Origin: an uncultured bacterium | GTDB taxonomy: Bacteria > Patescibacteriota > Minisyncoccia > Phycocordibacterales > PALSA-1337 | Length of the DNA stretch: 45,370 nucleotides | Reading direction: 5' to 3' | NCBI GenBank assembly: GCA_903825415.1 | Contig: CAIKAN010000014.1 | Location: 1-45,370 of the forward strand | Shown: positions 1 through 45,370 of the stretch, one piece after another | How positions within the stretch are numbered: the first letter of the stretch is position 1 | How the letters are laid out: each line of letters begins with the position of its first letter | The notes under the pieces: model-generated | What the model was told of the DNA's origin: nothing | What the model saw: the letters and a program-made list of their open reading frames with translations, nothing else | The model's database searches: none | Program-made: the position numbers and the translations under genes

Positions 1-7
1 AATTAAA

Positions 8-370
8 ATGGAAAAAGAAACTGGAAAAAATAACTCGTTTACTTTAGCATATACTTTTGCTGGCATACTTCTAACCATCTTTATTTGGTTTACAATCGCT
101 TTTTTACACGGTGAGTATGTGCAAAATAATATATCTTTTGTTTTATTTCTTATTATTGGTATACCACTATTTATCGTATCTCTTGGGGTTATTCCGTTAC
201 TAAGAAGACTCGCAAACATAAGAGCAAAAAGGCACAAAAAATGGCTTGAAGATATTTCCGGTAATCCTGATAAAATACGTAGCCTAAAATTAAAAAAGGT
301 GCTTTGGTGGTTTGTCGTTATCATCCTCTTCGTTATTGTCCCTATCCTGAGATTAATGGGTAAATTCTAA
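8..370 (+). CDS. Hypothetical membrane protein (about 3 TM)
   Basis: 120-aa ORF with three hydrophobic stretches; AT-rich. Confidence 0.7.
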   Translation: MEKETGKNNSFTLAYTFAGILLTIFIWFTIAFLHGEYVQNNISFVLFLIIGIPLFIVSLGVIPLLRRLANIRAKRHKKWLEDISGNPDKIRSLKLKKVLWWFVVIILFVIVPILRLMGKF

Positions 371-462
371 TTCAGAGATTTATAATTCCGTTCTAATATC
401 ATCCCACAGCGCGCACAGTGAGATAGTCATATCAAATAATTTAAGAGAGCCCTAACATAATC

Positions 463-1203
463 ATGTTTAGAGGGAACAAAAATATGCGTTATGTGCCACC
501 TTCTGTTATGGAAGAGTCGAAAAAGATATTGTCTGGATCGACGAAGGCTGTCGGCGTGCTTCTATTTATATCCGTAATCATTTTACATAGCTTATCGACA
601 TGGCTAAGTCCTATCGTAATATTAGGGGGATATCTATGGCTGGTCCCTCTAGCGCTCTTTCTTGTATTTGTGGTCATCATATCAAGCGGGTTGAGTAAGT
701 CTCTTAGAAACAAGCATACTGACATCAAAGCCGAATACAATAGATATGGAGATTCACAACTTTTCAACTTTGCAACGAGAAAGGGGGAGCTGCAGCTTTT
801 TGATATCAAGAAAACCATTCTGATGTGTGTAATCGTTCCGTTTTCTTTCGGGGGCTTGGTATTTGGAATATTGGCATTTCATCTCGTATTATTCAGAGGC
901 ATCACGCAGTTTCTGCCTCTGGGCCTTATAGCTTTAGTCGTTTGCGCTGGCGTGACATTTCTCTTTCTATTCGAAGATAAGCGCATTCTCAATGAGGCGA
1001 GAAGAAGAGAACAGTTTGTCGATATCGCACAGAAGAGGTGGATGCTATCAAAGATAATCTATATTCTGTTGATCCTGTCTTCTTTGGTGTGCGCTTTGAT
1101 ACTCATTATGGGAAATGAGAATTTTCTGACCAAGGGCGTATTGGAATCAAGTGGGCGCGTTGTTTACGATGGCAGAGATAATACTCCAAACGGAAGGCGA
1201 TAA
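463..1203 (+). CDS. Hypothetical multi-pass membrane protein; C-terminus encoded by copy 1 of a 102-bp repeat
   Basis: About 5 hydrophobic segments; start uncertain; 1071-1172 duplicated at 2118-2219. Confidence 0.6.
   Translation: MFRGNKNMRYVPPSVMEESKKILSGSTKAVGVLLFISVIILHSLSTWLSPIVILGGYLWLVPLALFLVFVVIISSGLSKSLRNKHTDIKAEYNRYGDSQLFNFATRKGELQLFDIKKTILMCVIVPFSFGGLVFGILAFHLVLFRGITQFLPLGLIALVVCAGVTFLFLFEDKRILNEARRREQFVDIAQKRWMLSKIIYILLILSSLVCALILIMGNENFLTKGVLESSGRVVYDGRDNTPNGRR
1071..1172 (+). repeat. 102-bp direct repeat, copy 1
   Basis: 9 differences from copy 2; central 47 bp identical. Confidence 0.95.
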
Positions 1204-1323
1204 ACTAGTTACGAAATATGACCGGTTGAATACTTGGCTGTCCCAGAGAGCAGGTATCATCTGAGCGCAACGACTGCTATGTTTGTCGTAGTAGTCTCCC
1301 TGCCGGCTCTGCCGGCCAATCTG

Positions 1324-1353
1324 AAAACCATCAGATACAACTTGGTGGTTTTT
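1324..1353 (+). terminator. Probable intrinsic terminator
   Basis: aaaaccatca...tggtggttttt stem with T tail. Confidence 0.5.
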
Positions 1354-1385
1354 GGGTTATGTGCAAACTATGATACAGTTTCAGC

Positions 1386-2096
1386 ATGAAAAACTCTCAA
1401 AAAGGATTCGCTGTGCCATTACTAATAGCAATAGCAGTGTTGTTGATAGCGGGTGGCGTGTATTATTTTAGTAGAAAGTCGCAAAATTCCGCGCAACAAA
1501 ATACAGATTCGACTGTTGCTGATGTGAAATCACTGCCAAATACAAATCCGGATCCTTCTGTAGCATCTAGTACTGGTGTTAACAAAAATGAAATTGATCG
1601 TTACAATCAAGCAATTGCCAATAGAAAAGCAGAGGAACAAGCGAACCCACCCCAAGGATACCTTGTTCCTTCTGGAATTCCTTCTGCATATAATCTAACA
1701 TCTTCGCGTTTTACTTCTTATTCAACATTCTGGATATATCACGCCCAGCTACCTGTTCGTTTGGGTAGCGTGAACACAACTACAGATGTGGTCCTCGGTT
1801 ATGATGAAACAAGTAAAGATACTTACGATAATTATGTAAAGAAAGCGGGCAACTACACATCTCTGGTTGAGATTACAAGAATCGTTAAGAATTTTAAATG
1901 GAATGGGTCGCAGGGCGCTGTATTGGGAACATTTGTAAATGAAAAGACCTACGAGATGGAGCCTCTCAAGGCGGGAGAATATTGGCTTGTTTATAATCAC
2001 CTAGGAAGATTGCTTCGAGTTCATAAAACTGGAGATACTGCTCTGACCCCGGATGTTCTGATCAGTCTGCTTGAAAAAATGACCCCAGCGAAATAG
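1386..2096 (+). CDS. Membrane-anchored/exported protein with type IV pilin-like (class III) leader
   Basis: N-terminus MKNSQKGF-AVPLLIAIAVLLIAGG, S/T/N-rich linker; TGn-TACAGT 6 nt upstream of ATG. Confidence 0.8.
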   Translation: MKNSQKGFAVPLLIAIAVLLIAGGVYYFSRKSQNSAQQNTDSTVADVKSLPNTNPDPSVASSTGVNKNEIDRYNQAIANRKAEEQANPPQGYLVPSGIPSAYNLTSSRFTSYSTFWIYHAQLPVRLGSVNTTTDVVLGYDETSKDTYDNYVKKAGNYTSLVEITRIVKNFKWNGSQGAVLGTFVNEKTYEMEPLKAGEYWLVYNHLGRLLRVHKTGDTALTPDVLISLLEKMTPAK

Positions 2097-2117
2097 CGAC
2101 AATATTCGCTTATTACA

Positions 2118-2219
2118 GATCCTGTCTTCATTGGTATGCGCTTCGATTCTCATTATGGGAAATGAGAATTTTCTGACCAAGGGCGTATTGGAATCGAATG
2201 GACGAGTGGTTTACGATGG
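2118..2219 (+). repeat. 102-bp direct repeat, copy 2 (orphan gene 3-prime end ...GVLESNGRVVYDGR-stop)
   Basis: Alignment with 1071-1172. Confidence 0.95.
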
Positions 2220-2274
2220 TCGTTGAGTTCAAGTCATTTACTGATCGATGTTTTAGGACTATACTTTCCTCATT

Positions 2275-2910
2275 ATGAATACATATTTCGTAAAGAGCTT
2301 TGAGGAAGATTTCACTACGAAGATGCTGATGGGGAAGAAGAAGAGATCTTTTCAGACGCTCGACGATATCCTCGCTACCAAGACTATCAAGCCGAATACG
2401 AAGAGCTTCGGCCAGAAGAAGCGCTTGAGCACCACTATCCTCCACAAGAATTATACGGAGACATATCGGCCGCAAGGCATCATATTCCAGACTTCTTCGA
2501 GCCCAAAATATATCTTGCCATTCGATCTAGTCCTGCTCTCAGACGCCAAAGAGATCGTTGTGCATTATTACCGGATCAAGGATAATCTGCATGTCTATTA
2601 TAATCACAAGCTCATCAAAGGATTTGAAGAATTCATCTTCAAAGATATTAGCTTGATGCTGAAAAGGTTCAATTCTCCGCAAAGCGCCTGGAAGGCGGTC
2701 AATGCATTCCGCAAGAAGAATGGCTATGAGCTTTTGCCGCGGTCCAAGCACCGCTTGGTAGAATATAATGAGGCGGTCTTTTTGAATCCCGTCAAGATAA
2801 AGCCGATCGCCCTATTTGGATACAGGAAGAAAGCCAGAACCCTCGCGAATAAATACGGCCTGAGATATTTCAAATCCGCGAAGGATTTCTATGAGCGGAC
2901 ATGCGGCTAG
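2275..2910 (+). CDS. Hypothetical basic protein
   Basis: 211-aa ORF, host-like codon usage, TATACT upstream. Confidence 0.75.
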   Translation: MNTYFVKSFEEDFTTKMLMGKKKRSFQTLDDILATKTIKPNTKSFGQKKRLSTTILHKNYTETYRPQGIIFQTSSSPKYILPFDLVLLSDAKEIVVHYYRIKDNLHVYYNHKLIKGFEEFIFKDISLMLKRFNSPQSAWKAVNAFRKKNGYELLPRSKHRLVEYNEAVFLNPVKIKPIALFGYRKKARTLANKYGLRYFKSAKDFYERTCG

Positions 2911-2952
2911 TCGTCGGTAGTATTCTTCTTATGGAGATGATAACATCTTTGC

Positions 2953-3522
2953 ATGAATGAGATGCCTCAGGAGCATGTCCTGAATGTCGATCCTCCGGAG
3001 TCGGAGGGCGTTTTGATTGGGGAAGAAGGCGTAGATAAAATAATCAAGGAAGTTTCTGCCAGGTTCGCTCCCTTTTTTGAGCAGATAAAGCAGATGAGAA
3101 TATCTAATTCTGACAGAGAAATCGGCGGCAAAATCGGAAAAGATGGTAGTTTAGTGCTCGCTGATGAATCACGATCAAATGAGAGTTCGGTCACTGGGGA
3201 ATCTCCTGAGAGGGAAAGAGAGATGGCGGATGAAGGCGTCTTATCTTTTCATACCCATACTGATCAGGGATTTACATCGGAATCAGGTTCAGATATTGTG
3301 GCAGCTTATTATCGATATTGTGAAGTATTCTTTCATAAAGATGGCGTAAGCTGCATTATCGCCTTGAAGAGATTGACTGTTGATGCGATTAGAAAAATAG
3401 ATCGGGAGGCTTGGAATCAAGCCTTGGGATATGCAGAAGAGAACGGTGATCCGGCCTATTGGTATTGGAAGGGAGCTTTAATGGATAGATTACCGGTAAG
3501 AGTTGTAAAGATTGATACATAG
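2953..3522 (+). CDS. Hypothetical protein with JAB/MPN-like metal motif
   Basis: REIGG ... SFHTH-x8-SGSD resembles the JAMM E...HxH...SxxD motif. Confidence 0.55.
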   Translation: MNEMPQEHVLNVDPPESEGVLIGEEGVDKIIKEVSARFAPFFEQIKQMRISNSDREIGGKIGKDGSLVLADESRSNESSVTGESPEREREMADEGVLSFHTHTDQGFTSESGSDIVAAYYRYCEVFFHKDGVSCIIALKRLTVDAIRKIDREAWNQALGYAEENGDPAYWYWKGALMDRLPVRVVKIDT

Positions 3523-3619
3523 AGGAAGCGGTGTCATCAGCTTAGATATCATTTGCCATAAACCTCGAAAGTTATGCTATAATCGCTCGGTATAGATTAC
3601 ACATTAATCATTTTTTTCT

Positions 3620-5035
3620 ATGAACCTAGGTAAAAAAACAAAGATAGTCTGCACGATCGGTCCAGCTTCGGAAAATAGGGAAAAGATGCTGGAACTGGTC
3701 AACTCTGGTATGAATGTCGTCAGATTGAATTTCTCACATGGCGATTTCGAAGAGCACGGCAAACGCGTGACCACTATCAGAGATATAATGAAAGAGACTG
3801 GCAAAAAGGTCGCTATCCTGCAGGATCTCTGCGGTCCAAAGATACGCATCGGAACATTCAAGGATGGTTTTGTTATGTTGTACGAAGGCAAGCAATTCAT
3901 CCTCACTACGGACGATGTTGAAGGCACCGTGGACAAAGTCCACGTCAATTATCCGGAATTACCGAAAGAAGTGAAGATCGGAGGCATGATCATGCTTCAT
4001 GACGGGCTGAAGAGGCTTCAAGTCGTGGATGTGAAAGGCAACGATATCATCACCAAGGTCATGGTCGGGGGGCGCCTAGCCAATCACAAGGGCGTCAATG
4101 TCCCAGGAGCCAATCTCTCTGTCAGCTCTCTCACCGATAAGGACAAGGCAGACGTGAAGTTCGGTATAAAGAACGAGGTGGATTTCGTCGCTCTGTCTTT
4201 TGTACGCAGAGCTGCGGACATAGTCGAGCTGCGTACGATCTTGCAGGCTGCGGGATCCAAGGCTCACATCATAGCCAAGATCGAGACCCCAGAAGCTCTC
4301 GATGATATAGACGCCATTATAGAAGTCTCTGACGCCATCATGGTGGCTCGAGGAGACCTTGCTATCGAGATACCAGCTGAAGAAGTCCCGCTGGTCCAGA
4401 AGATGATCATCCATAAATGCAATTCTATCGGCAAGCCAGTTATCACAGCGACACAGATGTTGGAGTCTATGGTCAAGAGCCCTGTGCCAACACGCGCTGA
4501 AGTGTCTGATGTCGCCAATGCCATCATAGACGGAACTGATGCGATCATGCTCTCTGAGGAGACGGCGTTGGGAGATTTCCCTGTAGAAGCGGTCAAGGTT
4601 ATGACTAAAGTCGCTCTCCGCATTGAAAAGGAAGTCTATACTCAAGATACTATCGCTGAATACAGCGAGGCTCACGATGTCACAGATGTGGTCTCGCAAT
4701 CTGCTGTCAGGACAGCTCACAGCATAGGAGCCAAGACTATAGTCGCCTTGACCCGCTCAGGCCGCACCGCGCGTCTCCTAGCAAGGTACCGTCCCGCTGA
4801 ATCTATCCTCGCATTCTCTGATGTACCAGAGAATGCCAATAAACTGATGCTCTCATTCGGATGCTATCCAATCGCCGCCCCAACGTTCACAAATGTCGAT
4901 GAGATCCTCCAGAATATCAGGAAGCTCATGCTCGAGAACAAACTAGCCAAGGAGGGTGATAAGGTTGTGATAGTGGGGGGTCAACCATTCAATAGATCAG
5001 CAGCGACCAATTTTATAGTCGTCGAGACTTTGTAG
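3620..5035 (+). CDS. pyk: Pyruvate kinase
   Basis: KTKIVCTIGPAS, RLNFSHG, IMVARGDLAIE, ATQMLESM, PTRAEVSDVANA. Confidence 0.98.
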   Translation: MNLGKKTKIVCTIGPASENREKMLELVNSGMNVVRLNFSHGDFEEHGKRVTTIRDIMKETGKKVAILQDLCGPKIRIGTFKDGFVMLYEGKQFILTTDDVEGTVDKVHVNYPELPKEVKIGGMIMLHDGLKRLQVVDVKGNDIITKVMVGGRLANHKGVNVPGANLSVSSLTDKDKADVKFGIKNEVDFVALSFVRRAADIVELRTILQAAGSKAHIIAKIETPEALDDIDAIIEVSDAIMVARGDLAIEIPAEEVPLVQKMIIHKCNSIGKPVITATQMLESMVKSPVPTRAEVSDVANAIIDGTDAIMLSEETALGDFPVEAVKVMTKVALRIEKEVYTQDTIAEYSEAHDVTDVVSQSAVRTAHSIGAKTIVALTRSGRTARLLARYRPAESILAFSDVPENANKLMLSFGCYPIAAPTFTNVDEILQNIRKLMLENKLAKEGDKVVIVGGQPFNRSAATNFIVVETL

Positions 5036-5100
5036 GACCTAGTTACCAGTGATTAGCCACTAGAATTCTGCTATTAGCGTTCACTAGTGGCTAATTCCTA
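5036..5100. repeat. Family B heptamer palindrome, copy 1
   Basis: TGATTAG CCACTAG ... CTAGTGG CTAATTC. Confidence 0.85.
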
Positions 5101-5108
5101 ACGATAGG

Positions 5109-5137
5109 TTGCATTTTATGGCCGATTCTGGTAATCT
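5109..5137 (+). promoter_or_regulatory. sigma70 promoter of rpsP (probably leaderless)
   Basis: TTGCAT-17-TAATCT with extended TG; ATG 7 nt downstream. Confidence 0.65.
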
Positions 5138-5144
5138 TTCTCGC

Positions 5145-5492
5145 ATGCTATCAATAAGACTTCAGCGCGTTGGACGCAAGCATGAGCCCTCTTTCAGGGT
5201 GGTTTTGACCGATTCTAAGAATGGCCCGAAAAGCGGCAAATATCTCAAGAATCTTGGCTGGTATGATACGCGCCTCAATAATAAGGTTGATCAGTTGGAT
5301 ATCGAACAGATCAAGCATTTCATGTCCAAAGGCGCCAAGCTATCTCTGACGCTTCACAATTTCCTAGTCGGCCAGAAGGCCATCACCGGCAAGAAGCTCA
5401 ATGCTTTGCCAAAGAAGACTCCGATCAAGAAAGAGGTTGTCGCAGAAGCTCCCAAGGCTGCGCCTGCACCCGCTGCCGCGCCAGCGAATTAA
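5145..5492 (+). CDS. rpsP: 30S ribosomal protein S16
   Basis: MLSIRLQRVGRKHEPSFRVVLTDS; start moved to ATG 5145. Confidence 0.97.
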   Translation: MLSIRLQRVGRKHEPSFRVVLTDSKNGPKSGKYLKNLGWYDTRLNNKVDQLDIEQIKHFMSKGAKLSLTLHNFLVGQKAITGKKLNALPKKTPIKKEVVAEAPKAAPAPAAAPAN

Positions 5493-5508
5493 TAACCTAG
5501 AATATAGC

Positions 5509-5689
5509 AAGCTTCATGGACTGCCGCATGGCTTTCCAAGCTCGAGGACGAGTCAATTCCTGGCACGACCGGCATTTTCCAAAGACAAAGGCCGTGCATG
5601 TCCGAGAGGCCTTTGGCTTTGTGAAAATGCGGAGTGCAAGGAAATGACCCCGCAGAGCGCGGAAAGCCATACGGCAGTCCATGAAGCTT
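5509..5689. repeat. 181-bp long palindromic element (F)
   Basis: 29-bp outer arms with 1 mismatch plus nested inner stems. Confidence 0.9.
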
Positions 5690-5772
5690 ACTGATGATTG
5701 ACTGAGTTCTCATATTTGCTACAATGTCGGAAGTACAGCGAACTGTACGATTATTATTTAGTCAGAAAAAAC

Positions 5773-6135
5773 ATGAACGCAGACCAACAGTTCCTCGAGT
5801 ATGTTATCAAGGCTTTAGTTGACAGTCCGGATCAGGTCAAGGTCGCTCGCACGGTAGATGAGATGGGCGTGCTCCTCACTCTGGAAGTGGGCGCTGCAGA
5901 TATGGGTAAGATCATCGGAAGACAGGGCAATACCGCGAAGTCCATCCGCACTCTTCTCCGTGTCGTAGGCATGAAGAACAATTCTCGCGTCAATCTCAAG
6001 ATCAATGAGCCTGTCGGAGGCCTCCGCTCCCCAGAGATGGTCGCAGCCGCCGGAGCAGCTGGTGCCGCTCCTATGAAGTCGGCAGAGAGGGCATCCAAGA
6101 GCGTCGATGAAGCGATGGCGGATCTCAAGCTCTAA
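5773..6135 (+). CDS. khpA: KH-domain RNA-binding protein KhpA/YlqC
   Basis: DMGKIIGRQGNTAKSIRTLL (GxxG KH motif); follows rpsP; start ATG 5773. Confidence 0.93.
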   Translation: MNADQQFLEYVIKALVDSPDQVKVARTVDEMGVLLTLEVGAADMGKIIGRQGNTAKSIRTLLRVVGMKNNSRVNLKINEPVGGLRSPEMVAAAGAAGAAPMKSAERASKSVDEAMADLKL

Positions 6136-6156
6136 TCCACTGAACAATTTTCTCAT

Positions 6157-6187
6157 AAAAAAGACTGGCAAAGGGCCGGTCTTTTTC
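6157..6187. terminator. Bidirectional intrinsic terminator
   Basis: aaaaaagactggc-aaagg-gccggtcttttt. Confidence 0.8.
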
Positions 6188-6212
6188 GTTCGCCAGTTCA
6201 GGGTTTACAGCT

Positions 6213-6241
6213 TTGACACGAATCGCGATATTTTGTATTAT
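6213..6241 (+). promoter_or_regulatory. sigma70 promoter of orphan 6264
   Basis: TTGACA-17-TATTAT; SD GGAAGGAG at about 6250. Confidence 0.75.
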
Positions 6242-6263
6242 GTAGCATTGGAAGGAGCTAGGA

Positions 6264-6725
6264 ATGAAAAACTTAATAAAAGTCCTTGTCCATAGCGGAA
6301 TCAATCAGGCCGAGGCAGTCGCCGGCCTTGAAGAAGTGCTCAGACCGTTCATAAGCGGTCTCACTGTTCTCTTTCTGTATCAATATAGAACAGAGTTCTC
6401 TGCGCTAGCATTCGAGCTTTCGAGGAGGCTCGGATCTGCTCCCGTGAGTTCCTATGAGAAGCTCACTGAGAAAGTGATAGAGGATAGGTGTCGGGAACTT
6501 TTCGAGGCAATTCAACAATTTGCCAAGAACAAAGCGGCTATCTTGTTTCTGATCGTCGAGCCTGGACTGGCTGGAGCTTTTGCTGAGTATCTCTTCAGAG
6601 CCGTATTTTCAGGAGATCCTCTGCCAGACCAGCCTCTGTTATTGAGTGCGGGAGATACAGTGCTCATCGATATGGAAAATAAGTCTTTGACAGTAATCGA
6701 GCTTCCAAATGCAATCCCTGCATAG
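6264..6725 (+). CDS. Orphan, possibly a degenerate SixA/histidine-phosphatase fold
   Basis: Pattern LIKVLVHSG...ILFLIVEPGL...LSAGDTVLID; catalytic RHG absent. Confidence 0.6.
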   Translation: MKNLIKVLVHSGINQAEAVAGLEEVLRPFISGLTVLFLYQYRTEFSALAFELSRRLGSAPVSSYEKLTEKVIEDRCRELFEAIQQFAKNKAAILFLIVEPGLAGAFAEYLFRAVFSGDPLPDQPLLLSAGDTVLIDMENKSLTVIELPNAIPA

Positions 6726-6840
6726 GTCGCTGAGGGCTATTTAAATAGCTTTTCAATCACGAAACTCTGTGGTATGGTGTGTGAGCACCATCCCGCAGAT
6801 TTTTTATTCTATGAAGGGGCAGGCAAATTACATAAGCTAC

Positions 6841-7566
6841 ATGATCACATTCCACATAATCACCTTATTTCCAGAAAGCTTCGAGTCATACTTGAATGCC
6901 TCTATCGTTAAGCGTGCCCAAGAAGACGGTTATATTGCATTGAAATATTACAATCCAAGAGACTTCACTATTCCTGGAAAGAAAGGGAGAGATATGACTT
7001 ATGCGGAAAGGAGAGTCGATAGTCGTCCCTATGGCGGCGGTCCAGGAATGATCATTGAAGCTTTGCCTGTTATCAGAGCTATCGATAAAGCCGTTGGGAG
7101 AAAACTTAAAGCTCAAAACGCAAAACTTAAAACCTCAGGAGCGATCACTGGAAAAAAGAATCAGAAAGTTAAGATCATATTCTTCAGCCCTTCTGGAGAG
7201 ATGTTCACAAACGGCGTCGCGGATTCTTTTAAGAGATATAAAGATATTGTCATGGTCTGCGGGCGCTATGAAGGGATAGATGCCAGGGTGAAGAAAGCAT
7301 TTCCGATGGTGGATATATCGATCGGGCCATATGTACTCACGGGAGGGGAATTGCCGGCTATGATAGTGATCGATGCTGTGACGAGGAGGATATCTGGAGT
7401 GCTTGGAGATAATCAATCCATTGAAGAGAATCGTACCGCATGTCCAGATGTTTATACTAGGCCGGAAGTCATTGAATTCAAAAAGAAGAAATACCATGTG
7501 CCGAAGATTCTCTTGTCTGGAGACCATGCGAAGATAGAAGAGTGGAAAAAGGGAAGAAAAATGTAG
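6841..7566 (+). CDS. trmD: tRNA (guanine-37-N1)-methyltransferase
   Basis: FHIITLFPE, PYGGGPGM, CGRYEGID, SIGPYVLTGGELPAM, LLSGDHAKI; start ATG 6841. Confidence 0.97.
   Translation: MITFHIITLFPESFESYLNASIVKRAQEDGYIALKYYNPRDFTIPGKKGRDMTYAERRVDSRPYGGGPGMIIEALPVIRAIDKAVGRKLKAQNAKLKTSGAITGKKNQKVKIIFFSPSGEMFTNGVADSFKRYKDIVMVCGRYEGIDARVKKAFPMVDISIGPYVLTGGELPAMIVIDAVTRRISGVLGDNQSIEENRTACPDVYTRPEVIEFKKKKYHVPKILLSGDHAKIEEWKKGRKM
7101..7135 (+). repeat. Five in-frame heptamers inside trmD
   Basis: AAAACTT AAAGCTC AAAACGC AAAACTT AAAACCT. Confidence 0.7.
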
Positions 7567-7641
7567 CAGGACATATTTATTTGTTCTTGTGGACTTGTGC
7601 GAATCATCTTGCGCGGTAAAATTATACCAGTGTGATAAATA

Positions 7642-8118
7642 ATGGAGCGCCACATTCATCGTCATGCCTGCCAAACAAAGAGTATGAGTACAAAAACAAT
7701 TATATCTCCAATGTATATGGACAATCATGTTACAAAGCAAGAGCTCAAGCAGGAATTCAATGATTTTGGAGCCAAAATCACTAAGATTTTTGCTACCAAA
7801 CAAGAGCTCAAGCAGGAATTCAATGATTTTGGAGCCAAAATCACTAAGATTTTTGCTACCAAACAAGAGCTCAAAGATTTCGAAATCAAAGTCGATAGGC
7901 GCTTTGATGTCGTAGATCGCAGATTTGATGAGCTTAGAGAGCGATTAAATGAAGATTACGAAAGGCATACAGGCATCATAGTCGAACAGATGAATCACAA
8001 TATTCAATTGGCCTTGGAACATATGACGGCTATGGTAGAGAAGAAAGCCGACAGAGAGGCAATGCTTGAGCGCTTTGCGGAGATAGACAAATGGGTGAAT
8101 AGTAGATATCGAAGATAG
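7642..8118 (+). CDS. Coiled-coil protein with ATKQEL repeats
   Basis: 21-aa repeat QELKQEFNDFGAKITKIFATK; VDRRFD heptads; true start probably downstream. Confidence 0.75.
   Translation: MERHIHRHACQTKSMSTKTIISPMYMDNHVTKQELKQEFNDFGAKITKIFATKQELKQEFNDFGAKITKIFATKQELKDFEIKVDRRFDVVDRRFDELRERLNEDYERHTGIIVEQMNHNIQLALEHMTAMVEKKADREAMLERFAEIDKWVNSRYRR
7738..7874 (+). repeat. 63-bp perfect tandem repeat, 2 copies plus 11 bp
   Basis: 7738-7800 identical to 7801-7863. Confidence 0.95.
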
Positions 8119-8131
8119 CACAATGTCAATA

Positions 8132-8159
8132 TTGACTATTCCTGTGCATTTGCTAGGGT
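8132..8159 (+). promoter_or_regulatory. Candidate rpoB promoter
   Basis: TTGACT-16-TAGGGT with extended TG. Confidence 0.5.
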
Positions 8160-8336
8160 TCTACCAACTTCGCAGATTGAGTTCTGCCCGACTAGCGGAG
8201 GATTACAAGGCTCCCAACTAATCCTACCCGTGCATATCATCACTTTTTAGTGATCAATTCGTGACTCCGTCCAAAAAACGGGCTTTTTGTGTGACCGATC
8301 GATATTAGGGAATTGAGTTAGGTTGAAGACGTAATT

Positions 8337-8477
8337 AATTTTCAATTTACAAATTCCAATTTACAATCAATTTGCAAGGTTCAAATTTTCAATTATCAAA
8401 CGTGTGGCGATGATTTGAAAATTAATTTATTGGAAATTGATAATTGATTGTAAATTGGAATTTGAAAATTGAAAATT
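8337..8477. repeat. Family A AT-rich heptamer inverted-repeat element, copy 1
   Basis: AATTTTC AATTTAC AAATTCC AATTTAC ... GTAAATT GGAATTT GAAAATT GAAAATT. Confidence 0.9.
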
Positions 8478-8543
8478 CGGCCCATGCAGTCAGATGAATA
8501 TATTAATAACCACACGTTTTATTATTAACTTTACAAAATTAAC

Positions 8544-11500
8544 ATGACCACAATCCGTCCTAAGAAGTACTTCTCTCGCTATCAGGCACCTTTGTCACCG
8601 ATGCCGAACCTCGTTGAATCTCAATTGGCATCTTTTGATAGCTTGCTCGAGAACGGCATTCCAGCTTTGCTCAAGGAGTTCTCGCCGATCAAGGACTATG
8701 CTGACAAGAAATTCGAGCTGTCTATCGGCAATGCCGAGATCTCTCGTCCGAAGTTCGACGAGCACTATGCCAAGTTCAACAAGTTGAACTATGAAGGGCA
8801 GATCAAGGTGACAGTCACCTTGAAGAACAAGTCCTTGAATGTGGTCAAGGAACAGGAGATGTTCCTGGCTGATTTTCCCCTGATGACGGATCATGGGACA
8901 TTCATCATCAATGGCGTCGAGCGCGTGATCGTGCCTCAATTGGCGCGCTCATTTGGCGTATTCTTCACTTCTAGCGATGTGCGCGGCAAGAACTATTTCG
9001 GGGCCAAGATTATCCCTGCTCGTGGAGTTTGGATGGAGCTCGAAACGGATCTGGATGGAACAATGTATTGCCGCATCGATCGCAAGAGGAAGTTCCCCAT
9101 AACCTCGCTCATCCGCATTCTCGGGGCAGGGACGAACGAACAGATGGTCGCTCTCTTCAAAGATGATGAGAATTCCAAGAAAGCTATTGAGATGACTCTG
9201 GCCAAAGACCATGCCAAGACCATCGATGATTCATATATAGAGATACACAAGCGCTTGCGTGACGGCGATCTCGCTACAGCCGATAATGCCCGCTCTTTCA
9301 TTCAGGCCATCTTGAGCGCAGAGCGATACGATATCTCTCGTGTCGGCCGTTTTCGTTTCAATAAGCGCTTCGAGAAGCCCATGGACGAGAAGTCTCTCGA
9401 ACAACGCACTATCTCTCTTGATGATATCGCGACGATCGTGAAGCATGTCGTGACCTTGAGCGTCACTCCTGACATGCAGCCTGATGATATCGATCACCTC
9501 GGCTCTCGCCGCGTCAGATATGTAGGCGAGCTCATAGAGCAGAGGATACGTCTCGGCCTCACTCAGATGAAGAGGAATATCCAGGACAAAATGTCCACGA
9601 TCGAGCCTGATATCACTCTACCTGTCTCTTTCATATATCCACGTCCTCTCCAGGCCAGGATCAAGGAATTCTTCAGCACCAACCAGCTCTCGCAATTCAT
9701 GCAGCAGTCCAATGCCCTCGATGAGATCGAGCATCTTCGCACGCTTTCGGCTCTTGGTCCTGGCGGTCTATCGCGCGAGCGTGCCGGCTTCGAAGTCCGC
9801 GACGTCCATCCGTCTCACTACGGCCGCCTTTGCCCTATCCACACCCCTGAAGGCCCGAACATCGGTCTAGTCTTGCGCCTCACTACTTACGCTCGCATCA
9901 ATGATTTCGGCATGATCGAGACTCCTTATGCCAAGGTCAAGAAAGGAGTGGTCACCAACGATATCACCTACATGAATGCCCTTGAGGAAGAGAATTTCCG
10001 CATCGCTCACGCCGCCACTCCTCGAGATGAAAATGGCATGATCACTATCTCTGAAGCGGAAGTCCGCATCAATGGCAAGCCGGCGATGGCCACTAAAGAT
10101 GAGATCGATTATATCGACGTAGCCGCCAATCAAGCTTTCTCTATCGCGACTTCGCTCATCCCGTTCTTGAATCACGATGACGCCAACCGCGCTTTGATGG
10201 GATCGAACATGCAGAAACAAGCTACGCCTTGTCTCGTCCCTGAAGCTCCGATCGTCGCTACCGGTATGGAGCGCAAAGCTATCCTCGATACTGGCCGTGT
10301 AGTCGTCGCTCCTGAAGATGGAGAGATCGTCACTGTCGATGCCAAGAAGATCATCATGAAAGGCAAGAGCGGACGCGCCACTCAATTCAATCTCATCCTC
10401 TTCTCTCGAACAAATGGTTTTACCGCTTTCCATCAGCGCCCAGTCGTCTCCATCGGAGACAAGGTCAAGAAGGGGGATGTGCTGGCCGATACTTCGACTT
10501 CTGAGAATGGTGAGATCGCTCTCGGTCACAATTCCTTGGTGGCTTTCATGTCATGGTCTGGTTCCAACTACGAGGACGCCATCATCCTCTCTGAAAGAGT
10601 CGTCAAGAATGCCAAGTGGAGCTCTATCCATATCGAGGAGTTTGTAGTCAATGTCCGCGATACCAAGCTCGGCCCTGAAGTCACGACTTGCGATATCCCT
10701 AACGTAGGAGAAGGCAAGCTCAAGAATCTCACAGAAGAGGGCATTGTGCGCGTAGGCGCCGAAGTCCGTCAGGGAGATATCCTCGTGGGCAAGATCTGCC
10801 CGAAGGGAGAGACTCAGCTCACTCCGGAAGAGCGCTTGCTCCGCTCGATATTCGGAGAGAAGGCCCGCGATGTGAAAGATACGTCCAAGAGGATGGAGAA
10901 TGGCAAGCGCGGACGCATCATCTCTGTCAAAGTCTTCTCTCGCGAGAAGGGAGACAAACTGGAGTCTGGAATTATCAAGAAGATCTATATCGAAGTCGCT
11001 CAGGTCCGTAACGTCTCGGTCGGAGACAAGATGGCCGGACGCCACGGCAACAAGGGTGTCATCTCCAAGATCCTTCCTGAGGAAGATATGCCGTACATGG
11101 AAGATGGAACGCCTATCGATGTCATCCTCACTCCTCTCGGCGTGCCTTCACGTATGAACCTCGGTCAGATCCTTGAATTGCACCTCGGCCTCGCTGCCAA
11201 TGCTCTCGGATATCAAGCTATCGTCCCTCCTTTCATGGGAGCTTCCGATGCTGAGATCAAAGAAGAGCTCAAGAAAGCCGGCTATGATACTTCAGGCAAA
11301 ATGAAGCTGCGCGACGGCCGCACCGGCGAGCATTTCCATCAGCCTATCGCTGTCGGTTATATGTACATCATGAAGCTTCACCACATGGTGGAAGACAAGA
11401 TCCATATGCGCTCGATCGGTCCTTACTCTCTCATCACTCAGCAGCCTCTCGGCGGAAAGGCACAAGGAGGAGGACAGCGCTTCGGAGAAATGGAAGTCTG

Positions 11501-11720
11501 GGCTTTGCTCGGTCATGGCGCCGCCCATACTCTGCGCGAAATACTTACGGTGAAATCAGACGATATACTTGGCCGCTCACAGACCTTCGACGCTATCGTC
11601 AAAGGCGAGCGCATGAAAGTTCCGAACTTGCCTGCTTCGTTCAATGTTCTATTGAAGACACTCCGCGGTTTGGCCTTGAATGTGGAGCTGGTCAAGAGGG
11701 GACAAGTTGAGGAAGAATAG
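8544..11720 (+). CDS. rpoB: RNA polymerase beta subunit
   Basis: FIINGVERV, HYGRLCPIHTPEGPNIGL, GDKMAGRHGNKG, GGQRFGEMEVW. Confidence 0.99.
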   Translation: MTTIRPKKYFSRYQAPLSPMPNLVESQLASFDSLLENGIPALLKEFSPIKDYADKKFELSIGNAEISRPKFDEHYAKFNKLNYEGQIKVTVTLKNKSLNVVKEQEMFLADFPLMTDHGTFIINGVERVIVPQLARSFGVFFTSSDVRGKNYFGAKIIPARGVWMELETDLDGTMYCRIDRKRKFPITSLIRILGAGTNEQMVALFKDDENSKKAIEMTLAKDHAKTIDDSYIEIHKRLRDGDLATADNARSFIQAILSAERYDISRVGRFRFNKRFEKPMDEKSLEQRTISLDDIATIVKHVVTLSVTPDMQPDDIDHLGSRRVRYVGELIEQRIRLGLTQMKRNIQDKMSTIEPDITLPVSFIYPRPLQARIKEFFSTNQLSQFMQQSNALDEIEHLRTLSALGPGGLSRERAGFEVRDVHPSHYGRLCPIHTPEGPNIGLVLRLTTYARINDFGMIETPYAKVKKGVVTNDITYMNALEEENFRIAHAATPRDENGMITISEAEVRINGKPAMATKDEIDYIDVAANQAFSIATSLIPFLNHDDANRALMGSNMQKQATPCLVPEAPIVATGMERKAILDTGRVVVAPEDGEIVTVDAKKIIMKGKSGRATQFNLILFSRTNGFTAFHQRPVVSIGDKVKKGDVLADTSTSENGEIALGHNSLVAFMSWSGSNYEDAIILSERVVKNAKWSSIHIEEFVVNVRDTKLGPEVTTCDIPNVGEGKLKNLTEEGIVRVGAEVRQGDILVGKICPKGETQLTPEERLLRSIFGEKARDVKDTSKRMENGKRGRIISVKVFSREKGDKLESGIIKKIYIEVAQVRNVSVGDKMAGRHGNKGVISKILPEEDMPYMEDGTPIDVILTPLGVPSRMNLGQILELHLGLAANALGYQAIVPPFMGASDAEIKEELKKAGYDTSGKMKLRDGRTGEHFHQPIAVGYMYIMKLHHMVEDKIHMRSIGPYSLITQQPLGGKAQGGGQRFGEMEVWALLGHGAAHTLREILTVKSDDILGRSQTFDAIVKGERMKVPNLPASFNVLLKTLRGLALNVELVKRGQVEEE

Positions 11721-11739
11721 ATTTTGTGTATTGATTTTA

Positions 11740-11790
11740 AATCAAAAATCAAATATCAAAAATGAAATATACAAATGAAAAATCAAAAAT
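11740..11790 (+). repeat. AATCAAA-type heptamer array overlapping the start of the gene between rpoB and rpoC
   Basis: AATCAAA AATCAAA TATCAAA AATGAAA TATACA AATGAAA AATCAAA. Confidence 0.75.
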
Positions 11791-12355
11791 AGGGGCGAAT
11801 CTCCAAGGAGGTTCAATCATGCCGGCCGTTATTGCGGTTGTGGCTTTGCTGATCATCAGCGGCGTAACGTACTGGGCTGTGACAAATTCAAAGAGAGGTC
11901 CCATTGAAGTCTTTATAGACCCGAGTCATATTGCCACATCGACTACGGCGACTTCAACTTCTCAAAATCAGGATCAGACTGAAGCAGTGCCTGTGATCAC
12001 TTCCATCAATCCTTCCTCAGGTCCTCTTGGAACCGTTGTGACTATTCAAGGCAAGAATCTTTCCGGATTTGAAGGTGATCTGAAAGCATATTTTGTCAGG
12101 AAAGATGGAGATATCATAACCTTGACTGATACCTTCGGTGATTATACGAAGACAGCAGGAAATCTGATCAAGGTCTCAGTTAAAATTCCTTGTCCTACCC
12201 CGGGAGACTATCGAGGCAATACTGGCGTAGCGCTCTCTCCTTGCGATAGCACTAGCTCCGAGCTCGCTCCGGGGAATTATGAGGTGTATGCCAAGCCTTG
12301 GGGCAAGGAGAGCAATAGGGTGAAGTTCACGGTCAACGATTATGTAAATTATTAA
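11762..12355 (+). CDS. Membrane-anchored IPT/TIG-like protein with pilin-like N-terminal helix
   Basis: QGGSIMPAVIAVVALLIISG TM; PVITSINPSSGPLGTVVTIQGKNL is an IPT/TIG signature. Confidence 0.8.
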   Translation: MKYTNEKSKIGANLQGGSIMPAVIAVVALLIISGVTYWAVTNSKRGPIEVFIDPSHIATSTTATSTSQNQDQTEAVPVITSINPSSGPLGTVVTIQGKNLSGFEGDLKAYFVRKDGDIITLTDTFGDYTKTAGNLIKVSVKIPCPTPGDYRGNTGVALSPCDSTSSELAPGNYEVYAKPWGKESNRVKFTVNDYVNY

Positions 12356-12385
12356 AGATTACCAGCCGCAATTAATAACAAAACC

Positions 12386-15300
12386 ATGCAAACAATAACA
12401 ACAAAGAAACAGTACGATCCACAGGACTTCGATATCGTGAAGCTGACCTTGGCTTCGCCTGACAAGATCATCGAATGGTCGTATGGGGAAGTCACTAAGC
12501 CGGAGACGATCAACTACAGGACGCAGAGGAGCGAGAAGAGCGGCCTCTTCGACGAGAGGATCTTCGGTCCGGATCGCGATTTCGAATGTTATTGCGGCAA
12601 ATATCGCGGCATCCGCTACAAGGGCATAGTCTGCGAGAAATGCGGCGTGGAGATCACCCGATCCATAGTTCGACGTGAGCGCATGGGCCACATCGAGCTC
12701 GCTTCGCCGGTCTCCCACATCTGGTTCCTCCGTAGCGTCCCTTCAAGGATCGGCTTGATCCTCGGCATGACTTCATCCGATCTCGAGAAGGTCGTCTACT
12801 TCGCCGGTTATATGGTCACCAAGGTCAATCAAGCTGAAAAGGACAAATTCTCAAAGGAGCTAGATAGTGAATACAAGGCCAAGGTCAAATCTGCGCAAGA
12901 TGACAAGACCAAGGAAGCTCTGAAAGAGCTTGTCTTGAATGCCAGGAAGGAGATCGAGACCATCCTCGAAGGATTCGTCATGGACGAAGTCACATATCAT
13001 AAATATGCCGTGAGATATGGCGCGATATTCGAGGCCAAGATAGGCGCTGAAGCCATATATGACATTTTGAAGAATGTAGATCTCGCCAAGCTCAAGGTCG
13101 AGCTTGAGAAAGAGTACGATGCTTCCGGAGCGGCCGACAAAGAAAAACTGGCCAAGAGGCTCTCTCTGGTCAAACAGATGATAAAATCTGGAGTCCGTCC
13201 TGAATGGATGTTTCTTACGAAGATCCCAGTCATCCCGCCTGGTTTGCGCCCGATGGTCGCCTTGGAAGGAGGACGCTTCGCTACTTCCGATGTGAACGAT
13301 TTGTATCGCCGTGTCATCAATCGCAACAATCGTCTATTGAAATTGAAGGAGATCAGTGCCCCTGAAGTCATTCTCCGTAATGAGAAGCGCATTCTCCAGG
13401 AAGCTGTTGACGCCTTGATTGACAACTCTATCCGCCACAGCTCTTCCGCTGGTGCAGCCGCTATTGCTGCCCAGAAGAGGGCTTTGAAGTCTCTGTCGGA
13501 CGGTTTGAAGTCCAAGAGGGGTCTCTTCCGACAGAATCTTCTTGGAAAGCGCGTAGACTATTCAGGTCGTTCGGTGATCGTCGTGGGTCCAGAATTGAAG
13601 ATCGATGAATGTGGTATGCCCAAACATATGGCCCTTGAATTGTTCCGACCTTTCGTCATCTCTGGCCTTTTGAAAAGGGAATTGTCATATAACATCAGAG
13701 GAGCCAATCGTCTGATTGACGATGGAGCTAAGGAGGTCTGGGAGATCCTAGAAGAGGTTATCAAGGGCAAATATGTGCTTCTGAATCGTGCTCCTACTTT
13801 GCACCGCCTGGGCATTCAAGCCTTCAGGCCGATCTTGACCGAAGGAAACGCTATCAAAGTACACCCGCTCGTCTGTACCGCTTTCAACGCCGACTTCGAT
13901 GGAGATCAGATGGCCGTTCACGTACCGCTCTCTCCGGAAGCTCAGCTCGAAGCCAAAGAGATCATGGCCGCCGACAAGAATATCTTGAAGCCTGGCAACA
14001 ATGATCCGACCGTCGTGGCAAAGATGCTAGATATCGTGCTCGGTTGTTTCTGGGTCACCAAGACTGTCGTAGGCGCCAAGGGAGAAGGCAAATATTTTGA
14101 ATCACCAGAAGCCGCAGTCCTCGCTCACAGCTTCGACGAGCTCGACCTGCGCGCCAAGATCAAGATCCTCGCCCCTGTCAATGTGAAGTACGCTGCTTTC
14201 AAAGGCAAGCTTTTTGACACTACGGCCGGACGCGTTCTCATGAACGATATATTGCCGGATGATTATCCTTTCATCAATGAAGAGGTCGGTCGCAAGCGCT
14301 TGGGTATCATTATCGATGACATGATCACTATTCGTGGCGCTGCCTTTGTTGCCCCTATTCTCGACCAGATCAAGACTTTCGGTTTTGGATTCGCGACTAC
14401 TTCAGGGACGACTTGGGGCATTGACGATATCATGGTCCCTGAAGCCAAGAAAGATATTATCATTGAGGCCAAGAAGAAAGCCGAGCATATCACGGTTCAA
14501 TTCAGCGAGGGCTTGCTCACAGAGGAAGAGCGCATCAGGAAGCATATCGAAGTCTGGCAGAAAGCCAAGAGCGATGTGGAAAAAGCTATCCCTCAATCTC
14601 TCGACAAGAATGGTTCCGTCTACGACATGTTCACTTCTGGGGCTCGCGGATCGCTCTCTCAGATCACTCAAATGGCCGGTATGAAGGGTCTCATCGCATC
14701 AGTCTCAGGAACCGTGGAATTCCCGATCTTGTCCTGTTCAAAGGAAGGTCTGACCCCTATCGAATATTTCATCACCACTCACGGCTCTCGTAAGGGTCTA
14801 TCCGACACGGCCTTGAACACTGCCAAAGCTGGATATCTGACACGCAAACTGTTCGTGGTCGCCCAGGACGTGGTCGTTTCAGAGGAAGACTGCGGAACGA
14901 AAGACAGTATCGTCATCAAGAAGCAGACTGCTTCGGGCATGAATATCCCTCTATCCAAGAATATCCGCGGTCGTGTCACCGCTGAAGATGCGAAGACTGC
15001 CGACGGCAAGATCCTTTTCAAGAAAGGTCATATCATCACCAAAGCCGATGCCACACAGATCGAAGATGCCGGTATCCATGAATTGCGCGTACGTTCGCCT
15101 CTTTCATGCAAGACTATCCGAGGCGTTTGCGCGCAGTGCTATGGTCTAGACCTTGGTAAGAATAGCTTGGTCGCACTCGGCGAAGCAGTCGGAACGGTCG
15201 CTGCTCAAGCCATCGGCGAGCCTGGTACGCAGCTCACAATGAGAACCTTCCACGCTGGAGGAGCCGCGGCTCAAGGCGGAGACATCACCATGGGTCTGCC

Positions 15301-16054
15301 TCGCGTCGAGGAGATCTTCGAGAAGCGCCGTCCCAAGAATCCGGCCGTGGTCGCTACCGCTACCGGTGTGATCACCGAGGTCAAGGATATGGGCAAGGAG
15401 AAATTGATCCGCCTCTTGCCGGAACTGGATGAGAAGAGCAAGGGCAAGAAAGCTGCCGAGATAGAATATGTCTTCCCGTATCGCAGGACTACTCTCATCA
15501 GGACAGGCGATCATGTGAAGAGGGGAGACCTTCTCACTGACGGCTCAGCTGATATCGATGAGGTCTTCGAATATGGCGGCGAAGAGCGCGCCAAGGATTA
15601 TGTCATCACCGAAGTCGGTAAGATCTACGAATTGCAGGGCGAGACGGTCTCGCGAAAGCATATCGAGATCATCGTGAAGCAGATGTTCTCGCGCCGCCGC
15701 GTTCTCGATGGCGGAGCTACGAATCTCACGGAAGGTATGGTCGTCGACGATATCCAGCTCTCTGAAGAGAATGAATTGGCCAAGAAAGAGGGGGGCGTGC
15801 CTATCAAGGCAGAGAAGATCGTCATGGGTATCACTGATACCTCTCTCACAAGGAAGAGCTTCCTTTCAGCCGCTTCATTCCAGCACACTACCCGCGTCCT
15901 TATCTCCAACGCTGTCCGCGGCGCTGAAGACGATCTCACCGGTCTCATGGAGAATGTCATCATCGGTCGTCTAGTCCCAGCTGGCTCAGGTTTCCCTGGA
16001 TCGCCAAAGAAGGCTATGGTAGATGCCATTGCGCCGAAGGAGGGGAGCTTGTAG
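12386..16054 (+). CDS. rpoC: RNA polymerase beta-prime subunit
   Basis: NADFDGD catalytic motif, CYCGKY...CEKCGVE zinc finger, GEPGTQLTMRTFH. Confidence 0.99.
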   Translation: MQTITTKKQYDPQDFDIVKLTLASPDKIIEWSYGEVTKPETINYRTQRSEKSGLFDERIFGPDRDFECYCGKYRGIRYKGIVCEKCGVEITRSIVRRERMGHIELASPVSHIWFLRSVPSRIGLILGMTSSDLEKVVYFAGYMVTKVNQAEKDKFSKELDSEYKAKVKSAQDDKTKEALKELVLNARKEIETILEGFVMDEVTYHKYAVRYGAIFEAKIGAEAIYDILKNVDLAKLKVELEKEYDASGAADKEKLAKRLSLVKQMIKSGVRPEWMFLTKIPVIPPGLRPMVALEGGRFATSDVNDLYRRVINRNNRLLKLKEISAPEVILRNEKRILQEAVDALIDNSIRHSSSAGAAAIAAQKRALKSLSDGLKSKRGLFRQNLLGKRVDYSGRSVIVVGPELKIDECGMPKHMALELFRPFVISGLLKRELSYNIRGANRLIDDGAKEVWEILEEVIKGKYVLLNRAPTLHRLGIQAFRPILTEGNAIKVHPLVCTAFNADFDGDQMAVHVPLSPEAQLEAKEIMAADKNILKPGNNDPTVVAKMLDIVLGCFWVTKTVVGAKGEGKYFESPEAAVLAHSFDELDLRAKIKILAPVNVKYAAFKGKLFDTTAGRVLMNDILPDDYPFINEEVGRKRLGIIIDDMITIRGAAFVAPILDQIKTFGFGFATTSGTTWGIDDIMVPEAKKDIIIEAKKKAEHITVQFSEGLLTEEERIRKHIEVWQKAKSDVEKAIPQSLDKNGSVYDMFTSGARGSLSQITQMAGMKGLIASVSGTVEFPILSCSKEGLTPIEYFITTHGSRKGLSDTALNTAKAGYLTRKLFVVAQDVVVSEEDCGTKDSIVIKKQTASGMNIPLSKNIRGRVTAEDAKTADGKILFKKGHIITKADATQIEDAGIHELRVRSPLSCKTIRGVCAQCYGLDLGKNSLVALGEAVGTVAAQAIGEPGTQLTMRTFHAGGAAAQGGDITMGLPRVEEIFEKRRPKNPAVVATATGVITEVKDMGKEKLIRLLPELDEKSKGKKAAEIEYVFPYRRTTLIRTGDHVKRGDLLTDGSADIDEVFEYGGEERAKDYVITEVGKIYELQGETVSRKHIEIIVKQMFSRRRVLDGGATNLTEGMVVDDIQLSEENELAKKEGGVPIKAEKIVMGITDTSLTRKSFLSAASFQHTTRVLISNAVRGAEDDLTGLMENVIIGRLVPAGSGFPGSPKKAMVDAIAPKEGSL

Positions 16055-16074
16055 GAGTCGATTATTTATCTGAC

Positions 16075-16107
16075 AAAACAACCCGCTAGAGATAGCTGGT
16101 TGTTTTG
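16075..16107 (+). terminator. Terminator after rpoC
   Basis: aaaacaacc-cgcta...tagc-tggttgtttt. Confidence 0.7.
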
Positions 16108-16186
16108 TACATGAATTTTCCCTACTTCGCTCTTGCAGAGCTCCGCGGGGCAAGCAAATTCCAATTTACAATCAATTTTCCAATTA
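16108..16186. repeat. Family A half element (copy 2) with nested family G element (16120-16154)
   Basis: tacatgaattttc[cctacttcgctc...ggggcaag]caaattccaatttacaatc. Confidence 0.8.
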
Positions 16187-16254
16187 ATTGGGAGGCGATT
16201 GAAGAGAAAATAATAAGTGCGTCTTTTCATTAATTGTATTAGTATAAGTAGATT

Positions 16255-18069
16255 ATGGACGAGCCTACTCTAGAAAATAAAGAGAAGAAGGTTGACGACA
16301 AGATCACGAAGGGCAGCCTCCTGACAGGATTCAAGGTCTTGGTCGGTTATCTTTCAAAATATCGCAAAGATATCATCTTTTTGAGCGTCATTGGCATCCT
16401 ATCCGCTATAGGGAACGGGGTCATACCGTATATCGCCGGAACATTCTTTGATTCCATAATCACTCCGGGTGCGACCATTATTCTGGGAATGTTATTGCCC
16501 ACTTATATGGCACTGCTCATTCTCTGGGCGGTGATACAGATGGCGACCTATTTCTTCGACTGGCGCATACAGATCAAGAGCGAATATCTCTCCAACTATA
16601 TTTGGCTCGATTATGTCGCGAAAGGGTTTGGCTTCCTGGTGAACTTGCCCATGTCCTTTCACAAGAAGAATAAGGTTGGCGAGATAGGCAACAAGATAAC
16701 TATGGCAGCCGGCTCATTGGAGACGATAGTGGGCAGGATAGTCATCGATCTAGCACCGCAGATATTGAGCATAGTGATCGCTCTCATCATAACATTCGCT
16801 TTAAAGCCGCTTCTGGCAGCATTCCTTTGTGTGGGCCTCATCATATACTTATTTGCGATTGTTCGGAATGTAAAACCGCTGAGCAATTATCAAAAAGAAT
16901 ATTACGAAAAAACCTCGGAAATCTACGGGGATGCTTTTGATATGATAGGGAACACGGTGGCCATAAAGCAGGCCACCGCTGAGGCCTACGAAAAGGAGAA
17001 GCTCGTTCGGAAGTCCGGAGAAGCTCTGCCTCTATGGATGAAGCAAGTGAAAGTCTGGGGTACGCTCGGTTTGTACCAGCGCCTTACCATTCTAGGGACT
17101 CAAATATTGATATTTGTATTCTCCGTTTACTATATCCATTCAGGGACTATGACTTTGGGAGAGCTTTTGGCTTTCAATGCCTATGCGGCGATGATATTCG
17201 GGCCATTCGTGACTATTGCCAGGAATTGGCAGACCATCCAGAATGGCATCATCAATATCCAGGAAACAGAGAAAATCTTGGCCATGGAGACGGAGAATTA
17301 CTCGCCGAAGGGCTCAGGCGCGTCTGTGATCCGTGGTGACATAGAATTTGATAAGGTCTCATTCTATTATGACGAAGGGAAGCCGGTCCTTCAGGATATC
17401 TCATTTTCAGTGAAGGCGGGAGATGTCATAGCTTTTGTGGGCGAATCAGGCGTGGGTAAGAGCACTCTCATCGATCTCATTTCGGCTTACCATTTCTCGA
17501 CTCAAGGGGAAGTCAAAATAGATGGACAGCCCATAAAGTCTCTCGATCTCCGTTCTCTCCGTTCGCAGATCGCGGTAGTGCCGCAGGAAGTCGTTCTATT
17601 CAACGACACGATCAAAACCAATATCAAGTATGGTAATTTCTCCGCTTCTGATGAACAAATGGAGGAGGCCGCCAAGAAAGCTCATGCTTATGACTTCATC
17701 CAGACATTTCCTTTGAAATGGGATCAAGTCGTGGGTGAGCGCGGAATCAAGCTCTCAGTGGGTCAAAAGCAGCGCGTGGCGATCGCTCGAGCTATCCTGC
17801 GCGACCCGCGCATTCTCGTCCTGGATGAACCTACAGCGGCTCTCGATGCCGGTTCAGAGAAGATCATCACTGAATCTCTCGACAAGCTCATGGAAGGCAA
17901 GACTACCTTTATCATCGCCCATCGTCTGAGTACGGTCCGCAAGGCTGATAAGATCATAGTTTTCAAGGAAGGGAAGCTTATAGAGTCGGGGACGCATGGC
18001 GAACTAATCAAGATCGAGGGAGGGGAATACAGGAGGCTGTATGAGCTTCAGATAGGGCTACATAGATGA
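16255..18069 (+). CDS. ABC exporter, fused permease/ATPase (MsbA-like)
   Basis: TM domain plus GESGVGKST, LSVGQKQR, VLDEPT, IAHRLST. Confidence 0.95.
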   Translation: MDEPTLENKEKKVDDKITKGSLLTGFKVLVGYLSKYRKDIIFLSVIGILSAIGNGVIPYIAGTFFDSIITPGATIILGMLLPTYMALLILWAVIQMATYFFDWRIQIKSEYLSNYIWLDYVAKGFGFLVNLPMSFHKKNKVGEIGNKITMAAGSLETIVGRIVIDLAPQILSIVIALIITFALKPLLAAFLCVGLIIYLFAIVRNVKPLSNYQKEYYEKTSEIYGDAFDMIGNTVAIKQATAEAYEKEKLVRKSGEALPLWMKQVKVWGTLGLYQRLTILGTQILIFVFSVYYIHSGTMTLGELLAFNAYAAMIFGPFVTIARNWQTIQNGIINIQETEKILAMETENYSPKGSGASVIRGDIEFDKVSFYYDEGKPVLQDISFSVKAGDVIAFVGESGVGKSTLIDLISAYHFSTQGEVKIDGQPIKSLDLRSLRSQIAVVPQEVVLFNDTIKTNIKYGNFSASDEQMEEAAKKAHAYDFIQTFPLKWDQVVGERGIKLSVGQKQRVAIARAILRDPRILVLDEPTAALDAGSEKIITESLDKLMEGKTTFIIAHRLSTVRKADKIIVFKEGKLIESGTHGELIKIEGGEYRRLYELQIGLHR

Positions 18070-18104
18070 TTGTTTTGGTCACCGAAATATGCTATATATT
18101 CACC

Positions 18105-18317
18105 ATGACCACCAAAGCTATGGAAAAGACTATCAGGATTCTATCAAAAGAAGTCAACACGCTTCGTTCATTTTTCATTGATGCGATAAACAGCAGAGAT
18201 GATGAAGGCGCATATAAGGCCGTTTTCGTGAGGGAAGTGTTGAAGGCTGCAAAGCAGAAGGCAGCATTTCAATACTCAGGTAAGGGATCTTTGCTACAGC
18301 AGATCAAGGCTCTATGA
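18105..18317 (+). CDS. Putative antitoxin
   Basis: Small ORF overlapping the toxin start (ATGA); start ATG 18105 assumed. Confidence 0.65.
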   Translation: MTTKAMEKTIRILSKEVNTLRSFFIDAINSRDDEGAYKAVFVREVLKAAKQKAAFQYSGKGSLLQQIKAL

Positions 18318-18574
18318 AGATAGTCTATTCAAAAGATTTCATTAAGCAAGCTTCGACTCTCCCAAAGAAAGCTCAAGAAATGTTGGATGTCTCCATGCAT
18401 GTCTTATCAAGAAATCCCTTTTATCCGACTCTGCATACCAAGAATTTGAAAGGAGAGTTGAGTCGGATGTTTTCATTTCGGATAACGAGGGACTGGCGTG
18501 TTATTTTTGTATTTGAAGATAATGACACGATTAGGCTGGTGAAAATAGGTAATAGGAAGGATATCTATAGATAG
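18314..18574 (+). CDS. RelE/ParE (YafQ-like) toxin
   Basis: IVYSKDFIKQ...LHTKNLKG...FSFRITRDWRVIF...IGNRKDIYR. Confidence 0.85.
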   Translation: MKIVYSKDFIKQASTLPKKAQEMLDVSMHVLSRNPFYPTLHTKNLKGELSRMFSFRITRDWRVIFVFEDNDTIRLVKIGNRKDIYR

Positions 18575-18655
18575 CTCTTCAGAACAATCACCTGAAAATT
18601 CTGTATAAAAAATACAGCGCACCGTGATGGTGCGCGCTAGCCGTTGTTTGGCCGG

Positions 18656-18829
18656 TCATTTGCGGAATCTCTTCCTTGGTTTGGGTGGGAAGACTTCTTC
18701 AACATATCTTGGTGAGCTCCTGAAGACTTGTGACAATGGAGCTAAGAAAGTGAACGGCTTTCTGTGTGGCCATTCTCTTCCGCTTCGCAGATAACCAGCC
18801 GTTGCAGCCAAACCTATGGGTATTTTCAT
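18656..18829 (-). CDS. Small orphan protein (57 aa), below ORF-track cutoff
   Basis: MKIPIGLAATAGYLRSG...KPRKRFRK; AAAGG upstream, TGn-TACCAT, minus-strand terminator at about 18607-18635. Confidence 0.5.
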   Translation of the reverse strand: MKIPIGLAATAGYLRSGREWPHRKPFTFLAPLSQVFRSSPRYVEEVFPPKPRKRFRK

Positions 18830-18926
18830 ATTGTGCCTTTGGTGTGCTTTTTGAATATGGTATCACATGACTTCATTTGCAAAAAGCACTCTTTATAAAT
18901 CCTCCCCAATACCTTATACTCTCTCT

Positions 18927-20792
18927 ATGAATCGCAATGTTGTAGACCAGATAAAGGCCCGATTGCAGATAGAAGACGTCATCGGCTCCTATGTGAAGCT
19001 CGAGCATGCCGGCAAATCGCTGAAGGCCAAATGCCCGTTTCATAATGAGAAAAGCGCATCCTTTTTCGTTTCACCAGATAGGGGAGGATACTACTGTTTC
19101 GGCTGCGGCGCTAAGGGAGATATTTTCACTTTTGTGGAGCAATTCGAGGGACTAGATTTCCGAGGAGCTTTGAAGGTTCTTGCGGAGAAGGCAGGAGTGC
19201 CATTGGTTTTCGATCAGAAGGCGGATGGAGAGCGAGATAGGCTTTACGCTGTAATGGAGGAAGCGGCTAAATACTTTGAGGCGCAGTTAATTAATTCAAA
19301 AGAGGCAACTGAATATGTGAATGGGCGTGGCATCAATGATTCAACCAAGAAAGAATTTCGAATTGGCTGGGCGCCTGACGCTTGGAGGAATCTTTCTGTT
19401 TACTTGAAAGGAAAAGGATTCAATGAATCAGCGATGGAGAAAGCAGGATTAGTGAAGAAGAAAGAGGTTGAGCAATCCGTTGAGGCGAGAAAGGTCGGAG
19501 AGTCGCCCGATAGGGCGATCTCGTCGACCTTTGTCGCCGATAAAAGGATTGCTCAACCGGTCGCAAGTAATTCTAATTCCAACTGTTATGATCGCTTTCG
19601 AGGAAGAATAATGTTTCCAATCTTCGATTCAAGCGGTCGCGTTATCGCATTCTCTGGGCGGATCTTGAAAGCTGATGATCAGAGTGCTAAATACATTAAT
19701 AGTCCCGATACTCCTTTGTATGATAAATCCCAAGTCCTTTATGGATTGGATAAGGCCAAGAATGAGATCAGGCGCATGAATTATTCCATCTTCGTAGAAG
19801 GGCAGATGGATTTGGTCATGTCACATCAGGCGGGGATAAAGAATACTGTGGCTGCTTCCGGTACGGCTATGGGGGATGAAGTGGCGAATGAAGCGGGAAT
19901 AGTCAGCAATCTCGGTCTTGTTAGAAGGCTTTCTCCTAATGTCATAATCGCCTTCGATTCTGATTCGGCGGGTAAGAAGGCTTCTATGAGAGCTGCGGGC
20001 ATAGCTTTGTCTCTAGGGATGGATGTGAAGATTGCCGAGATCGTTGGCGGTAAAGATCCCGCTGATCTGGTTAAGGTGAATGTAGAGAATTGGAAAACTG
20101 TTTTGAGAAATGCCAAGCCGATAGTCGAATTCGAGCTGAACAATGTTTTGGCTGATAACCCGGATCCGCGTAAATTACCACGCGCTTTGCGAGAACGAGT
20201 TTTCCCATTCTTGGTAAAGATAGATAGCTCCATGGACAAGGCCCATTTCGTGAAGATGATCGCTGATCGGGCCAAGATTACCGAGAGCGCCGTTTGGGAA
20301 GACTTGAAGAAGATGCCGATTTCGGGAGGTCCGACCTCCAGAGCTCCGAGTGATTCGGGAGGTCCGACCTCCAGAAATCAACCAGCCGGCGGCCACATCG
20401 ACCTTGTCTCTCGCCGCATATTCGGCTTGCTCGCTCTGATGGATAAAAAGATCAAGGAAGAAGCCGAAAAATATCGCGAGCTGATGAAAAAGATCGCTGG
20501 TGACCGCTATGAAGATCATGTGAAAAGATCATCTGCGACCATGGTCGACCATGTATTCGAAGCTGAGGCTTTATATGGAGACGATGAGCCTTCATGGCAT
20601 CGCCATATGAAAGAGCTTCTTTTCAATTATGAGATAGATATGATAAATGATGAGCTTGTGAAGACGATGCAGGAATTGAAAGCCGCTGAACACGCCAATG
20701 ATCAAGGTTTGGTCATAGAATTGGCAAAGAAATGCCAGGCATTATCTATCAGGAAAGCGGAAGTGGCGAAGAAAGGAAGGGACGCGCTATAA
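18927..20792 (+). CDS. dnaG: DNA primase
   Basis: CPFHNEK...CFGCG zinc finger, DRFRGRIMFPI, KYINSPDT, FVEGQMD, AFDSDSAG; start ATG 18927. Confidence 0.97.
   Translation: MNRNVVDQIKARLQIEDVIGSYVKLEHAGKSLKAKCPFHNEKSASFFVSPDRGGYYCFGCGAKGDIFTFVEQFEGLDFRGALKVLAEKAGVPLVFDQKADGERDRLYAVMEEAAKYFEAQLINSKEATEYVNGRGINDSTKKEFRIGWAPDAWRNLSVYLKGKGFNESAMEKAGLVKKKEVEQSVEARKVGESPDRAISSTFVADKRIAQPVASNSNSNCYDRFRGRIMFPIFDSSGRVIAFSGRILKADDQSAKYINSPDTPLYDKSQVLYGLDKAKNEIRRMNYSIFVEGQMDLVMSHQAGIKNTVAASGTAMGDEVANEAGIVSNLGLVRRLSPNVIIAFDSDSAGKKASMRAAGIALSLGMDVKIAEIVGGKDPADLVKVNVENWKTVLRNAKPIVEFELNNVLADNPDPRKLPRALRERVFPFLVKIDSSMDKAHFVKMIADRAKITESAVWEDLKKMPISGGPTSRAPSDSGGPTSRNQPAGGHIDLVSRRIFGLLALMDKKIKEEAEKYRELMKKIAGDRYEDHVKRSSATMVDHVFEAEALYGDDEPSWHRHMKELLFNYEIDMINDELVKTMQELKAAEHANDQGLVIELAKKCQALSIRKAEVAKKGRDAL
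19466..19558. repeat. 93-bp palindromic element inserted in frame in dnaG
   Basis: GGTTGAGCAATCC/GGATTGCTCAACC arms with two nested stems. Confidence 0.85.
20325..20372. repeat. Family E palindrome pair (GGAGGTCCGACCTCC x2) inside dnaG
   Basis: 20325-20339 and 20358-20372. Confidence 0.9.
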
Positions 20793-20799
20793 TACTCCC

Positions 20800-21528
20800 A
20801 TGCAGACATACGCCATCCGTTCCAATGCGATGTTCCTCGACCGGCCCTTTCGTGAGTATGTGCTCACGATTAAGGATCTGCCGTCGGAAGAGAAGCCTCG
20901 CGAAAAAATCATAGCTCAGGGTCCCGAATCATTGAGTATTCGAGAGCTTTTGGCTTTAGTATTGATCAATGGGACGGTCAAAGAAGATGTCTTGGAAATG
21001 ACCAATCGCATCATCCGTGAATATGGCGAAAAGAGCATATTATCGGAGAAGAGCGCCGAGAAGCTTTCCAAAGACGTCGATATCCCCATAGTCAAAGCCT
21101 GCCAGATCGTGGCTTGTGGGGAATTGGGCCGTCGCTTCTTTGATCGGAGCCAGAATGGCTTTACGACGATCCGTAGCGCCAAAGACGCGTATGAATATCT
21201 GCAGGATATGCGCAATCTGCCAAAAGAGCATCTTAGAGGCTTGTATCTGAACAGCCACAATAGGGTCATCCGTGATGAAGTCATTTCTATCGGTACCATC
21301 AATTCCAATATGATCCATCCCCGCGAAGTTTTCAGACCAGCCATAGAATCTAACGCTTCCGCCGTAGTCTTGGCGCACAATCATCCTTCGGGAGAAGCTG
21401 TCGCCAGTCCGGAAGATATCGAGATCACCAAGCAGCTCATCCAAGCGGGCAAAATCCTAGGCATCTCCTTGCTCGACCATGTCATCATCACCAAAGATGC
21501 TTTTTCAAGCATCGAAGCGAACTATTAA
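20800..21528 (+). CDS. radC: RadC-like JAB domain protein
   Basis: EKPREK, HPREVF, LAHNHPSG, SPEDI, LLDHVII. Confidence 0.95.
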   Translation: MQTYAIRSNAMFLDRPFREYVLTIKDLPSEEKPREKIIAQGPESLSIRELLALVLINGTVKEDVLEMTNRIIREYGEKSILSEKSAEKLSKDVDIPIVKACQIVACGELGRRFFDRSQNGFTTIRSAKDAYEYLQDMRNLPKEHLRGLYLNSHNRVIRDEVISIGTINSNMIHPREVFRPAIESNASAVVLAHNHPSGEAVASPEDIEITKQLIQAGKILGISLLDHVIITKDAFSSIEANY

Positions 21529-21591
21529 GCAGTTGAAGGAATTTTAACTTAAATATAGACATTGAAGTTCTAGCGGGGTGATATCTCCTAG

Positions 21592-21800
21592 AATTTTCAA
21601 TTTACAAATTCCAATTTACAATGAATTTACAATGTTCAAATTATCAACTATCAGATACGGGTATGTATCCTGTTTGAAAATTTCTCAATTGAAAATTCAT
21701 TGTAAATTGGAATTTGCCTGCCCTGCGAAGCTCCGAGGTAACTTGTGGTGAGCTAGTCGAACCACGAGGAGCGAAGTAGGGAAAATTGAAAATTCATGTA
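21592..21800. repeat. Family A element, copy 3, with nested G element (21717-21781) that itself holds a hairpin (21742-21768)
   Basis: Right arm interrupted at gaatttg|aaaatt by a 65-bp GC-rich insert. Confidence 0.9.
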
Positions 21801-21862
21801 AATATCTTCTCGAAAAGAATCATATCTTTGTGTTTAGTTAGAATCCTTCAATCTCCAAAACA

Positions 21863-22180
21863 ATGTTACGCGATTACACTATCACCTCGCCGTCTTTGTG
21901 CGGCATTCTTAGCCATGAATTAGTAGAGTATAATAATCTCCGCAGGCCGGAGAATATAGAGAGGATATTCGATCGGCCGTCAAAACATAGACTTACTGAA
22001 GAAGAAAGCACGACAAGGCGCAAAGCCCTTGAAGAATACTTCCATGACCTATACGGCATCCTTATGAAAGAGATCTCCGAATTTTCGATCGCCGCTGAAG
22101 CTCTACCGGATAAAGCAGTTAGATTGCAGGCCATATTACAGGAGTTCGTTAAGGTGAAGGGACTGCTTACTGAGAAGTGA
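21863..22180 (+). CDS. Hypothetical helical protein
   Basis: 105-aa ORF between A and B elements. Confidence 0.55.
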   Translation: MLRDYTITSPSLCGILSHELVEYNNLRRPENIERIFDRPSKHRLTEEESTTRRKALEEYFHDLYGILMKEISEFSIAAEALPDKAVRLQAILQEFVKVKGLLTEK

Positions 22181-22194
22181 GATAGTAGGGCCTG

Positions 22195-22267
22195 GCCACT
22201 AGTGATTAGCCACTAGTATCTTGCTGCTGACGTTCACTAGTGGCTAAACCCTAGTGGCTAGTCGCTT
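22195..22267. repeat. Family B heptamer palindrome, copy 2
   Basis: CCACTAG TGATTAG CCACTAG ... CTAGTGG CTAAACC CTAGTGG CTAGTCG. Confidence 0.9.
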
Positions 22268-22308
22268 TGCCATTTCTGGATTTCCGCCTTTTGCTCTATA
22301 ATACCCTC

Positions 22309-23640
22309 ATGACTTCCCGTGACTATTTCAAAGGCAAAAGGATAGCGATGATAGGCTTAGGCCCTCATGGAGAAATGATCGACGATGCTCGATTTCTGAT
22401 TAAGAGCGGGGCGTTATTGTCTATATATGATCTTCGCAGCGAAGCCAGGCTGAAAAGCCATTTGGTCTTTTTAAGATCGGTCGGATTGGCCAATTATGTC
22501 TGCGGATCTATCCCAGCCGATGATCTGCTCGACATGGATATGATCATCCTATCGCATGAATATCCTCGCAATTCGCTATTTCTCAAACAAGCCCAAGAAA
22601 AGGGCGTGACTATCGAATACCCCGAGACTCTATTTTTCAAGCTTTCACCGCCTCTGACCTTGGTGGGAGTGATGGGATCTTGTGGTAAAGCAACCGTGCT
22701 CTCTATGCTTGCTCCTCTCCTCGAGTCTGTATGCGAATCACCGTCTGATCATGAGGCTCCTGCCCAGTCATGCTTTGTCGTAGACCCAGAGGCTAGGGGA
22801 GGCATCCTCTCTTTCCTGAAAAAAGCCCGAAATGGGGATATCATGCTCATGCGCATGACGGGGCTTATGATGAAAGAGCTCTATGGCATGAGGATCAGCC
22901 CTCAAGTGTCCGTCTTCACTACTGTGCCGTCTCCGGCGATGTACGATGAATCGCCGTTCGAGATATTGTCATATCAGACTTATAACAATTTCATAGTCGC
23001 GAGCGATGAGGTCATCGACGCGACTCGAGTATACAAGTTCGATAGCAAGGCCAAGATGCTGCGAACCAAGGCCACGATGGTTCCCTCAGAATGGGATTTC
23101 AAAGGGCGCTCTCATGATCGTGATAATGCCGCTTTGGCGCTTCAAGTAGCTAGGCTCTTCAAGGTGCCTGAAGAGAAGATCCAGGAGATCCTCGAGGCTT
23201 GGAAGCCTCTCAAGGGCAGATTGGAATTGGTGAAAAAGATCAAGAGCACGGAGTTTTATAACGATACAGCTTCAGTTTCTCCAGACGCGACGATCGCGGG
23301 GATGAGATCTCTCTCGACCGATAAAGATCTGGTTTTGATATTTGGTGGTGCTCAGAGCGGGTCTGATTACAAGGCATTCAGCGAAGTTTTGCCGAAGTAT
23401 GCGCATACCATGATCCTTTTACCTGGCAGCGGCACTATCCGGCATAGGAAGATGCTGCAAGGCCTAGATGGAATGGAGGTATTGTCAGTGCCATCGATCG
23501 AAGAAGCTGTGCTTTTGGCTCGGGAGAAGATCCATACTGGAGACAAGGTCCTATTCAGCCCAGGCTTTGATGCCGGTGGATTTGATGTTTCCAGAAAAGA
23601 GAGAGGAGAGAGGTTTGTGAGAGCGGTGAGATCGTTGTAA
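22309..23640 (+). CDS. MurD-like Mur ligase with degenerate active-site motifs
   Basis: FKGKRIAMIGLG, GSCGKATV, GRLELV, FYNDTAS, VLIFGG, VLFSPG; start ATG 22309. Confidence 0.85.
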   Translation: MTSRDYFKGKRIAMIGLGPHGEMIDDARFLIKSGALLSIYDLRSEARLKSHLVFLRSVGLANYVCGSIPADDLLDMDMIILSHEYPRNSLFLKQAQEKGVTIEYPETLFFKLSPPLTLVGVMGSCGKATVLSMLAPLLESVCESPSDHEAPAQSCFVVDPEARGGILSFLKKARNGDIMLMRMTGLMMKELYGMRISPQVSVFTTVPSPAMYDESPFEILSYQTYNNFIVASDEVIDATRVYKFDSKAKMLRTKATMVPSEWDFKGRSHDRDNAALALQVARLFKVPEEKIQEILEAWKPLKGRLELVKKIKSTEFYNDTASVSPDATIAGMRSLSTDKDLVLIFGGAQSGSDYKAFSEVLPKYAHTMILLPGSGTIRHRKMLQGLDGMEVLSVPSIEEAVLLAREKIHTGDKVLFSPGFDAGGFDVSRKERGERFVRAVRSL

Positions 23641-23648
23641 TGTAAAGT

Positions 23649-23760
23649 CGAATCACGTTAGCCGCGACCGTCGCAGGCAGCGACAAGTGGCGACTTTCGC
23701 GTAGCGAAGCGGAGCGAAACGAAGGCACTTGTCGTGCCGAGGAGGGAGCGAGGTAGTTTT
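23649..23760 (+). repeat. Family C structured element, copy 1
   Basis: Near-identical to the reverse complement of 44784-44896. Confidence 0.93.
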
Positions 23761-23765
23761 TCAAA

Positions 23766-24641
23766 TCAATCTCCGCATACCAAACACACCACCGCCCCCT
23801 CGATCTCATATCCCATATATACTGCCTGCATAGCTCCGACGATGGAGAGCGCGCTATTGTTCGATATTTGAAGATCGGTATGCTCTCCGACCAATTCAAG
23901 GGCTGCTTGGATATTCTCATTTGTTGCGCACCAAGCTTGACCGCCCGTTTTCTCTATCAAGGGAACAAGCATGTCTTTACGAAAAGCCGTCTGGTCTACT
24001 ATAGCGTCAGCGATCGATCTTTCGTCTGGAATATCGAATGTTTCGAAAGCATCAGCGATCTTGTGGCAAGAAGAGGTTTGAACGATATGCACTTGGGTCT
24101 TTAGTTTATTCTTCAGGAAATAGTCAGCCAGAGCTTGCGCCGTGGTCCCTGAAGATGTGCCTATGAAGACGGCTCCTAAGTTTTTTATCTCACATAATTC
24201 TTGCGCCAGTGATTCATATCCGATCAGGGCTAGGTCATCTGTAGATTGTCGCAAGCTCCGACAGCCTTCATTCGCCGCTTGAGTCAAGGCTTGAAGAGGC
24301 CGCTCTTTGGTAAGCACGCGTACATCGTCGTCCGTCAGTTTCATCAGCTTATCTTTCTTGTGCGGAGAGATATTATTCCCCACGAAGATGTCGAGAGTGA
24401 TAGGGGAATCCGCGCAGCTAGCATTTAGTTTATTTATGTACAAAGCGGCGGCCAAGGCTGCATTTCCTGAAGATGAAATGGCGAATCGTCGATCGCCATT
24501 CTTGATATAATGATCGATCATCACGGGAATAGATCGTCCCTTATGAGAGCCATACGGATGGAGGTCCTCGCGTTTGAAATATAGGTCAGACAGACCGATA
24601 GCTTTGCCTAATTCATCATGTTTTTCATGCGGAGTGATCAT
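23766..24641 (-). CDS. PLP-dependent fold-type II enzyme (threonine synthase-like)
   Basis: LYFKREDLHPYGSHKGR, SSSGNAALA, GTSSGTT. Confidence 0.9.
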   Translation of the reverse strand: MITPHEKHDELGKAIGLSDLYFKREDLHPYGSHKGRSIPVMIDHYIKNGDRRFAISSSGNAALAAALYINKLNASCADSPITLDIFVGNNISPHKKDKLMKLTDDDVRVLTKERPLQALTQAANEGCRSLRQSTDDLALIGYESLAQELCEIKNLGAVFIGTSSGTTAQALADYFLKNKLKTQVHIVQTSSCHKIADAFETFDIPDERSIADAIVDQTAFRKDMLVPLIEKTGGQAWCATNENIQAALELVGEHTDLQISNNSALSIVGAMQAVYMGYEIEGAVVCLVCGD

Positions 24642-24692
24642 GTGTATAGTCTACAGCCTAGTCCACAGGCTGGCAACGCTGCGGTTTTTTTG

Positions 24693-24826
24693 CTAAGATT
24701 CATGAGACTTAAGCATGCGGCATTTCTTCGTTGCTTCGCTCGTTTGCTCCCGCACTGTATTTACAATACAGTTTGGTCGCAAGCCTCGCTCGCGCCTCGA
24801 ACTGCATCCAAGTGTGTAAGTCCTAG
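24693..24826. repeat. Imperfect palindromic element (H)
   Basis: Central actgtat-ttaca-atacagt hairpin with flanking imperfect arms; GCTTCGC motif. Confidence 0.6.
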
Positions 24827-24858
24827 AAATTAATTTCCCCAAAATGATCCAAGATAAT

Positions 24859-25038
24859 ATGAAAAAACCGAATATGCTCTGTGTTTGCCCGGAATGCAAG
24901 AATGTCATAGACCTTTCTCGGTATCCTACTATCACCCCAGGAATGGTCATAGAATGCAATCACTGCGGTATGACCTTGCTCATCAAAGGATTTGATGGAG
25001 ATAATGTGAAGACGGAGATTGTGGATGAAGGGAAGTAG
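24859..25038 (+). CDS. LysW-like zinc-ribbon carrier protein
   Basis: CPEC...GMVIECNHCGMTL...; C-terminus DEGK instead of EDWGE. Confidence 0.75.
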   Translation: MKKPNMLCVCPECKNVIDLSRYPTITPGMVIECNHCGMTLLIKGFDGDNVKTEIVDEGK

Positions 25039-25045
25039 GCGAAGT

Positions 25046-25204
25046 GTCATTTACACGAATTTTCAATTTTCAAATTCCAATTTTCAATCAATGTTCAATG
25101 ATCAAATTCTCAATTGACGCATCTATTAGCGATCGCTTGAAAATTCATTCATTGTAAATTCATTGAAAATTGGAATTTGAAAATTGAAAATTCGTGTAAA
25201 TGAC
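25046..25204. repeat. Family A element, copy 4 (43-bp perfect terminal IR)
   Basis: gtcatttacacgaattttcaattttcaaattccaattttcaat and its exact reverse complement. Confidence 0.95.
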
Positions 25205-25205
25205 G

Positions 25206-26645
25206 TCAAGAGATGATATTTATAGTTTCCTCAATCATCCCTCTGAATCCATGCGATCCTAGAAAGGCGATCACGTCGCCTTTTTCCGAATTGGCTTTGA
25301 GAAAGCTCACAACCTCCTCATCATTTTCAATGAAATGGACATTAGAGTGAGTCTTTTTTATTATAGCGGCTAGCTCTTCTCCTTCTATCGGCTTTTCTGA
25401 ATCATCACTTGCCGCTTTTAATTTCGTGAGCCTCGGTATCACTAAAATGTCCGCATCTTTGAAGGCGCCGTTATATTTACCGACCGACTCTCTGCTTCGG
25501 CCGCCGCTATTTGGTTCAAACACACAGATAATCTTTCCTTGGTATATGGCCTGAAGAGTCGCGAGGACTGAAGAGGCTTTTTCAGGGGAATGGGCGATAT
25601 CGTCTATTATGGTCACGCCTTTCTTGGTGACATCTCCGTCGGCTCGCTTTTCTAGCCTCCTTTTTAGCCCGTTGAATTCAGAGATAGCCTCGACAATGGA
25701 GTCTGAATTGATGCCAAGCTTATGGGCCATGGCGAAGCAACCAGCTATATTCTCAGCTTGGAAAGAGCCGAGCATCGGAGAGCGCACTGTATAATTGACC
25801 CCTTCACACGAGATATTGAATTCAAGGCCGCGACTAGACTGGATCACATTGCCATAGCTGCAATAGAGCTTGGTTCCGTCATCTCTGGCCTTCCCGTAGA
25901 AGGCTTTGTCACCTCTGAATATATTCATAAGCCTCATGACTGCGGCGTTGTCCGCACATCCGACAATGAAGCCTTTGTCTGGTACCATTTCGAATAGCTT
26001 CTCAAAAGCATTGAAATAATCTTTTTCCGTTGGGTATAGATCGGCATGATCCCATGATATGGCGCTCAGCAATAGGTGAGTGGGTTTGTAATAGAAAAAC
26101 TTGGCCCTAGGATCAGTGGGCGAGCTCTTGTATTCATCGCCTTCGAAGACGCTCCAAGTGCTGTTCGTCAGTCTTGCCGAAGAATCATGAGAGAGAGATA
26201 CTCCACCGAACATATATGTCGGATCAAGGCCGGCTTTGATCATGATGAATGACAGAAGCGCTGAAGAAGAAGTCTTGCCCCACGTCCCAGCGCAGACTAT
26301 AGAATTTTCCCTAGCGAAGTATTTGCCTATAGCTTCAGCGAAAGAGTAGATTGGAATACCATTCTCCTTGGCATAGGTAGTCTCGGGATTTTGGCTGCCG
26401 GAAGCTGTGCCGACTATGACTATATCCGGCACGCCTTTCTCGACCATCTTCTCCACATGCCAGCCCGCATAGAAGTCTATCTGGTGCTTCTCCAATTCGA
26501 TAGAAATAGGAGGGAAGAAGCCTTTGTCGCTGCCGCTTACGGCTATGCCTATATCGTGAAAGGCTATGGCTAGTGCGCTGGTGGCTACGCCGCAAATGCC
26601 TATGACATGGACTCTTTTTGGCAATTCTTGTGCGGTTGCATTCAT
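25206..26645 (-). CDS. mpl: Mpl/MurC-family ligase (most like murein peptide ligase Mpl)
   Basis: HVIGICG, DKGFFPPIS, AGTWGKTSS, EGDEY, WDHADLY, DDIAHSP, FEPNS. Confidence 0.8.
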   Translation of the reverse strand: MNATAQELPKRVHVIGICGVATSALAIAFHDIGIAVSGSDKGFFPPISIELEKHQIDFYAGWHVEKMVEKGVPDIVIVGTASGSQNPETTYAKENGIPIYSFAEAIGKYFARENSIVCAGTWGKTSSSALLSFIMIKAGLDPTYMFGGVSLSHDSSARLTNSTWSVFEGDEYKSSPTDPRAKFFYYKPTHLLLSAISWDHADLYPTEKDYFNAFEKLFEMVPDKGFIVGCADNAAVMRLMNIFRGDKAFYGKARDDGTKLYCSYGNVIQSSRGLEFNISCEGVNYTVRSPMLGSFQAENIAGCFAMAHKLGINSDSIVEAISEFNGLKRRLEKRADGDVTKKGVTIIDDIAHSPEKASSVLATLQAIYQGKIICVFEPNSGGRSRESVGKYNGAFKDADILVIPRLTKLKAASDDSEKPIEGEELAAIIKKTHSNVHFIENDEEVVSFLKANSEKGDVIAFLGSHGFRGMIEETINIIS

Positions 26646-26705
26646 GGTCTGTTTAGTATAGCGTAATGGCAGAAACCTTCAAAATCATTTTTTTGTTTGT
26701 GATTT

Positions 26706-27416
26706 ATGAGTACATCAAATTGTAGTGGGATCCCGAGGTATCCCCAAGCGCCGGAAAAACTGAGCGATGCCGCTATCACAGCTCTTACAGAGCTCTGCTT
26801 CGGCGACCAAAGTTCGATCATAGGGCCTTTGACAGCAGAAGCTGCTGTAGTGTTCGGCACGTCGAACATTGGGCATTTGTACGCGATCTCGTTGATGATC
26901 GCTGACCTTATCCGGCGCACTGGGCTGCGGATAGTGTATCTTACTGGTGGAACCATCCATGGTGACGTGACGCAGTCAGAGCTGCTACAACACACGATCG
27001 GTGCGGATGGCTATGCGACTGTTAAATTCAGGACGGATCGCATTTCACTGACTACTCTTGGTAACGTTCGGTCCGCCGTTCTTCAGGGCTTGTTTGGTTA
27101 CGCAAACGTGGTATTCATCACAAAACACAGCCATTGTGGCAGGGCAAGGATGACGCTCGAGAGATATCTTGGTCCTAAGCGACATAAACTATTCCAGGCA
27201 GGCTACGCGCAGATCATTCCCGGAGTTCCGGGCCTGATGAAACCGGATAATTGGACCAGACACCAGAAATGGATAGAGAGAGTTTGGGGAGAATTCTTGA
27301 GGATCAGGGAATACGGCCTCAGGGGTGACATCTTCTATACAGATGAAACTGCCGAGCTGGTCGGTAAGATCGAAACGCTAACCGGCACAGCAACGGCAGA
27401 GCCTGTGACTGCCTGA
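26706..27416 (+). CDS. Divergent YdcF/ElyC (DUF218)-like protein
   Basis: VVFGT, YLTGG, SLTTLGNV, FITKHSHCGRA, W...ERVWGEFLRIREY. Confidence 0.7.
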   Translation: MSTSNCSGIPRYPQAPEKLSDAAITALTELCFGDQSSIIGPLTAEAAVVFGTSNIGHLYAISLMIADLIRRTGLRIVYLTGGTIHGDVTQSELLQHTIGADGYATVKFRTDRISLTTLGNVRSAVLQGLFGYANVVFITKHSHCGRARMTLERYLGPKRHKLFQAGYAQIIPGVPGLMKPDNWTRHQKWIERVWGEFLRIREYGLRGDIFYTDETAELVGKIETLTGTATAEPVTA

Positions 27417-27448
27417 TCAAAATGGTTAATGATGAGATGAGCACGCGA

Positions 27449-27478
27449 GCGCGCTTCTTCGGAGGCGCGCTGTTTTTT
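27449..27478 (+). terminator. Intrinsic terminator
   Basis: gcgcgcttc-ttcg-gaggcgcgc-tgtttttt. Confidence 0.85.
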
Positions 27479-27547
27479 ACTATTAAATGATTGATTCATG
27501 AAGCAGAGACTCCTCCTTTTTCAAAGGGGGAATCCGCGCGGTCGGCA

Positions 27548-28192
27548 TTAGTTAGATAGAATAACCTTAACCTTCTCGATATCATCCACCCACCTCTCGC
27601 CATCGAACCATTCAAGGCCTTCGAATTGCAGCTTATAAGTATCAGTCGGTCTTTGAAGGGAACCAAGATAGACATAAGAGAGCCCTCTTTCCTTGGATTC
27701 ATCCAAAACCTTCGTCATCATTATGAGCCCCATATCTTTTGGCGAAGCTTCCAATTCATAGAAAGGGTATGAATAATGGAGCATATTCTGGGTTTCGTAG
27801 CAGATGGCATATCCTTTGGCGATGCCATCTTCCTTGAATGAAAGAAGAGCGTTGAAATTCTGATCGGATGTCAGGAGCTCCTTGATCTTATTGGCTGAGA
27901 ACGCCCCGCCGAATTTCTTGCCATAGAAATCTTTGGCGATCTTGCCGATCTCCCATGTATAATCGGCGTATGGTATGGCAGAATGCTCTATCGAGATCGA
28001 TTCGCCTTTTCTGAGTATGCGACGATTCTCGCTGGAAGGCTTGAATCTTGAGAGATCGATGCGCACGCTCCTGGTCTGTTGCATGACTCCTTTTCCAAGT
28101 CTAGTGAAGACATATCCGTGGCCGTACATTTCAGTGACAGAATGGTGAGATGAATCGGCGATAATTTTTTGATCCCAATGTAGGTATTTCAT
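27548..28192 (-). CDS. ATE/Bpt-like aminoacyl-tRNA-dependent transferase (GNAT-like)
   Basis: RIDLSRFKPSSENRRILRK; YPFYE...MGL...GLSYVYLG...YKLQF. Confidence 0.75.
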   Translation of the reverse strand: MKYLHWDQKIIADSSHHSVTEMYGHGYVFTRLGKGVMQQTRSVRIDLSRFKPSSENRRILRKGESISIEHSAIPYADYTWEIGKIAKDFYGKKFGGAFSANKIKELLTSDQNFNALLSFKEDGIAKGYAICYETQNMLHYSYPFYELEASPKDMGLIMMTKVLDESKERGLSYVYLGSLQRPTDTYKLQFEGLEWFDGERWVDDIEKVKVILSN

Positions 28193-29320
28193 TTAATGCA
28201 AAGTGAGCCAAAAGCCGAAGACGACGAAGATAAAATGGATGACCCAGAATCTCATGACGGTCTTCTCTTCAGTCCATCCTCTAACCTCGAAATGATGATG
28301 CAATGGCGCCATGGCGAAGACTTTTTTCCCGAAGATCAGCTTCGAACAGATTTGTATCACTACCGATATCGCCTCTATATAGAACATGAAGCCAAGGAAA
28401 GGCAGGGTGCCGATCTCGCCTATGGCCATGGTGTTCACGGCCAGGAGTGCGCCAAGACCCAATGATCCCACATCGCCCATCATGAATCGTGCAGGTTTGA
28501 TATTGAAATACGTATAAGCTACGAGAGCGCCGACAGTCGTAGTATTCAGGATGGCGATCTCGGCGAAGCCGTTGATCCAGCTCAAGAATGTCAAAGCGCT
28601 GAAGGTGGTGATGAGCATGCCTCCAGCCAGACCATCCATACCATCGGTGAAGTTCACGGCATTGGCGGTGAACATCACGATGAGGACGATGATGGGCATG
28701 ATCAGCCAACCAGCATTCCAGGAGATATCAAAGGGCAAGTAGATATAATGCCAAGCGGGGCCGAGCCTGGCATAGATCCAATAGGCAGTGATCACGCCGG
28801 CGACGAATTGCAGGATGAGCTTTTCGTGGACGAATACTCCGCGCTGATTGCGCGAGCCGAACCATACGGATAGGCGCTTGAAAGCGGTCCATGGCAAGGT
28901 GACGAAATACCAGACGCGCATCTTCCATTCGCTGTGGACTTTGATGAGGTTCCAGATATGGGAGAGCTTGCGTGAGCGCCTCTCATTGCCGAAGATATTC
29001 ATGAAATCGTCTATGCCTCCCAAGAGAGCAGAGATGAGCATTACGCCTATGGGTACCCAGGTGAAGCTTCTGGACCAATTGAGGAAATAGGTGATGACGG
29101 CGACCGTGACGATGACGAGCAAGCCTCCCATCACCGGCGTCTCTGCTTTGTGAGCATGGGATCCGAGCTCGGCGAGCTCCACCTTTGTGCCTTTTACGAC
29201 ATTGAATTTGCGGAGCAGCCTGACCAAAAGAGGGGACCAAGCAAAAGCTACAACGGCCCCTACAAGGGCAAAACTGATGATATAAGCGAGATCGGAGGTG
29301 CCTTGCAGGAATGGTAGCAT
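28193..29320 (-). CDS. mraY: Phospho-MurNAc-pentapeptide transferase
   Basis: TPVMGG, GGIDD, ANAVNFTDGMDGLA, FMMGDVGS, MAPLHHHFE. Confidence 0.95.
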   Translation of the reverse strand: MLPFLQGTSDLAYIISFALVGAVVAFAWSPLLVRLLRKFNVVKGTKVELAELGSHAHKAETPVMGGLLVIVTVAVITYFLNWSRSFTWVPIGVMLISALLGGIDDFMNIFGNERRSRKLSHIWNLIKVHSEWKMRVWYFVTLPWTAFKRLSVWFGSRNQRGVFVHEKLILQFVAGVITAYWIYARLGPAWHYIYLPFDISWNAGWLIMPIIVLIVMFTANAVNFTDGMDGLAGGMLITTFSALTFLSWINGFAEIAILNTTTVGALVAYTYFNIKPARFMMGDVGSLGLGALLAVNTMAIGEIGTLPFLGFMFYIEAISVVIQICSKLIFGKKVFAMAPLHHHFEVRGWTEEKTVMRFWVIHFIFVVFGFWLTLH

Positions 29321-29408
29321 TGGTACACGATAACATGAATATCAGGGTCAGTTCAAGCAGATATTACTTATGATTTGCGGGCTTGAACTGAAAGATATGA
29401 GGTGTTTA

Positions 29409-29446
29409 TAAAAAACTGCAGAGGCATCCAGGGGATGTCTCTGCAG
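29409..29446 (-). terminator. Intrinsic terminator
   Basis: ctgcagagacatcc-cct-ggatgcctctgcag-tttttt on minus strand. Confidence 0.85.
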
Positions 29447-29454
29447 GGTGATGG

Positions 29455-29964
29455 CTAAACAAAATGACGGAACAAGATGATCGCAATCATAACCGTGAGG
29501 ATGACCGCTTCCGCCGGCTTAGGGATGAGTACACCAGGGGCATACCTGTACTCCCAGATGCCGATCATGGCTCCTAATTTCGAGAGCCTATTCTGGAATG
29601 GCCAGACGCAGCTCTGATCTGTATCGCGGTATTCGATCCCGCAATGCGTCAGGGCGTCGACTAGGATGTGGACCCCTGTCCCAACGAAGAAGGCTTCGAT
29701 GGCCGTCCATCCCATCGCCAGACCAACAATTAAGAGAAGAGTGTTGATCGGAAGGGAGTGTGAAAGCTCCTTGAGGAGCATGAGCTTGGAGCTCTGTGTA
29801 GCGAACGGCTGTCTGCCACGGAGCTTGTCGATCGCGAATTTCGGAACCAGAACAAGGTCTGGTTCAATCGATCCTAAGATCGTGAGGCCCTGACAAAGAG
29901 GACTGTGGGGGAAGAGGCATTGGCCGAGTGCCGCTCCCATTAACAGATGAGTGTATGTTTGCAA
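29455..29964 (-). CDS. Membrane metal-dependent hydrolase-like protein (YdjM-like)
   Basis: THLLMG, EPD, SHSL, HILVDALTH; TTG start with GGAG; promoter TTGACA-17-TATTCT at 30026-29998. Confidence 0.75.
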   Translation of the reverse strand: MQTYTHLLMGAALGQCLFPHSPLCQGLTILGSIEPDLVLVPKFAIDKLRGRQPFATQSSKLMLLKELSHSLPINTLLLIVGLAMGWTAIEAFFVGTGVHILVDALTHCGIEYRDTDQSCVWPFQNRLSKLGAMIGIWEYRYAPGVLIPKPAEAVILTVMIAIILFRHFV

Positions 29965-30037
29965 GGAACGCTCCGTTTCTCTCGAGGGTTCAATAACAGA
30001 ATAGCTTATATTTGAAAAACTGTCAAGTGGGCTTCGG

Positions 30038-31095
30038 TGAATTCTCATTCTAAACGCAACAAAGTTTGCAGGCTAATTGCAACACCCCTTTAAGGGTTCA
30101 TACTCTGGTTTTAGCAATAATTTCAACCAGAGATGTCACATACACACATTGGTCCTGGAGATTGGGCGTGCATCGGGCGCATGCTTCGAGCCGATCATTC
30201 GATACGCGAAATCGCTCGTACACTTGGAAAAAGTCCCGGATCGATTAGTAGGCATGTGAATGAATATGGTGGAAGAGACGGATATGATGGAAAAGAAGTT
30301 CGGAGAAGGAAGCGGATGAAAAGGATTGCTGCCATGGATTGTATACGAGTGATCAAGGGGTCGCTTCTTCGAATGATCAAAAAGAAATTGATCGATCACA
30401 AATCCCCGGAACAGATTGCTGGTGTACTGAAGCGGGTCTCGGCCAGTTCGATATACAGGTACATCAAAGAAAGAGCACCTCACCTCTCAAAATACCTGCG
30501 ATCAAAGAAAGGTAAATACCGAAGACGAAGGGGTACTAAGAAACGTGAAATGCTTCGAGAACAAGCCAAGAAACGACGTATTGATGAGAGGCCGAAGATT
30601 GTTGAGAGGAGAGGGAGAATTGGCGACTACGAAGGCGATACGATGATCGGCAGAGACAAGCGCGTGCGTATTGTCACCTTTGTCGATCGAAGAACTGGAT
30701 ACCTGATCGCCTTCCTTCTTCCGAAAGCAAGCTCTAAGTTACTTACATCTCTCGCACTCAAATATTTTCGACACATACCGAAAAGAAAACAGAAGACGAT
30801 CACCTTCGACAATGGTTTTGAATTTTCTGACTGGGAATCTCTTGAAAAGAAATCCGGCATGACCGTGTATTTTGCGTATCCATATCATTCCTGGGAAAGA
30901 GGAACCAACGAGAACACAAACGGACTTCTTCGACAGTATTTTCCTAAGGATATGGACTTCAATCTAATCAAACCCGAAGAACTTGCACATGCAGTACGAA
31001 AACTAAACAACCGTGAAAGGAAAAGACTTAAATTTTCGAGTCCGAAACGAGTCTTCTGGAAAAGACGCAAGTGTTGCAATTAGAGTGACAATTCA
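30038..31095 (+). mobile_element. IS30-family insertion sequence (1058 bp)
   Basis: 24-bp terminal IRs (20/24 match) starting TGAATT; 2-bp GG target duplication; inserted in a gcttc...gaagc palindrome. Confidence 0.92.
30133..31083 (+). CDS. IS30-family DDE transposase
   Basis: HTH SIREIARTLGKSPGSISR; YEGDT, TFDNGFEF, PYHSWERGTNENTNGLLRQYFPK. Confidence 0.96.
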   Translation: MSHTHIGPGDWACIGRMLRADHSIREIARTLGKSPGSISRHVNEYGGRDGYDGKEVRRRKRMKRIAAMDCIRVIKGSLLRMIKKKLIDHKSPEQIAGVLKRVSASSIYRYIKERAPHLSKYLRSKKGKYRRRRGTKKREMLREQAKKRRIDERPKIVERRGRIGDYEGDTMIGRDKRVRIVTFVDRRTGYLIAFLLPKASSKLLTSLALKYFRHIPKRKQKTITFDNGFEFSDWESLEKKSGMTVYFAYPYHSWERGTNENTNGLLRQYFPKDMDFNLIKPEELAHAVRKLNNRERKRLKFSSPKRVFWKRRKCCN

Positions 31096-31145
31096 GGATC
31101 GTGAAGCATTGTTTGAAGTCATCGGTCTAAAAGCAGATCTCTCCA

Positions 31146-31172
31146 AAAAAAGAAGGCGCCGAAGCGCCTGCC
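31146..31172 (-). terminator. Intrinsic terminator
   Basis: aggcgc-ttcg-gcgcct-tcttttttt on minus strand. Confidence 0.8.
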
Positions 31173-31191
31173 TGTTCTATATGATCGAGGC

Positions 31192-31818
31192 TTAAGATTG
31201 TACTGCCTCTGGTTCGGGATGATTTGCGAACTGACCGTGGTATCGCGCCAGAATTGAGCTATACCGCTCGATTGCGCCGTAAGCTTCCCCAATCCAGATA
31301 GATTTGAGACGTGAGACATTGATTGGTCGAGCCTCTTCTAGGCTCCTTGCTAGCGAGGCTGCGTCGCTGAACTGGTCAACGTTTGTTACGACCATCCTGC
31401 GCCCTACACAGCCCAGGATAATCGTTGATAGCCCGATCCAGTCAGTTGTCGCAGAAACGACCTCGGGGGTCTCTCCAGCATCGGTCGCTCTTTCCGTGGA
31501 TCGGAGGATCACGCAGACAAGGTCGATCAGTGGAACGCTAGTATGGGCCAGTATCCTCCTGTTCGCTGGTGTATCATCTGCGGTCAATGCAAGTGAGAGA
31601 GATGTCTTTATGGCCACTAGTCCACCCTCATGTTCTTCCAGAATCATTGTACGTTCTCCACCAAATACGGAGACCCCGGACTGTTCAAATGCAGCAGCCA
31701 ACGGCCTTGGTGCTATGATATTCCAGCCGAGTTGGAGATAAAGAGTTCTAGTCAGGACGATTACATCTTCATCATTTTCCGCAAGGAATAATGCCGTTCG
31801 TGCTTGTGATGTGCTCAT
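31192..31818 (-). CDS. Degenerate PurH N-terminal (IMP cyclohydrolase/MGS-like) domain
   Basis: Colinear with PurH-N: RTAL, LGWNII, PLIDLVCVIL, TDWIG, VVTNVDQF, AY...YSSILARY. Confidence 0.6.
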   Translation of the reverse strand: MSTSQARTALFLAENDEDVIVLTRTLYLQLGWNIIAPRPLAAAFEQSGVSVFGGERTMILEEHEGGLVAIKTSLSLALTADDTPANRRILAHTSVPLIDLVCVILRSTERATDAGETPEVVSATTDWIGLSTIILGCVGRRMVVTNVDQFSDAASLARSLEEARPINVSRLKSIWIGEAYGAIERYSSILARYHGQFANHPEPEAVQS

Positions 31819-31995
31819 ATTGTTCTTTCATGTTTGTTCTTGTTAGCCGAGACCATACTACTACAGAAATCAGATATTCAACAGCCTCCATTGCCAATTC
31901 CTTTTACGCGAGTAATATGTAGCCAGATAGGAGATGTCCTCCTGGTCTATGCTTCTTCTATAGGAGCATCGTTCAATTCCAATGAAAGGGCCGGT

Positions 31996-32262
31996 ATGCT
32001 GAAATTTAGAGTTGTATTGCACGTGTTCAGGAAGATTAAGTGTGTGAATCCAGAGAACGGTCCGATTCTTGCCCAGTTGAAACGGATGGGTTTTGATGCT
32101 GAATCTTTTAGTAAGGGGACATGTATGATTATCGACCTCTCTGCTGAAGATGAAAGTTGTGCAAAACTCTCGGTTGGACGGATGTGTGTCGATGGTGGCA
32201 GTTTCTTTCTAGTCAATCCTGTCATGGAAGACTATGAGATTGTCAGTGTGACGCGGAGATAA
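31996..32262 (+). CDS. Divergent PurS-like protein
   Basis: VNPENG, LKRMGF, RMC, LVNPVMEDYEI match the PurS pattern; SD GAAAGGG; promoter TTGCCA-16-TAATAT at 31891. Confidence 0.7.
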   Translation: MLKFRVVLHVFRKIKCVNPENGPILAQLKRMGFDAESFSKGTCMIIDLSAEDESCAKLSVGRMCVDGGSFFLVNPVMEDYEIVSVTRR

Positions 32263-32284
32263 TCCACAACCCACTTTCAAGTCC

Positions 32285-32312
32285 CCCGCCATTCCTTGGC
32301 GGGCTCTTTTTT
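32285..32312 (+). terminator. Intrinsic terminator
   Basis: cccgcca-ttcct-tggcggg-ctctttttt. Confidence 0.8.
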
Positions 32313-32400
32313 AGTATTTCTAATAATTGAAATTAATTTTACGCGAATCCTCATTCAAACTATATTCAAAATTAACGACGATTCGCCTTCTATAAAATGG

Positions 32401-32620
32401 AAAACCCTACCAGATTGGTAGGGGCCGCGCGAAGTGAGGGAGGAAAGAAGAAGGAAGAAAGGACCGAAAGAACTGGGTGAAAGTGAATGAAAGGACGAAG
32501 AGATATGAGTTGGAGGTGTTACGTTGACACCGCTGAGAGTACCTGACGAATGTCTGGGTAGGCCAACTTAATCTCGTAGTCTTCTCGATCTTTTTCTTTC
32601 CTCAAAGAACTATTTACTAC
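32401..32620 (-). ncRNA. Candidate structured non-coding RNA (about 220 nt)
   Basis: Promoter TTGACT-16-TATACT (32654-32627), terminator ccctacca-atc-tggtaggg-tttt, long-range pairing with G-U pairs on minus strand. Confidence 0.6.
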
Positions 32621-32704
32621 ACCCATAGTATACGCGAATAAAGGAAAAAGTCAACTAGACAAGGCCATTCCACCATTTCTTAATTTGCTACATCCACTCT
32701 CAAA

Positions 32705-32739
32705 CAAAAGCAGCTCCAGTAGATTCTGAAGCTGTTTTG
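32705..32739 (-). terminator. Terminator after NYN gene
   Basis: caaaacagcttcag...ctggagctgcttttg. Confidence 0.7.
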
Positions 32740-32759
32740 GTGAATATGATGCGATCACA

Positions 32760-33293
32760 CTATTCCCTTTTTGTTCTAGATCCTCCAGACCTTAAAAGAT
32801 ATTTTCCAGGCTCATCATCTAGATCCATGAAATTGTCAGCTGCCTCAATGAGCTTCGCTGAGGTAGATTTGCCGAAGGAGACGACTTCAACCTGGCAGCC
32901 TTGATTCATCTGCAGGTATTCTACGAGTGGCACGAAGTCCCCGTCTCCTGTGATGAGAATGACGGAGTCCAATTTTGGTGAAAGTTTAACAGCATCGATC
33001 GCAAGCCCTACATCCCAGTCAGCCTTCTTGGCGCCGGAGCTGAAGATCTGGAGGTCCTTTACTTTCGTCTCGATGCCCATCTTGGTCAGAGCTTCAAAGA
33101 AGGCGTTCTCTTCGCCGGATTCCGTGGCGATTACGTATGCGACCGCGCGGACAAGCTTGCGCTCATCGAGCGCATCTTTGACGATCTGTCCGAAATTGAC
33201 CTTTGAATGATATAGATTCTTGCCGCTGTGATATAGATTTTGCGCATCGATATAAACGCCGACGCGCTGTTCCTTGTGTTTTATTATTGCCAT
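32760..33293 (-). CDS. NYN domain (LabA/DUF88) protein
   Basis: VYIDAQNLY, KADWDVGLAID, ITGDGDFVPL. Confidence 0.93.
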   Translation of the reverse strand: MAIIKHKEQRVGVYIDAQNLYHSGKNLYHSKVNFGQIVKDALDERKLVRAVAYVIATESGEENAFFEALTKMGIETKVKDLQIFSSGAKKADWDVGLAIDAVKLSPKLDSVILITGDGDFVPLVEYLQMNQGCQVEVVSFGKSTSAKLIEAADNFMDLDDEPGKYLLRSGGSRTKRE

Positions 33294-33364
33294 ATTTGTA
33301 TGAAAATGATTATTAGTAATTTATAAAAGTACCAGCATTATAGCTTTTTGAGTGATTAATAGCG

Positions 33365-33446
33365 AAGCGACTAGCCACTAGTGATTAGCCACTAGGGTTT
33401 TGCTGCTGGCGTCAACTAGTGGCTATACCCTAGTGGCCAATCACTA
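33365..33446. repeat. Family B heptamer palindrome, copy 3
   Basis: CGACTAG CCACTAG TGATTAG CCACTAG ... CTAGTGG CTATACC CTAGTGG CCAATCA. Confidence 0.9.
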
Positions 33447-33713
33447 TTACTTCTTGAGATCCATCTTCTTCAAGATAGCTGTATAGCGTCGAGGGAAATT
33501 CTTGCGGAGATAGCCCAAATGGGTCTGGCGATCGGCGACCATGCCGAGCAAACCGCGTCGGCTATGATTGTCCTTTTTGTGCTTCTTCAAATGCTGGGTC
33601 AATTCATCGATCCTTTTGCTCAAAATGCCTATCTGAACTTCAGGAGAGCCTGTGTCTTTGTCGTGCATGGCGACTTCCTTCATAACTTTGGTCTTTTGGC
33701 GTGTTGATAACAT
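33447..33713 (-). CDS. rpsO: 30S ribosomal protein S15
   Basis: DTGSPEVQI, HKKDNHSRRGLL; promoter TTGCGC-17-TACTAT. Confidence 0.98.
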   Translation of the reverse strand: MLSTRQKTKVMKEVAMHDKDTGSPEVQIGILSKRIDELTQHLKKHKKDNHSRRGLLGMVADRQTHLGYLRKNFPRRYTAILKKMDLKK

Positions 33714-33797
33714 GATTGGCTATAGTAGCATGAATGGGTAAACGGCGCAAGAGCGTGGCGCAGTAATCGCATTCTATGCCATGGTGCAATGATTTTC

Positions 33798-34286
33798 TCA
33801 CCTGTTGATCTCTCTTTCTGCCTCCTCCGCCAACTCTATCATATCCGCTACTTCCTTAATGGACAATTTTCTCGGTACAGTATCCTTTATACAGAATACT
33901 CCTATAGGATATAAATGAGTCTTATCATAGAGTTTCATGCCCGCATAAAAACGGATACGAGGCGCGCCTATGACCATCGGATTATCGAAGAATCTATTGT
34001 CTTTGAGAGTATCTTCGACAATGAAGACGTTTTCTGTCATCATAGCATGCCCGCAGAATGAGATATCTCTCGGGCCACAGCATACTCCACCTAGTCCTTG
34101 GCAAGATTTATACCATTCTTTGTCTCTATCTATCAGGGTTACAGTAGAGATAGGCACGTTGAACATCCTCACGGCCTTCCTGGTGATCTCATCGAAGCGC
34201 TCCTCTGGAGGAGTATTCAGTATCTTGAGCTTATATAGAGCCTTCAAGCGAGCATCTTCATTTTTTGGTATAGGAGCTAGGATCAT
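33798..34286 (-). CDS. Stand-alone GAF domain protein
   Basis: PEERFDEIT, SFCGHA, PRIRFYAG, IGVFCIKD. Confidence 0.9.
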   Translation of the reverse strand: MILAPIPKNEDARLKALYKLKILNTPPEERFDEITRKAVRMFNVPISTVTLIDRDKEWYKSCQGLGGVCCGPRDISFCGHAMMTENVFIVEDTLKDNRFFDNPMVIGAPRIRFYAGMKLYDKTHLYPIGVFCIKDTVPRKLSIKEVADMIELAEEAEREINR

Positions 34287-34318
34287 TTTCTTACTTATAT
34301 TATACAATATACACAGTT

Positions 34319-34450
34319 AACATCTAGTGGAGGCTGAGTGGGCATATCGCCTAAACGCCAAAACGAAATGGGAAACCACCGCCACAGATGTCTTGCTAAA
34401 TTCGGCTTTGGCGTTTAGGCGATATGCCCACTCGGCTTAGTACAGATGTT
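34319..34450. repeat. 132-bp palindromic element (I)
   Basis: 27-bp perfect arms 34336-34362 and 34407-34433. Confidence 0.9.
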
Positions 34451-34545
34451 GACACAAAGTGGACGGAGGGTCCAAATAGCGCTATAATGCCCTAGCTATC
34501 ATATTTGTGATATATGAGGCGCAGTTATTTATAAATAACCAAAAC

Positions 34546-35292
34546 ATGAATAAAACATTTCGCTTTTGTGGCGCAATAGCTCTCATCTTGGCGCTATCTC
34601 TCCCGATGACGATTCATGCGCAAGATGCTTATATATCATCATCAGATGCCGATCAAAAGGCTGCTCTGACCAAGGATGCTGGACAGAACTCTTCTATCCA
34701 GAATACGATCAGACAGAAGATGCGTTCGGTTGAAGACAAATATCAGGTTGGCCTTCAGAATGTCAGGAGCAATCAGGAAGGCAGGAATCTGATATTGAGA
34801 TCTATCAAAGCCCCCAAAAAGAATCAGATAATGATCGTGCCTCCGACTATTACTTCTGATACGGTTCAACCCCCAAAAGAGAGCGTCCCTGTCACATCAT
34901 CAGGCATGCGACACGATAATCTTTTCAAGACGCATAGGACAGGTGTCGTGAGTGAACTCTCTACGGCTATTTCCAAACTCAAACAGGTAGGAGAAAGAGT
35001 CGTCTCGAGGATACAAAAAGATGAGCAGGGCGGTAAAGATATGACTGCCACTAGGAATCTCATGCTCATATTCGGTCAGAAGATCGCCGATGCTGAGCAG
35101 TCTATAAGCGTTTTCTCGGCCACTTCCACGGATGCTTCTTCAGGTATGACAGCAGATGATATAGCTGTCTTAAAGCAGAACTACGAAATCTCTGTTAAGG
35201 CTGTCGATGTTGTCAGACAGGCTCTACAAGATGTCATTCAGAATATCGTGGGCCCAGCTTCTCCTGCTCAAACGACTAAGAATAGTCAGTAA
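34546..35292 (+). CDS. Secreted helical/coiled-coil protein
   Basis: Signal peptide ending ...TIHA; helical C-terminus. Confidence 0.75.
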   Translation: MNKTFRFCGAIALILALSLPMTIHAQDAYISSSDADQKAALTKDAGQNSSIQNTIRQKMRSVEDKYQVGLQNVRSNQEGRNLILRSIKAPKKNQIMIVPPTITSDTVQPPKESVPVTSSGMRHDNLFKTHRTGVVSELSTAISKLKQVGERVVSRIQKDEQGGKDMTATRNLMLIFGQKIADAEQSISVFSATSTDASSGMTADDIAVLKQNYEISVKAVDVVRQALQDVIQNIVGPASPAQTTKNSQ

Positions 35293-35310
35293 TTTCCTCT
35301 TGGAAATATT

Positions 35311-35670
35311 ATGGAAACAAATCTTTCACAGCCAGCGGCAGAGCCTTTGGAAAAGGCCTATGAGAAAAAAGCTGATGTCCAATGTCCGACTAATAAGCCT
35401 AGTAGAAAAGTCGGGCCGATCGTGGCTACCTTAGTCGTAGTCGTCATCCTTGTTATCGTGGCTATAGTCTTATTCGCTTCGCGTACAAATCAGCAAGTCA
35501 TGCCTACGGGCTCCGTCTCAAATGCATCAGCTAGTTCTACAGCCTCTTATGATCAGGCGTCTTCGACCGCTCCTACCGTTAAGCCTATAACCAATACTGC
35601 CGATGATGTACAGTCATTGCAGAACGATCTCGATAAAGCTACTCAGGGAGTTGGGTCGCAGAAGTTTTAG
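35311..35670 (+). CDS. Single-TM protein with S/T-rich linker
   Basis: GPIVATLVVVVILVIVAIVLF TM segment. Confidence 0.75.
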   Translation: METNLSQPAAEPLEKAYEKKADVQCPTNKPSRKVGPIVATLVVVVILVIVAIVLFASRTNQQVMPTGSVSNASASSTASYDQASSTAPTVKPITNTADDVQSLQNDLDKATQGVGSQKF

Positions 35671-35685
35671 ACATGTGGGACTCCG

Positions 35686-35838
35686 AGGCACTTGGTAATA
35701 TCTTCTTTTTCGTCCGGCAAAATCGCCTACACCAATTGCAACCATATCTTGCCTTACCGGAGGCGGAAAGATATGGGCAATTGTAGTTTCGGCTCAGATC
35801 GCATTGCCGGACTCAAAATAAGATATTATCAAGTGCCT
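35686..35838 (+). repeat. Family D palindromic element, copy 1 (153 bp)
   Basis: Core caattgcaaccatatcttgcc...aagatatgggcaattg...ggctcagatc shared with 40783-40937. Confidence 0.88.
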
Positions 35839-35880
35839 TCCAACTTGCGTACCCCGCCCTGAATCTGTAAACTGCTTTTT

Positions 35881-36954
35881 ATGACAACAACACAAAAAAC
35901 CTTTGATACTGCTACTATCAGTAAGCTCGATAAGTCTCGCGTAGAAGTCGTCGGTTCTATTCCAGCCGAGACTTGGGAGAGATTCAGGAGTGAAGCTATA
36001 AAGCATATAAATGGATCCGTGAAGATAGACGGTTTCCGCAATGGCATGGTTCCCGAAAGCGTCCTTATCGCCAAAGTCGGTGAGATGGCTATCCTCGAAG
36101 AGATGGCCGAGCTCGCTCTATCCAAAGCCTATCTCGATATCCTAATCGAGAATAAGATTGACGCTATCGGCCGCCCAGAAGTCCATATCACCAAGCTCGC
36201 CAAAGGAAACGCTTTGGAATTCAAGGCTATCACTTCCGTGACGCCAGAGGTCAAGCTTCCCGATTACAAGAAGATCGCAAGCGATGAGATCGCCAAGTCT
36301 CCAAAAGATGAAGAGAAAGTCACCGATCAAGATGTCGAAGATGCTATCCTCCGCATCCGCAAAGCCCACGCATCCCATGAGGGGCATGATCACGAGAAGA
36401 TGAGCACCGAGGAGCATGACAAAGCTATTATGGCCAATCTCCCTGAATTGACTGATGATTTCGTGAAGAAGCTGGGAGAGTTCAAGGATATACCTGATTT
36501 CAAGAATAAGCTCTCCTTGATGGTCGAGGAAGAGAAGCGCGACGCCGCTCGCGAGAAGAGGCGCATCCGCATCGCCGATGCCATTGTCGAAAAGGCTACT
36601 ATAGAATTACCAGAGGTCATGATTCAAAGTGAACTCGATCGAAGCGAGGCACAATTCAAGGCTGATATAGAGCGCATGGGAGTCAAGCTCGAGGATTATC
36701 TGAAGTACGCCAAGAAGTCTCTAGAAGAGATCCGCAAAGAATGGCAGCCTAGCGCCGAGAAGAAAGCCAAGCTTCAGCTGATATTGAACGAGATCGCCAA
36801 GGCGGAAAAGATCGCTCCAGAGCCGAAAGAAGTGCAGGAGGAAGTCGATCGTATCGTCGCTGTCTACAAAGATGCCGATCGCGAGCATGCCGCTGCTTAT
36901 GCAGAAACCGTTCTTACTAATGAGAAAGTCTTTCAGTGGTTGGAGAGGGCTTAG
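35881..36954 (+). CDS. tig: Trigger factor lacking the FKBP/PPIase domain
   Basis: IDGFRNGMVP ribosome-binding motif, LPDYKKI, then directly LPELTDDF and C domain. Confidence 0.9.
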   Translation: MTTTQKTFDTATISKLDKSRVEVVGSIPAETWERFRSEAIKHINGSVKIDGFRNGMVPESVLIAKVGEMAILEEMAELALSKAYLDILIENKIDAIGRPEVHITKLAKGNALEFKAITSVTPEVKLPDYKKIASDEIAKSPKDEEKVTDQDVEDAILRIRKAHASHEGHDHEKMSTEEHDKAIMANLPELTDDFVKKLGEFKDIPDFKNKLSLMVEEEKRDAAREKRRIRIADAIVEKATIELPEVMIQSELDRSEAQFKADIERMGVKLEDYLKYAKKSLEEIRKEWQPSAEKKAKLQLILNEIAKAEKIAPEPKEVQEEVDRIVAVYKDADREHAAAYAETVLTNEKVFQWLERA

Positions 36955-36963
36955 TAGTCTATT

Positions 36964-37056
36964 CCGAAGGTCCGACCTTCGGCAGCATACCTAGTTCAAA
37001 ACTAGGCAATGTTTTAGCTGTATTTTGAGGCTTCGGCGAAGGTCCGACCTTCGCCG
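36964..37056. repeat. Family E palindrome pair, intergenic (CGAAGGTCCGACCTTCG)
   Basis: 36964-36982 and 37034-37056. Confidence 0.9.
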
Positions 37057-37071
37057 TGAAATCTGCGGAAA

Positions 37072-37866
37072 TCAGAACACCACCTGCGAGAGGATAACGA
37101 CTACCGCTGTTTCAGCTCGCAAAACCTGGCTCCCTAGACAAATGACGGGTATTTTATTCTCGTGAAACAAACTTATCTCATCGGGAGACCAGCCTCCTTC
37201 TGGGCCTATGAAAACTGCTATCGGGAGGTCCGACCTCCCGAATTTCTGGAGGTCCGACCTCCAGGATACTCCCTCTGTGTGGAAAGCTATCGATTTGGTA
37301 TTTACCGGAATCAAATGACCGCTCGAATGTCCATCGGGTTCGATCTCTTTTGACTCGGTATCTGAATGAGCAGCGCTATTACCAAGCGAGGCACGATCGA
37401 CTATCAGTTCATTCAAGGAGATTATTCCATGAATGGTAGGCACACTCCCTCTCCCGCTCTGCTCGCTCGCTTCAAGAGCGATCTTTTTCAGGCGTTCCTC
37501 ATTCAAGGACTTCTTCTCGCTCCTTTCGGAAATGACGGGAATGATATGGGTCACGCCCAATTCTGTGGCTTTCTCCACTATCCATTCAAAGTTATCTTTT
37601 TTCACTATCGATGCGCATAGGTAGATATCTCGCGTTGGCATATATCGGCTCTTCATTGTTTCTTTGATAATGAAAGATGCCGAATCTTTTTGTAAGTCTA
37701 AGATAGAGCAGATGAAATCGTTTCCTGATCCATCGAACAAGACGACCTCATCGCCCTTCTTCAGACGGAAGACATGCGAAAGCTGATTCACCATATCTTT
37801 TCCTTGAATGGTGATCTCTTCGGTCACGCCTAGTTTTTCATTCACGAAGAAGCGGTGCAGACGCAT
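37072..37866 (-). CDS. rsmE: 16S rRNA m3U1498 methyltransferase
   Basis: HVFRL, EKATELGV, EASEQSGR, FIGPEGGW, LGSQVLRAETA. Confidence 0.95.
   Translation of the reverse strand: MRLHRFFVNEKLGVTEEITIQGKDMVNQLSHVFRLKKGDEVVLFDGSGNDFICSILDLQKDSASFIIKETMKSRYMPTRDIYLCASIVKKDNFEWIVEKATELGVTHIIPVISERSEKKSLNEERLKKIALEASEQSGRGSVPTIHGIISLNELIVDRASLGNSAAHSDTESKEIEPDGHSSGHLIPVNTKSIAFHTEGVSWRSDLQKFGRSDLPIAVFIGPEGGWSPDEISLFHENKIPVICLGSQVLRAETAVVVILSQVVF
37224..37262. repeat. Family E palindrome pair inside rsmE
   Basis: GGAGGTCCGACCTCC at 37224 and 37248. Confidence 0.9.
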
Positions 37867-37867
37867 T

Positions 37868-38452
37868 TTATTTCTTTGCAGAGGAGAGGACGTGATCGAC
37901 GATGCCGTATTTTTTGGAATCTTCTGCGCTCATGAAGAAATCGCGGTCGACATCTTTCTCGATCTTTGAGAGAGGCTGCCCTGTCGACTTGGTTAGCATC
38001 TTGTTGAGGTTCTCGCGGGACTTGATGATATGTTTGGCGCTGATCTCGATATCTGAAGCTTGGCCTTCGGTTCCTCCTGACGGCTGATGGATCATGACCT
38101 CTGAATTGGGCAGAGCATAGCGCTTCCCTTTCGTCCCTGAAGCCAAGATGACGGCGGCCATAGAAGCGGCAATCCCCACGCAATGAGTGGCGATATCATT
38201 CTTGATCAGATTCATGGTATCGATGATGGCGAGACCTGCGGTGATCATGCCTCCTGGCGAATTGATATACATATTTATCTCTTTCTTGGGGTCCTCGCTT
38301 TGCAAGAATAGGAGCTGGGCGATGATAAGATTGGCCATATGGTCATCTATGGGTCCGCCCAAGAAGACGATATTGTCTTTCAACAGGCGCGAGTATATGT
38401 CGTAGGCCCTCTCTCCGAAGCTGCTCTTTTCTATGACGGTTGGTATTAGCAT
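37868..38452 (-). CDS. clpP: Clp protease proteolytic subunit
   Basis: [31 protein letters not shown]; start ATG 38452. Confidence 0.98.
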
Positions 38453-38564
38453 GATTGTGTCAGTTAATTGAATAGTATGAAAAGAGTCTAACACTGAAAT
38501 ATGAGGAAGTCAAAGAAAAAAGACGCATCGTTCAGATGCGGCTTTGAACTGACAGTGGCGATGG

Positions 38565-39005
38565 TTAGGTTTTCGGCGTCTCCCCCAGTTGCGTCGAAAC
38601 ATACTGAAGTAATCTGATTGCCCGTATCTTTTGATCAGACATGACCATTGAACAGAAATCGATTAAGGCTTGGAAATTAGGACTGTATCCCTCGATGATA
38701 AACTCCAGACCGGATGTCATTGGGGTATATTCCAATTTGACGATTGTACGTTCTTCCCCGAGTACAACGTACGCTTGGGTGACCATAAGAAGGCTGTTCA
38801 GGTTCTCGATGGCGCCGATAATCCTGAAGTTCGACCCTTGGGACATCGTCGGTTTTGGTAATCTACCTGTCGCTGCCAACACAAGAAACTCTGAACGGTT
38901 AGTATCTCCCCGAGCCTGTTCAATTGCCTGCAAGTCAGCTTTGCTCAAACTGATCGATATCTGCGTGGACGTATCTGCCCGTTGTGAATGACGGTTTTCG
39001 CTCAT
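38565..39005 (-). CDS. Orphan with N-terminal ribbon-helix-helix (CopG-like) domain
   Basis: QISISLSKADLQAIEQARG...NRSEFLVLA; promoter TTGACA-16-CATAAT; terminator at about 38516-38543. Confidence 0.65.
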   Translation of the reverse strand: MSENRHSQRADTSTQISISLSKADLQAIEQARGDTNRSEFLVLAATGRLPKPTMSQGSNFRIIGAIENLNSLLMVTQAYVVLGEERTIVKLEYTPMTSGLEFIIEGYSPNFQALIDFCSMVMSDQKIRAIRLLQYVSTQLGETPKT

Positions 39006-39123
39006 ATACAAGTGATTTGTTTCGGTTATTCTTCTTCAGATTATGCATGAATATTTTGATTTGTCAATTACTGGACAACTCCCCCTCCCATGTTATAAGA
39101 TGACATTGTTACCATTTAATTTT

Positions 39124-39238
39124 TGACACCGCTTTAAAGGACTAGTGACACCAAATTATTTATGAAACTTTCAGGAAATAGCACACGACAAAAGACTCAT
39201 AATAACCTTATTTCACCTTAGTTCTAGGAGCGGGTCAC
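39124..39238 (+). ncRNA. Structured RNA upstream of rny (possible reduced 6S-like RNA or cis leader)
   Basis: tgacaccgct/agcgggtca, ggactag/ttagttct, ttatttatga/tcataataa nested pairing. Confidence 0.35.
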
Positions 39239-39245
39239 ACCGCAT

Positions 39246-40775
39246 ATGTCATTAAAACTAGCAGCGCTCCTCCTCTCCATCGCAGGGGTGGTCGGAGTCG
39301 CCATAGGTTATTACCTGCGTTTGATCATCTCCCTCGGCAAGAAGGGCTCCATGGAGCTCGAGATCAAGGAGATGCTTTTGGCTGCCAAAGAAGAGGCCAA
39401 GAAGATCACGGCCGACACCGAAGCCAAGGCTGCCAAGATAGCCGAGGACACTAGGCATGAGATGAAAGAGAAAGAAGACAAGATCAGGCAGACGGAAGAT
39501 CGTTTGATCAAGAAAGAGGATTTCCTCGATAAGCGCCAAACCGATCTCGATAAGGAAGTCGAGCTGGTCAAAACGCGCGTATCAGAGATAAAGGCTATCC
39601 GTGAGCAGGCAGAGCGCCTTGAGAGCGACCGCAAGCTCGCTTTGGAAAAAGTGGCCAAGCTCTCTATGGAAGATGCCAAACAGGAAGTCATCAAGACGGC
39701 AGAGAAGAATTTCGAGGAAGATATCTTGGTGCGCATGAATAAGCTCGATACACAAGGTGAAGAGATGCTCGATAGGAAAGCTAGGGATATCCTAGCTGTT
39801 TCCATACAGCGCCTCGCTTCTTCCGTAGCATCTGATGTAATGTCTACCGTCGTCCCTATACCTAGCGATGATCTCAAGGGCAAGGTCATAGGCAAGGAAG
39901 GCAGGAATATCAAAGCCTTCGAACGCATCAGCGGAACAGAAGTCCTCGTGGATGATACACCTGGTGCCATCACAATCTCATCATTCGATCCAGTGCGCAG
40001 GCATGTCGCCAAGCTGGCTCTCGAAGAACTCATCAAGGACGGCCGTATCCAGCCTGCTCGCATCGAGCAAGTGGTTGAGAAGGCCAAGCAGGATATCAAC
40101 AAAGCTATCAAAGAGAAGGGAGAACAGGCTGCTTATGAATGCGGCATTCTCGGTTTGGATCCGAGGATACTTCTCATCCTTGGCCGCCTTCATTTCCGTA
40201 CTAGCTATGGCCAGAATGTCCTCCAGCACTCCATCGAAATGTCTCATATCGCCGGCATGCTCGCTGAGGAATTGGGAGCCAATGTTCAAGTCGCTAAGGC
40301 TGGAGCTCTGCTTCACGATATAGGCAAAGCCCTCGACCATGAAGTGGTCGGAACCCATGTCGAGATCGGCAGGCGTATTCTCCAGAAGTTCGGTGCTCCA
40401 GAGGAAGTCATCAAGGCTATGCAAAGCCATCATGAGGAGCATCCTTATGAGACTATCGAATCTCGCATCGTTCAGACCGCTGACGCCATTTCTGGAGCCC
40501 GCCCTGGTGCCCGTCGCGACAATATCGAGAATTATCTCAAGCGCCTGGGCGATCTAGAAGCTCTCGCCAATTCATTCTCTGGCATCGAGAAGTCCTATGC
40601 CCTTCAAGCTGGTCGTGAGATCCGTATCTTTGTGAAACCTGAAGAAATTGGCGATGTGGAAGCCAAGAATCTAGCTCGCGATATCGCTCTCAAGATCGAG
40701 AAAGACTTGAAATATCCTGGTGAGATCAAGGTTACTCTCATCAGAGAGACGAGGACTATAGAGTTTGCTAGGTAA
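39246..40775 (+). CDS. rny: Ribonuclease Y
   Basis: N-terminal TM, coiled coil, KGKVIGKEGRNI (KH), LLHDIGK (HD), RPGARR. Confidence 0.98.
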   Translation: MSLKLAALLLSIAGVVGVAIGYYLRLIISLGKKGSMELEIKEMLLAAKEEAKKITADTEAKAAKIAEDTRHEMKEKEDKIRQTEDRLIKKEDFLDKRQTDLDKEVELVKTRVSEIKAIREQAERLESDRKLALEKVAKLSMEDAKQEVIKTAEKNFEEDILVRMNKLDTQGEEMLDRKARDILAVSIQRLASSVASDVMSTVVPIPSDDLKGKVIGKEGRNIKAFERISGTEVLVDDTPGAITISSFDPVRRHVAKLALEELIKDGRIQPARIEQVVEKAKQDINKAIKEKGEQAAYECGILGLDPRILLILGRLHFRTSYGQNVLQHSIEMSHIAGMLAEELGANVQVAKAGALLHDIGKALDHEVVGTHVEIGRRILQKFGAPEEVIKAMQSHHEEHPYETIESRIVQTADAISGARPGARRDNIENYLKRLGDLEALANSFSGIEKSYALQAGREIRIFVKPEEIGDVEAKNLARDIALKIEKDLKYPGEIKVTLIRETRTIEFAR

Positions 40776-40782
40776 TTACTAA

Positions 40783-40937
40783 AAAGCCGGGCGGAATACC
40801 TTTTCTTTGTATCGGTTAAGGTCGCCCTGGTCAATTGCAACCGTATCTTGCCTTGCCAGAGGCGGCAAGATACGGGCAATTGTCAGCGGGCTCAGATCAC
40901 ATTAACCGATACAAAGAAAAGGTATTCCGCCCGGCTT
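40783..40937 (+). repeat. Family D palindromic element, copy 2 (36-bp perfect outer IR)
   Basis: aagccgggcggaataccttttctttgtatcggttaa and its exact reverse complement. Confidence 0.93.
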
Positions 40938-41097
40938 CCAATTCTTGCAAAAAGATATCAACAGTGACGTAATATGAGGGTCATTGCTTAAAATACGGCT
41001 TACTATATAATAATGAGCGTAGTTCGAAACTCGATCTGATTTCGCAGGTCAGCGAAAGAAGGGCCGAGACCATATTATTAACATTAAGTACACAATA

Positions 41098-41370
41098 ATG
41101 AACAAAGCAAATATTGCAGATGCAGTTCATGGAGTTCTCGGCGGAACCAAAGTTCAGGCTGAGCAGGCAGTTGAGACTATGATTAGCTCGATCGTTGATG
41201 CTCTCAAAAAGGGCGATGAGGTTTCTATCGCCGGTCTCGGTATCTTCTCAGTCAAGCAGCGTGCAGCTCGTGAAGCTCGCAATCCTCGCACCGGTGAGGC
41301 CATCAAGGTCTCGGCCATGAAGGTTCCGAAGTTCCGCGCCGCAAAGGCTCTCAAGGAGGCCGTTAAATAA
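41098..41370 (+). CDS. hup: DNA-binding protein HU
   Basis: MNKANI, GLGIF, ARNPRTGE, VPKFRAAKALKEAVK. Confidence 0.97.
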   Translation: MNKANIADAVHGVLGGTKVQAEQAVETMISSIVDALKKGDEVSIAGLGIFSVKQRAAREARNPRTGEAIKVSAMKVPKFRAAKALKEAVK

Positions 41371-41428
41371 CCCCTTTCTCTCTTACCTTTCCTGTGGAAA
41401 TGAGCAACTTCATTTCCTCTGCGAATCA

Positions 41429-41455
41429 CAAAAACCGCCCTAAAGGCGGTTTTTG
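41429..41455. terminator. Bidirectional terminator
   Basis: caaaaaccgcc-ctaaa-ggcggtttttg. Confidence 0.85.
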
Positions 41456-41543
41456 TTGTATTGGTGAGCCATAAATTGGTAGTTGATAACTTAGATTGTA
41501 TGAGTCATATATAGTGCTATCATTAAAGCGAAGGAGTTTTCTT

Positions 41544-41768
41544 ATGAGAAAAGATCTTTTTGACCTCACCTGTTCGCTGATTTTCGGCAGCATACCTTGG
41601 GCGATCGCATTCTTTGTTGCTCGTCCAGTCCTGCTGCGTGAATTCAGGACTGACCATCCGTTGTTCATCGTCACCTACGCCATGTTCTTCCTTGCCGTGT
41701 CATACGGGACCGGCCATTGGCTTGTGGAGCATCTGGCGGGCCAACACAGCAAAGAACGTCATGCGTGA
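41544..41768 (+). CDS. Small 2-TM orphan protein
   Basis: SD GAAGGAG, ATG 41544, terminator actaccctc/gagggtagt-ttttt at 41793-41826. Confidence 0.65.
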   Translation: MRKDLFDLTCSLIFGSIPWAIAFFVARPVLLREFRTDHPLFIVTYAMFFLAVSYGTGHWLVEHLAGQHSKERHA

Positions 41769-41946
41769 ACAATTGGCGTGCTTCTCTGATGACTACCCTC
41801 CTTCAATCTGTCGAGGGTAGTTTTTTGTAGGTGATCTCTGTAATCACTGGGTGAGTTCTAATTACAAAAAAGCACACGTTATGGTTAAACGTGTGCGATT
41901 GCGTTGGTTTGATGGATTGGATCCTTCTTTTGAATGGTGCTGAGCA

Positions 41947-42420
41947 CTACTTATTTGGAGTATAGTAGTTCTCGAAGTTTGGCGGTATATTCGGCCAACC
42001 ATTTGCTATAATCACTTGATTAGTCATCGTTGCTCCTCTGGCAAATATCAAGCAACGATATATCCCAGATTTTTCAGCTACTGTGTAGGCTTCCCAAATA
42101 GGATAGCCGCTAAACCGGATTGAGTAGCCGTTGGCTAACGCCGTGTTTGTGGTAGAGATGACGCGGACGACTTCATCCCGCATAAACTTCACACAGTAGT
42201 CGTTAGCTCCAAATTCGAACGCCTCCGATGGTTTCGCTTTCAACCAGACACAACCAGTGATGGCATCAAACTCTAAACTGATCGCGTGCCTGTTGAAGTT
42301 TGTGTAAGTTACGCTCAACGTCTTTCCTTTAGGAAATGCGGGTTCAGGGAACTTGAACATATTGTTTTGCGCGCAAGCCATGAAGGTGAAGAAATAGGTA
42401 AGTGCAAAGATCGTTTTCAT
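41947..42420 (-). CDS. Secreted/lipoprotein-like orphan
   Basis: MKTIFALTYFFTFMAC leader; terminator at about 41865-41897 on minus strand. Confidence 0.7.
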   Translation of the reverse strand: MKTIFALTYFFTFMACAQNNMFKFPEPAFPKGKTLSVTYTNFNRHAISLEFDAITGCVWLKAKPSEAFEFGANDYCVKFMRDEVVRVISTTNTALANGYSIRFSGYPIWEAYTVAEKSGIYRCLIFARGATMTNQVIIANGWPNIPPNFENYYTPNK

Positions 42421-42619
42421 AATTTCTCATTTTGCAGATTGATTATTGCTTGATTACTTCACCAAATGGTTTTTCGTCATAGCAGAGAATAGCTCAATGA
42501 ATGAGCTCCTTTCTGCTATGACGGATCAACATATATTTTCAAAGATCTTACCGGCTATCTGTCAATATTATTATACACAATGCCAATAATGTCAAAATAT
42601 CCTTATAAATCATACAAAT

Positions 42620-42638
42620 AGTAAACAAAGTGTTTACT
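42620..42638. promoter_or_regulatory. Palindromic operator candidate
   Basis: AGTAAAC-aaagt-GTTTACT between divergent genes, upstream of a wHTH protein. Confidence 0.55.
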
Positions 42639-42667
42639 TTAGCCTACCCTTTTGATATCATATTTAT

Positions 42668-43519
42668 GTGAATATCATCAAACCAAGCTCCATAGAAGAT
42701 CTCATCATTATGCTTCTGCAGAAAAGCTCTATGCCTATAGTTAAACTCATCGAGGCCATTGATAAAGAGCGTTCTGGAACGACCAAACAAGGCGTTTACA
42801 ATATGATCAGAAAGCTGAAGAGGCAGGAGATCGTGGTGGTACATAACAAAAGCATCAGCTTGAGCGGTGTTTGGCTATCAGCCATGGAAGAATTCTTCGC
42901 TCAAGCTAGAAATATCACCAAGAGCGGCAGGATGTCGAGCGATTCATTCCTGAATCTCGCTCAAGGCGAAAAGATCCAGTACTATTTCCGGGATCCCATA
43001 CTCACCGATGCATTCTGGTCCCACATATTCATAACTCTAGTCGATGTCTCGGCTCCAAAGACTCCTGTATTGATTTATAACCCTCATGAATGGTTCCTGC
43101 TTGTCAGAACGGACAATGAGGTGGATCTATTCAAGCGCATTCACAATAGAGGCCAGCAATTAGCCGTGCTTGCGGGCAATGCCACAGCCCTCGATAAGTC
43201 GGCTCGTTCATTCCTGAAAGATTCAAATGCTATGTATGAGACGCTCGCCAAACCGCTTTTTCCAAAGAATAATTATTATGTGAATATAATCGCTGATTTT
43301 GTCATCGAAGTCTGGATCGATCAGAAGATAAGCATTCAATTAGACGAATTCTATAAGCAGAGTAAGGTCTTTAATGATGCAGATAAGCAGAGGCTGGAAC
43401 AGATCTTGATGCAAAAAGGCCGAAACAGGTTTTCTATAACCCATAATAAGAGAAAAGCGGATGCTTTAAGGAAAAAGATAGGAAAATACTTCTTTCTTCA
43501 TCGGGAAAGCGATAAATAG
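42668..43519 (+). CDS. Winged-helix DNA-binding protein with unknown C-terminal domain
   Basis: TTKQGVYNMIRKLKRQEIVVV wHTH pattern. Confidence 0.75.
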   Translation: MNIIKPSSIEDLIIMLLQKSSMPIVKLIEAIDKERSGTTKQGVYNMIRKLKRQEIVVVHNKSISLSGVWLSAMEEFFAQARNITKSGRMSSDSFLNLAQGEKIQYYFRDPILTDAFWSHIFITLVDVSAPKTPVLIYNPHEWFLLVRTDNEVDLFKRIHNRGQQLAVLAGNATALDKSARSFLKDSNAMYETLAKPLFPKNNYYVNIIADFVIEVWIDQKISIQLDEFYKQSKVFNDADKQRLEQILMQKGRNRFSITHNKRKADALRKKIGKYFFLHRESDK

Positions 43520-43555
43520 TTACATATCTAAACTGCTTCAATCCCTACAATTATT

Positions 43556-44248
43556 CTACTGCTGACCAATGCTAATTCCCCGCACGAAATCATTCACTTT
43601 TGTAGCGTATTTATCGTAATTCGCTTTGCTCGCTGAAAAATCAACGCGCACGGTCTGGTATTTTCCATCAAAGAAGAATGTCTCCGAGATCGTATCTCCG
43701 ACCGCTCGCTCGATATGATACATCTGCAAATCGCCGCTCTTATTCGGAATGATTTCGGTTGCGATGAGCCCATCCTTCATTTTCTGTCCGATCTCGTAGT
43801 AGATCTGGGCATTATATGATTCAGTGCTAGTGGATACAGCGATCGCGATGCTGGAGAAGTCTACATGTTTAGTCTGTTGATTTGGTGATAGCACGATGCT
43901 TTGGCCTCCTGGAACTCCTTTGGTCTGCCAATGCTGTAGCGCCCAACCTGGAACATTGAGAGAGAAAGCTCCATAAGCAAAATAACCTACCGTATTGCTC
44001 TCAGATTTTACAGGTGTGAAATCGAAGGCGTCAGTTCCACCGCTGTCCGTAACGTCGATCTTTGGAACATTCACCACTGTCGATGTGGTCGAGCTAGAGA
44101 GCGGGCTAGTTGTGGCTTCATGGAAACTATAGGCGTCTATCGGCTGGGACCCATCCTGGCCTTTTCTAGATCCGAATAAATCTATGCATACCACCACTAT
44201 AATGATCGCTAGTAATATTGATAATAGTTTTATTGTTGTTTTATTCAT
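43556..44248 (-). CDS. Membrane-anchored exported protein
   Basis: N-terminal TM, S/T linker, globular domain. Confidence 0.75.
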   Translation of the reverse strand: MNKTTIKLLSILLAIIIVVVCIDLFGSRKGQDGSQPIDAYSFHEATTSPLSSSTTSTVVNVPKIDVTDSGGTDAFDFTPVKSESNTVGYFAYGAFSLNVPGWALQHWQTKGVPGGQSIVLSPNQQTKHVDFSSIAIAVSTSTESYNAQIYYEIGQKMKDGLIATEIIPNKSGDLQMYHIERAVGDTISETFFFDGKYQTVRVDFSASKANYDKYATKVNDFVRGISIGQQ

Positions 44249-44252
44249 GGTG

Positions 44253-44323
44253 TGCGGGATGCGAGAATCGAACTCGCGACCACAGTTTGGAAAACTGTTA
44301 TTATACCATTTAACTAATCCCGC
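44253..44323 (-). tRNA. tRNA-Gly(TCC)
   Basis: GCGGGAT acceptor, ACAGT-TTTCCAA-ACTGT anticodon arm, GTTCGATTC T-loop; no encoded CCA. Confidence 0.95.
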
Positions 44324-44360
44324 ATTGTCACGCTGTAGATTTCTATACTAGCAGATATCA

Positions 44361-44777
44361 TCACTTTTTCTCAACTGCCTCTTTGATCTCATCGACTTCT
44401 TTCTTGATATCTTTGATCGCAGAGCGGATCTCCCCTATCTGGCCACTTTCTTCCCGGATCTCCTTCTCAGTCTTCTCTGTCGTTTTCTTCTCTTGTTTTA
44501 AGCCGCTCAAAATGACTGTATCTCCAATGAAATAAGATACAAAAAGTCCAGAAGCTAGAAGGATGGCCAACATAATGATGAGGTTGGTCGGTTCGTAGAA
44601 TATCCAGCCAAGCCAACCTCCCTGCCCTTGTAGTATGTCGGCCGTGTGCCAAACCCCTCGCCAGAACAACACTATAGCTATGGCGCCAACAAGCGTGTAC
44701 AGAATAGGATAGCGGCTCAAATGCGCGCGAATGTAGTCCTCAAGCTTATCGAAGAAATTCAGGATGTTTTTGAACAT
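44361..44777 (-). CDS. Conserved 2-TM hypothetical protein with coiled-coil tail
   Basis: FFDKLED...IVLFWRGVWH; start ATG 44777 (the upstream extension lies in element C). Confidence 0.8.
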   Translation of the reverse strand: MFKNILNFFDKLEDYIRAHLSRYPILYTLVGAIAIVLFWRGVWHTADILQGQGGWLGWIFYEPTNLIIMLAILLASGLFVSYFIGDTVILSGLKQEKKTTEKTEKEIREESGQIGEIRSAIKDIKKEVDEIKEAVEKK

Positions 44778-44783
44778 TTTAAT

Positions 44784-44896
44784 AAAATAACCCCGCTCCC
44801 TCCTCGGCGCGACGAAGTGCCTTCGTTTGGCTGCGCTTCGCTCCGCCAAAGTCGCCACTTGTCGCCGCCTGCGACGGTCGCGGCTGACGCGGTTCG
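44784..44896 (-). repeat. Family C structured element, copy 2
   Basis: Reverse complement of 23649-23760 with compensatory changes. Confidence 0.93.
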
Positions 44897-44917
44897 TTTT
44901 TTAAAATTACCGCCATG

Positions 44918-44989
44918 TCGGAGCGCCGGGATTCGAACCCGGAGTCACCTGTACCCAAAACAGGGATGTTACCGTTACACCACGCTCCG
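44918..44989 (-). tRNA. tRNA-Pro(TGG)
   Basis: CGGAGCG acceptor, CCTGT-TTTGGGT-ACAGG anticodon arm, GTTCGAATC T-loop. Confidence 0.95.
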
Positions 44990-45070
44990 TGGTTACGAGA
45001 ACCATCGTAGCATAAAACTCATTTTAGGCATAATTATTTCACATTGTTTTTGATTTTGGCGCTTTTCCAT

Positions 45071-45370
45071 TTACATAATGACGTTCTTTATCCACCTGAC
45101 TTTGGCCGTGCGTTGAATCATGTTCATGTAAACACATAGGATATGAAATTGAAATTCTATATCCGATTCGCCGTATTTTTCATTCAAGTAAGTTTCAACC
45201 ATTCTACGCAAGTGTTTGATCTTCCAACCGTCTACATTATCCTCTGGCCGATGAGAATTCCGCAGTTTGTCCATGAAATGAGAAGTAACGCTTTTGACTT
45301 CAAAAAAATGAAGCGATTTGTCTTTGAGAGCTACTATGTCCAATTCCCCCCACTTTTTTTGATAATTTCT
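45071..45370 (-). CDS. YraN/UPF0102 family protein (5-prime end outside window)
   Basis: KWGELDIVA...LHFFEVKS...PEDNV...KIKHL. Confidence 0.85.
   Translation of the reverse strand, partial: RNYQKKWGELDIVALKDKSLHFFEVKSVTSHFMDKLRNSHRPEDNVDGWKIKHLRRMVETYLNEKYGESDIEFQFHILCVYMNMIQRTAKVRWIKNVIM

Follow-up and report, generated by a model that had tools for sequence, protein, structure and literature searches.

The family A repeats in the window, by which the whole analysed stretch of 45,370 nucleotides is meant, are probably gene-less and half copies of a hairpin cassette of the intervening-sequence (IVS) type, because elsewhere in the same genome one family A arm pair encloses an intact four-helix-bundle gene and a second pair encloses a remnant. 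It can be stated with high confidence that the copies derive from the PF05635 cassette family.

Results

Family A Copies in the Window

Four copies of family A had been described in an earlier note, which was made from the sequence alone, and all four were verified (Table 1). The inverted pairs among them form stems and are devoid of an ORF, and a four-helix-bundle gene was not found in the window, in agreement with the note. Folded as RNA, copies 1 and 4 reached -53.8 kcal/mol (z = -7.6) and -78.3 kcal/mol (z = -15.0), respectively. In copy 4, the perfect inverted repeat of 43 nt was confirmed by an arm alignment, in which both arms match from GTCATT through CAAT. One of these arms contains the sequence CAATG, at the position that is occupied by the start codon in ORF-bearing copies.

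Copy 2 is a single arm that begins with an outer stub, TACATGAATTTT, and finishes in a palindromic tip, CCAATTAATTGG; 24 nt of the remaining arm (16155-16178) are identical to copy 1. The short form of a GC-rich hairpin is nested between the stub and the remaining arm. The long form of this hairpin interrupts the right arm of copy 3, with a junction immediately before CAAATTCC, and the same junction is occupied in a third copy outside the window (C28:54684-54748, long form).

Table 1. Positions and substructure of family A copies and of further heptamer repeats in the window.
Feature	Position	Strand	Location	Details
Family A copy 1, gene-less hairpin	8337..8477	.	rpoB upstream spacer	31-nt cores 8337-8367 and 8447-8477; arms 8337-8400 / 8414-8477 (64 nt, 81% complementary); weaker outer inverted repeat to about 8327-8488; rpoB downstream at 8544-11720
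Family A copy 2, half copy (single arm)	16108..16191	+	downstream of rpoC	outer stub ends 16119; nested GC-rich hairpin, short form, 16120-16154; remaining arm starts 16155; palindromic tip 16180-16191
Family A copy 3, gene-less hairpin	21592..21806	.	between radC and 105-aa ORF	left core 21592-21622; arms 21605-21647 / 21674-21716 (43 nt, 86% complementary); right arm interrupted by nested insert, inner part 21672-21716, outer part 21782-21806
Nested GC-rich hairpin repeat, long form (CCCTACTTCGCT ... GAGCTTCGCAGGGCAGG)	21717..21781	-	within copy 3 right arm	
Family A copy 4, gene-less hairpin	25046..25204	.	abuts Mur-ligase gene end	cores 25058-25088 and 25162-25192; arms 25046-25113 / 25137-25204 (68 nt, 90% complementary); adjoining Mur-ligase gene 25206-26645, minus strand
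Single heptamer array, family 'C' (ATCAAAAATGAAAAATCAAATATCAAAAATACAAAGG type)	11718..11793	+	between rpoB and 197-aa TIG-domain ORF	
Heptamer-periodic tract, family 'E' words (CAAAACGCAAAACTTAAAAC)	7096..7142	+	within trmD-like ORF 6769-7566	
Inverted repeat of CACTAGT-type heptamers, family 'H'	22187..22266	.	spacer before Mur-ligase-like gene at 22267	

A Four-Helix-Bundle Gene Between Family A Arms

An intact family A cassette was detected on contig C58, where a pair of 57-nt arms surrounds a PF05635/TIGR02436 four-helix-bundle gene. The product, P0001, matched PF05635 with E = 3.6e-15 and 56.5 bits (cut-off 33.8) and TIGR02436 with E = 1.8e-21 and 76.4 bits (cut-off 24). By these profile matches above the curated cut-offs it is predicted to be a member of this family ("23S rRNA intervening-sequence protein"), and a PDB relative is 2rld_A (E = 5.4e-10). 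We know of no nuclease or recombinase motif in this 120-aa four-helix bundle.

The arm pair on contig C17 still contains both ends of the ORF, while the middle is deleted. At the DNA level 118 of 164 nt are identical in the 5' part of the remnant, and a 45-nt 3' part can be aligned as well; the remnant protein is 77% identical over residues 3-55 and includes one TGA stop. The C17 and C58 copies have common arms, including a genome-specific outer extension, with a DNA identity of 72% between their ORFs. The earlier note had suggested looking for a shared ORF inside inverted repeats with a 7-nt period and had mentioned a connection between heptamer tracts and four-helix-bundle genes in other bacteria, and this connection was borne out by these two copies. 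A homolog or remnant was enclosed by every pair with a spacer of more than 250 nt, i.e., by two of two in the source genome and by three of three among 28 distinct external pairs. When loops were analysed for ORF remnants, C17 alone scored higher than each of its 100 shuffles, and no significant remnant was obtained from the loops of short copies (copy 1 scored 23, with a null maximum of 24). PF05635 was the only gene found between family A arms.

Homologs of P0001 were present in 31 of 92 congeneric genomes, with a top identity of 65%. Of the 30 homolog loci returned, 20 were analysed, and 19 of these 20 are flanked by inverted repeats (26-86 nt), which are composed of other words in each case. 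Even homologs of 52-65% identity to P0001 have quite different arms. A protein tree gave no resolution as to a single clade of family-A-armed proteins, and no residue signature that distinguishes them was found. Because of the differing homolog arms, the tree and the missing signature, a match of the protein to the core is unsupported.

Family A Across the Genome

A search with an arm profile (E < 1e-3) revealed 47 arms, of which 15 are single and the others form 16 pairs; they are spread over 20 of 99 contigs of the approximately 1-Mb genome. Family A is thus a dispersed repeat, to which the window copies belong as non-autonomous members, as had been proposed. Among the about 31 loci, one contains the intact gene, one is internally deleted, and the remainder is gene-less. 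The pairs span 126-481 nt (n = 16). The arms start with a 31-nt core, AATTTTC AATTTWC AAATTCC AATTTWC AAT; allowing up to three mismatches, this word string occurs 40 times in the genome, and the reversed string, which was used as a control, does not occur. Inward of the core the arm sequence is variable with the 7-nt period retained, and the interiors of the copies all differ. Outward of the core the inverted repeat continues in the source genome for about 12-25 nt, as GGGATGATATTTACWYG.

The number of heptamers varies, with one additional AATTTTC in the copy on C84 and one heptamer fewer in copy 2, and plain (AATTTTC)n runs are present in the relatives G016 and G020. In the available text of PMC4692102, heptamer repeats are described as being in excess in bacteria, and slippage is suggested as the cause. 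All of this would be expected if the arrays were ordinary heptamer microsatellites that arose by in-place polymerase slippage, with no mobile element involved. However, four different words are found in a fixed order, 40 times in this genome and at 74 independent external loci, and the core is always part of an inverted pair or of half of one. An origin by slippage is contradicted by this shared non-repetitive word order; it is close to refuted, and its probability is minute.

All 25 family A sites examined lie between protein-coding ORFs. The flanking genes are co-directional at 18 sites, with gaps of 1-70 nt at most of these, divergent at three and convergent at two, with one side missing at two. 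Long ORFs at the sites were limited to the gene carried by the cassette itself and to one further ORF, which reaches 43 nt into an arm. The LSU/23S rRNA gene is missing from the assembly of the source genome, and thus a copy in rRNA would lie outside this site count. Five weak promoter-like hexamer sites (9/12 matches), facing inward and outward, were detected in the arms, compared with 1.9 +/- 1.6 for shuffled sequences. Together with the very stable stems and the tight siting between co-directional genes, they would also fit hairpins that are selected by the host as RNA elements, e.g., as attenuators or as sites of operon processing or stability. The copies would then be kept for their effect on neighbours, e.g., rpoB and rpoC, and their association with the four-helix-bundle gene would be incidental. 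However, true family A was not found in 60 relatives, 36 of them of the same genus, and copy 1 is missing from the corresponding spacer upstream of rpoB in G016 and G007, showing that the element is dispensable for these operons. In addition, the exact core occurs near unrelated genes in unrelated phyla, as would be expected for a mobile element but not for a host regulator, and the C58 copy yielded no terminator-like site. Host selection as the basis of the family is regarded as improbable.

The earlier note had also proposed a search for empty alleles in relatives. The rpoB leaders of G016 and G007 represent spacers without the element, but an exact empty site for comparison was not available, since rpoB identity is only about 75% even for the closest relatives. 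No public contig was found that spans an element; the contigs stop at the elements.

The Core in Other Genomes

The exact core, searched as a 29-nt pattern, was found in 13 other species genomes, including many Patescibacteria, one Verrucomicrobia MAG and one Bdellovibrionales MAG, and in 76 metagenome contigs. Fifteen of the contigs are at least 95% identical to the source genome and 61 are unlike it, resulting in a total of 74 independent external loci. As these loci were collected by exact core match, the core identity of their arms is partly given by construction. The core has a sharp outer edge, with which the element ends: identity drops to background beyond it, and in 26 of 28 external pairs the inverted repeat reaches only 0-1 nt past the core. 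The 28 distinct pairs were also inspected for target-site duplications, with none at 15 pairs, 1 nt at four, 2 nt at seven, and 3 nt and 4 nt at one each, a distribution close to the null (58% none).

Homologous genes are enclosed at five external loci, and a second gene between the arms was not found in these five ORF-bearing cassettes, for which the flanks were read. In three of the five an ATG spans the inner core edge, which places the first codons within inner-arm sequence. The G of this start codon is present in one arm only in three of 12 counted pairs of the source genome, and in a fourth copy at the contig end of C49. The cargo inside common 31-nt cores is only 57-81% identical in protein, and for seven pairs of family-A-armed cargo genes pS was 0.70-0.93, indicating saturated synonymous sites, with pN of 0.10-0.24. 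Each cassette compared had one arm with 0/31 mismatches, and the detected partner arms had 0-4. This deep divergence of the cargo in identical arms could also be due to reassortment of arms and cargo, and not to purifying selection on the arms.

Such divergent genes in identical cores would be understandable if the hairpin were a pre-existing attachment or target site, which four-helix-bundle genes enter or within which they are swapped, and if gene-less copies were empty sites. The same holds true for the common arms of C17 and C58, including the outer extension, in view of their diverged ORFs, for the use of one junction by both forms of the GC-rich hairpin in three copies, and for gene-less loops without ORF remnant. 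In contrast, the start and first codons of three of the five external genes are made of the inner edge of the core and of inner-arm words, and thus gene and arms look like a single unit. Furthermore, C17 is a clear deletion intermediate, genes of only one family lie between the arms, and nearly all homolog loci analysed have arms of their own. We consider independent target sites unlikely.

Covariation of the Arms

The two arms of a copy had been proposed to co-vary. The stated variants were verified: the two arms of a copy agree at the fourth heptamer, which reads AATTTAC for copies 1 and 3 and AATTTTC for copy 4, and the arms of copies 1 and 3 also agree at the next word (AATC and AATG, respectively). 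In the source genome two of 42 base pairs co-vary; both are A/T (W) positions, and the arms were concordant in 21 of 24 comparisons. Covariation was absent from independent external pairs (concordance in 14 of 34), which accept mismatches of the A.A or U.U type at the two W sites, and from the inner arms, for which own and cross pairings yielded -15.6 vs. -15.5 kcal/mol (permutation p = 0.44). A third site does not co-vary, as the next word of copy 4 is AATC in one arm and AATG in the other. The proposal thus holds for only two A/T positions in the source genome and not for the family in general, and with these two pairs the support for a selected stem is thin. Nothing was found in favour of a templated-repeat process, which had been considered as well.

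Further Heptamer Arrays

Tandem Repeats Finder called a period of 7 in every arm of the window and additionally at 7101-7133 and 11739-11790. Genome-wide, 112 periodic regions were found at lag 7 (22/35 matches), compared with 2-24 at lags 3-6 and 8-13 and 43 at lag 14; at a stricter threshold of 27/35 matches, seven regions remained in the genome and none in a shuffled genome. The 112 regions fall into at least seven unrelated families, which corroborates that unrelated heptamer sequences have this period in common. Arrays of family 'C' are present at about 11 loci, and the first codons of the 197-aa TIG-domain ORF lie inside such an array. Arrays related to family 'H' are found at C42:2969, C62:10620 and C88:7151.

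Discussion

Comparison With Known Systems

According to the available part of PMC4990558, the 23S IVS of Coxiella burnetii and Leptospira have a terminal complementary stem around an ORF of the PF05635 family (S23p), as is the case for the C58 copy; tandem heptamers lie beside the ORF start in strain-variable number, and the element is termed selfish, with an ORF that is able to decay. In contrast, family A occupies intergenic spacers of protein-coding operons and not rRNA, it has about 31 mostly gene-less loci in one genome, and its arms are much longer, heptameric throughout, and have a 31-nt core that is common across phyla. An assignment to IVS inserted into 23S rRNA was rejected, with 25 of 25 sites between protein-coding ORFs in an assembly without LSU rRNA.

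Like MITEs, family A copies are short, non-coding, multi-copy and intergenic, have sharp terminal inverted repeats, and have one longer, gene-bearing relative. However, a target-site duplication of fixed length is missing from the 28 external pairs, the longer relative encodes a 120-aa four-helix bundle and no known transposase, and the interiors are all different, so that the copies are not recent descendants of a single miniature master.

REP/REPIN elements are short, palindromic and intergenic, and a single-copy RAYT (Y1 HUH) gene spreads them in trans, without target duplication. Family A shares the short palindromic intergenic repeats, the lack of target duplication and a candidate trans-acting single-copy gene, but the partner gene lies inside the repeat and encodes a four-helix bundle. 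A REP/REPIN-RAYT system was rejected: the only Y1_Tnp match was weak (25.2 bits) and is located on a contig, C94, that has no family A arm.

The heptamer repeats of Nostoc are the STRR repeats, which were reportedly described by Mazel in 1990. In the available text of PMC4692102, the dispersed heptamers are GGGGAYT for Nostoc and GGGAATC for Xanthomonas, the latter with 70-75 convergent inverted pairs. Like family A, they form intergenic arrays, often as close inverted pairs, with lineage-specific words in variable number; they are G-rich and read as quadruplex-forming, whereas family A is AT-rich with a fixed word order. The terms S23, 23S and four-helix do not occur in that text, and a link to PF05635 is not made there. 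The designation of family A as an uncharacterised class can be retained in part: ORF-bearing heptamer 23S IVS (available part of PMC4990558) and Xanthomonas heptamer pairs are in print, and no description of such a cassette outside rRNA was found in the literature.

The available part of PMC10053308 describes PF05635 proteins as homologous to Avd of DGRs, with the same four-helix-bundle fold and family, and a paralog on C29 gave a weak match to DivGenRetAVD (NF033474; 23 bits vs. a cut-off of 80). The 1-Mb genome contains five RT genes of 338-400 aa. The cassette RNA might thus move via reverse transcription, the Avd-like protein working with a genomic RT as Avd does in DGRs, and the lack of target duplication is compatible with this. 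However, the RT genes are located on C28, C30, C90 and C94, none of them beside C58, C17, C71, C29:2263 or any other family A copy or PF05635 gene. A classification of the cassette as a DGR was rejected, its gene being enclosed by inverted heptamer arms with no adjacent RT. The two symmetric element ends, which are unlike those of retroelements, and the lack of a second gene between the arms of the five external cassettes also speak against movement by reverse transcription, which is very unlikely.

Proposed Mechanism

For the IVS-type cassette, a mechanism of core reading, RNase III cutting and interior loss is put forward tentatively, its three parts taken jointly being held with less than even confidence. 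The core would be a cis site that is read by its sequence, with a role like that of terminal inverted repeats in mobile elements. The cassette's own protein, which would act in trans on gene-less copies, is the best candidate for the reader of this site. A transposase was not found inside the cassette, and mobility steps were not seen. Gene-less copies would arise mainly when an interior is lost in place, as exemplified by the C17 intermediate; such a loss is shown for C17 only, because the loops of the short copies are without significant ORF remnant.

In the Coxiella IVS, RNase III cuts within a 28-bp stem, at the first tandem heptamer (available part of PMC4990558). The source genome encodes an RNase III gene, and by analogy the stem of family A is probably cut by this enzyme in transcripts. 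Transcription of an operon would generate a stem of 31-45 bp, which would be cut in the same way as 23S rRNA intervening sequences. The cut would free the cargo RNA and leave the flanking cistrons usable, and this would explain that insertions in rpoBC and in other operons are tolerated.

The family A copies of the window belong to a dispersed family

The four family A copies that an earlier note had marked in the window were all re-found at the same positions. A 24-nt word string is common to all of them and is 100% identical in copy 1 and copy 2, the half copy, and Tandem Repeats Finder revealed a period of 7 in every arm as well as in two further arrays (see table). In copy 4 the perfect inverted repeat of 43 nt was borne out by the arm alignment. 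Corrections were necessary on other points: copies 2 and 3 contain nested GC-rich hairpins, and outward of the arms the inverted repeat goes on as GGGATGATATTTACWYG in the source genome. Folded as RNA, copy 4 reached -78.3 kcal/mol (z = -15.0) and copy 1 -53.8 kcal/mol (z = -7.6). No Rfam family except two tRNAs reached the gathering score in the window. At E <= 1 nothing but plant miRNA-precursor models matched, on the copy 1 hairpin; these were far below their cut-offs and were regarded as chance matches. The gene rpoB starts 55 nt downstream of copy 1, rpoC ends 53 nt upstream of copy 2, copy 3 is located between radC and a small ORF, and a Mur-ligase gene directly adjoins copy 4.

Coordinates of repeats and associated features (window positions, unless a contig is named; C, contigs of the source genome)
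Feature	Position	Description
Copy 1, inverted repeat	8337-8400 / 8414-8477	64 nt, 81% complementary
Copy 3, inverted repeat	21605-21647 / 21674-21716	43 nt, 86% complementary
Copy 4, inverted repeat	25046-25113 / 25137-25204	68 nt, 90% complementary
Period-7 arrays (Tandem Repeats Finder)	7101-7133; 11739-11790	
Family A pair, C58	C58:17346-17826	long interior
Family A pair, C17	C17:13004-13332	long interior
GC-rich hairpins in heptamer arms	16120-16154 (copy 2); 21717-21781 (copy 3); C28:54684-54748	
Further GC-rich hairpins	C10:10315; C13:13933; C58:19974; C50:3626	
Heptamer tract	7096-7142	in frame within trmD-like ORF 6769-7566
Tandem repeat	7733-7874	63-nt unit, 2.2 copies, 98% matches, inside 158-aa ORF 7642-8118
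Non-coding segment	8124-8247	about 125 nt, then terminator-like hairpin, upstream of rpoB
Heptamer array	11718-11793	
TIG/IPT-domain ORF	11762-12355	197 aa, between rpoB and rpoC
Small gene pair	18066-18574	between ABC transporter and dnaG
Repeated word in dnaG ORF	20321-20375	22 nt, two exact copies 33 nt apart
PF05635 gene, C29 (locus L014)	C29:763-4080	
Reverse-transcriptase genes	C28:6095-6706; C94:3478-4089; C94:499-1164; C30:8123-8776; C90:16857-17468	338-400 aa
Sister-family hairpin (locus L075)	G090:C26:1550-1970	relative's genome

The assembly of the source genome comprises 1.05 Mb on 99 contigs and is rated 94.5% complete, and the organism is present in freshwater and lake metagenomes of two studies; a search for RNA data sets containing it gave none. 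A search with a profile built from five arms (E < 1e-3) yielded 47 arms on 20 contigs, i.e., 16 inward-facing pairs and 15 single arms, several of the latter at contig ends. Each arm starts with a 31-nt string, the core (AATTTTCAATTTWCAAATTCCAATTTWCAAT), which occurs 40 times in the genome when up to 3 mismatches are allowed, while the reversed string does not occur at all. The genome was also scanned for periodicity in windows of 35 comparisons. At >=22 matches lag 7 gave 112 regions (6.6 kb), compared to 2-24 for lags 3-6 and 8-13 and 43 for lag 14; at >=24 matches the respective numbers were 71, 0-7 and 21. Period 7 is a signature of the source genome. Sorted by eye, the period-7 regions form seven or more families that differ in their words; the window arrays 11718-11793 and 7096-7142 belong to two of these, in agreement with the earlier view that several unrelated sequences share this period. 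Gene-bearing members are present in the source genome for families A, F and G, and none was found there for families B, C, D and E.

At 25 family A sites the flanks were co-directional in 18 cases, divergent in three and convergent in two, and one side was missing at two sites. None of these sites lies within a long ORF, except for the cassette's own gene (see below) and one ORF that reaches 43 nt into an arm. For 23 cassette genes a neighbour was called on either side: 15 of them are parallel to both, four lie at a convergent junction and four are antisense to both. In two relatives (G016 and G007) the rpoB spacer, from a conserved non-coding segment to the rpoB start, is devoid of a family A element; both are only about 75% identical to the source genome in rpoB, so that an exact empty site cannot be drawn. 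Contigs of four public DNA runs compared with positions 7000-26500 were short and ended at elements, none spanning one, and the joints listed connect different family A copies.

The intact form of family A carries a four-helix-bundle gene

Two family A pairs have long interiors. The interior of the C58 pair is a minus-strand ORF that matches PF05635 (E = 3.6e-15) and TIGR02436 (E = 1.8e-21). It encodes a protein of 120 aa (P0001; the last three residues were absent from the query sequence) that has 2rld as a solved-structure relative, and the reading frame is closed by a stop codon within the inner 3' arm. In the C17 pair the 5' 164 nt of this ORF (118/164 nt identical to C58) and 45 nt of its 3' end have been kept, while the middle is deleted; the remnant protein shows 77% identity over residues 3-55 and contains one stop. 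As an ORF and its remnant are enclosed by family A arms, the window copies are, judged by sequence, half copies or copies without a gene from a cassette family, the intact form of which carries a four-helix-bundle gene. The tie between heptamer tracts and such genes, which the earlier note had mentioned for other bacteria, is therefore realised by the C58 pair, and a PF05635 search of the window gave no match.

C58, C17 and the short copies may be arranged as a decay series, in which loss of the interior in place is apparent for C17 only. In a scan of short-copy loops for ORF remnants only C17 scored above all of its 100 shuffles; the loop of copy 1 reached 23 versus a null maximum of 24, at the ORF 3' end, and is suggestive only. 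At three external loci with a homologous gene (L108, L148 and L163) the ATG is made up of the last core bases and a G (...TTTTCAATG...), and the first codons are inner-arm words. This G was kept in one arm only in 3 of 12 pairs counted in the source genome, and a fourth copy with it lies at the end of C49. The G kept in one arm is read as a putative relic of the start codon. A TATAAT was read from the sequence 8 nt upstream of the ATG in C58 and C17, and a simple promoter scan of the arms revealed weak hexamer pairs only.

The genome gave three PF05635 matches, one each on C29, C58 and C71. The C71 gene is flanked by heptamer inverted repeats of AATAATC/AATAACC words and the C29 gene by those of CTCCTAA words. 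The C29 gene has the best PF05635 score of the genome (123.5 bits), and, as the CTCCTAA-type heptamers are read through without a stop, it is joined to the repeat protein downstream of it in a single open frame of at least 650 aa. An association of the copies with Y1/HUH or GIY-YIG genes, which had also been considered, did not hold: a genome search gave a single weak match to Y1_Tnp, on C94, and two to GIY-YIG, on C61 and in a 502-aa open frame on C13, and none of them adjoined a family A copy. The five reverse-transcriptase genes did not reach the cut-off for group II introns and may be of the type found in diversity-generating retroelements (DGR); none of them adjoins a four-helix-bundle cassette.

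Distribution of the cassette and the edge of the core

A search of 60 relatives, including 36 from the same genus, did not recover true family A. Three of them (G005, G016 and G020) contain plain AATTTTC-type runs only. In G090 there is a sister family, whose hairpins also lack a gene and are composed of similar words that follow each other in a different order. A hairpin of this family (L075) occupies the spacer between two genes and stops directly at the start codon (ATG) of the second ORF (MTNFWQKF...), which may be secY. P0001 homologues were present in 31 of 92 congeneric genomes, with a best identity of 65%. At 19 of the 20 loci analysed (of 30 returned) the gene is flanked by an inverted repeat of 26-86 nt, mostly of 7-nt words, and at each of the 19 the words are unlike those of family A.

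The exact 29-nt core pattern was detected in 13 other species-representative genomes, including two Parcubacteria, two Patescibacteria, Berkelbacteria, Paceibacterota, Levyibacteriota, Dojkabacteria and Moranbacteria as well as a Verrucomicrobia subdivision 3 MAG, in which the core contig has GC-rich flanks, and a Bdellovibrionales MAG; all of these genomes are MAGs, and thus mis-binning is possible. The pattern also occurs in 76 metagenome contigs, and there were no exact matches in viral contigs. Fifteen of the 76 contigs are at least 95% identical to the source genome over at least 500 nt, which left 74 independent external loci. At these loci sequence identity falls to the background beyond the core, and of 28 distinct external pairs 26 have an inverted repeat that exceeds the core by only 0-1 nt. 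As the identity drops and the inverted repeat stops at the same edge, the outer edge of the core is taken to be the end of the element. The outward extension occurs in copies of the source genome and not externally and is thus specific to them, which suggests that these copies share a local ancestor or are homogenised. Target-site duplications were found neither at the source-genome copies nor at the external pairs. Five external loci contain a gene homologue with 57-70% identity to P0001 (L087, L108, which equals L125, L112, L148 and L163), and the three of 28 external pairs with a spacer of more than 250 nt are all among them.

The exact core recurs around diverged cargo genes

Seven pairs of family-A-armed cargo genes showed saturated synonymous divergence (pS 0.70-0.93) and low pN (0.10-0.24), indicating that the cargo protein is under purifying selection and that the cassettes are old. 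Every family-A-armed cassette has one arm with 0/31 mismatches, and the partner arm, where detected, has 0-4; since the loci were ascertained by an exact core match, the matched arm is identical by construction. Free of this ascertainment are the core matches around such diverged cargo, the partner arms and the sharp boundary. Two readings fit this, a very strong constraint on the core sequence or a reassortment of arms and cargo, and under both of them the 31-nt core would be the recognised unit. A tree was built from 29 cargo proteins after removal of L113 and L125 as exact duplicates and of six distant sequences (L066-L070, L072). Of its 26 inner branches 17 were open, and it speaks neither for nor against a single origin of the family-A-armed proteins. 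A residue signature of these proteins was rejected, as its two columns set apart five of six proteins and failed for L112.

Covariation of the arms is local to the source genome

The earlier note had proposed that variants are shared by both arms of a copy and differ between copies. This was found as described in the window copies, except that the two arms of copy 4 disagree at the word AATS, one having C and the other G. In 12 short copies 95.8% of the cells pair, and only 2 of 42 pairs co-vary, namely the two A/T sites of the core (W positions). Double changes were observed in 8 cells versus 4.1 +/- 1.2 in shuffles, and 0/500 shuffles reached the observed number. The arms were concordant in 21/24 W comparisons in the source genome, but only in 14/34 in 17 independent external pairs (Fisher's exact test, p = 0.0004, a value that overstates the difference because copies within one genome are related). 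In the inner arms no covariation was found (own versus cross duplex energy -15.6 versus -15.5 kcal/mol, p = 0.44), and CAA every 7 nt is still present. The covariation is thus local to the source genome, and it may be due to descent from symmetric masters or to a process by which paired arms correct each other. What is conserved in the family is the core sequence, not pairing alone.

Further repeats and genes in the vicinity

A second dispersed family consists of GC-rich hairpins (CCCTNCTTCGCY ... RGCTNCGNAGGGCAAG) in short and long forms, of which about 20 copies were counted by eye. In three family A copies it is located at one junction, immediately 5' of CAAATTCC; the identical junction and the occurrence of two different forms suggest site-specific nesting. 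On an unrelated metagenome contig (L112, near 2800) a family A arm is also broken by a GC-rich hairpin.

The non-coding segment upstream of rpoB has 72-91% identity in dozens of congeneric genomes, compared to about 75% for rpoB. It did not match any Rfam family and is possibly a small RNA or leader that has not been described. The first codons of the TIG/IPT-domain ORF lie within a heptamer array. The tract in the trmD-like ORF has the words of another hairpin family and may be translated arm material. The 158-aa ORF with the 63-nt repeat had no Pfam match. The small gene pair next to dnaG is likely a toxin-antitoxin pair, its second gene (86 aa) having sub-threshold matches to RelE/YafQ/YoeB-type toxins. 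The repeated word in the dnaG ORF contains a palindrome (TTCGGGAGGTCCGACCTCCAGA), and a similar word is present on C86 near position 1100.

Discussion

To our knowledge, the PF05635/TIGR02436 proteins, which are widespread, have had no assigned function since their discovery in rRNA intervening sequences (IVS), and the dispersed heptamer repeats of bacteria are likewise without explanation. Here, both are tied together within one small genome. A literature search did not yield a description of such cassettes outside rRNA, nothing on TIGR02436, and nothing that joined "intervening sequence protein" with heptamers; PF05635 was found in the context of DGRs. For the combination of four-helix bundle, intervening sequence, inverted repeats and mobility, only the Coxiella IVS was relevant among the matches listed.

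This IVS contains a stem that is cut by RNase III and tandem heptamers (GACAGAT) in two or three copies, depending on the strain, and the site of cleavage is the first of these heptamers, within the stem of 28 bp (PMC4990558). Arrays of the heptamer GGGAATC, 70-75 of them as convergent pairs, have been described for Xanthomonas, and a term search of that article gave no mention of four-helix-bundle or IVS proteins (PMC4692102). PF05635 and the DGR protein Avd are homologous (PMC10053308).

The core would be the terminal recognition site of the cassette, and the best candidate for its reader would be the cassette's own protein, because it is the sole component that moves with the arms between phyla. 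In transcripts the stem of 31-45 bp would be a substrate of RNase III, in analogy to the rRNA IVS; an RNase III gene is encoded in the source genome. No transposase was found inside the cassette itself, and no transposition step was observed. That the four-helix-bundle protein reads its own core by sequence, and that protein and arms form a mobile unit without a canonical transposase, is a speculative proposal that we regard as rather unlikely.

Three facts are open to experimental testing: the cassette terminus is a fixed 31-nt core with a sharp boundary, the exact core is kept across phyla while synonymous sites of the cargo saturate, and gene-less copies far outnumber gene-bearing ones in a genome of about 1 Mb, the rpoBC region included. 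A defined DNA/RNA ligand and a defined small protein are now available for this purpose. It also follows that highly reduced genomes can bear a large load of such repeats, here seven or more families that together make up about 6.6 kb of sequence with period 7. If the proposal were true, the unit of protein and arms would cross phyla and seed gene-less copies that are served in trans, and the stem cut by RNase III would insulate the unit in host transcripts. PF05635 proteins, 23S rRNA intervening sequences and bacterial heptamer repeats would then have one common explanation.

Follow-up and report, generated by a model that had tools for sequence, protein, structure and literature searches.

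The Rickettsia palindromic elements (RPEs), as summarised in PMC10969869 and PMC3733652, are palindromic elements carried in frame (Ogata et al., 2000/2002), and 44 insertions have been counted in the genes of Rickettsia conorii, often in frame (PMC10969869). Palindromic repeats of the REP type occur within genes for replication and repair, and related species can have them at about the same site; for example, different REPs occupy about one site in the recB gene of Xanthomonas (Di Nocera et al., 2013; PMC3733652). In the main text of PMC3733652, the terms "primase" and "dnaG" have 0 mentions. Bacterial MITEs, including Correia, ERIC, RUP and others, are described in PMC10969869 as small, non-coding repeats that are mobile, adopt hairpin folds and at times give rise to in-frame fusions.

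Here, we describe a 93-nt palindromic element that lies in frame within dnaG, the DNA primase gene, of a freshwater bacterium; the window referred to throughout is the whole stretch of DNA that was analysed, 45,370 nt in length. The host, which an earlier note on this DNA had taken for a probable member of the candidate phyla radiation (CPR), does appear to belong there, as its nearest DnaG proteins bear the source names Candidatus Taylorbacteria and Paceibacterota. No description of such inserts in CPR bacteria was found in the literature searched, a search outside which most subscription journals lay and which is not proof of absence.

Compared to RPEs as portrayed in these summaries, the locus offers several likenesses: a hairpin repeat of approximately 100 nt (93 nt, −69 kcal/mol), a reduced genome, an in-frame position in housekeeping genes, a predicted extra surface segment that fits the protein fold, the coexistence of several families, and the lack of a known transposase. 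The parallel with RPEs had already been drawn in the earlier note, and it is supported by two other genes, both in another species, that carry a homologous core in frame. However, the likeness drawn here is one of features, and with a CPR (Taylorbacteria-like) host the element is not an RPE in the strict sense. Unlike RPEs, with their many dispersed copies, it has very few copies per genome (one in its own genome, G000, two in G085, and a weak one in G069); its core is conserved while its outer stems are copy-specific, and one protein turn has been struck repeatedly by unrelated families.

The element also resembles intragenic REPs and the GTAG/CGTC REP dimers associated with RAYT in being a palindromic repeat inside a replication gene. 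The genome contains a RAYT-like gene, immediately preceded by REP-like palindromes, and two such palindromes lie in frame further down dnaG. In contrast to REPs and REPINs, the 93-nt element lacks GTAG and has one internal CGTC, which is not at an end; nor is it a dimer of the genome's own palindrome AGGTCSGACCT, with which it shares only the hexamer AGGTCG, once per arm. With MITEs, as summarised in the source cited above, it has in common the small size, the hairpin fold and the in-frame fusion. Unlike MITEs, which have conserved terminal inverted repeats and target-site duplications, it has ends that differ between copies, and no duplication is seen; the MITE-like family at the same dnaG turn is instead that of G002, which has a conserved 33-nt terminal repeat.

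The architecture of the element can be read directly from the DNA (Table 1). It is a near-perfect hairpin on the forward strand, and all of the details given in the earlier note, namely an outer inverted repeat of 13 bp without mismatches, an inner stem of 14 bp with a single mismatch, the apex TCGCCC-GATA-GGGCGA, and a length of exactly 31 codons in frame in a DNA primase, were confirmed on reading. No stop codon interrupts the frame in use, and the element begins at codon position 3, although its length is a whole number of codons. The predicted RNA fold of positions 19456-19568 has an energy of −69.2 kcal/mol, compared to −31.7 ± 3.5 kcal/mol for 200 dinucleotide-preserving shuffles (z −10.6; 0/200 shuffles as good). 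Against Rfam 15, nothing reached the gathering score, the only matches being generic hairpin look-alikes (eukaryotic microRNA precursors, 29 bits where the gathering score is 79). In an independent lake-water study, a contig of 275 nt matches positions 19289-19563 with 0 differences; the element is therefore not an assembly artefact of one sample, and that explanation was rejected. Contigs from four runs contained no joint or indel at the element, within the limits of contigs, which cannot reveal rare variants.

Table 1. Coordinates of dnaG, of the palindromic element and its parts, and of neighbouring features (positions in the window).
Feature	Position	Strand	Support
dnaG (DNA primase) open frame, 641 codons	18867..20792	+	ORF list; Pfam Zn_ribbon_DnaG 7e-31, DNAG_N 7e-39, Toprim; match in 40/41 related genomes; AlphaFold mean pLDDT 83.8
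93-nt palindromic element, in frame, encoding VEQSVEARKVGESPDRAISSTFVADKRIAQP	19466..19558	+	fold z −10.6; covariance model R1 104.5 bits; absent from 12/23 genus DnaGs and 4/4 outgroups; pLDDT <50 at residues 183-215
Outer 13-bp stem, left arm (GGTTGAGCAATCC), copy-specific	19466..19478	+	exact reverse complement of 19546-19558; 9/12 outer pairs differ on both sides among three family copies
Conserved family core: 14-bp inner stem (1 mismatch) and apical hairpin, loop GATA at 19509-19512	19479..19545	+	52/67 identity to G085 secA copy, 49/67 to G085 comEC copy
Outer 13-bp stem, right arm (GGATTGCTCAACC), copy-specific	19546..19558	+	exact reverse complement of 19466-19478; 9/12 outer pairs differ on both sides
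Non-palindromic rest of the enlarged turn, VASNSNSNC, before YDRFRGR	19559..19585	+	alignment with relatives
REP-like palindrome of 22 nt (core AGGTCSGACCT), present twice and in frame within the linker that precedes the C-terminal domain; each copy read as GGPTSR	20321..20375	+	repeat family D5; 65 genome copies, 37 inside frames of at least 150 aa; pLDDT <50 at residues 468-488; closest relative (P0002) has other sequence there

Comparison with other primases identifies the segment as an addition to the protein. DnaG was taken from 40 related genomes, and 27 full frames were aligned (23 from the genus and four from other families of the order); the alignment of relatives begins at the ATG at position 18927, which is likely the true start of dnaG. 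The spacing from EKAGL to YDRFRGR is 44 residues in the DnaG of the window, whereas a short turn is present in 12 of the 23 genus proteins (8-15 residues) and in 4/4 from other families of the order (7-10 residues); in relatives and solved primases, it typically spans about 8-11 residues. Alignments with solved primases (5guj, 5vaz, 4e2k, 1dd9 and others) break into two stretches from which exactly the insert is missing, and in 5guj the insert point falls between the consecutive residues 83 and 84, leaving 0 residues opposite the insert. The Pfam DNAG_N domain was likewise matched as two stretches, split at the position of the element. Judged from these alignments, the 93-nt segment is an insertion and not a conserved segment of DnaG. 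The earlier note had placed it between AGLV and YDRFRGR, where few residues are normally present, and both the site and the indel boundaries agree with the related and solved proteins. Related DnaGs do not share a segment of the same length encoded by non-palindromic DNA; their segments vary in length, and many of them are also palindromic.

An AlphaFold model of the 621-aa DnaG (64 sequences) shows how such an insertion could be accommodated. The model is confident overall, and pLDDT falls below 50 in two segments only, the insert itself and the segment encoded by the two small palindromes (Table 1), both of which are palindrome-derived. The insert lies between strands 176-178 and 220-222, at the predicted protein surface, and is compatible with the fold of the remainder. 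The 93 nt are probably read as a floppy surface loop of 31 residues. An intein or mini-intein was considered and rejected: Pfam lists primase domains only, and the 31 residues are predicted to be disordered.

The age and turnover of the loop can be gauged from the closest relative, P0002, which was found by protein search and bears the source name Candidatus Taylorbacteria. This protein is 82% identical to the DnaG of the window overall and nearly identical over long stretches outside the variable loops. It carries the element peptide at the identical site of dnaG; the insertion is thus older than the split of the two lineages. P0002 also has 32 extra residues immediately before the element and seven extra residues after it. 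The dnaG loop turns over much faster than the remainder of the gene. The peptides that flank the element in P0002 fit a different outer stem, 12/13 complementary, which is deduced solely from the protein; among 300 random pentapeptides, 5 fit equally well.

Further copies were sought at several scales. Neither BLAST nor a covariance model (R1) found another copy in its own 1.05-Mb genome. A BLAST search over 93 genomes of the genus returned one relative, located in G085 and lying in frame close to the SecA N-terminus, and R1 was built from these two copies (the dnaG of the window and the secA of G085). Over the same 93 genomes, R1 recovered the G085 secA copy at 113 bits and a further copy in a comEC-like gene of G085, which encodes a membrane protein, at 74.6 bits, both in frame, together with a weak match of 38 bits in G069 that is intergenic, between trpS and scpA. 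The family amounts to four loci in 93 genus genomes. In-frame and intergenic copies, for which the earlier note had suggested a search, were found in other species of the genus, but in its own genome the element is single-copy. Beyond the genus genomes, a strict core pattern applied to one genome per species found only the two G085 copies; a looser pattern over metagenome contigs gave four loci, comprising the same secA and comEC copies plus two chance matches in unrelated high-GC DNA; and R1 over 150 genomes of the order gave no match outside G000. On these searches, the element is a member of a small repeat family restricted to the genus. With only four loci in the genus, and none in the order or in the two collection scans, active mobility is read from few copies.

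The copies share a core of approximately 70 nt, and the G085 secA copy also folds stably (−83.5 kcal/mol, z −9.3). All three coding copies use the core in one reading frame, with the shared pattern VEA..V.ES...AIS.T..AD.R, while 4-5 of the six frames are open in each; agreement of three copies in one frame is a coincidence of roughly 1 in 16, and the peptide could matter. The identity of the core between the window and the G085 copies is 73-78% (fractions in Table 1). By comparison, the overall DNA identity of the dnaG genes of G000 and G085 is 63%, and at third codon positions it falls to 39%, indicating that the copies are either younger than the split of the species or under constraint. The marks of a conventional transposition system were not seen: no terminal repeat common to the copies was apparent by eye among the own, G085, G017 and G002 copies; no direct repeat resembling a target-site duplication lies beside the own, secA or comEC copies, nor was one seen by eye in the G085, G017 and G002 copies; and no partner transposase was found, the search for an IS110-type enzyme giving none and the sole Y1/RAYT match belonging to another repeat.

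The two arms of the hairpin have changed together. Among 40 predicted pairs compared over the three coding copies, 19 are invariant, six have changed on one side and 15 on both, the changes on both sides covering the outer pairs listed in Table 1 and several core pairs. The outer stems are near-unrelated between copies (10-12 of 24-26 positions shared, compared to 73-84% in the core). Shared cores with copy-specific, complementary ends were also seen in the two copies of the G017 element and in a 12-copy family of approximately 160 nt in the window's own genome. Wobbles of the G-U type occur among the changed pairs alongside A-C mismatches and are not clearly in excess in these few events; since A-C mismatches occur beside the wobbles, there is no sign of selection on the sense RNA. 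Correction of quasi-palindromes by template switching, following the Ripley model and work in E. coli, would explain paired changes in the arms without selection. It is a mutational process and not an element, and it leaves the copies in other genes unexplained.

The wider genome is rich in structures of this kind. There are 61 non-overlapping strong hairpins in G000, belonging to several families, and in-frame hairpins occur in further real genes, namely those of two cysteine-desulfurase-like proteins and of a 251-residue protein. Copies of the AGGTCSGACCT palindrome inside long frames (counts in Table 1) are read as GGPTS, EVRPP or RSDL. A RAYT-like frame on contig C94 (PF01797, 25.2 bits relative to a cut-off of 23) has three such palindromes just upstream, and the 93-nt element is not found there. 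SbcD (TIGR00619) scored above cut-off in 0/93 genomes of the genus, with eight weak matches below 24 bits; as a control, the same model was positive in 13/14 known genomes. RNase III is encoded in the genome, and an RNA stem of approximately 40 bp in an essential mRNA should for that reason bring some cost or effect.

The element turned out to be one of many inserts at the same position. In a first draw, 11 of 23 species of the genus had 23-58 extra residues at this turn of DnaG, with differing sequences, and among 119 DnaG proteins from a large protein collection about half have at least 20 residues there, with peptide signatures of known-looking repeats recurring. Mapped on a DnaG tree built without the insert, presence or absence changes seven times, at least four of these changes being forced by strongly supported branches. 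Sister pairs differ at the turn, as in G014 (insert) and G019 (none), and the sister species G017 and G024 have different inserts at the same turn. Ten dnaG inserts could be folded (30 mononucleotide shuffles each; values for L007 and L028 were left out, as their loops had been mis-anchored by the motif). Six are strong hairpins (z of −4 or lower), two are intermediate, and two are structureless (L010, z −0.4; L011, z −0.2); the existence of such decayed inserts argues against selection for the hairpin.

Several of these inserts can be traced to repeats of their own. Three other dnaG inserts, those of G002, G017 and G023, are copies of different repeats present elsewhere in the respective genomes: that of G002 is one of approximately 20 loci of the MITE-like repeat, and those of G017 and G023 each have one second copy. 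G085 and G069, which carry the family of the element in other places, have other, composite palindromic inserts at the dnaG turn. SecA presents a similar picture, with two hypervariable loops in the genus that are short in other families (5/31 loci, missed by the motif filter, are left out of this comparison). Going by coordinates, the secA N-terminal match of G023 ends within the sibling copy of that genome's dnaG element, and a G002 copy and a G017 fragment lie 11 and 23 bases past the corresponding matches in their own genomes, at the start of the second variable loop. Taken at the level of sequence, the dnaG turn is a recurrent sink for unrelated hairpin repeats. The earlier note had centred its claim on a single primase insert; the insert is real, but it is no peculiarity of this gene, since it is one case of a lineage-wide habit.

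We consider it probable that the element is a selfish hairpin repeat of the RPE-like kind, tolerated as a disordered loop of DnaG in a CPR (Taylorbacteria-like) host, corrected between its arms at the level of DNA, and able to persist without SbcCD. According to this explanation, a copy of the repeat would have entered dnaG before the divergence of G000 and P0002, landing in the turn between two beta strands in the N-terminal subdomain of the primase catalytic core. Ribosomes would read through it, its length being a multiple of three without a stop in the frame used, and the product would be a hydrophilic, disordered loop of 31 residues that the enzyme tolerates and that presumably has no role in priming. 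Complementarity would be maintained at the level of DNA, each arm being able to serve as the template for the other in hairpin-templated template switching, rather than by selection on RNA, and the absence of the SbcCD hairpin nuclease may be what lets palindromes persist in the lineage. Together with the two secA loops, the dnaG turn would then act as a sink: in gene-dense genomes, insertions would survive only where an essential protein can bear them. Some observations sit less easily with this account. Conservation of the core far exceeds that of neutral sites, which argues against pure junk unless the copies are young, and an insert at one turn in half of the genus is a high frequency for a passive sink.

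There is a stronger version of events, which we hold possible yet doubtful. Here, palindromic repeats would do more than be tolerated in proteins: they would home to palindromes already in place and, without SbcCD, would self-correct their arms, so that the DnaG turn and the two SecA loops become self-renewing nurseries, refilled again and again, their contents then decaying into low-complexity loops. The suggestion is drawn from the different elements in sister species and from the shifting outer stem between near-identical strains. If true, it would mean a lineage-wide growth of protein loops driven by DNA structure.

Homing by itself, in which a first small palindrome in the dnaG turn draws later hairpin repeats into its centre or edge, is an explanation we think unlikely. 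The site would then be a hotspot in the true sense, and the copy-specific outer stems would be what earlier residents left behind, which is consistent with the sharp borders, in two families, between a conserved core and unrelated, self-complementary outer stems. Nesting does occur in G002, where one copy of the element is enclosed by an AT-rich palindrome (L050), at its centre, and other copies themselves have AT-rich palindromes at their centre (L064, L065); the differing inserts of G017 and G024 at one turn, the composite inserts of G085 and G069, and the siblings of three dnaG inserts in or beside the second variable loop of secA point the same way. However, the orthologous P0002 copy seems to have a different outer stem, which suggests that stems can change in place without new nesting. 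Moreover, the alignment reveals no small palindrome at empty dnaG sites, and no hairpin-targeting enzyme is tied to these elements.

That the stem-loop is kept because it controls dnaG, whether by giving RNase III a target or by pausing ribosomes so that primase stays low, or as a DNA structure in replication, strikes us as highly unlikely. RNase III is encoded, about half of the genus has hairpins at this position, and the core is well conserved; yet 12/23 species of the genus and 4/4 outgroups manage without an insert, and the inserts that exist vary in sequence, length and stability, some having no pairing at all. The same elements also occur in secA, in comEC and in intergenic DNA, and the A-C mismatches found beside G-U wobbles do not point to a constraint at the RNA level.

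An origin on the spot, by template switching that duplicated local sequence in inverted orientation and produced a palindrome that never moved, is hardly credible: it would suit a palindrome-rich genome without SbcD in which the arms co-evolve, but it is largely refuted by the 67-nt core, 73-78% identical, in two unrelated genes of another species, and neither arm resembles the empty-site sequence of relatives. Least credible of all is removal of the segment before use, from the mRNA (as with rRNA intervening sequences) or from the protein (as with a mini-intein), for while insertions in rRNA genes are a known trait of CPR bacteria and the hairpin would suit the encoded RNase III, 3/3 coding copies keep the frame without stops, which excision does not require, Pfam finds no intein domain and 31 residues are too short for one, and we know of no bacterial system that rejoins mRNA.

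With the selfish, tolerated repeat as the preferred reading, the locus adds the candidate phyla radiation, and primase, to the known cases of selfish DNA inside proteins, described in Rickettsia and for intragenic REPs, and it presents one turn of an essential enzyme as open to repeated hits by unrelated hairpin repeats. There are practical consequences as well: such inserts inflate and blur the alignments of marker proteins (DnaG, SecA) used in CPR phylogenomics, and hairpins of this kind break short-read assemblies. If the arms do correct each other, and if the lineage does live without SbcCD, these bacteria would offer a natural experiment on the life and death of palindromes and on the birth of disordered protein loops.

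SecA proteins of the window's genus (loci L032 and L075–L104) contain two hypervariable insertion loops, one before ILPEAFAVVREA and the other before LDKERD..G.FK. Up to approximately 80 extra residues are found in these loops, and some of them derive from the same repeat families as the inserts in dnaG; in other families of the order, the SecA loops are short.

The genome holding the window (G000) also carries 65 copies of a REP-like palindrome with the core AGGTCSGACCT, and 37 of these lie within frames of at least 150 aa, where they read as GGPTS, EVRPP, or RSDL. A single acetyl-CoA-synthetase-like frame accounts for nine copies. Three copies directly precede the frame of a RAYT-like Y1 transposase, which is cut short by the contig end.

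Several longer hairpin families were found in the same genome (see table). Those of approximately 160, 187, and 105 nt are alike in build, with a core common to the copies and complementary ends that differ from copy to copy. AT-rich palindromes resembling those of the window also occur in another species (genome G002), where they nest with a MITE-like element, one copy of which interrupts dnaG at the same turn. At four G002 loci (L050, L064, L065, and L066), palindromes lie within palindromes: either the ~100-nt element is central within an AT-rich palindrome or, conversely, an AT-rich palindrome of ~100–110 nt is central within the element. Other G000 hairpins pair a look-alike of the tRNA 3' end (T-arm) with its own inverted copy shortly downstream, a terminator-like stem standing between the two; the T-arm likeness was judged by eye rather than by a tRNA search.

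Repeat and hairpin features of the window and of genome G000
Feature	Location	Copies in G000	Setting
AT-rich palindromic repeats of CAAATTCCAATTTACAAT-like units	window 8337-8477, 21588-21798, 25043-25207, 16138-16180		between genes
~160-nt hairpin family	window 40781-40940	12	intergenic
~187-nt hairpin family	window 5506-5692	4	intergenic
~105-nt hairpin family	window 34333-34436	6	intergenic
~75-nt hairpin family from CCACTAGTGGCTA units	window 5034-5113, 22187-22266, 33366-33445	7 strong	
AGGTCSGACCT REP-like palindrome	window 20321-20375, 36962-36983, 37220-37265		
RAYT-like site with AGGTCSGACCT palindromes	contig C94 (L074 1174-1866)		
tRNA-3'-end-like hairpins	contigs C25 4641-4752, C90 27100-27217, C6 4374-4467, C79 5356-5459		

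None of the 93 genus genomes searched yielded a gene for the hairpin nuclease SbcD above the family cut-off; RNase III is encoded in G000.

Judged by eye, dnaG is preceded by a likely toxin-antitoxin pair of short frames that overlap each other (window 18066-18574), and a downstream frame (20800-21528) shows a RadC/JAB-like HNHPSG motif. The nearest DnaG proteins carry the names Candidatus Taylorbacteria or Paceibacterota. G085, the genome behind L068 and L069, is labelled Candidatus Saccharibacteria yet is placed in the window's genus; the submitter's label is probably wrong.
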